Shown: in pieces, positions 1 through 64,000 of the stretch
How positions within the stretch are numbered: position 1 is the first letter of the stretch
How the letters are laid out: every line of letters starts with the position of its first letter
Assembly: GCA_951406725.2 (NCBI GenBank)
Contig: OX597835.1
Location: forward strand, 4,960,001-5,024,000
Direction of reading: 5' to 3'
Length of the DNA: 64,000 bases
DNA from: Octopus vulgaris
Taxonomy: Eukaryota
The notes under the pieces: model-generated
The model's input: the letters and a program-made list of their open reading frames with translations, nothing else
The model's database searches: none
Told to the model about the DNA's origin: nothing
Program-made: the position numbers and the translations under genes

Positions 1-1196
1 TTTAGTTTCTAGTTCTTGCTTCCACCCATTGTTTGAAGACAGGTTCTGTTAGCAGTTAAATTTTAGATTTAAGCATGTTACCAATAGTGTACTGACTTCA
101 TGGCTACACCACTGTATGGTTCCTGGTACCAGGCATTGCTTCAGAAGCTTGTGATCTCGGGTTTGATCACTGTGCATGTCACCTTTAACAAGGGGTTTCT
201 ACTATAATGTCAAACTGCTCAATATCTTGTCAGTGGAAGTCAGTCAACTACAACTGCCATATATGTGTATGTATGTGTATATATATATGTATATATATAT
301 ATGCATGCATGTATGTATGTCATCATTTAACGTCCATGTTCCATGCTGGTAAGGGTTGACTGGTTTGACAAGATCCAGTGAGTCCAAGAACTGTCTTATG
401 TTCCAACATCTGCTTTGAGATGGTTTCTATGGCTGGATTTGTCCCTAATGCTAACCACTTTCCTGTGTGCCATCGGTGCTTTTTCTGTTTGTGCCACATG
501 CACTACTGAGGTCACCATGCAGCTCTCAAGAGTGCAAACCCCAAAGCAAAGTGGGGTCAATTTCATACTGGGGATTGATGAGGTACAACATGAAAGAGGG
601 GTGCAGGAAGGCTCTTGTAGAAGAGCTGCTTGGCTGTTCACATTTAGTAGAGGAAGAAGAGAATAATCAGTGGGAGTGGTAAAGAGATAGACAGGAGGTG
701 TGGTATCCAGGCACAAGATAAGTAGAACTGAGTAGATGGAGCTGTCGCATGACTGTATGGGAAACAGAAGATGAGGGGACAGGGTGGGAGCCTGCTGCTG
801 TAAAAGAAGTTGGGTAGAGTTGAAGGGTGATGATTGATGAATTGGGGAAGACAGGGAGATGCAGAAGGAAGTAGGTGGAGAGGAGAATGGCAAGATAGTA
901 ATGATACAGTAGACAGAGAAAGGAGGACAAGAGAAAGATATGACAAGATGGAATTAAGCTGTGGGAGCAGGGAGGAGGGGTAGGCATAATAATGTGTGAT
1001 AAAATGTAGTTTCGTTCATTTGAAGGAGGTGAGAGAGAATCAGTTTAACATATGAGTGGAGAACACACGATGTACAAAACTTCAAGGATTTGTTCTCTGT
1101 AGAGATCTTTCATTCATTCACTATTTAACACCCAATTCTAATCTTGGCAAACGTTCTTTCATTATATCATTTGTATTATAAAACCATTCAAATGAT

Positions 1197-1358
1197 GCGC
1201 AGGAGTGGCTGTGTGGTAAGTAGCTTGCTAACCAACCACATGGTTCCGGGTTCAGTCCCACTGCGTGGCATCTTGGGCAAGTGTCTTCTGCTATGGCCCT
1301 GGGCCGACCAATGCCTTGTGAGTGGATTTGGTAGACGGAAACTGAAAGAAGCCCGTCG

Positions 1359-1391
<33 letters not shown>

Positions 1392-1609
1392 TTGTGTGTC
1401 TGTGTTTGTCCCCCTAGCATTGCTTGACAACCGATGCTGGTGTGTTTACGTCCCCGTTACTTAGCGGTTCGGCAAAAGAGACCGATAGAATAAGTACTGG
1501 GCTTACAAAGAATAAGTCCCGGTGTCGATTTGCTCGACTAAAGGCGGTGCTCCAGCATGGCCGCAGTCAAATGACTGAAACAAGTAAAAGAGTAAAAAGA
1601 GTAAAGAGT
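1197..1609 (+). mobile_element. tRNA-headed SINE family A (about 400 bp, internal (TA)n(TG)n, GTAAAAGA tail)
   Basis: A/B-box head GCGCAGGAGTGGCTGTGTGGTAAG...GGTTCAGTCCC; many copies in window. Confidence 0.85.
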
Positions 1610-1734
1610 ATGCAAAATACACAAGAAAATGCAATCACTAATATTGAAATAAATTATTCATAAGTACTTTGTTTCATTGTGGTTATAACTAAGGTTTTTA
1701 GGGGAGAAATAATAGAAATTGAATAGTAGTAGTA

Positions 1735-2115
1735 GGAGCACTCCGTCGGTTTCAACGATGAGGGTCCCAGCTGATATGATCAACGGAACAGCTTGCTCGT
1801 GATATTAACGTGCAAGTGGCTGAGCACTCCACAGACACGTGTATCCTTAACGTAGTTCTCGAGGAGATTCAGCGTGACACAGAGTGTGACAAGGCTGGCC
1901 CTTTGAAATACAGGTACAAGAGAAACAGGAAGAAAGAGTGAGAGAAAGTTGTGGTGAAAGAGTACAGCAGGGTTCACCACCACCCCCTGCCGGAACCTCA
2001 TGGAGCTTTAGGTGTTTTCGCTCAATAAACACTCACAATGCCCGGTCTGGGAATCGAAACCACGATCCTCCGACCGCGAGTCCGCTGCCCTAACCACTAG
2101 GCCATTGCGCCTCCA
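1735..2115 (-). mobile_element. tRNA-Arg-like-headed SINE family B
   Basis: Head GGAGGCGCAATGGCCTAGTGGTTAGGGCAGCGGACTCGCGG...TTCGATTCCC; TSD AGAAATTGAATA (1714-1725 and 2117-2128). Confidence 0.88.
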
Positions 2116-2244
2116 CAGAAATTGAATACATAAATATGTGTATGTATATATAGATATAAACAGATATATGATTAATGAAAAACAATTAAATTAACTTTGT
2201 TTTATTTTTGTTTCCTCTTTGTGTTTTTGTTGTTTCTCATGAAG

Positions 2245-2474
2245 ATCCACCAAGTCTGATGTTTGCTTCACCAACTGTGAATGTTTCGAGGAAAGACCAC
2301 AAGATTCAATGCCATTTGCCAAATCTTTCCAAAAATGTAACCAATGCAACGTACTATGTTAGATGGATGCTAAATGAAGATATTGTTGACCAAACGACTT
2401 TGATTGCAAACGGAAGTCAGAAAGTCGTTACTCTTGATGATAAACTTACATCAAACATGTTATATGGAACTCAG
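2245..2474 (+). CDS. Exon 1 (module 1, exon a; Ig-like)
   Basis: gaag|ATCCA...TCAG|gtaaat; phase 1-0; DPPSLMFASPTVNVSRKDHKIQCHLP...YYVRWMLN...LYGTQ. Confidence 0.85.
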
Positions 2475-3008
2475 GTAAATTGACACATTAACCTGTATTA
2501 TTGTTGTTGTTCTTATTGTTGATTAAGCAAAAGTCAAACCTGTTGGCTCCAAGGCATTCCACTCATGACAATACATTTTCATATTTTTGTTTTTGCTATG
2601 CTTTCATCATCATCATCATCATCATCATCATTTAGCGTCCGCTTTCCATGCTAGCATGGGTTGGACGGTTCAACTGGGGTCTGTGAAGCTGGAAGGCTTC
2701 GTCAGGCCCAGTCAGAATCTGGCAGTGTTTCTACGGCTTGATGCCCTTCCTAACGCCAACCACTCCGTGAGTGTAGTGGGTGCTTTTTATGTACCACTGG
2801 CACAGGTGCCAGACAGAGCTGGCAAACGGCCACGAACGGATGGTGCTTTTACGTGTCACTGGCTTTATGAATGAAATTTCATGGGTGAAAACTACAGAAT
2901 CCCATTGTATGTGTGTGGGTGATGGAGACTGAAGAATGAGTGAAATGAGTTGACAATAGTCTTCTTAGCTGCATTTTCAGGGTTATGACTAACCATATTA
3001 AACTCTGA

Positions 3009-3049
<41 letters not shown>

Positions 3050-3609
3050 TTAATGTCCATCTTCCATGCTGGCATGGGTTGGACGGTTTGACAGGAGCTT
3101 GCCAGAGAGAAGACTATCCCAGGCAACTATGTCTGTTTTGGCTTGGTTTTTATGATTAGATGCCATTCCTAACACCAATCAACCCACTCATAAAGTGGAC
3201 TGAGTACTTTTACGTGGCACCAGCGCAAGTGAGGTTAGTTTTCACGTAACTTTTACAGCTGGATGCCCTTCCAAATGCCAACCGCTTCACAATATGGACT
3301 GGATGCTTTTTATGTGGCACCAGCACTGGAAGGGTCACCAAGTACCTTGGAAGACAATAAATTTTGAGAAGAGACTGGACATTGGAGGAGGTGATCTTGT
3401 GTCAGATGATGAAGGTTAGAGTGTAACAGAGAGACAGAGAAGCAGAAACAGATGTCTTGCTATAGAGGAGGTACATAATTACCCAGCCAGTGAGAGGGAG
3501 AGTGGAGAAGAGGAAGAGATATTATTGTATATTTTTAGTAAGACATTGTTGGGTAGGTGTAAGAAGCTGAATCGTGACATATATATATGTATATATATGT
3601 ATGTATGTA

Positions 3610-3663
<54 letters not shown>

Positions 3664-4764
3664 TGTGTCTGTGTTTGTCCCCCCAACATCACTTGACAAC
3701 CGATGCTGGTGTGTTTACGTTCCCGTAACTTAGCAGTTTGGCAAAAGAGACCGATAGAATAAGTACTAGGCTTACAAAGAACAAGTCCTGGGGTCGATTT
3801 GCTCAACTAAAGGTGGTGCTTCAGCATGGCCACAGTCAAATGACTGAAACAAGTAAAAGAGTAAAGAGTAATCTATGTGCTTTGCTAGTTCACCAGTCAG
3901 CTGCAATAGGATGTGATGGAGGTGACTCAATCGTCATAGAGACAATTCACCCCTATTCCCATTCAGGAGCGATGGACATCAATGTTTCACCATTTTTGTG
4001 GTTTATCAACATCATGAACTGAAGGTAAATTGAATAGCTTATCCATGACTATATATAGAATGGTGTAAGTACCATCTGCTGGTATGCCTGAACAATGGAT
4101 ACATAGGAATAAACTCAAATATGAATTCGAAGCAGCATGAGTGTTGGAAGCATTACCGAATACAATTACAAAATGCATGTGATTTGAGTACATGTGCATC
4201 ATTATCATCTTCATCATCATCACCATCTTTAACGTCCACCTTCCATGTTGTCATGTGTTGGACGGTTTGACAACTGGCCAGGTAGAAGACTACCCCAAGA
4301 CGTCTGTGTCTATTTTGACACAGTTTTTGCAACTGGATGTCCTTCATAACACCAACCACCCAACAAATATATTTTCCTCTGCTCTATTTCATTTTGTCTA
4401 TTTATCTCTTTTTATTTGGTGTTTTTATTTCAGGTTAGATGTAGTGTTTCCATCTGTGAGAAAAACGATTGCCTGAACAGCAGCGTCTCTGAAAAAATCA
4501 GTGAACCATTAACTCTGTCAATAGAGGTCAGTTTCTAAACATTGAAAAAATTCTCAGATTCCATATTTCACTTCCAATAATAGCATTTTCTAGTTGTGTT
4601 TTTATTTTCATTTATTCATTCTGAATATATATTTGTTGCATATGTCAAACAAAACATATGATAAGTAGTTTTGCATTGAAACATTTTTAATTCTTGTTAA
4701 TGAAGTTAATATAGCATCAAATATGCTTTACTGTATGTGCGTATGTGTGTGTGTGTGTGTGTGC

Positions 4765-4813
<49 letters not shown>

Positions 4814-5454
4814 GGTCTAGAGTCAAAACTTCCAATGAATTTTGGATGATATATTCTGCTGTCCATCAGCTCTCCGTGACCAAGGCTAAATTGACCAAAG
4901 GTGAATGAAATTAAAGTAACAGCTTTCAAGGTAACTGACCATTATCTGCTAGAATATACTGTCTTTGTTTCACTAAACTTGTGGAATAAAGAAGAATTTA
5001 GTAAAATAGTCCTGCCATTATGTTTGGAATATTAATAATTTGGAATTTTATTGGAAAGGTTTAATTTAACCCTTTAGTGTTCAGATTATTCTATCAAACA
5101 TAATGCTTATTGATTCCCATTGATTTGAATTAATCATGAATTATCTCATATCTTCAAGATCTTGATGGTGTAATTACTTAATGTAGAATAACATTGTAGG
5201 GTAGGTGTGAGAGCCTGGATCTGGTCAGTTTGAGCATAAAACAGATTAAATATTTTGGCCAGATACGTCCGGTTTAAATACTAAAGGGTTAAATCCATCT
5301 AAGCCAGGAAGTTTGTACTGTAGAGCCAAGGTGGGTATCAAAAGGGTTTAAACCCTTGTAGGCAATTGATGAATATACTTTCAGCTGTTTTTCTTTCCTC
5401 AGATGTCTTTAATAGTATTGTTTTGCTGTACATCATGAAGGAGATATATTTGCA

Positions 5455-5514
<60 letters not shown>

Positions 5515-5897
5515 AACAGGGAGTTTAAATTCCAATGTGGTAGACTTTGCTTTTCATCCTTTCAAGGTTTATAAAATAAATACAAGTTGAGCAACAGGTG
5601 GATGTAATTGACATACCCCCATCCTGAAATTGCTGGCCTTGTGCCAAAATTTGAAACCATTATCAGTATTATTATTATTAAGGTGGCAAAGTCACAGAAT
5701 CATTAGCACTCCAGATGAAATGCTTAGCAACATTTTGTCCATGTTTATGTTCTGAGGTTCAAATTCTGCTGAATTCGACTTTGCCTTTCATTCTTTTGGG
5801 GTTGATAAAATAAGTACCAGTTGAACATTGGGATTGATGTAATTGATTTACATCCACCCTCGAAAATGCTGGCCTTGTACCAAAATTATTATTATCA

Positions 5898-5961
<64 letters not shown>

Positions 5962-6079
5962 TATTATTATTATTCAGTAGTTTTATTTTTATAGCGTGCT
6001 TTCACTTCACTACCGAGCGCAGCTCTGTGTGCCTTGGATATTACTATTATTACTATTATTACTATTATTATTATTATTA

Positions 6080-6135
<56 letters not shown>

Positions 6136-6990
6136 GTTATTATTATTGTTATTAAAATTTTTTTTCTCCAGGTAATTTCACCAAAGTATATTGAGTTGAT
6201 GGAAGGCACTAATTCTACGGATATCTTACTTACAACATCAGTTCCAGCATCTTTGTACTGTGGGGAGTTTTGTAGCATTCGTGTATCAGTTGCTCTTGTG
6301 GAAACAGAAAATGGACATAGATGTGGGAAGAAAGTTGCTCAAGCTACAACTTTATTGAAAGGCATGAAATGCATGTACGAGATACCCAAAGACAAATGGT
6401 GGTTACCCCTGGCAATACCATTCAAGGCCAAAAATGATATGATTTCAGACCCAGACCAAACTAGAGATCTCAAACTGACTGTAAACGTCTATCAGAATAA
6501 TTCACTTGTAAAAAACCTGAAACAGGAAACTTTAAAGGTAAATCCCATTGTAGTTGTTATTCGTTCAGTGGTCTTAGTCAGTCTTTTGATGTGTGGCCAT
6601 GCTAGAGCATCATCTTCTAAGCTTTTAGTTGATGATAGCATCCCTTAGATTTATTGGCATTGACTGTGAATTGATGAAAAGGAAAACAGTTCTGCGTGAG
6701 ATTTTAACTCAGGATATCAAAAGGATTGATACCTTAGCTTCCTCCTTAATGTGTGCCAACACACATACATGCACACACACACATACACACACACACACAC
6801 ATGTGTATGCACACAGACAAACACACACACACTTACACACACACACACACATACATGCATACATACATAGCTGATTTGAAGACTACAGATCCAATTCATC
6901 ACTGGAACTTTAAAAATCTGTAAAACTTTCCAGAAGTTTATCATTTACGTATATATGAGCATGTCTAGATATACAGCTATATACATGAGA

Positions 6991-7024
<34 letters not shown>

Positions 7025-10000
7025 AAAACAAAATATACAAATCTGCACATGTACATACATACAAAAATACCCTGTTGATGTTGAAATTCCAATGAAGGAG
7101 CTTTGGATCTTGGTTAGAAACCAACTCTGTGTGTGTTTTACATGGTACTGGAACAAGTGCTTTTTATATGGCACCAGCAATGACAGAGTCACCAAGTAAC
7201 ATGACAATTGGCAAGAAATCCTGAAATAAAACTGAATAATATATGGGCACAGGAGTGGCTGTGTGGTAAGTAGCTTGCTTACCAACCACATGGTTCCAGG
7301 TTCCTTCCCACTGCGTGGCACCTTGGGCAAGTATCTTCTACTATAGCCTCGGGCTGACCAAAGCCTTGTGAGTGGATTTGGTAGACAGAAACTGAAAGTA
7401 GACTGTCGTATATATGTATATATATATATATGTATGTGTGTGTATATGTTTGTGTGTCTGTGTTTGTCCCCCCAACATCGCTTGACAACCGATGCTGGTG
7501 TGTTTACATCCCCGTAACTTAGTGGTTCGGCAAAAGAGACCAATAGAATAAGTACTAGGCTTACAAAAAATAAGTCCTGGGTCGATTTTCTCGACTAAAG
7601 GCATTGCTCCAGCATGGCTGCAGTCAAATGACTGAAGCAAGTAAAAGAGTAAAGAGAGTAAGAGTATATAGCTATTATGTCTGTGTGTGCGTGTGTGCGT
7701 GCCATCATCATTTTATGTCCATTTTTCTTTGCTGGCATGGATAGTTTGGCTAGAGCTAGCAAGCCAAAGAGCTGCACCAGGTTCCAGTTGTGTGTTTTAA
7801 CAAGGTTTCTATGTCTGGATGCCCTTCCTAATACCAACCACTTTAAAAAGTGTACTAGGTGTGTTTTACGTGGTACTGGAACAAGTGCTTTTTATGTGGC
7901 ACCAGCACTGACAGGGTCACTGAGTAATGTGCAAGACAAAAAAAATTCCCCTTCAGCTGGGAGGACTGTATGAACTAAGGTGGTTTAGTATATCAGCTCT
8001 GCTATGGTCTGTGTGTCTAAGCTGTTGGCATTTAGAGGAGCCTCTAGTCTTTGACTGGGGACATTGGTACATAATGCAGTCCTCCATCTAATCAAACCTT
8101 GTCAAACCATTCACTCCATGGTTGATTGGAAGCCAGACTTTAAACGATGATATATTATCTTTGTTGCTCATGATGTGATACATTATGGGTGAGGGCGGTG
8201 GTTCTTTTAGAAAATCAAAATGCAGCATCGGATGAAAATAGTTGAGAAACCCTGAGTTGGATACTTCTTTGTAGCTCACATCTTCAGAAATATAACAATC
8301 CAGTGATTAGTCCAGTGAAAATTAGAATCCAGTAAACACTACTGTTAACAAATTGCTATTTAGAAGAATTAAATAAGTTAAGCACTAAGTACATGACTTG
8401 AGTAACACTTGGTTCTGATATTAAATGTTATAAACACCAATTTGAGACTGGAAAGAACAGGTCCACTTGTATAGTTCAGAATTCATGCTTATTAGATGTA
8501 AAATGATCACATTACCAACTATTTCACAACAGAATACACTGTTAATTTTCTTACATATTTGAAATTTTCAGTTGAAGATTATCAACAGAGACAGACAAGC
8601 TGTTTGTATAGCTTTCTCACCAATTATAACAAACTTCAATTACAGGTACAGTACCTTACTTCATTTTGCATATTTTTGTTTTTAAATCTTGGAAGCCCTG
8701 ACACATATTTTGCCCTTTTTGGTGTGCAGAAAGGGAAGTAGTTTGTGAATGGAGAAATGAAAGAGAAGTGTGTAATGGTCAGATGGTGGTGACCCCCTTC
8801 GGTCAGACACTGACCATGGGTTTGCACCTAGAGAGTTACCATCTGAGGCACAAGTCTGGGCAAGGTTGTTTTATGGAAGACCAGCAGTCGCCCATGCATA
8901 CCGGCCTCCCCCCTCCACGTCACCGATGTTGTCCAAGGGAAAGGCAAGGGCCGATACAGCTTGGCACCTGTGACGTTGCAACTCATTTCTACAGCTGAGT
9001 GAACTGGAGCAATGTGAAATAAAGTGTCTTGCTCAAGAACACAATACGCAGCCCGGTCCGGGATTCGAGCTCACAACCTCACGATCGTAAGCTCGACGCT
9101 CTAACCACTGAGCCACGCGCCTTCACAATGGTCATAATAGGAATGGATAAATGGTGGTATGAGCTTTAAGGTAGTAAAAGTGATGTGAATCAAAGTAGAA
9201 AGAAGAAAAGCATTGTATGGTGAAATACATGAAATTGTAGAAGAAAGAAAATCATTGTAAACGAAGGGTTGAAATACATGTCAATGGCTAAGGTAAGAAA
9301 GGAGTTGTACATGATGTGGCAGAAAAGGCTTGGAGTTGATGTCAGGGCGGCGAGCTGGCAGAGTCATTAGCACCGCCTCGACTGGCTTCGGTGCAGGTGG
9401 CACGTTCTGAGTTCAAATTCCGCCGAGGTCGACTTTGCCTTTCATCCTTTGCAGGGGTCGATTAAATAAGTACCAGTTACGTACTGGGGTCGATATAATC
9501 GACTTAATCCAGTTTGTCTGTCCTTGTTTGTCCTCTCTATGTTTAGTCCAACCCTTGTGGGTAGAAAAGAAATAAAAACGAATGATATGCATCAGATGGA
9601 ATAGTAGGTATTGAGGAGGTGATAAAAGAGATAGGGATTATGTATTTGCAGCTAGATTTATTTAGAACAAGTCTTATGGTCCTCTAACACTTTAAAATTT
9701 CAATAGAGAATCTATTTGCTTACAACAAATTTTCTCTCAAATTTTCATCATACAGTTGAAATTCCAATGTGATGAAACAGATGTCAGATACATTCAAATG
9801 ATGATGTTTAGGATAAAAATGATAAACGTTGCCCTTTTTAAGCCAAGCCAGGCTCATGGGCCCGGTTTCCTGGTTTCTGTGGCGTATGTGTTCCCCCCCA
9901 GCTGGACGGGACACCAGTCCATTGCTGCGTTACTCAAGAAACAGGAAGAGGGAGTGAGAAAAAGTTGTGGCAAAAGAGTACAACAGAGGTCGTCACCACC

Positions 10001-12984
10001 CCCTGCCGGAGCCTCGTGGGGCTTTTAGGTGTTTTTGCCCAATAAACACACTCAACGCTTGGTCTGGGAATCGAAACTGCGATCCTCCGACCGCAAGTCC
10101 GCTGCCCTAACCAGTGGGCCATTGTGCCTCTACGATGTTTAGGATGCTATTGCAATATTCAAACTATTAATATAGTTTAAGGCTTCAAACATGTGACTAT
10201 ATTTAAATAGATGTTTCAATTAACAAATCAATTTATGTTGTTAAAACACCCTTAATTTTTCAATTAAATACTACATTTACTCGACATTTATACCTTATTT
10301 ATTTTTATATATTTGAACAGCTTTTATGAATTTCCATATGCAGGAGAATTCCTACTCTACCATAACAGACAGTTTCAACATAAGGTTTGTGTATTTTGGG
10401 TGTAAAAACTTTTATCTTCATTTTTTTTTTGTTCCACTTTGGTTATCGAAAAATACCTTAGGAATGAGAACCCAGGTTCGAAATTTCCTCAAGACACCTG
10501 AAGAAGTCTGGAGGGTATATCAGCTGAAATGTTGTGTTAACAACAAACGAGGTGAGGACAAATATCCATCGAATGTCAATAATGAAACAAATAAAAGAAT
10601 ATATATATCAATATATATGGAAGCACTCCGTCGGTTACGACGACAAGGGTTCCAGTTGATCCAATCAACGGAACAGCCTGCTCGTGAAATTAATGTGTAA
10701 GTGGCTGAGCATTCCACAGACACGTGTACCCTTAACGCAGTTCTCGGGGATATTCAGCGTGACACAGAGAGCGACAAGGCCGGCCCTTTGAAATACAGGT
10801 ACAACAGAAACAGGAAGTAGGAGTGAGAGAAAGTTGTGGTGAAAGAGTACAGCAGGGATCACCACCATCCCTGCCAGAGCCTCATGGAGCTTTTTAGGTG
10901 TTTTCGCTCAATAAACACTTACAACGCCCGGTCTGGGAATCGAAACCGCAATCCTACGACCGTGAGTCCGTTGCCCTAACCACTGGGCCATTGCGCCTCC
11001 ACATCAATATATATATGAGGCAAGTGAAAGCAAAATTGAAGTCGAAATCAAATGCGGTGACTGGAATCCGTTGCTAGTGGAGCGCTAAGAGTACCATACG
11101 AGTGAGATCGTTGCCAGAGCAACAATTTGGCCTTCGTGCTGATGGCACGTTAAACACACCATTTGAGCGTGATTGTTACCGCGTCGCCTTACTAGCACTT
11201 GTGCTTGTGGCACGTGAAACATTTGAACGAGGTCGTCACCAGTGCAACTGGACTGGCTCCTGTGCAGGTGGCACATAAAAAGCACCATTTGGGCGTGGCC
11301 GATGCCAGTACCACCACACAGGCCCTCGTGCCGGTGGCACGTAAAAGCATCCACTACATTCTTGGAGTGGTTGGCATTAGGAAGGGCATCCAACTGTAGA
11401 AACATTGCCAGATCAGATTGGAGTCTGGTTCACCAGACCTCAGTCAAATCGTCCAACCCATGCTAGCATGGAAAGCGGACGTTAAATGATGATGATGATA
11501 TACATACATACATATATATATATATATATCTTTATATATAAAAGTAAGGTTGTGTGTCTGTCTACTCCGATTTAGATTCCTAACTACTCCCACATTTTGC
11601 AGTGCAGTTTAACTAAAACTGGGTATCTTATAGTCGTGATTCATATCGAGCCCTTCTGGGTATTAGCGCGCATCTACGATGAGTCTACGATTTTAAAAAT
11701 AATTTACCATCATTTTTTCCATTTTAATGCAATTTTTTCGCTAAGGGAAGTAACTCTCTAAAAATGTCTACGATGAGTCAACGATTTTTAAAAAAAATTA
11801 CCATCATATTTTTTCCATTTTTAATGCATTTTTTTGCTATTTTTTGGCTATAACTCTCTAAAAATGCTTTATAGTTATTTCCCTTACAAACCCGAGCAAC
11901 GCTGGGCAATACTGCTAGTATATATATAAAATCACTTTATCAATAAATAATCACTTTAAATACCTCATCACCACTTGATATATATATCTATTTAAATATA
12001 TGCTGCATTATGCTCCATATCTTTTCAGGTCCATATCTTTAACAGATATTGCAAGAACAAGGCTACTTGCACTTGTGCTATCGGTGTACAATCTGGTGTT
12101 GATGTTGTTGTCTTTAACCGATGTTCCCCAGATCTTGATTCCCAAACATGGACGCCATTCCAACTGAAGTCTTATTTAAAGAATGGAGCAAACTTCTCAG
12201 ATGGAACAGAAATAAGAAGAATCGCTGATGGCAAAATCTATAAGGTATATAACTGATTTCTTTTAACTGTGTAGCATAACAAAATAATTTGTTAAAGAAT
12301 GGAGTGGAGTGTAACCAGATAAAGTTCTCCCAGTATATTACTGGTATTCATCGTTAATCAGTCACTAGGTTGAAAGAGATTTACATCAATGGAGAGAAGG
12401 CAACTAAAAACATGAAAACATTTTAGTTAAATGGTCCTGTAGTCTCCAAAGTATCTCACTGTCTTAATGAATTATAGAATTACAGATGCATAGTATTAAT
12501 TGAAAACAATTATTGATTAATAATATTAGTTTATAATATTATTTGTTCTACGTACTTCTCGAGACTTTTGCTCACTGTTCCCAGGGCTCCGACAATTATT
12601 GGTACTACTGCTACCTTTTTCATCGACCACAACTGCTTAACTTTCCAAGCTAACCTGGTTAGCTTGGGAAATTATTATTATTATTACTATTATTATTATT
12701 ATTATTATTATCATTCTTATTATTATTATCATTATTATTATTATACTATGCAACCTTACCTGTAACTAAATCAGATATTTACAAACAATTTATTTGGCAG
12801 GTAATTTTCTCAACTGGAACTGTGGTAACTGTCAATGTCGGTACAATACCTCACTACATCAGTGCTAGAATTGAAGCCTCACCTAGTGATTTACAAAACA
12901 CCGAAGGTAAGAAACTAAAAATTTAACTTTGTTTTGTAATTAAAAAAAAAATTGAATTAAAATTTAAGAGTATCTAGATTCAAT

Positions 12985-13018
<34 letters not shown>

Positions 13019-16011
13019 GACTAGATGTTTAGGTCTGTGTCAGCTCAGATTGAGATCTAGCCATGACTGTCCCTTCCTTTTTCTTTCTAATTTGAGGGAT
13101 ATTTGGATGCTATTTGTAGTAGATTGAATGGCTGAGTAGAGGCTACGTTGCTGACTCTTTAACCCTTTAGTGTTCAGATTATTCTATCAAACATAATGCT
13201 TATTGATTCACATTGATTTGAATTAATCATGCATTATCTCATATCTTCAAGAGCTTGGTGGTGTAATTGCTTAGTGTAGAATAACATTGTAGGGTAGGTG
13301 TGAGAGCCTGGATCTGGTCAGTTTGAACATAAAACAGATTAAATATTTGGGCCGGATATGGCCGGTTTAAATAATAAAGGGTTAAAGCTATGGGAAGATT
13401 ATCTCACTATGATGGAATTGTTGCTAATCATTAGTTGAACAGCTTGTCCTGTTGGTGCTAATGAACTGAAGAACTCTTCATTTCTGATCATTTAGCTTTT
13501 GAATGTAAAAACAGTGCAGTTTGAATGTTAGTTACAATCTGTTGAACACTTAAGGTGATCTTTAGGACGAATCAGTGTGATGCATAGTGTGACAAGGTGG
13601 ACTTTGTCACACAGAAATATACCGTACCAGTTTCACTTACAATGCTTGGCTCAACCCAAGAATACAATGTCAGACATTCAATAAATAGTGATTGGGAAAC
13701 TAACTACATAAAATCTATCTTGAACAGAATTTTCAAATGAGTAAAATTTGGAATCTAAAGAAATTGGTGAGAATGTGCATTGGCATCAATAAATCAGGAA
13801 TGGAAGCTTGTGGAATGTTGAACAATAGCAGTTGACTGGAAGAGCAGAAAGTTCAGCTTTTCAGACAGCAACTTTTCCCTTTTCCTACTTCGTCTTGGAG
13901 GTCAGGGCAATGCCAGTGATTCTTCTCTTAGTTGATCTTTGAGACTCATGGGATAAAGGGAGGAAGCTATTCTTCAATTGGAGATCTGGGTTATATACTT
14001 GCAACTGGGGTATTGTTTAACCAAGTGACCAATTAAGAGACAGAATAAATAAAACAAGTTACATCTCTGATGTTTTAATGATTCTGCCAAGTCACTCATT
14101 TGGAATGGTCTTCTATTTTATTGACCCAGAAAGGACGAAAAAACAAATTCCATCTCTGTGGAATTTGAACTCGGACCTCAGACTGCAAAATACTGATACT
14201 CTAATGCTTCTACCCATTCACCATCAGTAAATTATTTAATTACTATTCCGTAAACAACCATGTCAGACCAAATTTTGCATTGCTGTCAGTTTCTACTGCA
14301 TAATGTTGAATAGTTTGAGAACTGACTCTTCACCTGAGAAAAAAAAATATTCCAAGCTGAGAAATGTTATTCAATTCAGTTCCAAAATATGCCTTGTTTC
14401 TATTTGGGATAGGAACTTATCTCTTATTAATGAGTTTCAGCATATAAGTTTTTGCCAAAGCTGACCACCACCGCCGCTGCCACCACCAGTTTACCATGAC
14501 AACTTGAATGTTGTTTTCTTTTTACTTTGATTAGATATAATCCATCTTTATACAATAACTAACAGAATGTTTTACTTGCAGGTTTATGTGGCATGTACGA
14601 TGATAATGGCATGATTAGCCAAAGCTCTCCTTTGTCATATAGGTAACTGTCTTTCTTTCTTTTGGGTCAACAAAAAAGCTTATACATGGTTAAGTTATCT
14701 GTTAGAAATAGCAGTTAAATTTCCCTCAAAACATACCTTACTCTCTTAAAAAAGAGGAGACAAAGATAACGCCATATGATATTTATGTAGTGATGCTACT
14801 GTGTAAGGTTCAGCGCGCATGCGCAGATTGGGACTACTTCCGGGTGGCCACCGGAAGTCTTCCCCATGCGCATGTGCGGGAAACTGACCCCTAAGGCACA
14901 AATCACTCATTCATCCTCTCTGGCCATTTCAGCCCTTGGGAACAGACGTACATTTGGTAGTCTCTGATAACTACACCGACTTAGCCGCGGACGACATTGA
15001 ATCACTTCAACCAACCAACAAGAAGTTGTACAACAGATTCGGCTGTCGTTTTCCCTTCAGAAATTCGTACACCATCACGAATAATAAACAACACTGCTGT
15101 TTTTCCCAGATGACCTGACTTCGTCTGTTATATCTAACTAAATTGTATGTGACGGGATCGGATCGACACCCCTTCAGTGATACCGATTCCAGATCCTGTT
15201 ACATTTACAAGGGTTGGAAAAAAGTATGATGCAGAAGAACTGGAACGTGTTTGATCATAAGTGTGCTCTGTCACAAGGTCAGTTTGTCACTGACTAAACT
15301 GACAACTATACCAAGCCTTCTCAGTAAGGAAAGTGGGGTTTGTTGGACATTAAGATGAATGAATAGCAAAACCTATCAAAAGATGGATGAACTCTGCTGT
15401 GTCAATGGCCATCTTACAGATAGGAATGAGAGACACCTCTAGTCTTTGTTATCTTATAGTTTATTTAAATATTCTTTTATGGTAAAGCATTTTGCTACAC
15501 TTTTTGTGTGGTCTCAGCTTAACTTTTATGAAACTGACCTATGATCAAAGACATTCTATCCATGACCATCCAGACTTAGACTCAAGCCAAGAGCATCCAG
15601 GTTCACAGTGTATCCTCTTTCCTTAACATATTGAGTCCACTCTATGGAGTGGTTGGTGTTGAAAGGGCACCCAGCCATAAAAACCCTGGCCTGGGATAGT
15701 CCTCTACCTAGCCAGGTCCTGTTAACTATGCATGGAAGACAGACATTAAACGATGATGATGAGGAGGAGGAGGAGGATTAGAGAATGATCTTTCACTTTT
15801 TTTTTTTCACTTTTTTACTTGTTTCAGTCATTTGACTGTGGCCATGCTGGAGCACCGCCTTTAATCGAGCAAATCGACCCCGGGACTTATTCTTTTGTAA
15901 GCCCAGTACTTATTCTATCGGTCTCTTTTGCCGAACCGCTAAGTAACGGGGACATAAACATACCAGCATCGGTTGTCAAGCAATGCCAGGGGAACAAACA
16001 CAGACACACAA

Positions 16012-16054
<43 letters not shown>

Positions 16055-16498
16055 TACGACAGGCTTCTTTCAGTTTCCGTCTACCAAATCCACTCACAAG
16101 GCATTGGTCGGAATTTGTTACCATATCTTCCAGTGAGGGGACTGTGCCTCTTCGGAGGTCATTTTGTATTTTTGTCTTAGACCTGTTATAGTTTTGTTAC
16201 CATAAACTGAACTTCTTATATTTGCAGAGTGAACTCAGCCAGTTCCATATACAGTGGTTACTGTGGCAATGCACGAAGTCTACCTGAAACTGAATACTGT
16301 GATTGCATCGATGGAGAGACACCTGTTTGCGGAAAACAGCAAGACAGAATATATTGTCCACAAGCCGACTCTAAAAGATCAAGATATGGTAAATTATCCT
16401 GATGCTTGATCTGTCTATCTGTCTGTCTGTTTTTCTCTCCCAGATTGATCTGTGAGCTAGATTATTAACAACCCTCAAGCAATCAACTGATTGGTGTA

Positions 16499-16580
<82 letters not shown>

Positions 16581-17420
16581 CAGCAATTTTTCAATTCTGC
16601 CTCCTTTGTACAGCTGTCATTCCAGTAGAATTATCTCCCTTTGTATATCTATTTCTTTACCACCCACAAGGGGCTAAACACAGAGAGGACAAACAAGGAC
16701 AGACAAACGGATTAAGTCGATTACATCGACCCCAGTGCGTAACTGGTGCTTATTTAATCGACCCCGAAAGGATGAAAGGAAAAGTCGACCTCTGCGGAAT
16801 TTGAACTCAGAACGTAGCGGCAGACGCAATACCTATTTCTTTACTACTCACCAAGAGGCTAAACACAGAGAGGACAAACAAGGACAGACAAACGGATTAA
16901 GTCGATTATATCGACCCCAGTGCGTAACTGGTACTTATTTAATCGACCCCGAAAGGATGAAAGGCAAAGTCGACCTCTGCGGAATTTGAACTCAGAACGT
17001 AACGGCAGACGAAATACGGCTACGCATTTCACCCGGCGTGCTATATATCAACTGATGTTTAGTCGCTGTTCCACCTTCACATCTCTTTGTATTCACATTT
17101 TATACGACTCAGCTTCATTAGTGTCTAATCTCCATCTTGTCCCCATATATATAAAATAACTCTATCTTTGTCACAGGCATTGTTGTGTGGTTAACTTGTT
17201 CACTTTCCAAACACATGGCTCACAATGGGACACCTAGGACAAGTGTCTTCATTCTATCTTTGGGCTGACCAAAACTTAGTGAGTGTGTTTGGCCGACTGA
17301 AAGAGAAAGATGCTTGTCGTATATGCACGTGCGCGTGTGTGTGTGTGTATACATGTGCAAATTAGTGTTTGTGTATATGAACATGCATGTATGCATCTGT
17401 GTGTGTGAGTGTGTATGTGT

Positions 17421-17460
<40 letters not shown>

Positions 17461-18926
17461 ACTTCTTTGAAAAATCAGAGTAGCAAATGGAGATGTTGTC
17501 ATTTCTCTTGCCAACAAACAATCTGCTCACTTTGTATTTTTAACCCTCTAGCATTTAAACTTTAATTACCTGGCCCAAACATTCTGCCTATTTCATGTTC
17601 AAAGTGTCGTTAGATCTGGCCTCTCACACCTACCCTGCAAAGTCATTCTAAGACTAAACTGTCGCATCATCAAAATCTCAAAGCTACCAGGTAAATGCAT
17701 GATTAATTCAAAACAATGTGAATAAATAAGCATGTGGCCGATGCCAGACCCCTCTGGCACCTGTGCAGGTGGCACGTAAAAAGCACCCACTACACTCGCG
17801 GAGTGGTTGGCGTTAGGAAGGGCATCCAGCTGTAGAAACACTGCCAGACCAGACTGGAGCCTGGGGCAGCCCCTGGCTCCCCAGACCCCGGTCGAACCGT
17901 CCAACCCGTGCTAGCGCGGAAAACGGACGTTAAACGATGATGATGATGATGATGATGATGATTTGACAAAGTCAATCTGAATGCTTCATGGTCAAACATT
18001 TCAGAGAAGAGATTTTTTACTTGAAAAATTGGTGAGAGTTAGCAGCTGGGAGAGCACCCCACTGTAAAAAAATATCTTAATGATACATTCATACAACCCA
18101 TACTAGGATGGATGGAAAAAAACAGACCAAAAATCTAACTAATATATACAGGCGTGGTTGTGTGATAAGAAGCTTGCTTCCCGGCCACATGGTTCTGGGT
18201 TCAGTCCCATGGTATGGCACCCTGAGCATGTGTCTTCTACTATGGCCTAAAGAGTTAAAAGATTTGTTGAAAAGGCACCAATTTGGAAAAATGTGCTCAT
18301 TGGGGAGCAGTCACTCCACTTGTTCCCCTGTTATCAATGCCACTGATGTTGTGGAACAATTATTGATTCTGAATGGCAGCCAGTAGTTAATTGTGTGTGT
18401 GTGTGTGTGTGTGAGTGGTTCATGGAGCAACATTAATGTTAGGAATGAAAATGTTTTGGTAGGGACTCAATCACTTGACATGTTAATCGTTATTGACAAT
18501 TTTAATCATGTAGAAATGGATGTTTGCTACTGCATCCTGCTTTTATGTTTTTTTTTTTGTATTGTGCTATTAATTATTTTCTTCTTTTTCTCTTTTTCTA
18601 TTGGCTTGTTTCAGGTGTGCACCAAGTGTTGTTTGATGTTGGTTACCCAAAATGTAATTCAGAGCAAATTGAATTCAAATACGAAAATGAAGAGCCAAAG
18701 GTAGAAATGTATTCTTGACAAAAGACAAACACTATCATATTATTTTTAGTGGTTGTCATTGTTACTTCTAGTTTGTTGGTAACCTTAGTTGAGCAGAAAT
18801 ACTGACCAGGCCAGATTTAAAAAAATGTTTATGTTATTCAAAAGAACTGGTGAAATTGATATTTCTGGTCTTAGAACTCTTCAGTTTTTTAGGAAAAAAT
18901 GAATGGGGAAGGGTGAGAGAGAGAGG

Positions 18927-18974
<48 letters not shown>

Positions 18975-20093
18975 CAAGAGAGAGATTACATCACTAAAGG
19001 AAATGGTTTGTATGGTTACAATGGATTGTAAAGAGATTGTGTTTTGGGCCCAAAGCCAGATTTTTTAAAGCTTCTTCTTCTTCTTAATCCTTTTTGCCCC
19101 TTGTGGAGCAAAGGGCTGGTTTCCTGGTCTCCTTGGCGTAAAGGTTCCCCATCTGGACGGGACGCCGGTCCATCACAGGTGAGCTGCATGATGCAGGAGG
19201 AAAGAGTGAGAGAAAGTTGTGGCAAAAGACTTAGCAGAAGTTTGCCATTATCTTCTGCTGGAGCCACGTGGCGCTTAGGTGTTTCGCTCATAAACACACA
19301 CATAGCCCGGTCTGAGATTCGAACCCGTGATTCCTCGGCCGTGAATCTGCTGCTCTAACCACTAGGCCATGTGCCTCCACTTTTTAAAGCTAGGGACATA
19401 AATTTATTTTATGAGTTAAATGAAAATAAAGTTAGTAGAAATAAGTCCCTTTTTTTAAAAACAAGTGGGTTTTATTTGATGAGGAAAATAATGTTCAATA
19501 AAACAAGCATAGAGCTTAATAAACGAATCTGGGGTAAAAGTTGGGTGACAAAAGATCAAGGGCCATTTTTAGATTTACCACACAGTGTTGTTGATGTTGT
19601 CATTTAACCCTATTCAACCCTGACTGAACAAACCTATGATTAAAGGCACTCATACCAGGACATTGAAGATTATATTATTTAATATATCCTGCCTTTATAT
19701 AAGATGGTGTGTGTGATTTGAGGAAAATTTAGCTCCAATTTCTCATAGACTGAGTGACCACATACAGTCTCACTTTGTCTGTCTGTCTTTCTCTCTCTCT
19801 CTCCCTCTCTTTCTCTCTCTCTCTCTTGCTTTCACTCTCTCTTTCTCTCTCTCTCTCTCTCTTGCTCTCACTCTCTCTTTCTCTCTCTCTTTCTCTCTCT
19901 CTCTTGCTCTCACTCTCTCTTTCTTTCTTTCTCTCTCTCTCTTGCTCTCACTCTCTCTTTCTCTCTCTTTCTCTCTCTCTTGCTCTTACTCTCTCTTTCT
20001 TTCTTTCTTTCTTTCTCTCTCTCTCTCTTGCTCTCACTCTCTCTTTCTCTCTCTTTCTGTCTCTCTCTCTCTCTCTTGCTCTCACTCTCTCTT

Positions 20094-20158
<65 letters not shown>

Positions 20159-20299
20159 CTCTCACTCTCTCTTTCTCTCTCTTGCTCTCACTCTCTCTTT
20201 CTCTCTCATTCTCTCTCTTTCTTGCTCTCACTCTCTCTCTCTCTCTCTCTTGCTCTCACTCTCTCTTTCTCTCTCTCTCTCTTGCTCTCACTCTCTCTT

Positions 20300-20351
<52 letters not shown>

Positions 20352-23300
20352 TTCTTTCTCTCTCTCTCTCTCTTGCTCTCACTCTCTCTTTCTCAATCGC
20401 TTGCATCACACAAAGTGGTTTACATATTATTGAGGCGAGACAGTTAAACTTCAGCTATTGTAGATGGAGGCATGGCTGTATGAGACGTTAGCTTCCTAAC
20501 CTCACTGTCCAGAGTTCAGTCCCACTTTGTGACGCTTTGGGTGTGTTCTACCATAGCCCTAGCGGACCAAAGCCTTGTAAGTGTATTGGATGGAAACTAA
20601 AAGCAGAACATCATGTGTGTGTGTGTGTGTGTGTGTGTGTATACTATTACTGGCACTCTGTCTGTTACAAGGCAAAGGGTTCAGGCTGCTCTTAATCTTT
20701 CACAGGATTATAGATTTATTACTGGTCAGATTTTGTATCCAACCAATGACTCTTCTCAGAAACTGGGATACGTCCTGTTTCTTGTAAGATCCAAGAACAC
20801 CAACCCAAACTGTTTGGCCCTGTTGCTCGACTATCCAAGCTAGACACTACTTACTATGTTCTCTTCACTAAGGATCCACTCGGCTTCATGACTTCTGTTG
20901 CTTGCCTACACTCGCCTCCTTATGAGAGCTCAAAATCTCTCGTGGAAGCGCCATCCAACCAAAATGCAAATATATGGGAAATTACTACCTGTGTCATCTC
21001 TTGTGAAAGGTAGGAGAGTCCAGTTTGCTGGACATTGTTGTAGAGCTGAAAAGAAGTAATTTCTACTCTTCTCCTCTGGAAGCCATCTACTCGCAATACC
21101 AGAGGGCGCACACTCTCCTACCCTGATGTAATCTCCAGGGATACAGGCATCCAGCAACAGGACCTCCGTAATGCTATGATGGACCGTGAAGTCTGGCGTA
21201 ACATAGTAAATTCCATTGTCTCAACCACGGTTGAACAATGATGAATGATGATGTTGCTCAACCACATGCTGCACTGTCACAGCAGATGAGGAGATATCTG
21301 TGGAGACGGGGACTGACTGAGACTAAGCTTGATGGGTTACTTGAGAGGACCCAGGAATATTCTGATAAATGGTGGTACATGCCCCCACTCCCCCATCTAA
21401 CTTGACCTGACAATGACATAGTTGCTGTGTACTTGTAAAGATTAAATATTATCCAACAACTCATGTTTAACTATGAAATGAAATGTCTAAAATGTAATAA
21501 CCTTGTCTGAATATCTTATTGATCTATATTTTTTGCATGTACAATTTCCCTTTTTCTTCATCTTAATTACAGATACTTTCTTGGCCGACAGAATCTGGTA
21601 TCAATGCATCCTTTGCAATTTTATCATGTCAAGGAGTTATATCTTCTTTGGCTTCAAAATGCCAAGCCCACCCTCATATATCCAGTGCTTTTATTCAAGC
21701 CATCTTCACATGTGCGAAAAATATCCAGGTTTGTACATTTTTTTTTGCACACTGCTATACATGCGCATTGATGTTGTACATCTAGTGGAGTACACTACCT
21801 TCATTTCTCTCCAGTCTACACATGTCTTCTGCATTCAGAGCCCATGTCTTACTACCATGGAGTATAGCCATTCACATACAAGCATCATATAGTCTACCTT
21901 TCACTCTGAGAGAGAGAGAGAGAGAGTTCTTTTGTTGCCAACAATGGTAATAGCTCTCTAAACTTTCTCCACCCAATTATTATTCTAGAAATGATACTTT
22001 CAGAACGTCCTCCACCATTGCTAAATTGGTTACCTAGGTAACAGAAACTATCTACAGCCTCAAGAGAGCATCCTTGGTTTTGATTGGCTTGGAACCATTG
22101 TAGAAGACATTTGCCCAAGGTTCCACACAGTGGGACTGAACCTGAAACCATGTGATTGGGAAGTCACACCTGTATGGAATGTTTCCTACAATGGAGGGAG
22201 ATATCTCAATAGAAAATACTATATCTGAGAGAAGAATCAAATAAAACCATTAAGTAATTTAAGACAGGACATGGGAAGCACTCCATCGGTTCCGACGATG
22301 AGGGTTCCGGTTGATCCGATCAACGGAACAGCCTGCTCGTGAAATTAACGTGTAAGTAGCTGAGCACTCCACAGACACGTGTACCCTTAACGTAGTTCTC
22401 GGGGATATTCAGCGTGATACAGAGAGTGACAAGGCCGGCCCTTTGAAATACAGGTACAACAGAAACAGGAAATAAGAGTGAGAGAAAGTTGTGGTGAAAG
22501 AGTACAGCAGGGGTCACCACCATCCCTGCCGGAGCCTCGTGGAGCTTTAGGTGTTTTCGCTCAAAAAACACTCACAACGCCTGGTCTGGGAATCGAAACC
22601 ACGATCCTACGACTGCGAGTCTGCTGCCCTAACCACTGGGCCATTGTGCCTCCTAAGACAGGACAGAGTGTTTTGGTTAACGTTGTGATGTCCACCTTTT
22701 TGCACTGGATTCTGTAACTGCTGTTTGGCCTCTATGGACAACTGACCATTCACAGAGGTGTATAACATGAAACAAAAAGTTTCGACCATTTTCCGGAGGA
22801 AAAATATGATTAAAGACGAAAGCTTGAGGAACACAGTTGTTAATTGTTGGGACACTACATCCTTCAAAACTTCCATGCTTCCTGGAATTGTCCACTTGTA
22901 CACCTGATGCAGCCCATCCCCCTTTTTCTTTCTTAAATGTCTCATTCACTGTTCATTTGCTGTGCATTATTCCACGTACTGTTCATGCATTTTTGGTTAC
23001 TTTACATAATGAGTTGTAGTGCACCTGAGCATTGTATACAATAACTTCATTATATTCATTATACCATGCTACATCCATTATGATCTTCATGTTAATTACC
23101 AATTATCATCACAAGCTATTTATTAGATGTTGCTCTCTCCTCATTACAACAACTGTATGAGACTTTAGTAACATCCTTTAATCAACTGGCAAACATACAT
23201 ATGAGCGGGTACCCAAAAGTAAACAGAATTTTGCAATATTATTTTATTCACTTAGTTTTTACATGTTTACACTTTTATCGCCTTCAAAGTATTCTCCATT

Positions 23301-26300
23301 TGAAGCAGTGCATCGGTCCAGGCATGTTTTGTACTATTCAAAGCAGTACTGGCACTCTTGTGAAGTGATGCCTTTTAACGCCTCTGTTCTTTTTTTCTCC
23401 ACGTCTTCCACATTTGCAAATTCCATAGCACCAGATTTTCTCACCAGTAATGACTTTCAAAAAAAGGTCTGGATCAACTTCCAGTTGTTCTTTTAGTTTA
23501 CATCACAAGACCTGTGATAGTGGAAGAGAGGAGAAGAAATGACTTTCTGTACAAAGACAGGGTCTGGAAGTTTATAACACGGTAGTGAAGGGTTAAGTTG
23601 ATGGTTTTAAACCAAGCAACAGATTAATCCTGTTGATTTTCTTTCTTCATCTGTCGTAAATTTGTTTCCTTTTTATTATATGCATGGAAAGATTACTTTT
23701 CTCAATGTATTTTCAACAATTTAAATCAAAAAATCTATTTCATATTTCACAATCAATAGATGAGAGATGATGAACAATTGAAAACAGCAGTTGCAGACAA
23801 TCTAAGAGATCAGTGTCAAGTACACCTGTTAAAGAATACAAAGTTTTCTAATATAATAACCAGTGACTTTTTCTGCATAAATGACTGCACAAATAACACT
23901 TCATTGTGTAAAGGTATGAGACCATTTTTATTAATTTTGTTCTATTAATTGATGTATTCAGTCCTAAAGGAAGAAAAGGTGATCTTTTCATATTGATGAA
24001 ATTACATAGGCAAGCAGTTAGGGTGTTAGCTTTGCGATCATAAGATCAAGGATTTTGTGGCCTTAAACGAAACTCTTCATTTCTCATTGCTCCAGCTTAA
24101 TCAGGTGAAGTTCAATCTTGTGATAGTCTTGCATTCCATTTAAAACTAAATCTTGTATTCTTAATTCTTTAAACATCTTGGAAACTGATCTAAGCTCCAG
24201 GCTAGGGAACCAATAGACATGAGAATGACTTAGGCACTTTGTAAAATTATTTCTGCTATAGACAACTCTGTACATGTCACTGGCATTTACATTTAAAAGG
24301 TTCTGTTAATCCAACAGCAGTTAATAGACAGCATGAATAGGTATGACTTTCAAAAGCTATTTCAACTCCTGCTGGTAACACAACAGCAGATTGTAATTAG
24401 TAACCAGAAACAGATATAATTAATTTCTTTAATGAACAATCTATGGTAACACTGCTGATGTTGTTGCTGTTCATTCATTATCCAACACACATAGAACCAT
24501 GAAGTCCCTACTGGGTAGCTCAATCCACTTGATATAATAGCCAAATTATCCTCAAATCACACTTCACCATATTAGAAAAATACACATTGGATTATATAAT
24601 CGTTGATTCTCTTCACAAAGTTACCAGTCAAGATGGTCATGACTGAAATGTCTTTAATCATAAGTCAGCTTGATCAGTAATGATCTGGAAGGATAGATAT
24701 GCAACAAAACCAATATACAAGGTGAAGGATGTAACTATGAATGTTTACTTATGTCCATCATAGTGCATACAGAGTCAACTGCTTGGCAATGTTGTTGATC
24801 CATCAACGGATGATTAGAATTCATGATAAAGTAAACTTTATCTCAGTAAACTTTGAATTCAGAACATAAATTGTAAGAGAGAGAAGCACTCCGTCGGTTA
24901 TGACGACGAGGGTTCCGGTTGATCCGAATCAACGGAACAGCCTGCTCGTGAAATTAACGTGTAAGTGGCTGAGCACTCCACAGACACGTGTACCCTTAAC
25001 GTAGTTCTCGGGGATATTCAGCGTGACACAGAGAGTGACAAGGCTGACCCTTTGAAATACAGGTACAACAGAAACAGGAAGAAAGAGTGAGAGAAAGTTG
25101 TGGTGAAAGAGTACAGCAGGGATCACCACCATCCCCTGCCGGAGCTTTGTGGAGCTTTAGGTGGTTTCGCTCAATAAACACTCACAATGCCCGGTCTGGG
25201 AATCGAAACCGCGATCCTATGACTGCGAGTCCGCTGCCCTAACCACCGGGCCATTGCGCCTCCACACATAAGTTGTAACCAAGTGTTGCAAGGCATTTTG
25301 TCAAATGCTCAAGTGATTCTACCAATCTACTGTTCATCATTAATAGATAGAAACATTTGGACCAAGGGAACCTCTACATGGAGGTTCTTCAAGAAATAAC
25401 AGTCAAAGATCCAACATGAAAAAGGATTCACATGGAATAATATAGTCTAGAAAAATCAACTGGATACTTGGTGATCCTGCCAGTACTGATGCCATGTAAA
25501 AAGCATCTTGTCCACACTGTAAAGGGGTTGGCATTTGGAAGGGTCTCCAGCCATAAAATTCATGTCAAAACTGACCTCGCCTGTGTTTGTGCCATGTAAA
25601 AAGCACTTAGTCCCTCTGCTGGATGGTTGGTGCTAGGAAGGGTATCCAGCTGTAAAAACCCTGCCAAAATAGACACAGAAGTCTGGTGTAGGCTCCTGCC
25701 TGGCCAGCTCCTGTCAAGCTGTCCGACCCATACCAGCATGGAAGGAAGACATTAAACTATAATGATGATGATGATGATGATGATTGTCATGCTTGTAATG
25801 CTTCCGATCATCGGATTCTTCTTTCAAAACTGACCTAACACTAAACAACAACAACAACAACAACAGCTATGTTATAGTTTATTAATACAGTTACATACCC
25901 TAATGTAATTTGGGTGCATACATAGGTGGATGGTTAAGCAGTTCACTTCACAACCATCCTGTATTGGATTCAGTCCCACTGCACGATGCCTGGGTAAGTG
26001 TCTTCTCCTCAAACCTTAGGTTGATGAATGCTTTGTAAGTTTTGCTTTGGTAGACAGAATCTGAGTGGAAGTCTATGGCATGCACACACACACATGCGTG
26101 TGCACATGCGTGTGCACACATACATGTACATACACATGTACACACACATGCACGCACACATGTACATGCACACACACACATGTACACATACACATACATG
26201 CATGTGCACTGCATGGTTGTATGCGTGTATGTGTACCTTGACAACAGTATACATACCAGCATACAAGGCGGCAAGCTGGCAGAATCGTTAGCACGCCGGA

Positions 26301-29300
26301 CGGAATGCTTAGTGGTATTTCGTCTGTCTTCACATTCTGAGTTCAAATTCCGCCGAGGTCGACTTTGCCTTTCATCCTTTCGGGGTCGATTAAATAAGTA
26401 CCAGTTACGCACTGGGGTCAATATAATCGACTTAATCCGTTTGTCTGTCCTTGTTTGTCCTCTCTGCGTTTAGCCCCTTGTGGGTAGTACAGAAATAGGT
26501 ATACATACCAGCAAGCAAACTACTGACAGCCAAATGAATTGAACACAAATTTCTTGGTTGTATTGATTTCATCCAACTTTTGCAGATACTCCTTTGTTCC
26601 TCCATGTTATCAGAAACCTTATGAAGCAGTTAATAATGAGTCTCAAAGCCAGAACCAATCCTGTTCTTGTGCACAGGGTGTATGATGCATAAAAATAAAT
26701 CCATGAATTTAGGGCCAGTTTAAAAGACAAAACAAAAAAAGACAACATTACTCTCTCATACAGGCTAAGAGTTTTTCACTGGATGCCTTTGTTTCTCTTT
26801 CTCATCAGATGGTGTTTGTGGTTGTAAACAATCATTTCAAGGAGCAGATTGCTTTATAGAATCTCCACAAGTTGATGTAAAAGAATATTCTGATGATGGT
26901 CTATGCAACACCCAGACTTCCAAATGTGATAACATACATGTCTTTGGAGAATATTTCACTGATGTCTCTTCTTTCACCTGCAAATTAAAAGAAATTCAGG
27001 TATTGTCACAAATTTCAATTCTGAAAAAGACCAAACTTTTTTTTATAATTTTACTTGGAAGAAGAAATGTTTTTTTAAAATTTGAATAACTTTTTTGTTT
27101 TAGTCAAAATTAACATAACAGGAACGAAAAAGAATAATAGCAGTTAAAGATTTAACTTTTAAAAAATTTGTTTCATCTTTTTGAAAAATGTCCACAATAT
27201 GAAGAAATGTGAAGAAATGTTATGTTTACTAGTTTTTGGTGTTTACAGATGCTACCTCTTCCAACAGCATCTGTAGGTTGAGGTGGATTATTTTATGATG
27301 GAACCATCACTAAATAAGTTCTTTTCTATGAATTTGAACAAAAACTCTATGATATATTGGCTTTATCACAATGCAAGGAACTAAAGCTAGACACACTTCT
27401 ACGTATCTAAATTGTACTAAAGAATTGTCCAGTAATTCATTTTATTGACCTTGGATTGTTAATTGGATCAGTTGAACTTTGTGATATCAAAACTCTGGAG
27501 CTAAAGTCAAAGAGGAGAAGGTGTTTCGACTCCAGTATTTAAATGGTGTCTTTCAGGAAAACCTGCAGTGCTTTTATAGAATATTCAGTGAAAGAAAAAG
27601 TTCCCTAATGAGTATATAATGAGTATAGCTAAGGTAAAGAAAATCTGTCTTGGAACTTAGAACATAAAGAACAAATAAAAGAAAATATTTTGTTCATCAC
27701 TTCCACCAGTTCACACCTATTCTCAGGTATATTATATTATTGAGCTTGGGAACATCAAAGGCAAATTTGATGTTGGCTGGATTGGAAAACAACACAGACA
27801 TCAAATACTGGAACAAATACTGCAAAGTATTTGTCATTTGTGTTCTATTGTTTCTGCCGGCTGACTGCCATTGGATATCAATGAATACAAGGTGGTATCA
27901 AAAGGTTCTATGACTAGTTGTGTTTGATAACACAAAAAAAAACAAAACTTATTTACTTAGCGGTTTGGCAAAAGAGACCGATAGAATAAGTACTGGGCTT
28001 ACAAAAGAATAAGTCCCAGGGTCGAGTTGCTCGATTAAAGGCGGTGCTCCAGCATGTCCGCAGTCAAATGACTGAAACAAGTAAAAGAGTAAAAGAGTAC
28101 CTAAATGTTAACATCATCTCCTTCAAAACTGAAAACTGTCTCAGACCATAGTAACCTAGCCAACCTATTCCAGCTGTAAAATAAGGAGGATTCTGATGAC
28201 TTTCAGTTTTTGCCTTTTGGTGGAATTTAGTTATGTCAATAATCCTCATCATAAATAGATATTTGAAATCATTATTGCTATTTTATTATTATTTTGTTCA
28301 TAGAAAATAGAATGCCTGAACATGACAGCTGCAAATTCCCGTGGTTGTCTAGGATTTAATGTTCAGTTTAAAAATTTATTTCTCATCATCATCATCATCA
28401 TCATTTAACTTCTGCTTTCTACATTGGTATGGGTTGATATTTTGATGGGATGTACTGGTGAACTGCAGAGGTACATCAAACCTTTGTGTCAGCTTTAGAT
28501 TGATTTCTACAGTGTGTATTGGATACATATTTTTGGATACTAGCACAAGTGAGGCCAGCAAGTACCTTGGAAGACAAAGAAAGGAAACAGAAAGAGCCAC
28601 CCTCAATTGAGTGGGTATATATTTGAGAGAAAGGGAAGGAGGAGGCTTTATGCAAGGTGTTGAAGGTTAAATTATTAATAGAGAGAAAAGAATAGGTACC
28701 TTGCTATAGAAGAGATACATGGCTACTTTGTATTATATGAAGGTAAGTGAGAGTAGCTAGAAGGCAGATAAAGATGGTGTTGACAGGGTGCCAGAGTGTA
28801 CTCTCAGGGTATAAGAAGGTAAATCTAAGAGACGATATGGGCAGTTGATCAGGGGAAAAGAAAGGGGGTGTAATTTCATAAAAGTGTAAGAGGAGAGTGC
28901 CAGATGGTTAGAGATGGGGCTAGAGGTGGATGTTGTGAGTGAGATAAACTTATATTTCAATCTGGTTTCCCTCTACAGATACTCAATCAGACTTATCAGC
29001 CATTATCTTCCCCGGAGACCACAGTCAAGGCCATCTTTCTTGACTTCAACCACATTCTGTGTCCCCTTCCAAAACCGGCACAGAGTTACACATTTTCTAT
29101 TGGTGCTTTCAACCAGATATTTACTTCAAATTATGTTTTCCAAGCATATGATCCAAGATGTTTGACATGTACAGCTGCAGGGAACTGTTCTTTGCTTGTA
29201 AGTATTTAACCTTTTTTTTTTTTGTTCTGATATCGTCATCATCGTTTAATGTCCGTTTTCTGCGCTAGCATGGTTCGACCGGGGTCTGGGAAGCCAGGGG

Positions 29301-30109
29301 CTGCTCCAGGCTCCAGTCTGATCTGGCAGAGTTTCTACGGCTGGATGCTCTTCCTAACGCCAACCACTCTGCGAGTGTAATGGGTGATTTTTATGTGCCA
29401 CCTGCACAGGTGCCAGGGGGGGGGGACCGGCATCGGCCACGATCAGTTGAAGCTTTTAACATGCCAGCGGCACGGAAGCCAGCCAAGGCGGCGCTGGCAA
29501 CGGCCACGTTCGGATGGTGCTTTTTATGCGCCACCGGCACAGAAGCCAGTCGGGGCGGCACTGGCATCGGCCATGTTCGGATGGTGCTTTTTATGTGCCA
29601 CCAGCACAGAAGCCAAACGGATATTAGGCAAGGTGACAGTAATGTGTTTAATTTCTGATAGTCAATTGATTAAGAAACAGACAGATGTTTCTTGATTTGT
29701 AGAGTTTTTATTTCAATTAAAACATCCCATCCAAAATTTATCTTAGCAATGTAAGTTACATTCCAGACTTCACCTTAAAATGAAAACATATGGATTACTT
29801 TATTAATCTCTTCAAACTTCCTGGTTATTTAAAAAATTAAATGAAAGTAATTTAATTAGAAATACAATCACCGAAAAAGATGTATCAGTTCTTTGTTATA
29901 AATTTTAATTGATCATTTTGACATTTATAAAACATTATTAAATTAAAGGCGCAGGAGTGGCTGTGTGGTAAGTAGCTTGCTAACCAACCACATGGTCCCG
30001 GGTTCAGCCCTCTGCGTGGCATCTTGGGCAAGTGTCTTCTGCTATAGCCCCGGGCCGACCAAAGCCTTGTGAGTGGATTTGGTAGACGGAAACTGAAAGA
30101 AGCCTGTCG

Positions 30110-30162
<53 letters not shown>

Positions 30163-33100
30163 TTGTGTTTGTTCCCCTAGCATTGCTTGACAACCGATGC
30201 TGGTGTGTTTACGTCCCCGTCACTTAGCGGTTCGGCAAAAAGAGACCGACAGAAAAAGTACTGGGCTAACAAAAAGAATAAGTCCCGGGGACGAGTTGCT
30301 CGACTAAAGGCGGTGCTCCAGCATGGCCACAGTCAAATGACTGAAACAAGTAAAAGAAAAAAAAAAATTAATAAAAGTTTTGATGGTGTTGAAGTATCAT
30401 GTATGATAGGGTTGGGTCTTGTGAGTGAAACTTGATGAGGAGACATCTTTGAATTGCTTATTACTAGCTTTATTTTTTACAGTACTCTTAATCCATATCA
30501 CCCTATTTAACACCAGCTCTGGCCCCTGAGTGACTTTAGCTGGGTCCACTCTATTGCTGTATTTAGACGTGGTCTCTGATCTAAGGATAAATTTCTTCCT
30601 TTCCTCTCATCAGTTTTGGGGTCCTCAGGAAAAAAGGGCCACAGATGCCACCTACCTACCTTAAACTAAACCATTTAAAATGATTTGCTTTGTTTTGCAG
30701 AATGATCACTGCCTAATTGAAGACAAATGTTACAATTTCACTGACAAGAATCCACAAAATGACACACTTGTCTGTGACCCATATGTCAATGAATATGAAT
30801 GGTCTACATTCCAAGGTAAACACAGTTGTTGTTGTCGTTGTTGTTGTTGTTTATTCATTGATTGTAATCGTATGATACCCATTCACTCCTACTGTATGAC
30901 AACCTGGACAAATGTCTTATGTCATAATTTTAGATTTACTAAAATCTTTTGAATGGAATTAGATAAAAAGCAACCATTTTGGCAGAGGCCAGTTAGAAGG
31001 TTTGCTATTCCTGATCAAGCAGAGCTATGAACAAAGGGATTCCACCCATGACCATCCTGTTCTTTCTTTTTTTTTTTTCCATATTAAAAACTACGATGTC
31101 CATTGTGTCTTTCATTTTTATTGCAACTGTAATATGCAGTTACTATTTCTGGCATGTCAAGTTATGTAGTAAAGACTGACTCATTGGTTTGTTGTTGAGC
31201 AAGAATAAGGATTAAAGATATTCCAGCCTTGACCATCTCATCTAAAATTTAGAAAAAATCCAGCATTATGTTATCCATGGGTTCCCATTCTTATTTTTAA
31301 GATGGTAGGATATAGCATGTGGGATGAAGGAAAATTTGGTTGCAAGCTGATCATGTGACCACACTGAAATCTTCTTTAGCTCTCTCATAAGCTACCCTGC
31401 AAAGTCTTAAAGTGGTTGATCTTATGAAGGGCATCCAACCATAAAAGAAACAAGCCCAAACTGGAGAGAGAGAGAGAGAGAGAGCTGGTCATTGGATCCA
31501 TTGTGTTCAGTCAAAGTATTCAACCCATGCCAGCATGGAGAGCATATATAAAATCAAAACAGTAGTGAAGACAATTGTTCATGGCCTTTTCAAGAATATG
31601 AATGATGATTATAAGCAAACAGAAATGGTCCCAGTTATCCTTTGCTGACCAACCAAACAAGATTTGGTTTAATGGTCACTTTGCTAAAATCTTGTAGATT
31701 TCATTAAAGTTGTTGGCTGAACAGAACTGAGATCTTAGAATTTCTAGTCATAACTAGCTTAGTTCTGAGTCAGACATAATGTATCGAGGACTACATTGTC
31801 CAAAATGTTCTTCATTATGCAAGATGGTAAGGTTCAAGCAAACTTCTTAACTACAAAGTTATGACTACATCTATTTAAAAATTTTCTTATGTTGACCATG
31901 TAATTTCATTTAGCTCTCATTGTTTGTTTTTAAACCTATCAGTGTACCCTTACATCCGGGAACAGCCATCATTTAAGGTGGAAGTGAATGAAGAAGATAG
32001 TTTCAAGTTCGCCTGCTATTTTGTATACCCAAGGACTCCAGTAATACAAGTTTTTATCGAATGGTATATGGATTCATCTTTAATCAAAGTAGAACCCACC
32101 CAGCTTGGTCGATCAGTTTCTCTGCTATCAATTGAAAATATAAAAGGCATCAAATATGGTTCAAAGGTAATGTAAACACATCTGAAAGAATGAGTGTTGG
32201 TTAAAACTACCCAGGGTTTCCTGTTTTATGGCTGTTTTACCCCACTCATTCTTTTGTCATTCCACTCACTGATTATTTACTAATATTCCATATATAGCTA
32301 AAATCAAGTTTTACACCTGTTAGACTATGCTTCTCTTAAGAGACTTTATAAAATTAAAATAAAATTAGAATCATCTCCATACAACAGTCAAGATCAAGTT
32401 GTCTTGGTTTGTAGAATAGGTATACTGTATCCTTTTAACACTGTAAAAGCAGGAGTAAAGAGATGTGCAAAAGTCTGAGTATTACATAGAATGCATTTGG
32501 GTATTTTCCCAGCTCTGCATTCAAATTTTACCTTCGGAGTCATTGACTGAATGGTATCATGACTGGATGATGGACTGGTTGAATTGTTAGAACATTGGAT
32601 AGGATGTCTTGCAGTGTGTGTTCTTATGCTTTATCTTTTCACAACAATACTTCTGATGACTCGGGTACAAAGCTATATCAGCATAGGACAGGGACCTTTC
32701 TTAAATAAACATTGTGTGAAGAGGGTAACAATCATACCAGTGTTGACCAAGCTTGAGCCTACACGTGTTGATACATGGATAATTCTGACCCTTAAAACTG
32801 TATCAGTGGCCTACACAACTCTGCCTAGCCTTGCTGAATTAATTGCAAAACTATTCTATGGGGTATAATAAAAGGGTTCCAGTTCTGAGTTCAAGTAGGA
32901 AATGAAAAATCATTCCTGCTTGAAAAGCTAGAATCTTCACTGGTCAGCCAGTTGTTGTTTACCCCTAAACCAGTTCTTACTGAGCAGACCTATGATCAAA
33001 CGATTATTTTGACTCAATGTAACTATAACTGTGTTTTACCATGTTATGCACTTCATCTTTCGAGACTTTAGGATGTGACTTAAAGAGAAGTGGCAGCCAT

Positions 33101-35121
33101 TTCTAGCAATATAATTAACATATGTTTATTGATGTGAAGCTATGGGAAACTTCAACAACATGCATCGCTGCCACTTTATTTAATACTAATAACTCGTAAG
33201 ATATTGATAACTTATTTCAAAGAGAAGACAAAAGTCTCATTCAACCTGCCAGAAACAGCAACTACATATCCTTCGAATCACATCATAGCAGTCTAAATAA
33301 AATCATAAACATATTGGATAATATAATCAATGTATCTAAAAAAAAAAAAAAAGATAATGATCCTGACTGGAATATTTCTGTTTGTAAATCTGCTCAGTGA
33401 GAGCCAACTTGGGGTTAAACAACAAAAACATTCAGTCATTCATTTCTGTTGCAATATTGATTTCAAATTTTGGTACAAGGCCAGAAATTTTGGGGGAGAG
33501 AAAGAGAGCAGTCAGTGTTCAACTGATACTTATTTTTATCAGCCCCCAAAAGGATGAAAGGAAAAGTCAACCTTGACAGAATTTGAACTCAGAACATAAA
33601 GACAGACAAAATGCTGCCAAGTATTTTTCCCAGCATGCTGATTCTGCCAGTTTATTGTCCTAATCATCATCATCATCATCATCATCGTTTAACGTCCGTT
33701 TTCCGCGCTGGCACGGGTTGGACGGTTCGACCGGGGTCTGGGGAGCCAGGGGCTGCCCCAGGCTCCAGTCTGATCTGGCAGTGTTTCTACAGCTGGATGC
33801 CCTTCCTAACGCCAACCACTCCGCGAGTGTAGTGGGTACTTTTTACGTGCCACCTGCACAGGTGCCAGAGGGGTCTGGCATCGGCCACAATCGGTTGGTG
33901 CTTTTTTATGTGCCACCGGCACAGAAGCCATTCGAGGCAGGGTTGGCATCGGTCAGGTTCGGATGGTGCTTTTTTGCAATATTAAAAAAAGAATAAGGCA
34001 GCAAGCTGGCAGAATCCTTAGCAGACGGGGCAAAATGCTTAGTGGCCATTCGTCTGTCTTTATGTTCAGAGTTCAAATTCTGCTGAGTTTGACTTTGCCT
34101 TTTATCCTTTCCGGGTTGATAAAAATAAGTATCATCTGAGCAGTAAAATCAATTTTTTTGATTTGGCCCCTTCCCCCCAAACCTGCTGGCCTTGTGCCAA
34201 AATTTGAAGCCAATAATAAAACCAAATATTTCTTATAAATGCCCAAAATAATTCCAACGATGTGTTTCTTTAATTTCAGTTTTCTTGTGCTATGACTGCA
34301 TGCTTCAACAGCAACTGTTCCTTCACCCGAAGTCCTCCAAGACAAAGTAATGTTATTTCTGCTGAACTTGAGGTAACTTAAGCATAATTTCAATAATCAT
34401 TTTATGAGAATGTAACCTGCTGCCATCTAAATTAAGATTACTTTATTTATTAATAAATAATTGCTTCTCTTGTACATTGATAATATAGCCAGGACCGCAT
34501 CTCAAAGTCAAGCTATTTGAGGCCAGAAAATACATCAACCTTCATCAGTTATTGATCTTCAAAGTTCTGATGAGATCCATAATGGAGCATTGCTCCCCCT
34601 GTCAAGAAGGTCCTACTGTTGCCCACTAGGACTACTGTTGTGTCCTATATCACATCTAGAAAAGATCACTTGGCTGATTAGCATAAAGTTACTTCTAAAC
34701 ATACTTCAGCTACTTGCCCACAGATGTGCTGTATCCTGTTTCCCCCTTTTCTACCATTCCTCTATTGGCCCCTTGAACGATAAGCAGTCATGTAATCACT
34801 GCTTCAGCAAGACACTTGCATCTTTCCCTCTATCTTACTTACATATCCCTTGACACTATGCCTCCTCTCAGTCAAGTGATTTTTGTCTTGCAGATACATG
34901 GTCACCTCATCAGTGTTGGTGCCATGCAAAAAAGCACCCAGTACACTCTGTGATGCGATTGGCATTAAGAAGAGTATCTAGCTGGAGAAACCCTGTTAAA
35001 GCAGACAGTGGAGCTCAGCCTAGTCTCTCTGGTCCATTAGTTTATGTTAAACCATTCAACCCATGCCAGCACGAGAGAAGAATCTTAAAGGATATTCATG
35101 ATGTGTATTCATGATGCATGC

Positions 35122-35202
<81 letters not shown>

Positions 35203-37451
35203 GAGAAAACCTTGAATTATATTGAAATGTTTTCTATTGGCTGGACCAGGAGTTCATTGAGTTTGTTGTCCTGTTTAGACTGATACAATTGCAGTTGATG
35301 TTCTTGTTGATGCTGCAGGAAAAATACAAGCAGACAGGGATCTAGTGGGATGGCATTTGGGGAGAAAGGATTGAGTCTAACATTCTATCTTCCATTAATT
35401 TTCCCAAATTGACTTACTAAGGTAGCTTGGGAGAAATATAGATATTTTCATACTGTTAGAGCAATTGCTTTAACAGCTGACATATGTTTGTGATCCACTC
35501 AACCATGAGGTCATGGTAGGATTGTGTGCTAGAACTCATATCAAGCAGCTGTTATTAAATTCTTGTGAAATTTGATGAAATTTTTAATTGAGTTTATATT
35601 TGTTTTCTTAATTCTAGGTAAAGGAAAAGGAAATGGTGATAGAAGAAAGCACCACAAATAACTACATTCACGTCAAAAGTGTTATTCCACCAAAATATTT
35701 TTGCCCATCTTATACCAACACTTCATGTGCATTAACTGCTACAGTTTCATTCAAGAGTATGAAGAAATTAACATGTTCAGATAAAAGCAGTATCTACCAA
35801 ATGGTTGCTGAACCACAAAAGAAGTCGACAAAAGGATGTGGTTTTGAGATTAATTTTAAATGGACAGCAATTGCTGTGAGAGGCACAGCAGATGGTTTAT
35901 ATGATGGAAACCAATCCGTTATTATAAACCTTTTACCAGGAATTATGACGAGCACGGCAGAGATCACATTTGATAACCAATACCAGATTAAGGTAAGGTT
36001 TGTTCATCTAATGGACATAATATACAACAAGGAAATGAGATTATGAAGGACTATTTATGTTGTGTTTCAAGTTGCACAAAATAGATAGCTGCCAAACCAC
36101 CCTCACATCTGTGGTCTACTATCTCAAAAGAAAAGAATGGGAAGTTTAGTTGCGATAGTAAAAAGCACAAGAAAGTTTGTTGGTACTAATAGGAGCTAGA
36201 TGCACAATGGAACACTCCAAAAATGCAAGATACACTATGGCATCAAATAGTATAAGATACATGATGCTTGCACTAAATTCTACATACATACATTTTTGTA
36301 GATATCAGTGGCAGAGAAGCTGTGTAGTTATAGGTGTCTGATACTTATAGTAGTGTTAAAGAGTAGATGTCATAATATACTCTTTTACTCTTTTCCTTGT
36401 TTCTGTCATTTGACTGCAGCCATGCTGGAGCACTGCCTTTAGTCGAGCAAATCGTCCCCAGGACTTATTCTTTGTAAGCCTAGTACTTATTCTATCGGTC
36501 TCTTATGCCGAACCGATAAGTTATGGGGATGTAAACACACCAGCATCGGTTGTCAAGCGATGTTGGGGAGACAAACACAGACACACAAACACGTACATAC
36601 ACAGACACATAGATATATATACATATATACAATGGGCTTCTTTCAGTTTCCGTCTACCAGATCCACTCACAAGGCTTTGGTTGGCCCGAGGCTACAGTAG
36701 AAGACACTTGCCCAAGGTGCCACATAGTGGGACTCAACCTAGAACCATGGGGTTGGTAAGCAAGCTACTTACCACACAACCGTGAAAATAAAAGGCTGGA
36801 TTGTCATGGTTAGAATGCTTTGATCACATGTCTGCTGAAATTGAGGTGACTTAGGGCTAGAAAGCAAGACTTTTCAGCAGTAAATACTTATATCAATGAA
36901 GAAGATAGGAATGATATTTTACTTTTCTTCCACATTGAATGAAATCATATGGGAACTTTTATATCTCCTTACTTATCATACTGGAATAATCAAATTTGTT
37001 TTAATAATTATAAAAAAGAAAAAATGTTTGGAAACTTGTGGGAATTTTCATCTGCAAAAAATGATAATCTGAAGTTGCTGTGTTTGGATGAATTCGTGTG
37101 AGGTAGAGAGAAGAGGAAACTGAGATTATGTAATTAGCCATTCATTAAGGTTTATTTTAACGATTGTAATTTATTCAGAATTGTTTAAATGTCGGCTGAA
37201 ATAGTTTTGGGGTGGTCTATTCTATACAAATGCTGAAAAATACTATTTAGTGCCTACTAGTAATAAATATACTATACATAGGCGCAGGAGTGGCTGTGTA
37301 GTAAGTAGCTTGTTTACCAACCACATGGTTCCGGGTTCAGTCCCACTGCATAGCACCTTGGGCAAGTGTCTTCTACTATAGCCTCGGGTCGACCAAAGCC
37401 CTGTGAGTGGATTTGGTAGACGGAAACTGAAAGAAGCCTGTCGTATATATG

Positions 37452-37482
<31 letters not shown>

Positions 37483-39325
37483 TTGTGTGTCTGTGTTTGT
37501 CCCCCTAGCATTGCTTGACAACCGATGCTGGTGTGTTTATGTCCCCGTTACTTAGCGGTTCAGCAAAAAGAGACCGATAGAATAAGTACTGGGCTTGCAA
37601 AAAAAAGAATAAGTCCCGGGGTCGAGTTGCTCGATTAAAAGGCGGTGCTCCAGCATGGCCGCAGTCAAATGACTGAAACAAGTAAAAGAGTAAAAGAGTC
37701 TGGTGTCGAAAGTATCGTAGCAACAACATTGTTCTCATTCAAGGGGACTTAATGTTTTCACATCTGATTCGTCATGATTGTGATTGGAGGTTATCAATGA
37801 CACCCATAGCTGTTGCCAATAAGGGGCCCCCTAGCTATTTTTATTTGTTCTCTTGATCCATCCACATCTAAGAAAGCCTTAGTAATCAAACCAACATGGT
37901 TGCCTCTTTGCAGCCATTCAACCTGCTGGAAAGAACAGTTCACTCTGCCTCAGATTACACCAGCTCACATACTTTGAAAAGGAAATTAAGTAACGTTGTC
38001 CCAGATTCTCTGTTCGTAAGAGAAAAGATAGGATAATTATGGTTGGCATACTTTTGAAGACAAGTCTGCTGGATTAAGACCGGCCTTGGTTAAAAAAGGG
38101 AATGGTTGGAATGTCTTTGACTGTAGATTTGCTTTATCAAAGCTGATTTGGATTTAAACAGCTTCAACAACAACCCTTCAGAAACAAAAGAATGAGTGAA
38201 CATCTTTGCAGTTGTTCAGCTGAAGAGAAATAGCAGTTAAATCATCCTCAAATCAAACCCAACCATATTAAAAGGTAGTAGATAATATGGTCTTAAACAC
38301 ACTATCTCTAAGAACAAATGACCATAGCTTGGGTATACTATGGATTATAGATTCACTCAATCAGGTATGATCATGGGGCCAAACAACAACAGTATTTACA
38401 TTGGTTTTCTTTCCCTTTTCAGACAACAGTCGTTGACAGAGATAGAACAGCTTTGTGTAATTCTCTTAATGATCCACACATGACCACATTTGATGGACGG
38501 TAAGAGTTTAATCTTTACTCAGAATAAATAAATTTCAATGTTATGAGAACAAATCAATATGAAATCAATATGCTGGGCTTCACGCATGCAATGACTAATG
38601 ATTGAGGCCTGATTGAGGCTTTTGGCAATATGCTGCACTTGAGATGATGAGAGTATCATGTAATTAACCCCTGTGCTAGTGGTACAGAAAAAGCACCTTT
38701 TGGGCATTGGGCCTCATAGAGGCAATGACATGTGACCAAGACCTTTGGCAGTATTCTGTGCTTGAACAGAAAACCCATCAAGCAAAGTGAAATCTTAATT
38801 GTGGCAGATACCAGTGTCATGCAACTAACACTCATGCCAGTGGAACATAAAAGCTCCCATTGCACTCTCAGAAGGGTTAGCATTAGGAGGGCATCCAGCC
38901 ATAGGAACCATGCCAAATCAGACTGGAATCTGGTGCAGCCCCTCAGCTTACCAGCCCTGGTCAAACCTTCCCACCCATGTCAGCATGGACAACAGATGTT
39001 AAACGATGCTGATGATGATACAATATGTGCAGTTATTCCTTGCATCTTTATAAGCTGCTCAAGTTTGAGTCACAGAGTTTGTCATCAAGTACTTAGTGTT
39101 TATGCCAAAATACTCTTTTACTCTTTTACTTGTTTCAGTCATTTGACTGCAGCCATGCTGGAGCTCCGCCTTTAGTCGAGCAAATCAACCCCGGGATTTA
39201 TTCTTTGTAAGCCTAGTACTTATTCTATCGGTCTCTTGCCGAACTGCTAAGTTACAGGGATGTAAACATGCCAGCATCGGTTGTCAAGCGATGTTATGGG
39301 GACAAACACAGACACATAAACACAC

Positions 39326-39395
<70 letters not shown>

Positions 39396-42300
39396 GAGGG
39401 GCTTCTTTCAGTTTCCGTTTACCAAATCCACTGACAAGGCTTTGGTCGGCCCGAGGTTATAGTAGAAGACACTTGCCCCAGGTGCCACGCAGTGGGACTG
39501 AACCCGGAACCATGTGGTTCGTAAGCAAGCTATTTACCACACAGCCACTCCTGTGTCTATGTTCCATTATTTCTCAAATCATTTAAACAATTTTAGGATT
39601 CTTGAACAGGAATAGTGACCAGAATGTCTGAAACAAGTGAGAGTTGTAATGATCAGTTTCCTCAGCTCTCTGAGAAAAACACTGCAAGGTTGAACATGGC
39701 TACTTTTGAACCCTGGGAGTGTGTCTGCAAAATTCACAGTGGAGAGAGTTGAAGTTCCTTTCTAAGTTGAGACCCATCACATATATTGATTTCAAATTTT
39801 GGCACAAGGCTAGCAATTTCGAGGAGTGGGTAAGTTGATTACATCAACCCCAGTACTCAACTGGTACTTATTTTATTGACCCCGGAAGGATGAGAGGTCA
39901 TGTCAATCCTGGTAGAATTTGAACTCAGAATGTAAAGACAGGCAAACACTGCTAAGCATTTTGCCCGTCATGCTAATTCTCACAATAAACTTTAAATTGT
40001 AGTTTGGGATGATCATTTTGTCAATAAAACACAAGCACTTGTTGCAATTCATTAGTTATTAATCATTGTTGTTTTTTTCAATTAATTAATTAACAAACCA
40101 GCATATATGTTTTTCTTGGCATAACTCTGCCAAAATACATCAATATTCATTTTAACTCTTGTCTCATATCAACAATCTTATGAAACAAATGCAAAACCAA
40201 AACTGCCATCATTTAAAACCCATGTTTATTTATTTTCTTAGGAACTATGACAATTTCTATGAAGGTGAATTTGTTTTATACCGGCACAAAACATTACCAT
40301 ACGAAGTAAGTGTGTTGAATATATTAGTTATTGATAGTAATGTACTGTTCATGCACATTTGGCACCTTTTTTCTTATGAGGTGTACTGCACCTGAGCATT
40401 GTGTTTCGTGCAAGCCAAATAGCAAATTGGGGCCCCACAGTAATGTGTCAAAATTCCAAGAAAAAATTTTGCTTCGGCTGTAGTTATTGCAAACAGCTAA
40501 ATTTCTTTCTCTAGCATTGTATATAGTTCAATCTATGCAAGTTTATATACGAAAAGCAAAATAGGAATTTTGGAAGTATCTGTGAAATTAGTTTTTAAAC
40601 ATTGAATGGCTAATGGTGATCCACCAGAATGAAATATAAATCAAAGGGGTCCATATATGAAAAAAAAAAAAAAACAGTTGAGAACCACTGGTTAAAACCT
40701 TTTCTAATAATGGTTTCAAATTTTGGTACAAGGCCAGCAATTTCAGGGGATGGGGTAAATTGAATGCATTGAACCCATGCTCAGCTGGTACTTATATTAT
40801 TGATCCCAAAGGGATGAAAGATAAAGCTGACCTCAGTGAAATTTGAACTCAGAATGTAAAGACAAACATCATGCTGATGAGCCTTTTGTCTTGTGTGCTA
40901 ACAATTCTGAAAGCCCACTGCCTTAACCTTTTTCAATATCAGATCATCATTTAATGAAGTTTCCTTCTGTTTCTTTATTGCATATATTATCTATAGTCAT
41001 TCATGTCCCTGTCATATCGTTATTTAATTTCTTATTAAATTATTAACATTCATTATATATTTTCTTTTGACTAGGTTCATACATTTTATCGGAAATGCAA
41101 CAACCGTGCCAGCTGTAATTGCGGAGTCGCCATACAGTCAGGTCTTAGTGTTATTGTCGTTGATAAATGTAGCACTACAAAACAGAAGAAAGTACCACTG
41201 ACCGTTAAAATATATCAGAGTACTAAACTTGATCCACGTACCAAAATTATACAGTCAGTTAATGGTCAACAGTATGAGGTATGTAAAACATATATATATA
41301 TTTACAAGCAAATCGCCCCTCGTCCAATGGAGGATGGTGAGTTGTCAAACATTTAAACCAAATTTTCTCAAAACAACTTGTCCAACCGTCCCATAGGCCT
41401 CCCCTTTAAGAAACACTGATTTAACCTAAATTTGAGACACCAGTAAAAGAAGAAATAAAGATAGACTTTTTTATATTCCAAAGAAAAACGATTTTATTCA
41501 CACAATGCGTAGTATCGATTTCAATAGCTGATGTACTTGTGTGTACAAATGCATGTTCCCACGGCTTTATGGATCGCATTTTCACCTGGAATCGATTTTT
41601 CTAACTTTTTCAAGACTTATACACCCCCTGATACTGTCGGTATCTACATATCAAATTTGAGTGCAATTGGATGGAGGATGCCCGAAATCCTAGAAGACAC
41701 ACACACATACAGACAGAACGGATTTTATATAATAGATAGTCTATAGATGGGAGACGGATATTCTCTCTATAGAATACGCTATAAAATAGTGCTCAAGAGA
41801 TTTAAACTTGAGCAGGTAGAGGAGTAAATGTAAGGAAAAGCAAGTTTGTTAGGCAAGTTGATATACAAAAAATATTAAATAAATCTGATACAAAAAAATG
41901 TACATATGTTTGCATAAAAAAGGTCCGACTTGCACAGAATAGAAATGATATCAGGAATTAAAGGAGTTTCTGTGGGCTTGGTAGTCCAAAATAATCCTTT
42001 CTACTAAAGGCACAAGGCCTGAAATTTTGATAACAACAGATGACAGTGGACCCTAAAAAAATGGAGAAACTCTTAAAATACAACAATCTGGAAATAGAGG
42101 TAATATTGGGTGTTTCGTTCAACATCTTTAAACAAGCCTTATTCAGAGACATTTTGAGCAGGATGAGTTACTTGACCTGAAGAAAATTCTAACTGGGCCC
42201 CACCTGCAAGGTCATGTGCTGTTTATCTTGATATGAGATCACCATGTCGCGCACATATGGTTGTGATGCATGTGCCTGGTGTACCTTTATCAGACGGGTA

Positions 42301-43542
42301 GTCATGATGGGTATACTGGGCTTCGTATATTTTACCCCAGTGTCACTTTGATGGCATGAACTGCTCTCTCACTCAATAATAATAATACAATGTTGTTAAA
42401 CTTTTGCTGCCTTCATGTGATTTGACTGTATATTTTATTCTGCAGTTTCGCTTACCAATTGGTACAACAGTTTACGTGAAGGTGGGACGAGGTGGACAAA
42501 AGTCCTACATCAATGTTTGGATGAAGGCATCAACAAATGATTTTAACCAAACTGAGGGTCAGTAAATAATCTTCTTTGTATGTATTGCTGTGCATGGGTG
42601 ATTGCGTGTGTTACTGTATGTATGTGTATGTGTCAATAAAAATTGGTGTACATATCTATGTCTCATTATGTATGTGTGTCTCATTTTGTGTATAAATGTA
42701 CATTATTGTGTATACATATGAATGTGTTTCTTACTGTGTTTACATGCCTGAGTGTACGTGTATGAATTCTTCATCTAATATTTTGGAAAAGGGGAAGAAT
42801 TATGGAGAACAAATGGAAAACTTACGGCTATCATATCCTGGCTGTAGATTTTTCATTTGTTTCTATAATCACAGGAGTATAGGGCTACATAACAACAGGT
42901 TTTCATAGAAACCTAGAAATGCTAGGGTTCTGCAAAAAAAAAAAAAAAAACGAGAGAAAAGAACAGACTGGTTTGCATTCTCCAGAGCTGATTGGTCTGA
43001 GTGAAATTTGTGAAACATTCTAGAGATTTTCTATTTGCGGTTTCCGGGCTGAACCAAAGGCACAAAGTAAAATATACATATACAGGAGTGGCTGTATGGT
43101 AAGAAGTTTGCTTCTTAACTACATGGTTCTGGGTTCAGTCCCACCATATGACAGACAGGCGAGTGTCTTCTACTATAATTATGCACCAACCAAAGCCTTG
43201 TGAGAGAATTGGGTAGACAAAAACTGAAAGAAACCCATTGTATGTGTGTGTATATATATATACACACATACATATATATTACTGGTTAAGGCCTGTTTAT
43301 AGGGTTACCCAGGGTTTCTCCCCATAAAGAGTACTTTTATGGCATATCATCAGATCTTAAGACTTGTTACCCTGTATATTATTTGTATTGTTATATGAGT
43401 GAACGCCTCGCATCCTCTTCCAAGAAAGTTTTATTGCTATCTCTCTCTATATATATATATATATATATTAATAGTTATTGCCAAGCTAACATGGCAGTCC
43501 AGAAAAATAGGACGGATGCTGCCATTGATCATATATATATAT

Positions 43543-43608
<66 letters not shown>

Positions 43609-46600
43609 CGTGTGTGTGTGTGTGTGCATGCGTGTATAAATATATATGTTTGTGTGTGTATATATATATGTATATATATATATAAGGCAAATAAGAAAAT
43701 GGAGAGGATAACCAATCAACAAACATCAGCCTGAAAACATTCATTTGGATCTTTTTATTAAGTAATTACAATCCTATGTATAAGTAATCAAAATAAATAA
43801 GCAAATAAGCAAGTAACTACATGAATAAACAATTAAAAATAAATGAATAAGAATAATGCTGGTGTGTTTATGTCCCCGTTACTTAGCGGTTCGGCAAAAG
43901 AGACCGATAGAATAAGTACTGGGCTTACAAAACAATAAGTCCCGGGGTCGAGTTGCTCAATTAAAGGCTGTGCTCCAGCATGGCCGCAGTCAAATGACTG
44001 AAACAAGTAAAAGAGTAAATGAGTGAAAGAATAGTGAACCCTTCCAGCTGTTTCTACTTTTGGGGTGTCTAACTTGCCAAGATTTTTTTTTATGATACCA
44101 GTAATGTACAAGGATTGTACAAAGGTTGAACAAACGTTGGGCAGGGGCTTGGACAATAACTGAGCCCCAAAGCTTCATCAGAGAGACCATAACGTTAGGA
44201 ATCTAACATGTGAGAATGTAAGATGGAAGCACTCCGTCGGTTACGACGACGAGGGTTCCGGTTGATCCGAATCAACAGAACAGCCTGCTCGTGAAATTAA
44301 CGTGTAAGTGGCTGAGCACTCCACAGACACGTGTACCCTTAACGTAGTTCTCGGGGATATTCAGCGTGACACGGAAAGTGACAAGGCCGGCCCTTTGAAA
44401 TACAGGTACAACAGAAACAGGAAGTAAGAGTGAGAGAAAGTTGTGGTGAAAGAGTACAGCAGGGATCACCACCATCCCCTGCCAGAGCCTCGTGGAGCTT
44501 TAGGTGTTTTCGCTCAATAAACACTCACAACGCCCGGTCTGGGAATCGAAACCGCGAGTCCGCTGCCCTAACCACTGGGCCATTGCGCCTCCGCTATGTT
44601 TGATGTAAGATAAAATAGTAAGGAATGGAAATAAGGATGTAACTCTCATAATCTATGGAAATTGTTTCTGGAAGTGACTTTCTTCTCCATAAGATGTAAT
44701 CCCATAACTTATGGATATTACTTTGGAATTGCCTTTTCTGAATTGATTAATGGAGACATTACATCAGTGGTTTTCAACCAGGGTTCCACGGAACCTTAGG
44801 GTTCCGCCAGTACAGTCCATGGGTTCTGCAAGAAGTTACAAAACTGCTAAAATCGGCAGTAATTTTTAATTCTCCTGTGCAGATATGTGTGCATAAGAAT
44901 ATTAAATTATTGCACAGGGGTTCCTCGAGCCAGTGGAATGCTTCCTTGGGGTTCCGCTCCAGCAAAAACTTTGAAAAGCACTGTATTACATCATTAGAAA
45001 AAAAAACTGTTTTCATCAGGTAAATAAATGAACCACAACATTTAGAAGCATTCAAAAATCAACACCTTATGCACCTTCATGATTCTATGAGTCATGCTGA
45101 TCATATACATAACCTGATTATCTTTCTGTCTGTACTTCAGTACCCACCTATGTATTCATCTACCTTTATTGTGTATGTATTTTAATTTTGACCTGACACG
45201 GTGCCTTACCATTTAAGTAATCACTCGAATCCTAATTTTTCATATATATATATATATATATATATAGTTTCGCCATGGGCTCTTAGGAGCATAGTTCGAT
45301 TTGTTTTTGCTCCGCCTCTGTTCTGTTTTTGTTTTTCCAACGGATTTCCTATTTTCTTCCTGAAGAGAAAGACACAATATGGTCCCATTATTCCATCGGA
45401 TTTTGGTAATTTGTGCCTTTCGAAACACGTGTAGAATGAAATAAAACGATTTCTGTTCAATCTGCGTTCAGCTCCATTTCTTCAATTCACCAATAATGTT
45501 CTAATTTCAATTATCCGCACCAACGCACGGTTGCAACACCATATGGTTGTACCTCCAACCGTGCTGTTTTACTGCTGTGATTTTTGCTACTAAGGTATCG
45601 GTTAAACTTTTGATTAATCTACTACAAGATTATTCATCTTTCTATTTCACATAATATATATATATATATATGTGTTTTTTTTTTTATTTTTTTTTTTTCT
45701 AGGACTGTGTGGAACGTTTGATGGAGATGTCCGAAATGATCTTTATTCACCAAATGGAACTTTATTTGATATAAAGGGTAGAAGACCAGATGCATTTTCT
45801 CTCAGCTGGCGGTAGGTAGTACTTATCCTCCTCATCCTCAAGCAGTGTCTGCTCTCCATACTAGCATGGGAAGGGTGGTTTGACCAGACCCAATGGAGGA
45901 CGATGTTATAACCCATTCCTGGTGCCATGTAAATGCATCCATGCTGGTGCTGCATAAAAGTACCCAGTACAATCTGTAAAGTGGTTGGTATTAGGAAGGA
46001 CATCCAGCCATAAAAACCATGCCAAAGCCGACATGGAACCAAGGCAGCTTTTCAACTAGCCAGTTCCCGTCAAATTGTCCAATCCATGCCTGCATGGAAA
46101 ACATGTTAAATGATGATGATGATGACAATGATTATCATCATCATCGTTTAACATCCGTTTTCTATGCTAGCATGGGTTGGACAGTTCAACTGGGGTCTGG
46201 GAAGCCAGGAGGCTGCACCAGGCCCAGTCTGATCTGGCAGTGTTTCTGCAGCTGGATGCCTTTCCTAACACCAACCACTCCAAGAGTGTAGTGGGTGCTT
46301 TTTATGTGCCACTTGCACAGGTACCAGATGAGGCTGGCAAACGGCCATGATTGGATGGTGCTTTTTACGTGCCACCAGCATGGCGGCCATACATACACAC
46401 TCACACACATACACAAACAGACATATATAAACACACACTTATATATAGTTAATGTAATCCCTGATATTAAAAAATTTCAAAAGCTGATGTCCATATCTGA
46501 AACAGCTTCAATCATAGATCTTTTGGTTAAGGTTGCTCTTATATTAAACAACAACAAGTGGAACTGTGATGCTCACAAATTAAATAGTTTGCAAGCATGG

Positions 46601-47667
46601 CTGTTTTTGTTAAGAAGTTTGTTTCTCAGTTATGCGATTTCAGGTTCAGCCCCACTTCATGATACTCTGGACAAATGCCTTCTATTACAGTTCCAGGTTA
46701 ACTGAAATCCTGCAAATGGATTTAGGAGACATGACCTGAAAGAAGCCCATCATATACATTCATATATGTCTATGTATGTGTAGATTGCTTGCCACTACAC
46801 ATTCTTATTTTCTCTCATTGTTTTTTGCTGTGTTCCTTTCTGTGGAAGAGCGTAGGCTCAAAATGTTAAAGACTTTGTCACTGCCCGAGCATTATACTAA
46901 TACATCTGTTTGTTGTCTACACCACCTGTCTTTTTCTTTTGATTTTTTGTGAATTCTCCGCCCTATATATATATATATATATATACATATATATATCCTG
47001 TAAAAAGCACCCACTACACTCTCGGAGTGGTTGGCGTTAGGAAGGGCATCCAGCCATAGAAACTCTGCCAGATCAAGATTGGAGCCTAGTGCAGCCCTCA
47101 GTCAAAATCGTCCAACCCATGCTAGCATGGAAAGCAGGCGTTAAACGATGATGATGATTATCCTTGTGCTTGTAAAAGCTCCTATGCTACTTGTTGTTGG
47201 CTACCACTTATTAATCCCATCTTTCCAAGTTGGGGTTGTTATCCAATGTGCCCATACAACATATGATAAGTGTATTAATAACAAGAAATTTTCATATTTC
47301 ACTAATGCATTGCTATGCATTTCTATATGATGTGTATTTGTCTGCAACTATATTCTCACATCCGTAGCATACCAAACCAACATGTGTCATGCAGAAACAT
47401 ACATAGCAATGGCGTCGGTGGTGTAACGGTTAGCATGGTTGCCTTCCAAGCAGTCGATCCGGGTTCGACTCCCGGCCGACGCATCCTTTCTTTATAGGCG
47501 CAGGAGTGGCTGTGTGGTAAGTAGTTTGCTTACCAACCACATGGTTTCGGGTTCAGTCCCACTGCATGGCACCTTGGGCAAGTGTCTTCTACTATAGCCT
47601 CGGGCCGACCAAAGCCTTGTGAGTGGATTTGGTAGATGGAAACTGAAAGAAACCTGTCGTATATATG

Positions 47668-47698
<31 letters not shown>

Positions 47699-49338
47699 AT
47701 GTTTGTGTATCTGTGTTTGTCCCCCCCCCCCAACATCGCTTGTCAACCGATGCTGGTGTGTTTACGTCCCCGTAACTTAGCGGTTCGGCAAAAGAGACCG
47801 ATAGAGCAAGTACTAGGCTTACAAAGAATAAGTCCTGGGGTCGATTTGCTCGACTAAAGGTGTTGCTCCAGCATGGCCGCAGTCAAATGACTGAAATAAG
47901 CAAAAAAAAAAAGAGGAATTCATCAAATATAAAAATTCCCATTTCCCAAATTTCTCATTAATGCATATATTTATGTATGCATTAATCACCCACTACACTC
48001 TCGGAGTGGCTGGCGTTAGGAAGAGCATCCAGCTGTAGAAACTCTGCCAGATCAGACTGGAGCCTGGTGCAGCCATCTGGTTCACCAGTCCTCAGTCAAA
48101 TCGTCCAACCCATGCTAGCATGGAAAGCGGATATTAAGCGATGATGATAATGATGATGATATACTCCTAATATAAGGATAAAATTTTTAAAAAAAAATCT
48201 AATCAGTGGCCAGCATATTAAAATACCTTTTAAGGTGAAAATTATAAACAACCTTATTTATAATTATATATATATATATATATATATAGGTGCTGGATAT
48301 TTACTTCTATACTTCTCTAATTCTCTTGAGCTTCAATCAGTGATGTTGTCATTTCATCATCATCATCATCATCATCATCGTTTAACGTCCGCTTTCCATG
48401 CTAGCATGGGTTGGATGGTTCAACTGGGGTCTGGCAAGCCTGAAGGCTGCACCAGGCCAGTCAGATCTGGCAGTGTTTCTACAGCTGGATGCCCTTCCTA
48501 ATGCCAACCACTCCGAGAGTGTAGTGGGTGATTTTATGTGCCACCGACGCAGGTGCCAGACGAGGCTGGCAGACGGCCACGCTCGGATGGTGTTTTTTAT
48601 GTGCCACCGACGCAGGTGCCAGACGAGGCTGGCAGATGGCCACGCTCGGATGGTGTTTTTTATGTGCCACCGACGCAGGTGCCAGACGAGGCTGGCAGAC
48701 GGCCACGCTCGGATGGTGTTTTTTATGTGCCACCGACGCAGGTACCAGACGAGGCTGGCAGACGGCCACGCTCGGATGGTGTTTTTTATGTGCCACCGAC
48801 GCAGGTGCCAGACGAGGCTGGCAGACGGCCACGCTCGGATGGTGTTTTTTATGTGCCACCGACGCAGGTGCCAGACGAGGCTGGCAGACGGCCACGCTCG
48901 GATGGTGTTTTTTATGTGCCACCGACACAGGTGCCAGATGAGGCTGGCAGACGGCCACGCTCGGATGGTGTTTTTTATGTGCCACCGACACAGGTGCCAG
49001 ACGAGGCTGTAAATAAATCATCTCCTGCTTTTGTTCTTTCAAAAATAAATGACAGGAGATATCTCTTACTTGGGAAGCATTTAAATGTTAGTAACAGGAA
49101 GGGCAGGTGTCTACAGGAACAATGCCACTGTGATATGTTCATCTAACCCATGCTGGCAGGAAAAAAACAGACATAAATACAAATGAGTGAATGATTGAAT
49201 TGTATTATATTGACCACTGTGTTATCTTTTATTCACTACAATTACCACCACCACCACCACCACCACCACCACCACCACCACCACCACCACCTTTACCATA
49301 ACTACTACTACTACTACTACTGCTACTGCTGCTGCTGT

Positions 49339-49397
<59 letters not shown>

Positions 49398-49418
49398 ATG
49401 TTGCTGTTACTACTACTA

Positions 49419-49457
<39 letters not shown>

Positions 49458-49458
49458 T

Positions 49459-49512
<54 letters not shown>

Positions 49513-51085
49513 CACTACTACTACTAACATAGCCACAATAATAATGAAAACAACCATCATAACCACCACCACTACTGCAACTATAACAACGTTTTGTATT
49601 ACAGTGTTATGGAAAAGAACAGTATCTACCGTGGAATTTGTTCCGATGACCGAGCTATTGTGGAACCTATGGTTTTCTGTAAATGTGAGAGTGGCAAGCT
49701 CCCAGCAGTCTGTGACAATCATCTGGATGCCGTTTATTGTCCGGTAGCAGGAAGCACCAAGAAACTCTCAGATGGTATACATACACATATTTATTTACGC
49801 TTTTTTTAAAATTTTGTTTTTGTTATTAATATTTTCGGTCATTGGACTGTGACCATGCTGGGGCACTACCTGTAAAGGTATTAGTCAATCACTAGCAGTA
49901 TCGCCCGGCGTTGCTCGGGTTTGTAAGGGAAATAATTATATAAGCATTTTTAGAGAGTTACTTCCCTTATAGATGCCAATTCGGGCTTTTTTAGCCATTT
50001 CTGTTTTGGTGTCTTCAAGCCATGAAGTCGTTCTAAAAGAACGCTCGTCTCCTTGACAACGCTTTACGACGTTGATTTCCTTACACTCCCTTCCCCACAG
50101 CTTCACGAGGGAGGGAAGAAGGGGGAGAAGCAACACAGGTGCAGGTGCGACCGTGGACGCCAACTCCGCCGCCATCGACACACGAAAAATTATGCATTAA
50201 AATGGAATAAAAAATGATTTTAAATTATTTTTAAAATCGTAGACTCATCGTAGACGCGCGCTAATACTCAGAAGGGCTCGATATGAATCACGACTATAAG
50301 ATACCCGAATTTGGTTAAACTGCACCGCAAAATGTGGGAGTAGTTAGGAATCTAAATCGAAGGGGACAGACACTCACAGAACTACAGTTTTATATATATC
50401 GATATAAACTGTAGCTGAGTTAAGTGGGCTGGAGATAGTTTTAGTTTTTTGCATTTATATTCATTTAAAAGATATTACTGCAAATTAATCTTACTTGAAT
50501 TTATTTGAATTATTTACAGGTAAAGACATAACTGAACAGATAGTGGAAAAATTTAGTTTTCTGCCAGCCTGTAAATCTAATATCAAAGAGTCATTTGACT
50601 ATAATAAGACCTATACACCCAAGGTAAGTTCATAAGCAATCAGCATTTAACTATACTTTTATCAGCTATTTGATTCATCTGTAATTATCACCCATTCATT
50701 TTGAATAGTTGTTTACATCAAAATGGCATTTTGTCTCTTGTCTTCAATAACCCTTTCTACTGGGGATACATGGGCACCAAATTTAGTGGGAGGGGACGAG
50801 TCAATTACATCGACCCCAGTACACATGATCAGAGATGCACATATCGTCAGCCACTAAGGGATACAGTCAACTGGTTAAGGTCAAACAACTGACAAGCAAA
50901 TCTGTGGTATTGAGCAGAATATTTGCTGTAGCCCATCTTTTATAACCAAGACAAAACAATGTACATGATAACACTTCCAATCAGCTAAGATCAGAAGCCA
51001 TGAGAGCCACAATCTGGTACTGCGTCAGGGCATTGATGCTCCCCCACTACTCCTGCTCATGATTAAAGATGCACATATCGTCGTC

Positions 51086-51129
<44 letters not shown>

Positions 51130-51195
51130 CCCCGGTCGAACCGTCCAACCCATGCTAGCATGGAGAACGGACGTTAAACGATGATGATGATGATG

Positions 51196-51231
<36 letters not shown>

Positions 51232-54200
51232 ATTATTATCATCATCATTAAGAAGGTAGTGAGCTGGCAGAATCATCAATGTGCTGAGCAAAATGCTTAA
51301 AAGTATTTTGTCCATCTTTACATTCTGAGCTGAAATTCCACCAAGATTGAATTTGTCTTTCATGATTTTGGAGCAAATAAAGCTGAGTGCTGTGGTCAGT
51401 GTAATTGACTTTCCCCAACTCCCGAACTTGCTGGCCTTGTGCCAAAATTTGAAACCATTATTATCATTATTATTAGTACTATCATGTCACTGAAGTTTCG
51501 GGTTCTGGATTCCCTTTTACTTTTACTGGCTCATGAAATTTTTTAAATTTCAGGGAGCCCTCCCTAGCTGTAGTTAAATCTCATAGAGTAGAAAGAAATT
51601 CATATTTCTTTTGTTAGAATATAAAGAAGAGATTGCAAGTGGCAGGTGTCAATTATCTTCTGTTATCGAAGAATAAAAGTATGTAACTTGCTTTAGATAC
51701 TATAACTTACTCAAATACTTTCCAAACAGCAACCATATTAAGCTGTTGGATTTGTTATATCAGCTGTACCCAAATCCTTCATCTCAAAGAACCTGATAAT
51801 GTCATGGATACTGTCTCTTCCTCCTTGCACCTATTTTTTCTCAATACTAGTCTCTAGTTGTTTTCAACCATTATTTAATAAATTGTTGTATTATAATTGA
51901 TTGAAGGTGTACAAATGGGAAGCTGGAAGAAAATGGAATAAAGAAAAGGCATTCGACTTCTGTTCCCAGCAAATGATTAAAATCAGAAAGACATGTGATA
52001 ATCAACCTGGAGTGAATATAGCTGAGAGTATTGAAAATTGTGTTGAAGACATCAAAGTAAGTAAAAAGTAAAAAAATGTAAATATTCTTATTTTTCAGAT
52101 TTCAACAAATTTCTCACTCTTTTCTCATTATCCAAACTGTGTGTAACTCCTGCAGGACCTTACTAAAAATTATTCTCAGTTCTTTCTTTGCCAGATGTTG
52201 CTCCCCTAGAATTCCATCCCTGCAAATGTCTTTCCTGCAGTTGTTGATTTGCAACAGTTTACACAGAACATTAATAGCATCAATGTCTGATCTTAGAGGG
52301 TTTTCAGACACCAAAAACATTATTCCTTTCTCCCAGACCTAGCTAGTATGAAAACAAAAAAAAAATTATTCTACTACCTTATTTTCAACAGATGCTATTG
52401 TTCCAGCATCATTGTTTCCAAAACAAACTCTTGCCAAAATTCTTGCTTTTGAGAAATGCTTCCATTTCCCTTTAGCTATTCTTGTGTGTGTGTGCATACA
52501 TGCATGTGTGCGTGCATGTGTGTGTGTGTGATATTCTGTTATCCTGTTACAAATATCTGTCATCAAACTGTTACCATACTCAGACAATAAGATAACTCTT
52601 TTAACCTTAAAGAATCCCACTGCACAAAAAATAGGGGTGTCTTAAACATCACATTCACAAGAGAAGTATTAAATCCTGTGTTAAGTTGTTAGCTTGGATA
52701 ATAGTTGTTGCTTGCCTGAGTCCTACTTTGGAAACTACTGCTGCATCTTATATTTATTTATTTAATGAATTTAAGTGTCTATATAATATCAGAATACCAT
52801 GACAGACTAGAAAACGGTATCCAATACCATATAGTGTATAGTAATATAGTGTATTTTCTGACATACAAGTCAACTTAGTATATAGTGTAAACATCGTCAC
52901 TATCTTTCCAAATTCTGATGCATTTCATATGAAATTTTTGCTACTCTAAAGTTGTCTTGGCATGTATCTACCATTTCTTGCGGTAAATTTTGGTCTGAAA
53001 ATTTTGACCTGCATGCCAGAAAACATGGTAGAAAAAGAAGAGAAGTAAAAACAAGCAAGAAAATTGCAGCAAAGCTGCATGGTAGTGGTGTTAGATGTGG
53101 GATTCAGACCATCATATAACTTGTTTTATTTTTCTCTTCCCTTTTATTTTGACATGCACATTGCATTTTCATTCTTCTCTTCCATTTATGGATTCAATGT
53201 ACACATACACATTGCATGTTCATACTTCTCTTTCTAGTCCCTATTCAAAACCGTTTACAGATCACAACCATCTCATGAACTTACGTTCGTGAGAAGCTCT
53301 TCATGCTCCAATGGTTGTGTAAAAAACTGCTCAGTCATGTGATCTACTGACACATATGACTTATCAACTTGAATTAGAATTTATTGAACCCAAATACCAC
53401 CAGCTATTTGTGTCTGATGCTCTACCAGTTCTTCTGTCTACCACCCATTTTATAACTTATTTAGATCTTTTAGATGATTGTTTTGATTCTTTCACAGTAT
53501 TTTGCTGAAATTCCTTCCTCATCTTTGAAAAGTCCCCTTTATTTCTTGCAGATTACAGATGATTCTAGTTGGGTGCTTGATGCCTTGGACAATGTCATCA
53601 TGCAGTGCACACAGCATTATCTTCGAAATGTAACCCAATGGGAAACTGTAGATGGTAAAATGACTGTAAAAGAACTTACATTCTGTATCAACGAATGCAG
53701 TAACAAAGGGAGGTGTATTGCTGGTAAGTTATGTATAGTGCACACATACACACATACACATATACATGTATACCTTTTACTTGTTTCAGTTATCAGACCG
53801 TGGCCATGCTGGGGCACCACCTTGAAGAACTTTTAGTCAAATGAATTGTTCATTGTTGGTGTTACAAAGAGTTTTGTTAGTCCCTCGCTCAACTGTGCCC
53901 CGCACATGATAACCAAGACAGTTGCAGTCTGGGGAGTTAGGTGGTCTGATCGTAGGGGAGATGTGTAGAAACTGGGTAGGGTTGAGGAGTGTCCAATGAT
54001 ACATATCAGTTTTTTTTGGAGTAGAGGAATGTTGCAGAGAGGAGACTGTGCAGAAAAGTGGTGGGATGAGGAGTAACAGAGTAGTAATGATGGTACCATA
54101 TACAGGGGAAGGATGGAAAAAAGAGAGAGAAAGAGGGTTGGGGAGGTTGTAAAAAGTGTGATGAGATAATGTAATGAATGGTGGTGGGGTTGAGAGAATT

Positions 54201-54978
54201 TGTTAGCTCAGGAGTAGTGAATAGAGTACCTGTTTTGGCTGATTTTCATGAATATGATGAATCCTTATTAGAAATCATCTTTTCTCTCTTTTTGGATCCC
54301 CTCAAAAGTTTGAATTGTTCTTTTTGAACTTACCTTTTCTCCTACGGTTAGGGCAGCGGACTCGCGATCATAGGATCGCAGTTTTGATTCTCCCAGACTG
54401 GGTGTTGTAAGTGTTTATTGAGCAAAAACACCTAAAAGCTCCATGAGGCTCTGGCAGGGGGTGGTGGCGATCCCTGCTGTACTCTTTCCCTCCAACTTTC
54501 TCTCATTCTTTCTTCTGTTGGCCTGTTAGAAACGCATTCAGTTCGTTGCCAAGGTGTGAGGTAACTGGAAGCTTTTATAGAAGAACAGATACATCTGTGT
54601 AAATGATGGTAGCCTTTATGAGGACTGATAGGAATGAAATTATTTGGTCTGTCCCCACATTTTCTCCCAGAATATTTTCTGTTAATATGTAACCTAAAGC
54701 CTTTGTTGATGCCTATTATTTTTTTCTCTTCACTATAATTTTAAATTCTTTTTTAAAACCTTTTTTACCTATAATCCTATACTTCATTATATTATTACTA
54801 TGTTTGTGCATTCATATATTTATACGTCCATAAATATTTTAAATATTCATATATTTTTATATGTATTTTTAATATATCAATATATGTTTTTTGGACAATT
54901 TTTATATTAATTAAATCCATATACATACGTGCTTATTGTAGTTTACCTGATTTGAGCTTTCTCCATTCCATTTATTGT

Positions 54979-55016
<38 letters not shown>

Positions 55017-55824
55017 TATCAGTAATAATGAAGGGTAAGATTAATCAATTAATTAATAATTAATAATTTTACCAAGTAGTTCGGTATGCTAAAAGAACCA
55101 TTATCGGTAAAATTCTATAATTATGAGTATAATTATTATTAGGGTTCAGCAAAATTTGCTTCACCACATACCAAAATTTAGAAATAGCAGTTAAACTACT
55201 ATTTTACTACCATAAGAAAATCTTCCGGACAGCAATACTCAACAACCCAAGCAGGTAAAGGGAAAAAAAAAAAATGAATCTATGGTATGTGGTGAAGCAA
55301 ATTTTGCTGAACCCTAATTATGATTATACTCATAATTATAGAATTTATATATATATATATATATATATAGGAATACAAAATAGGAATACAAAATACACAA
55401 TGGCTGACTGTTAGTAAGGAGATACACACAAATAAGAAAGAAGAAAGCAAAGGACCACTGATGAGGTCACAGAAGTGTGACGAAAGAATCCTGGCCAAAA
55501 TAAGATTAAGATTAATATAAAAAATAAATAATGCTGAAGCAAAGTAACACCAAATATATAGTGCGTGTGTTTTTACTGGCTAAACTGGCAAAATGACCAT
55601 TCCTAAATACAACAATATATACATATATATAACGGGAAGCTTTATGAAAATAGACAAAAGACGAAGGCAGGTTTATGGAAATAAACAAAGATGAAGGCAG
55701 GTGGAATACAAACAAACAATTGTATTAGTATGGCGCTCAGGAAATGTAAATAAAAACAAGTCTTTAACGTTTCGAGCCTACGCTCTTCAACAGAAAGATA
55801 CACAGAGAAAAAACACAGAAAGAA

Positions 55825-55868
<44 letters not shown>

Positions 55869-56891
55869 TAACAAATCAAGAAGATATCACAGGGAACAGT
55901 TGTTTTAACATGATATATCTACACCAACTGATAAACCTAAGCCAGTTGTTAAGTATCCCACCATTGAGGGATTGATGCTAGATGGGGCAAAACAATGTGA
56001 TTAATAAGCATTCTCATATTCTATCTTTTGTTTCTTTCATTAATCAAAGATAGATAGATGGACAGACAGACAAGCAGACAGATTGGTATGCATGGTTTGT
56101 ATGTATATGTATATGCATATTCACACACACACTCATAAGTATACTTCTTCAATGTTCTAGGTATTTGCGACTGTGAGAAATCCTTCACTGGACCAGACTG
56201 TTCAATATCAACAACTGTGGCTCCCCAAATAGTGGACATCTCACCTCAACGTACAGATCTGGCAAAAATTTCATCGGTTAATATTTCCATTGTCATTACT
56301 GGAGGTCCATTTTATATGCTAAATCTCTACTTATGTCATTTCGTAAAAGCTGAAGTAAGTATTATATTCTTCAATTTGAAATATTGCAGTTATTAGAAAA
56401 TAGATCAGTGTTTATGATTGTGTGGATGTTTTATACTCATTCATATTCATAGAGATGATGGTTCAATTAGGTCTTGGAGACTGACATATACTGGCAATCA
56501 AGTTTTGCCAGTTAATTTACTCAACCACACTATTTAAACAAACTGATATGTGAAACTTGATTTTCCAGTCAAGTTGACTTCCCCAGTAAATTTGACTTTA
56601 CTCTCTGTATAGAATCCCTCCATCAAGAAACACTCACTTCTTTAAAGTGCTTTTAACTTATGGCCTCATTTGAACTCTTTTACTCTTTTACTTGTTTCAG
56701 TCATTTGACTGTGGCTATGCTGGAGTACCGCCTTTAGTCAAGCAAATTGACCCCAGGACTTATTCTTTGTAAGCCTAGTACTTATTCTATTGGTCTCTTT
56801 TGCCGAACCACTAAGTTACGGGGACGTAAACACACCAGCATTGGCTGTCAAGCAATGTTGGGGGGAGGGACAAACACAGACAGACAAACAC

Positions 56892-56971
<80 letters not shown>

Positions 56972-59806
56972 GACGGGCTTCTTTCAATTTCCGTCTACCA
57001 AATCCACTCACAAGGCTTTGGTTGGCCTAAGGCTATAGTAGAAGACACTTGCCCAAGGTGCCACACAGTGGGAATGAACCCAGAATCTTGTGGCTGGTAA
57101 GCAAGCTACTTACCACACAAGAAATCATTGCAAATTGCTAGCAACCAATATTAAGAACTTGTAAGGCTCTATCCTGACTCATATAGAATCATATAGACTC
57201 CTAGGGCTGGTTTGTTTCTTTCTTGATTTCATTTATATCCTTTACTATTGCGCACCAACAACACACACACAAACAAACCAACATGAGCTTGCACAATTAT
57301 CACACACGCCCCACACATACAACAACTTGCTTTGGTCAACCTAAGCATATAGCAGAAGACACATGTCAGAGATTCTGTACAGTGAAAACAAACTCAGAAC
57401 TTAGTACTTACAAGGTAAACTTGTTTACCACAAAACAATCATCTTTATTAAAGCAGTCTTAAAATTAATATGTTGTCAATTTCTTTGACCACCACCACTC
57501 ACTGAAGTGGATTCATATGCTTGTTTATTTCATTCTTTTGTTTCAGCTGCAATTCCCAGGAAAAAATTATACCAATGAACTTAACCAGCAAAAATTTACA
57601 ACATCTAATGCAATTTTCATCAGCTTTGAACAGGTTGAATGTATTTTACCAAAAGCAAATTCTTATTTGGTATTTCTTTCTACTGCATCCTTCAACGTTC
57701 AGTCACTTATTTGGTTTCATCAAGTATTCAGTTCTGACTGTTTCCAATGTCTCCCGGGGAAGATTTGTACTTTAATACAAGTAAGTAGTTTCTGAAGATG
57801 TTGATTGCTTGCTTTTAGTTGATCTGCCTTTCCTGCTTTCTTTATCCCTGTTTTTTAAGGTAGAAAGGTAGGATTTGACAGGATTTTAGCTGCTATTTTT
57901 AGCAATGTAGTAGTAACTACATAAAGACTTCTTCACTAGTTCAAGATATTCACTTTTTATGATTCCAAGTTCTGTGTGCAAATCCTACTAGTATCAGCCT
58001 GAGAAAGACAAAATTGGCCGCACATAACGGGACCTGAGTGACTGGAATCAAACACCACTAGGTATTTTTGTTGAAGGCACTGAATATAAGATCCCTTTCC
58101 TCCATATACACACATATATGCACACAGACCCTTACATATCCAAAGGAATAATCTTTCTACTTTAGGCACAAGGCCTGAAATTTTGAGAGAGGGAGGGAGG
58201 GAGGGAGGGAGCTAGTCGATTATATTGACCCCAGTGTTTCACTGGTATTTATTTCATCAACCCTGAAAGGATGAAAGGCAAAGTTGACTTTGGAGGGATT
58301 TGAACTCAGAACGTGATGATGAACAAAGTGTTGCTAAGTATTTCGCCCAGCATGCTAACAATCCTTATTTCTTTATTGCCCACAAGGGGCTAAACATAGA
58401 GGGGACAAACAAGGACAGAAAGATTATATTGACCCCAGTGCATAACTGGTACTTAATTTATTGACCCCCGAATGGATGAAAAGCAAAGTCAACCTTGGCG
58501 GAATTTGAACTCAGAACGTAACGGCAGACAAAACACTGCTAAGCATTTTGCCTGGTGTGCTAATGTTTCTGCCAGCTCGCTACCTTCATCATCATCATCA
58601 TCATCATAATGATGATGATAATGAGGGGGAGAATTTCTTTTATTCTCCACAGGGGCATAGATGAGGGGAACTTCACAAGAACATTCTACAATTTATGTGA
58701 GTTTTACATAAAAGATGAGAATAAAGGAAATCTAAGTGACAGAGAAATAAGACAAATGTACATCTCTCTCTATATAAACGGCAGTTTGTCTGTGTGTCTG
58801 TCAGGTTGTACCCTCACCCTGACCACGGCTTTCAACCGATTCTGATGAAACTTGACACACACATAGCCCAATGTCATAATTCAAAACTAACGCAGCGAAA
58901 ATTTTGAAAAGTTCCCCCAGTTCTGAAAAAGATCGATAAATCCGACATGGGGTCGAGAATCAGAAACACAAACCACAGACTGTCTAGGGGACGCAACTCG
59001 ACCTTTTTAACTAAAAAAAAAATTTACCATCATTTTTTTTTCCATTTTTTGGCTATAACTCTCTAAAAATGCTTTATAGTTATTTCCCTTACAAACCCGA
59101 GCAACGCCGGGCGATACTGCTAGTATAGTATATAAATCATGTGAACAAATGAATGATTCAGTCCTCCTGATATACGATTACCTCTATCTAGGGGCCGATC
59201 AAGAAGCCCCTCTAAAGTCACCTGAAATTACAACCTACCAGATTTAAAAAGAGTAAAGATGCACTGGGTAATGTTGTCCTGGCAACTATTTTTAGCAGGC
59301 CAAACCAATTACATGGTATTTTGTAATGGTGTAAAGATTCATTGTTTTTTTCATATTGAATTAAAAATATCATCTTGCAAATCATTTTTGTTTCCATGGA
59401 AATATATATTTTAAATAGGTGCAGGCATAGCTGTGTGGTAAGAAGCTTGCTTCCCAATCACAAAGTTCCAGGTTCAGTCTCACTGCGGGGTATCTTGGAC
59501 AAGTGTCTTCTACAATAACCTCAGGCCAACCAAAGCCTTTAAGTGGATTTGGTAGATGGAAACTGAGAGAAGCCCATTGTAAATATATGTATATATTTGT
59601 GAGTGTGCGTGTGCTTTTTTGTGTCTGTGTTTGTCCCCACCATCGCTTGATAATCAATGCTGGTGTGTTTATGTCCAGATAACCTAGCAGTTCAGCAAAA
59701 GGACTAATAGAATAAGTCCTTGGCTTTAGAAAAAAAAAAGTCGTGGAGTTGATTTATTCAAATAAAAAATCCATTAAGGTGGAAGGATGCTCCCTTTCTC
59801 TCTCAC

Positions 59807-59837
<31 letters not shown>

Positions 59838-60677
59838 GCCTACTTTGAAGGAAAAATCAGCCCTGTTCACTTTGAAATACTTGACTGCCAGATATTATCC
59901 AGCTTGCTACATGCATAATAGGCTAGTATCTTGGACGTAGAGAAGTCTTTCTTACTGTCAGAAGTCAAATGACTTAAACAAGTAAGAGAATAATAGAATA
60001 CAAAACTAGACTTTCCTGAGATTGATGACTTTCTCAATTCCATCTGTTTGTTTCATTTTTTTCCTAGGAGAAGTTCTGTTATATTGAGGGAGAATGCTAC
60101 ACTCTTGGTACTAAAAAGAAGGGAGACGAAAATCTTGTGTGTGATTCCAGCAAAAATATTATAATGTGGACAGATATCCGAAGTGAGCAATTCTGATTTA
60201 TTTAAAGGATTTTTTGGAACATTCCAAGTTTTCTTTACGGTTAATTTTTTATTGCTATATGTAAATGAGGTTGTTGTTTAGCCACAGGTCATCTCTGATT
60301 CAGCATACATGTGACCAAGGCCACTGCCACCTCCTCCTCTTCCTGAGAGAGATGTGTGTTATAACAATGTACAAACAATTTTTGTCCTCCGTTAGTCTTA
60401 ACAGATCCTCCGTTTCATGTTGTGTCTCTTTATAAGTTACATAAATTTTGTTGACTGGTCATTTCTTCTGTTAGGGTAATATCTAAAACGGTTGTTGCTC
60501 AGCATGATAGCAATGGTCAGCAAAGCATAAGCTATTCTGAGCAATGTTAGTGTAGATGAGTGCAATGTGTCCATAAATCTCATCTTTGAAATTTTGCCCA
60601 TGCCATGAGATGTTCTGCACCTTCATGAGAAGCTCTTTCCTTATTCTCAATATTCAGGCCCCATAAAGAAGAATGCT

Positions 60678-60741
<64 letters not shown>

Positions 60742-63400
60742 TGCTCTGAAGGAAGGATCTGCCTTGTTCACTTTGAAATACTTGACTGCCAGATATTTTC
60801 CAGCTTGTTGCATGCATAATAGGCTAGTCTCTTGGATGTAGAGAAGTCTTTCTTACTGTCAGCAATGTATCACCAAAGGGGTTCTCAAATTCATTGACTG
60901 CTGCAAGTTATGTGCCCTTGTTTCAGTTAATTGGCAAGTGGCTTCCATCTTCATTGATGGTCATGTCCCCTGTCTTCATTGCATTGAGAAATGGGCTGAC
61001 TTTGGCAGCAGAATTCTCAAGGAATATTAATAACTCTTGTTCATCATCGCACAGTTGATGTGCTGTAAGGGCAAGGTCAGAGAGTTGCAGGCTCTGGCGG
61101 TGTCTTGATTACTTTTGATCGATGTTGATACATTTGTCTTGGATGGGTTCAGGACTTTACTTAAGGATGTAATACACTTTAAGTGATTGGTACTTCTTTA
61201 TGCAGCTGTTCTCATCCATATGCATCACATGATGATACCAGTGCAGTCTCTTCTCATGTGCACTAGATCTGATCCTTCTTATGCTGAATTTCTTTTCTCA
61301 ATGCATTAGGGCATTGTCATACATGCACACTAACGTTGCATAATCAACAAAGTAGACTTACCTCATCTATTTATCTCATTCTAGATTTTCCACAGTTGAC
61401 AGCTGATGTGAAATTGGAAACATCTTTCAATGGCAGTGATGTAAAGAATCCTGAATTTTCATGGATTTGTAAATGGGGAGACTCATTAAACAATACTCAA
61501 AACCTTGAAGTTCATCTAAAATGGTTCGTTGATGGAAAAAATGTGTCATCAAATGAAATAACTAATAAAACTAGAATGTCTTCCACAGTTGGTCACAGAG
61601 AACTTCTGTCATACTTAAGTTATGGTTCATCTGTAAGTATTACTTTCATTTTTGCTAAGCAATGTTCATAGTTCACAGGTGCTCATGTTAGAAGAAGAGC
61701 CAAACAAGATTCTCTCAGTGAAAGATAATTATTTTGACAGCACAGTCACAACTGGCTGCCAAACTCAGTCCGGTTACTAGCTGGAGAGTTTAAGATAAGT
61801 AATCCACGAGTCATGTGTTGTGTTCGTTATTATGATGTCACTTAATTGACTCATGTTGCTTAACTCTAAACAGACATTATAAGTTTAATAATCCTTTCTA
61901 CTAAAGGCACAAGGCCTGGAATTTGGGGGAAGGGGACTAGTCGATTATATCGATTCCAGTGTTTCACTGGTACTTAATTTATTGACCCCAAATGGATGAA
62001 AGGCAAAGTTGACCTCGGTGAAATTTGAGCTCCGAACGTAGCAACAGACGAAATACCACTAAGCATTTCATCTGGCGTACTAATTATTCTGCCACCTCAC
62101 CATCTTAGGTAAAGTTTAATAATGCAAAAACTAAAAGCATTTCCTTAATTTGCAGTGATAGGCTCGAGTCCTCTTATGAGACTGATGAAGATAACAAGAA
62201 ATTACTTCAGTTCTCAAATTCAGGTTAGAGTATCCTGTTATATTTTGGCAAATATGTGCTAGTGGATCGCTAAGAGCACAATCCGAGTGTGATCATTGCC
62301 AGAGCAGCTAACTGGCTTCTGTGCTGGTGGCATGTAAAAAGCACCATTTGAGCGTGATTGTTACCAGCGTCGCCTTACTGGCACTTGTGCCGGTGGCATG
62401 TGAAAAAACATTCGAGCAAGGTCATTGCCAGTACCGCTGGACTGGCTCCTGTGCAGGTGGCATGTGAAAAACACCATTTGAGTGTGGCTATTGCTAGTAC
62501 TGCCTGACTGGGCCTTGTGCCGGTGGCATGTAAAAGCACCCACTACACTCTCGGAGTGGTTGGCATTAGGAAGGGCATCCAGCTGTAGAAACTCTGCCAG
62601 ATCAAGATTGTAGCCTGGTGCAGCCAGCTGGTTTGCCAGTCCTCAGTAAAATTGTCCAACCCATGATAGCAGGGAAAGCAGACATTAAATGATGATGATG
62701 ATGAGGATGTGTTCTTAAAGACTGTGACATGTCAAAGGGTCCAAATTAAATAGCAGCTGTAAAATGAAATATTTTGATGTATTCCAGTTCATCATTGGTT
62801 TTATTATTGAACTTAGAGGCTTAATATTTTCTCTGTTCCTTAATATATTCCTTAAAGCTATTTCATCCTTTACTTTTCAGAACTCAATGATTTCAGTATT
62901 TTTTCACACATAAATACTTAACTGATATTAAAAAACCTAAACTCAAACTGTCCTCAAACTTTTTACCTTCTAAAATCTTTCATCTATATCAGTTACATGA
63001 TATGGATGATTCCTGTTTTGAAGAAGGGAATAAAAGAAGCGGAGACTAACAAATGTGAACACCATCTTCATCATCATTGTTTAACGTCCACCTTCTATGC
63101 TGGCGTGGGTTGGACGATATGACAGGAGCACCAGGTGAGGTCAGTTTTGGTGTGGTTTTTACAGCTGGATGCCTCCCAAACATCAACCACTTAACAGTGT
63201 GGACTGGATGTTTTTTACAGGTACCAGCCCTGGTAGGATCACCAAGGATCACCTGGCAGGGTCACAAGACAAGGAATCTTTGAAAGGGGAGGGAGCACTG
63301 GAGGAAGAGATCTTGTGTCAGATGATGAAAGATTTGAGTGTGACAGAGACAGAGGAACAGAGACAGATGTCTTGTTGTAGAGGAGATACATGGTTACCCA

Positions 63401-63442
<42 letters not shown>

Positions 63443-63827
63443 TAGAAAGCGAGGGAGAGAAAGAGAGAGAGAGTTAGAAAAAAAAGAAGGAAGAAATAGG
63501 TGTGTTTCTGTAAAGGAGATACATGGTGACCTAGCCAAAGGGGGAGAGCAAGAGAGAGAGCGATCAAGAAGGAGTGCAGAAACAGGTGTGCTGCTGTAGA
63601 GAAGATACATGGTTACCCAGAGAGAGAGAGAGGTGGGAGGAGAGGGAAAACCTACAAATAATTACTGTTTTACTCTTGCCTTTTACTGAGCTTTTACTTA
63701 ATTCCTTAAATTATTCTCTAAAACTTTTATCTAGGTATTCTGCGCCCTTGAAGCCTGTGATGTTTCAAAATGCCCCAACCAAATGAGTCCACTTGTAAAG
63801 AGTAATGTCTTCATCCTTGAGCTTCAG
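2245..63827 (+). CDS. VWDE: VWDE-like (von Willebrand factor D and EGF domain-containing) multi-module protein; 32 exons in window, partial at both ends
   Basis: 32 exons with AG/GT boundaries and compatible phases join into a stop-free frame of 5030 nt. VWD hallmarks: CNSLNDPHMTTFDG, GEFVLYRH, CNCGVAI, TEGLCGTFDG..ND, FSLSWR. Tenascin-type EGF: CINECSNKGRCIAGICDCEKSFTGPDC. The symbol denotes family likeness, not proven orthology. Confidence 0.85.
4434..4526 (+). CDS. Exon 2 (module 1, b)
   Basis: ttcag|GTT...GAG|gtcagt; 93 nt; VRCSVSICEKNDCLNSSVSEKISEPLTLSIE. Confidence 0.88.
5070..5288. mobile_element. piggyBac-type MITE (219 bp)
   Basis: TTAA|CCCTTTAGT...ACTAAAGGG|TTAA; near-identical copy at 13163-13381. 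Confidence 0.8.
5886..6152. repeat. (ATT)n microsatellite with about 66-bp insert
   Basis: Read directly; unique insert at 5974-6039. Confidence 0.9.
6172..6537 (+). CDS. Exon 3 (module 1, c)
   Basis: ctccag|GTA...AAG|gtaaat; 366 nt; VISPKYIELMEG...KAKNDMISDPDQ...ETLK. Confidence 0.9.
7246..7665 (+). mobile_element. SINE family A
   Basis: Full-length copy; 5'-truncated copies at about 3573-3870, 27955-28099, 43856-44020 (+) and 15802-16110 (-). Confidence 0.85.
8572..8645 (+). CDS. Exon 4 (module 1, d; VWD start, divergent)
   Basis: ttcag|TTG...TACAG|gtacag; phase 0-2; LKIINRDRQAVCIAFSPIITNFNY; paralogous to 38423-38499. Confidence 0.82.
8781..9126 (-). mobile_element. tRNA-headed SINE (distinct family)
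   Basis: Head GTGAAGGCGCGTGGCTCAGTGGTTAGAGCG...TCGAATCCC; flanking direct repeat AATGGTCA. Confidence 0.75.
9825..10132 (-). mobile_element. SINE B' (family B head, different 3' half)
   Basis: Shares about 190 bp 5' with family B, then ATGGACTGGTGTCCCGTCCAG...; TSD GATGTTTAGGAT; related copy at about 19080-19380 (-). Confidence 0.75.
10321..10384 (+). CDS. Exon 5 (module 1, e; VWD)
   Basis: aacag|C...AAG|gtttgt; 64 nt; FYEFPYAGEFLLYHNRQFQHK. Confidence 0.88.
10493..10538 (+). ncRNA. Decayed minimal hammerhead-like motif
   Basis: GACAC-CTGAAGA-A-GTCTG-gagggtatat-CAGCT-GAAA-TG-TT-GTGTT; base of stem II mismatched. Confidence 0.45.
10619..11001 (-). mobile_element. SINE family B
   Basis: Full length; TSD ATCAATATATAT. 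Confidence 0.88.
11073..11498 (+). mobile_element. Non-LTR repeat family C with internal 60-bp subrepeats and (GAT)n tail
   Basis: GGAGTGGTTGGCATTAGGAAGGGCATCC...CCAACCCATGCTAGCATGG...TTAAA(TGA)n. Other copies at about 2605-2870, 17733-17960, 29232-29617, 33663-33972, 46134-46385, 46999-47157, 47987-48160, 48355-49009, 62257-62705. Confidence 0.8.
11529..11918 (+). mobile_element. Non-autonomous Helitron
   Basis: A|TC 5' end; 3' hairpin CCCGAGCAACGCTGGG then CTAG|T; no TSD. Confidence 0.75.
12029..12244 (+). CDS. Exon 6 (module 1, f; VWD)
   Basis: ttcag|GTC...AAG|gtatat; VHIFNRYCKNKATCTCAIGVQSGVDVVVFNRC...DGKIYK. Confidence 0.9.
12540..12659 (-). mobile_element. R4/Dong-like non-LTR retrotransposon endonuclease fragment
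   Basis: RLAWKVKQLWSMKKVAVVPIIVGALGTVSKSLEKYVEQI, adjacent to a (TTA)n tract. Confidence 0.65.
12801..12906 (+). CDS. Exon 7 (module 1, g; VWD)
   Basis: ggcag|GTA...GAAG|gtaaga; VIFSTGTVVTVNVGTIPHYISARIEASPSDLQNTE(G). Confidence 0.9.
13163..13381. mobile_element. piggyBac-type MITE (219 bp)
   Basis: TTAA TSD, CCCTTTA/TAAAGGG TIRs. A diverged reverse copy starting at 17544 is interrupted by a family C repeat. Confidence 0.8.
14582..14642 (+). CDS. Exon 8 (module 1, h; VWD end)
   Basis: tgcag|GT...TATAG|gtaact; (G)LCGMYDDNGMISQSSPLSY(R). Confidence 0.87.
14786..15203 (+). mobile_element. Solo LTR (Ty3/Gypsy-like)
   Basis: TGTA...TACA termini, 4-bp TSD TTTA (14782-14785 and 15204-15207), AATAAA at 15083-15088, GC-rich relative to flanks. 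Confidence 0.7.
16228..16388 (+). CDS. Exon 9 (module 1, i; Cys-rich)
   Basis: tgcag|A...TATG|gtaaat; VNSASSIYSGYCG...YCDCIDGETPVCG...YCP. Confidence 0.88.
16648..17041 (-). repeat. Head-to-tail tandem dimer of SINE family D (185-bp period)
   Basis: CAGAGAGGACAAACAAGGAC recurs at 16681 and 16866. Confidence 0.8.
18615..18700 (+). CDS. Exon 10 (module 1, j)
   Basis: ttcag|GT...AAG|gtagaa; VHQVLFDVGYPKCNSEQIEFKYENEEPK. Confidence 0.82.
19783..20395. repeat. Compound (CT)n microsatellite with recurring CTTGCTCTCACTCT motif
   Basis: About 610 bp that is almost purely pyrimidine on the + strand. Confidence 0.95.
20904..21252 (+). mobile_element. RTE-clade LINE 3' fragment
   Basis: Encodes AYTRLLMRAQNLSWKRHPT...RRVQFAGHC, then after a frameshift LLLWKP...AMMDREVWR, followed by a (TGA)n tail. 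Confidence 0.75.
21573..21728 (+). CDS. Exon 11 (module 1, k)
   Basis: tacag|ATA...CAG|gtttgt; ILSWPTESGINASFAILSC...CAKNIQ; WPT-SG motif as recalled from VWDE-like proteins. Confidence 0.9.
21925..22075 (-). mobile_element. RTE-clade LINE RT fragment
   Basis: LEAVDSFCYLGNQFSNGGG...RIIIGWRKFRELLPLL; a further RTE fragment (RLHWYHHVMHMDE) lies at about 61180-61330 (-). Confidence 0.7.
22273..22653 (-). mobile_element. SINE family B
   Basis: Full length; TSD TAAGACAGGACA (22260-22271 and 22654-22665). Confidence 0.88.
23199..23495. mobile_element. Possible Tc1/mariner-type remnant
   Basis: Mariner-like terminus TATGAGCGGGTACCCAAAAGTAA and CCTTCAAAGTATTCTCCATT motif; degraded. Confidence 0.35.
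23760..23913 (+). CDS. Exon 12 (module 1, l; EGF start)
   Basis: aatag|ATG...AAAG|gtatga; MRDDEQ...QCQVHLLKN...FCINDCTNNTSLCK. Confidence 0.87.
24883..25264 (-). mobile_element. SINE family B
   Basis: Full length; TSD ACATAA(A/G)TTGTAA. Confidence 0.88.
26267..26501 (+). mobile_element. SINE family D (tRNA-like head plus Nin/Deu-like central domain)
   Basis: GGCGGCAAGCTGGCAGAATCG...GAGTTCAAATTCC...GCCTTTCATCCTTTCGGGGTCGAT. Other copies at about 5680-5885, 9346-9573, 33997-34210, 39790-39975, 40711-40925, 51254-51455, 58158-58585, 61890-62105. Confidence 0.75.
26809..26999 (+). CDS. Exon 13 (module 1, m; EGF end)
   Basis: atcag|AT...CAG|gtattg; GVCGCKQSFQGADC...GLCNTQTSKCDNIHVFGEYF...FTCKLKEIQ. 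Confidence 0.9.
28979..29197 (+). CDS. Exon 14 (module 1, n)
   Basis: tacag|ATA...CTT|gtaagt; ...AIFLDFNHILCPLP...YDPRCLTCTAAGNCSLL. Confidence 0.9.
29948..30367 (+). mobile_element. SINE family A
   Basis: Full-length copy. Confidence 0.85.
30701..30815 (+). CDS. Exon 15 (module 1, o; last)
   Basis: tgcag|AAT...CAAG|gtaaac; 115 nt; NDHCLIEDKCYNFTDKNPQNDTLVCDPYVNEYEWSTFQ. Confidence 0.9.
31943..32166 (+). CDS. Exon 16 (module 2, a; Ig-like)
   Basis: atcag|TG...AAG|gtaatg; YPYIREQPSFKVE...FACYF...IEWYMD...IKYGSK. Confidence 0.88.
34280..34372 (+). CDS. Exon 17 (module 2, b)
   Basis: ttcag|TTT...GAG|gtaact; 93 nt; FSCAMTACFNSNCSFTRSPPRQSNVISAELE. Confidence 0.88.
35618..35992 (+). CDS. Exon 18 (module 2, c)
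   Basis: tctag|GTA...AAG|gtaagg; VKEKEMVIEES...SVIPPKYFC...VRGTADGLYDGNQ...QIK. Confidence 0.9.
36379..36779 (-). mobile_element. SINE family A
   Basis: Reverse-strand copy. Confidence 0.85.
37281..37699 (+). mobile_element. SINE family A
   Basis: Full-length copy. Confidence 0.85.
38423..38499 (+). CDS. Exon 19 (module 2, d; VWD start)
   Basis: ttcag|ACA...GGACG|gtaaga; TTVVDRDRTALCNSLNDPHMTTFDG(R). Confidence 0.92.
39111..39553 (-). mobile_element. SINE family A
   Basis: Reverse-strand copy. Confidence 0.85.
40242..40305 (+). CDS. Exon 20 (module 2, e; VWD)
   Basis: cttag|G...GAA|gtaagt; 64 nt; NYDNFYEGEFVLYRHKTLPYE. Confidence 0.92.
41075..41278 (+). CDS. Exon 21 (module 2, f; VWD)
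   Basis: actag|GTT...GAG|gtatgt; VHTFYRKCNNRASCNCGVAIQSG...NGQQYE. Confidence 0.92.
42446..42557 (+). CDS. Exon 22 (module 2, g; VWD)
   Basis: tgcag|TTT...GAGG|gtcagt; FRLPIGTTVYVKVG...INVWMKASTNDFNQTE(G). Confidence 0.92.
43300..43359 (-). ncRNA. Decayed hammerhead-like motif
   Basis: Minus strand TAAGAT-CTGATGA-tatg-CCATAAA-agtactc-TTTATGG-gga-GAAA-CCCTGGG-TA-ACCCTA; stem I has two A-C mismatches. Confidence 0.45.
44225..44593 (-). mobile_element. SINE family B
   Basis: Nearly full length with a small deletion in the head. Confidence 0.85.
44765..44983. mobile_element. hAT-type MITE
   Basis: TIR CAGTGGTTTTCAA/TTGAAAAGCACTG; 8-bp TSD CATTACAT/TATTACAT. Confidence 0.75.
45353..45441 (+). 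ncRNA. Type I hammerhead ribozyme motif with canonical core
   Basis: Stem I TTTC-TTC/GAA-t-GAAA; CTGAAGA 45360-45366; stem II GAAAGACACAA/TTGTGCCTTTC; GAAA 45422-45425; palindromic stem III ACACGTGT; GUA cleavage triplet ending at 45433. Confidence 0.75.
45703..45811 (+). CDS. Exon 23 (module 2, h; VWD end)
   Basis: tctag|GA...TGGCG|gtaggt; (G)LCGTFDGDVRNDLYSPNGTLFDIKGRRPDAFSLSW(R). Confidence 0.92.
47412..47483 (+). tRNA. tRNA-Gly (anticodon TCC), intronic
   Basis: 72 nt. Acceptor stem GCGTCGG/CCGACGC plus discriminator A; anticodon arm GTTGC-CT-TCC-AA-GCAGT; T arm CCGGG-TTCGACT-CCCGG. Close to metazoan Gly-TCC genes as recalled. Confidence 0.95.
47497..47912 (+). mobile_element. SINE family A directly 3' of tRNA-Gly
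   Basis: Full-length copy starting 13 nt after the tRNA. Confidence 0.85.
48538..49009. repeat. 63-bp minisatellite, 7.5 copies, derived from family C subrepeat
   Basis: Units start at 48538, 48601, 48664, 48727, 48790, 48853, 48916, 48979; nearly identical. Confidence 0.95.
49244..49525. repeat. Compound trinucleotide microsatellite (CAC)n(TAC)n(TGC)n
   Basis: Read directly. Confidence 0.95.
49605..49774 (+). CDS. Exon 24 (module 2, i; Cys-rich)
   Basis: tacag|T...GATG|gtatac; VMEKNSIYRGICS...FCKCESGKLPAVC...YCP. Confidence 0.88.
49892..50402 (-). mobile_element. Non-autonomous Helitron
   Basis: Reverse copy sharing 5' and 3' ends with 11529-11918 (ACTAGCAGTATCGCCCGGCGTTGCTCGGG on + strand) plus an extra internal segment. 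Confidence 0.75.
50520..50623 (+). CDS. Exon 25 (module 2, j)
   Basis: tacag|GT...AAG|gtaagt; KDITEQIVEKFSFLPACKSNIKESFDYNKTYTPK. Confidence 0.87.
51907..52056 (+). CDS. Exon 26 (module 2, k)
   Basis: tgaag|GTG...AAA|gtaagt; VYKWEAGRKWNKEKAFDFC...IENCVEDIK. Confidence 0.87.
53552..53723 (+). CDS. Exon 27 (module 2, l; EGF start)
   Basis: tgcag|ATT...GCTG|gtaagt; ITDDSSWVLDAL...QC...FCINECSNKGRCIA(G). Confidence 0.92.
55110..55346. repeat. 64-bp inverted repeat with 109-bp spacer
   Basis: 55110-55173 vs reverse complement of 55283-55346, 2 mismatches. Confidence 0.9.
55455..55496 (+). ncRNA. Hammerhead-like motif
   Basis: CCA-CTGATGA-G-GTCAC-agaagt-GTGAC-GAAA-gaa-TC-c-TGG; core and stem II clean, stems I and III imperfect. 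Confidence 0.45.
55761..55798 (-). ncRNA. Minimal type I hammerhead-like motif (A6U variant) in Penelope-like remnant
   Basis: Minus strand reads TCTTT-CTGTTGA-A-GAGC-gtag-GCTC-GAAA-CG-TT-AAAGA; a decayed homologue lies at 46835-46872 (+). Confidence 0.6.
56161..56354 (+). CDS. Exon 28 (module 2, m; EGF end)
   Basis: tctag|GT...GAA|gtaagt; ICDCEKSFTGPDCSISTTVAPQIVDISP...YLCHFVKAE. Confidence 0.9.
56674..57118 (-). mobile_element. SINE family A
   Basis: Reverse-strand copy; a diverged, interrupted copy lies at about 59418-59995 (+). Confidence 0.85.
57547..57780 (+). CDS. Exon 29 (module 2, n)
   Basis: ttcag|CTG...CAA|gtaagt; ...AIFISFEQVECILP...FSSDCFQCLPGKICTLIQ. Confidence 0.9.
58763..59123 (+). 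mobile_element. Non-autonomous Helitron
   Basis: A|TC start; same 3' end CCCGAGCAACGCCGGGCGATACTGCTAG|T; different 5'/internal sequence. Confidence 0.75.
60068..60182 (+). CDS. Exon 30 (module 2, o; last)
   Basis: cctag|GAG...CGAA|gtgagc; 115 nt; EKFCYIEGECYTLGTKKKGDENLVCDSSKNIIMWTDIR. Confidence 0.9.
61385..61632 (+). CDS. Exon 31 (module 3, a; Ig-like)
   Basis: tctag|AT...TCT|gtaagt; FPQLTADVKLE...WICKW...LKWFVDG...LSYGSS. Confidence 0.86.
63735..63827 (+). CDS. Exon 32 (module 3, b)
   Basis: tctag|GTA...CAG|gtaagt; 93 nt; VFCALEACDVSKCPNQMSPLVKSNVFILELQ. Confidence 0.88.
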
Positions 63828-64000
63828 GTAAGTTGAGCAATTCTTCTTATAAATGTTTAATTCTTCAGATTGTGTTGCCAAGCTAACAAGTAGTGTAGAG
63901 GATAATGACTCCTTACTTGTTTTTCTAAAATGCACCAAAAATGTTCAATAATATTGAGATCTGGGGACTGTGGTGACCAGATAAGATGTTCGACTTCCCT

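Follow-up and report, generated by a model that had tools for sequence, protein, structure and literature searches.

Modules 3 and 4 and the start of module 5 of a 14-module array, which extends over ~390 kb of the Octopus vulgaris genome, lie within the window, the 64,000-nt stretch of DNA analyzed here (contig C22: 4,960,001-5,024,000). We propose that these modules belong to a single gene coding for a 13,300-aa single-pass membrane glycoprotein, likely a very long tether or scaffold that holds mucus or matrix at the epithelial surface, and give this reading as a whole a probability of roughly one half. That there is one giant membrane-anchored chain we hold to be very probable; granted such a chain, the tether or scaffold role, which draws on analogy with other giant surface proteins, is somewhat favored.

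The exon chain was rebuilt independently from splice-site and frame scans. All 32 window exons have AG/GT ends and together form a 1,676-codon frame with no stop:

2245-2474, 4434-4526, 6172-6537, 8572-8645, 10321-10384, 12029-12244, 12801-12906, 14582-14642 (+): module 3, exons 1-8
16228-16388, 18615-18700, 21573-21728, 23760-23913, 26809-26999, 28979-29197, 30701-30815 (+): module 3, exons 9-15
2245..30815 (+): module 3 as a whole; exons 13-15 found in an RNA-run contig
30816..31942 (+): intron between modules 3 and 4, 1,127 nt, phase 1, spliced out
31943-32166, 34280-34372, 35618-35992, 38423-38499, 40242-40305, 41075-41278, 42446-42557, 45703-45811 (+): module 4, exons 1-8 (window exons 16-23)
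49605-49774, 50520-50623, 51907-52056, 53552-53723, 56161-56354, 57547-57780, 60068-60182 (+): module 4, exons 9-15 (window exons 24-30)
31943..60182 (+): module 4 as a whole; an RNA-run contig contains exons 16, 18, 21 and 22, and its spacing accommodates 17, 19 and 20 at their exact lengths
35618..35992 (+): module 4, second beta-sandwich, whose acidic loop resembles that of Calx-beta; Calx-beta was not listed by the fold search
38423..38499 (+): first-strand exon of the module 4 VWD domain with N-D-P-H, a predicted Asp-Pro autocleavage site by reference to the GDPH literature
60183..61384 (+): intron between modules 4 and 5, 1,202 nt, phase 1, bridged by length arithmetic in run X2
61385-61632, 63735-63827 (+): first two exons of module 5; the gene runs on past the window

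The exon sums given in the initial annotation for two copies paralogous one for one (2,292 nt for exons 1-15 and 2,397 nt for exons 16-30) were reproduced together with their phases, as were the shared exon lengths of 93/93/93, 64/64 and 115/115 nt, and exons 31-32, which it took to start the next copy, are the first two exons of module 5. Its proposal of an old, divergent duplication is likewise borne out: modules 3 and 4 are 26% identical over 776 aa (E 7e-77), with a local score of 676, where 200 shuffles averaged 45 and never exceeded 72, and their identity by codon position (0.43/0.53/0.35) is that expected of old coding paralogues.

Run on individual window exons, Pfam returned only weak VWD and EGF matches, with exon 23 alone giving VWD at E 0.003, below the cut-off, and Ig_VWDE (PF25776) gave no match on these exons. 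The FANCL, Eapp, DUF6060 and NADH-G matches obtained on single exons also fell below the cut-off and were set aside. A word-index search with exon 18 found no match among 90 candidates, and a Pfam VWD search of the genome missed the present locus, probably because its VWD domain is split over small exons. In intron 23 (window 48532-49017) there is a tandem array with a unit of ~63 nt and long repetitive open frames on both strands.

To the window we added flanks of 400 kb downstream and 200 kb upstream. The VWD exon gave 14 genomic matches (17 candidates scored), every one of them on the + strand of C22 between 4.89 and 5.24 Mb, and iterative exon profiles recovered 14 modules in place of the two to three copies originally counted. 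These share a common 15-exon plan with two exceptions, namely module 7, in which exons 4 and 5 are fused, and module 6, whose exon 11 is broken in the present assembly. The resulting gene model has 225 exons and 39,825 nt and codes for 13,274 aa, or ~13,326 aa once exon 11 of module 6 is added; every internal splice site is AG/GT and the single stop is terminal. Outside the window its parts are as follows (C22 position minus 4,960,000, all on the + strand):

-123228..-123165 (+): candidate signal exon
-75473..-49440 (+): module 1
-46806..-46552, -44025..-43786 (+): PAN exons after module 1
-42746..-3573 (+): module 2
-2184..-1918, -274..-11 (+): PAN exons after module 2, just before the window
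83229 (+): end of module 5
84194 to 310797 (+): modules 6-14
111217, 130537, 157209, 176798, 202890, 231015, 246958, 268222 (+): starts of the LamG spacers after modules 6-13
312407-312524 (+): transmembrane exon
313790-313868 (+): last coding exon

The model thus runs from a candidate signal peptide through 14 VWDE-core modules with PAN and LamG-like spacers to one transmembrane helix and a short tail. Modules 1 and 2 are each followed by two PAN exons, modules 3-6 adjoin without a spacer, and a LamG-like spacer stands after each of modules 6-13, so that the chain of modules alone suggested by the window gives way to one in which spacers separate most modules outside it. After module 14, the transmembrane exon holds the sole 19-aa window with hydropathy >1.8 and is followed by a tail of ~27 aa; hence the product is predicted to be membrane-anchored and not just secreted. 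The full model has 603 Cys and 183 N-glycosylation sequons and a mass of 1.49 MDa before glycans. Its modules are pairwise 21-42% identical and conserve 38 Cys columns. The LamG assignment of the spacers rests on the Atlas and a weak oyster match (E 4e-4), and Pfam gave no match in 6/6 tested. Two of the spacers, after modules 10 and 13 (C22 5,162,890-5,165,088 and 5,228,222-5,229,531), have a phase-0 intron each at differing positions, and the remaining six are single exons.

The candidate signal-peptide exon lies 48 kb upstream, with an opposite-strand SKICH gene in between. The latter appears on the minus strand of C22 at 4,859,830-4,863,000, inside the putative first intron, as an unbroken frame of 1,057 codons with a SKICH domain at its N-terminus (E 5e-25). 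The earlier observation that neither a stop nor a signal peptide separates the copies extends to the entire array: the frame is open, and in the 13 introns immediately before modules 2-14 no credible signal-peptide exon was detected, the sole two matches looking like repeats.

That the modules are spliced into one reading frame, as the initial annotation proposed, was examined in contigs from runs guessed to be RNA, none of which is recorded as RNA; these are short-read contigs, not single 40-kb molecules. Placements were taken from the piece table, the joint table being swamped by repeats. First, a 17,187-nt contig of run X2 carries exons 13, 14, 15, 16, 18, 21 and 22 at their model positions and agrees with the model base for base as far as module 7. 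In it, the exon 15 piece ends at 8645 and the exon 16 piece begins at 8646, so that exon 15 runs straight into exon 16 and the junction 30815^31943 proposed for checking is bridged directly. Among the pieces listed only X2 bridges it; X1 and X4 extend 5 and 8 letters past this joint, too few to count. Second, an X2 contig of equal size and depth at the module 6/7 boundary has exon 15 of module 6 at 15,760, which equals the model position of 15,133 plus 471 (the offset set on exon 16) plus 156 (one exon 11, a length found in 7/13 other modules). This fit bridges the junctions of modules 4-5 and 5-6 by arithmetic; the other junction proposed for checking, 60182^61385, is accordingly bridged by exact X2 length and not by direct placement. 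Third, the splice from module 6 to its LamG spacer is GT-AG in 4/4 runs from two studies, and the spacer continues into module 7 in X2, X3 and X7. Two junctions are therefore joined directly and two by exact arithmetic. Further on, an X3 contig of 33,022 nt would by its length reach from exon 11 of module 2 to exon 1 of module 14; both it and an X2 contig of 20,834 nt extend 20,232 nt beyond exon 8 of module 7, a distance that corresponds to exon 1 of module 14. The junctions past module 7 are given by contig extent alone, and the path from module 14 through the transmembrane exon to the tail by the genomic exon model.

Several local features emerged alongside. At its 5' end the X2 contig has 471 nt not accounted for by the model, and between modules 4 and 6 it requires 156 nt beyond the model. 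At C22 ~5,060,724-5,061,070 a simple repeat and a ~326 bp tandem duplication truncate exon 11 of module 6, a discrepancy that is either an assembly error or a private structural variant; the frame would survive skipping of this exon. In module 7, intron 4 has been exactly lost (L061:6198-6335), and the fused 138-nt exon is confirmed by RNA-run contig joints.

These junctions bear on the view that tandem paralogues are clustered at the locus, or that a single gene gives mainly short products through internal promoters and intronic polyadenylation, with the long path as a minor read-through. Public annotations hold pieces of 1-6 modules, a one-module gene in Ostrea looks real and has a signal peptide of its own as well as C-type lectin domains, and one X8 contig begins inside intron 15. 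Against this, canonical in-frame splices connect the modules; between modules there are no stops or credible signal exons and the introns are mostly ~1 kb; the single transmembrane segment lies at the far end; and the annotated pieces start and stop mid-module. We consider a locus of mainly short products very unlikely. The X8 contig (depth 2.9) has 33 nt of intron 15 (window 31910-31942) ahead of spliced exons 16-18, which could be a retained intron or an internal start.

The domains of the module were recognized through homologues, on which Pfam detected Ig_VWDE, VWD, Vwde and EGF, in agreement with the initial identification of the repeat unit as a VWDE core. VWD scored E 1e-24 in P0065, the Octopus bimaculoides orthologue; Ig_VWDE reached E 3e-16 in Aplysia P0062 and only E 9e-4 in P0065; and the Vwde helical domain (PF26129) was precomputed on 9/10 matches, P0065 included. 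A PDB sequence search with an Aplysia protein returned only EGF-level matches to reelin and teneurin. For structure we used an AlphaFold model of an oyster one-module homologue (~35% identical, 24-row alignment) in place of the octopus protein. It is mostly confident over residues 295-1094 except for a linker at residues 728-772. Its VWD and helical domains match MUC2 D3 (Z 24.9, rmsd 3.6, 262 aligned), VWF D assemblies and FCGBP (Z 20.4); thus, the predicted fold of this core resembles that of a mucin D assembly. After the helical domain come an EGF and then a TIG-like sandwich (Z ~9), and TIL gave no Pfam match on the homologues. The other sandwiches produced generic Ig/FN3, PapD-like and TIG matches at Z ~9, which show a common fold only. 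The profile built on the second sandwich itself aligns in register with 32 repeats of a Calx-beta protein along ~40 columns (the highest score among 20 shuffles was -0.3 bits); Calx-beta had no Pfam match on the homologues and is absent from the 50 fold-search rows.

An x-D-P-H motif is present in 12/14 modules (NDPH in 10, GDPH in 1, TDPH in 1, absent in 2) and in 25/30 homologous modules. The VWD of module 3 is degenerate, with no Asp-Pro-His and a short exon 8 (window 8572-8645 and 14582-14642); its scallop and Elysia counterparts are likewise without the motif, whereas the Aplysia counterpart keeps it. As described in the sections consulted of two FCGBP studies, the GDPH site self-cleaves early in secretion, which stabilizes the domain while the fragments stay disulfide-linked (PMC10880436; PMC8267560); the Asp and the His were shown to be required for cleavage (PMC10880436). 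A Lys/Arg-rich linker follows VWD in 11/14 modules by an eye count. It is conceivable, if unlikely, that the protein is a membrane-bound polyprotein precursor from which Asp-Pro self-cleavage and proteolysis at the basic linkers shed soluble modules into mucus or adhesive secretions. The frequency of both motifs and the low confidence of the linker in the oyster model are in keeping with such processing, and the single disulfides holding FCGBP fragments have been proposed in one of those studies to permit controlled dissociation (PMC8267560); yet a strict R-x-x-R furin site at the linker occurs in module 14 only, and the FCGBP fragments remain linked after a cleavage that stabilizes the domain.

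We compared the predicted protein with known VWD systems. Each module resembles VWDE in having Ig_VWDE, VWD, the Vwde helical domain and EGF, and the nearest Atlas clusters are VWDE-like. However, the listed VWDE clusters reach only ~1,900 aa, several with a D8C_UMOD domain, and the VWDE plan is that of a secreted protein with a single core and a C-terminal array of EGF repeats, the latter being noted in the consulted part of PMC9117669, whose supplement also lists a separate scallop vwde. In the octopus protein the core instead recurs 14 times, with PAN and LamG spacers but without an EGF array, and the last module leads into a transmembrane exon and tail. D8C_UMOD had no match on 5 homologues, mostly without N-termini, and a D8C search of the octopus genome had no match anywhere, controls included. 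While built from the VWDE core, the octopus giant does not have the VWDE architecture and is not the VWDE orthologue.

With FCGBP, MUC2, MUC5AC, MUC5B and VWF it shares serial VWD assemblies, the predicted D-assembly fold and Asp-Pro-His near the VWD start; FCGBP has 13 VWD domains, 11 with GDPH, in the account of PMC10880436. Unlike these, its beads are ~800 aa with two extra sandwiches and appear to have EGF-TIG where mucins have TIL-E, its motif is mostly NDPH, and the chain has a predicted membrane anchor. S+T+P amount to 18-24% in each module with no PTS region, and it closes with a transmembrane helix and tail at the C-terminus, the place of the cystine knot in gel-forming mucins; it is therefore not one of the latter.

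Mesh and zonadhesin cross the membrane once and have, close to the cell surface, a VWD that can be cleaved, and MUC4, SUSD2 and Mesh carry NIDO, AMOP or sushi domains beside VWD. NIDO, AMOP, sushi and MAM had no Pfam match at E 0.001 on 5 homologues, and the octopus model is accounted for by its modules and the PAN and LamG spacers. MUC4 and SUSD2 are likewise single-pass with a cleavable VWD near the surface of the cell (PMC10880436, sections consulted), a plan predicted for the octopus protein too, but those proteins and Mesh have one or few beads against 14 in the octopus. Sponge aggregation factors, compared by description only from parts of PMC5400394 and PMC11670116, resemble it as adhesion proteins with Calx-beta repeats followed by VWD and with modular exons, and differ in having a wreath domain and being secreted. 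The architecture is probably a mollusc-shared, undescribed new combination of known domains.

Multi-module proteins were found in Octopus bimaculoides, Argonauta, Aplysia, Elysia, Bulinus, Bradybaena, Candidula, Pecten and Crassostrea; within the scope of these word-based searches, covering proteins of up to 5,000 aa, all named multi-module matches are molluscan. They appear to be annotation fragments, beginning or ending within a module or spacer, and keep the order of PAN-flanked, then abutting, then LamG-separated modules. A P0065 module is 90% identical to octopus module 5. Aplysia P0064 closes with four modules followed by a hydrophobic helix and tail. Two Aplysia models, from contigs of equal length, have 38 identical residues in common within a single LamG domain; jointly they would imply an array of ~11 modules if the missing start matches. 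Judging from these sequences, the array appears common to cephalopods, gastropods and bivalves and is not cephalopod-specific.

In a 44-module tree (a quick search with SH-aLRT support and no bootstrap), octopus modules 2, 3, 4, 5 and 14 group with gastropod or bivalve modules of the same position (SH-aLRT 98, 94, 94, 98 and 99), and octopus module 6 does not group with sixth-position gastropod modules. Left out were bacterial-type repeat proteins (P0006-P0009, P0017, P0025) and P0013, none of them modules, P0067 (no full module), P0068 (zonadhesin), P0060 (a near-copy of P0011), redundant oyster models and partial modules. Modules 8/11, 9/12 and 10/13 pair in this tree, and only 8/11 and 9/12 in another comparison, which points to a three-module block duplication of 8-10 to 11-13 (C22 5,092,176-5,229,531). 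Argonauta modules cluster with 9 and 10 and leave 12 and 13 outside; thus, the block duplication predates that split. The number of LamG-flanked modules differs by lineage, with ~11 modules inferred in Aplysia and 14 in octopus. Among the spacers, those after modules 9 and 12 are both 636 nt and form the closest pair (39%).

For the favored tether or scaffold, we envisage a chain of predicted type I topology that would enter the secretory pathway and become heavily disulfide-bonded and N-glycosylated. Each bead would comprise an Ig/FN3-like sandwich, a Calx-beta-like sandwich, VWD, the basic linker, a C8-like helical domain, EGF, TIG and a small Cys-rich cap. Up to 12 modules may self-cleave at Asp-Pro, their fragments staying disulfide-linked as in FCGBP. 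The PAN and predicted lectin-like LamG spacers might bind glycans or partner proteins. Projecting perhaps ~100-200 nm from the surface, a rough guess that was not computed, such a glycoprotein rod anchored in the epithelial membrane would hold mucus or matrix.

Usherin and ADGRV1 sit in hair-bundle ankle links, and Drosophila Dumpy, MUC16 and C. elegans DIG-1 are giant modular extracellular chains; most of these proteins are membrane-anchored. As presented in the part of PMC7642844 consulted, ADGRV1 is a 6,306-aa Calx-beta-rich link protein, and with usherin it resembles the octopus giant as a very large modular extracellular chain spanning distance; since the repeat units of such tethers and links differ, the likeness is one of analogy, with homology limited to generic Calx-beta-like, LamG and EGF domains. 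With ADGRV1 as precedent, the same giant membrane protein could instead be specialized for linking cells, microvilli or cilia to one another, or act as an adhesin in gamete recognition, and bind via its distal PAN-flanked modules. The conservation of module order across mollusc classes suggests position-specific partners, and Calx-beta-like and LamG-like domains with a short tail would suit such a link, while the lineage-dependent number of LamG-flanked modules and the absence of Calx-beta from the fold-search rows for the second sandwich speak against it. We regard this as a possible role, though clearly the less probable one.

Returning to the tether or scaffold, we lean towards seeing here an undescribed family of megadalton single-pass proteins, among the largest animal membrane proteins, whose position-specific modules have been kept since before the cephalopod/gastropod/bivalve split and whose ~40-kb mRNA has been cut up by annotation pipelines. 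It would act as a self-cleaving, length-tuned tether for a mucus coat or for microvillar or ciliary links, with a three-module block duplication in octopods. An apparently phylum-wide giant surface protein would then exist in databases only as unrelated-looking fragments named 'uncharacterized' or 'VWDE-like', and, given such fragmentation, matches of this kind in expression studies of molluscs may in part stem from a single gene. In the literature searched (including the accessible parts of PMC7390686, PMC9679248 and bioRxiv 10.64898/2026.05.15.723513, with subscription journals and bioRxiv supplements outside reach) no description of the array was found, and in the portions consulted of two oyster papers VWDE-named genes appear in expression lists only. 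The array is not a cephalopod novelty, as gastropods and bivalves appear to have it in common with the octopus. The VWDE core, which has no solved relative by sequence search and a predicted mucin-D-like fold, can act as an 800-aa repeat unit. The array offers a clear example of duplication at the level of whole modules, its ordered spacers being conserved across mollusc classes, and its product a concrete candidate for anchoring mucus or linking surface projections in mollusc epithelia.

Two further VWD assemblies were noted. P0067 (4,064 aa) has a long unrelated N-terminus, one VWD-to-EGF/TIG core and a similar transmembrane end. At C3:25.2-25.6 Mb there is a dense cluster of other VWD exons on the + strand, with at least 9 copies at ~6-14 kb spacing, which is possibly another tandem VWD giant.
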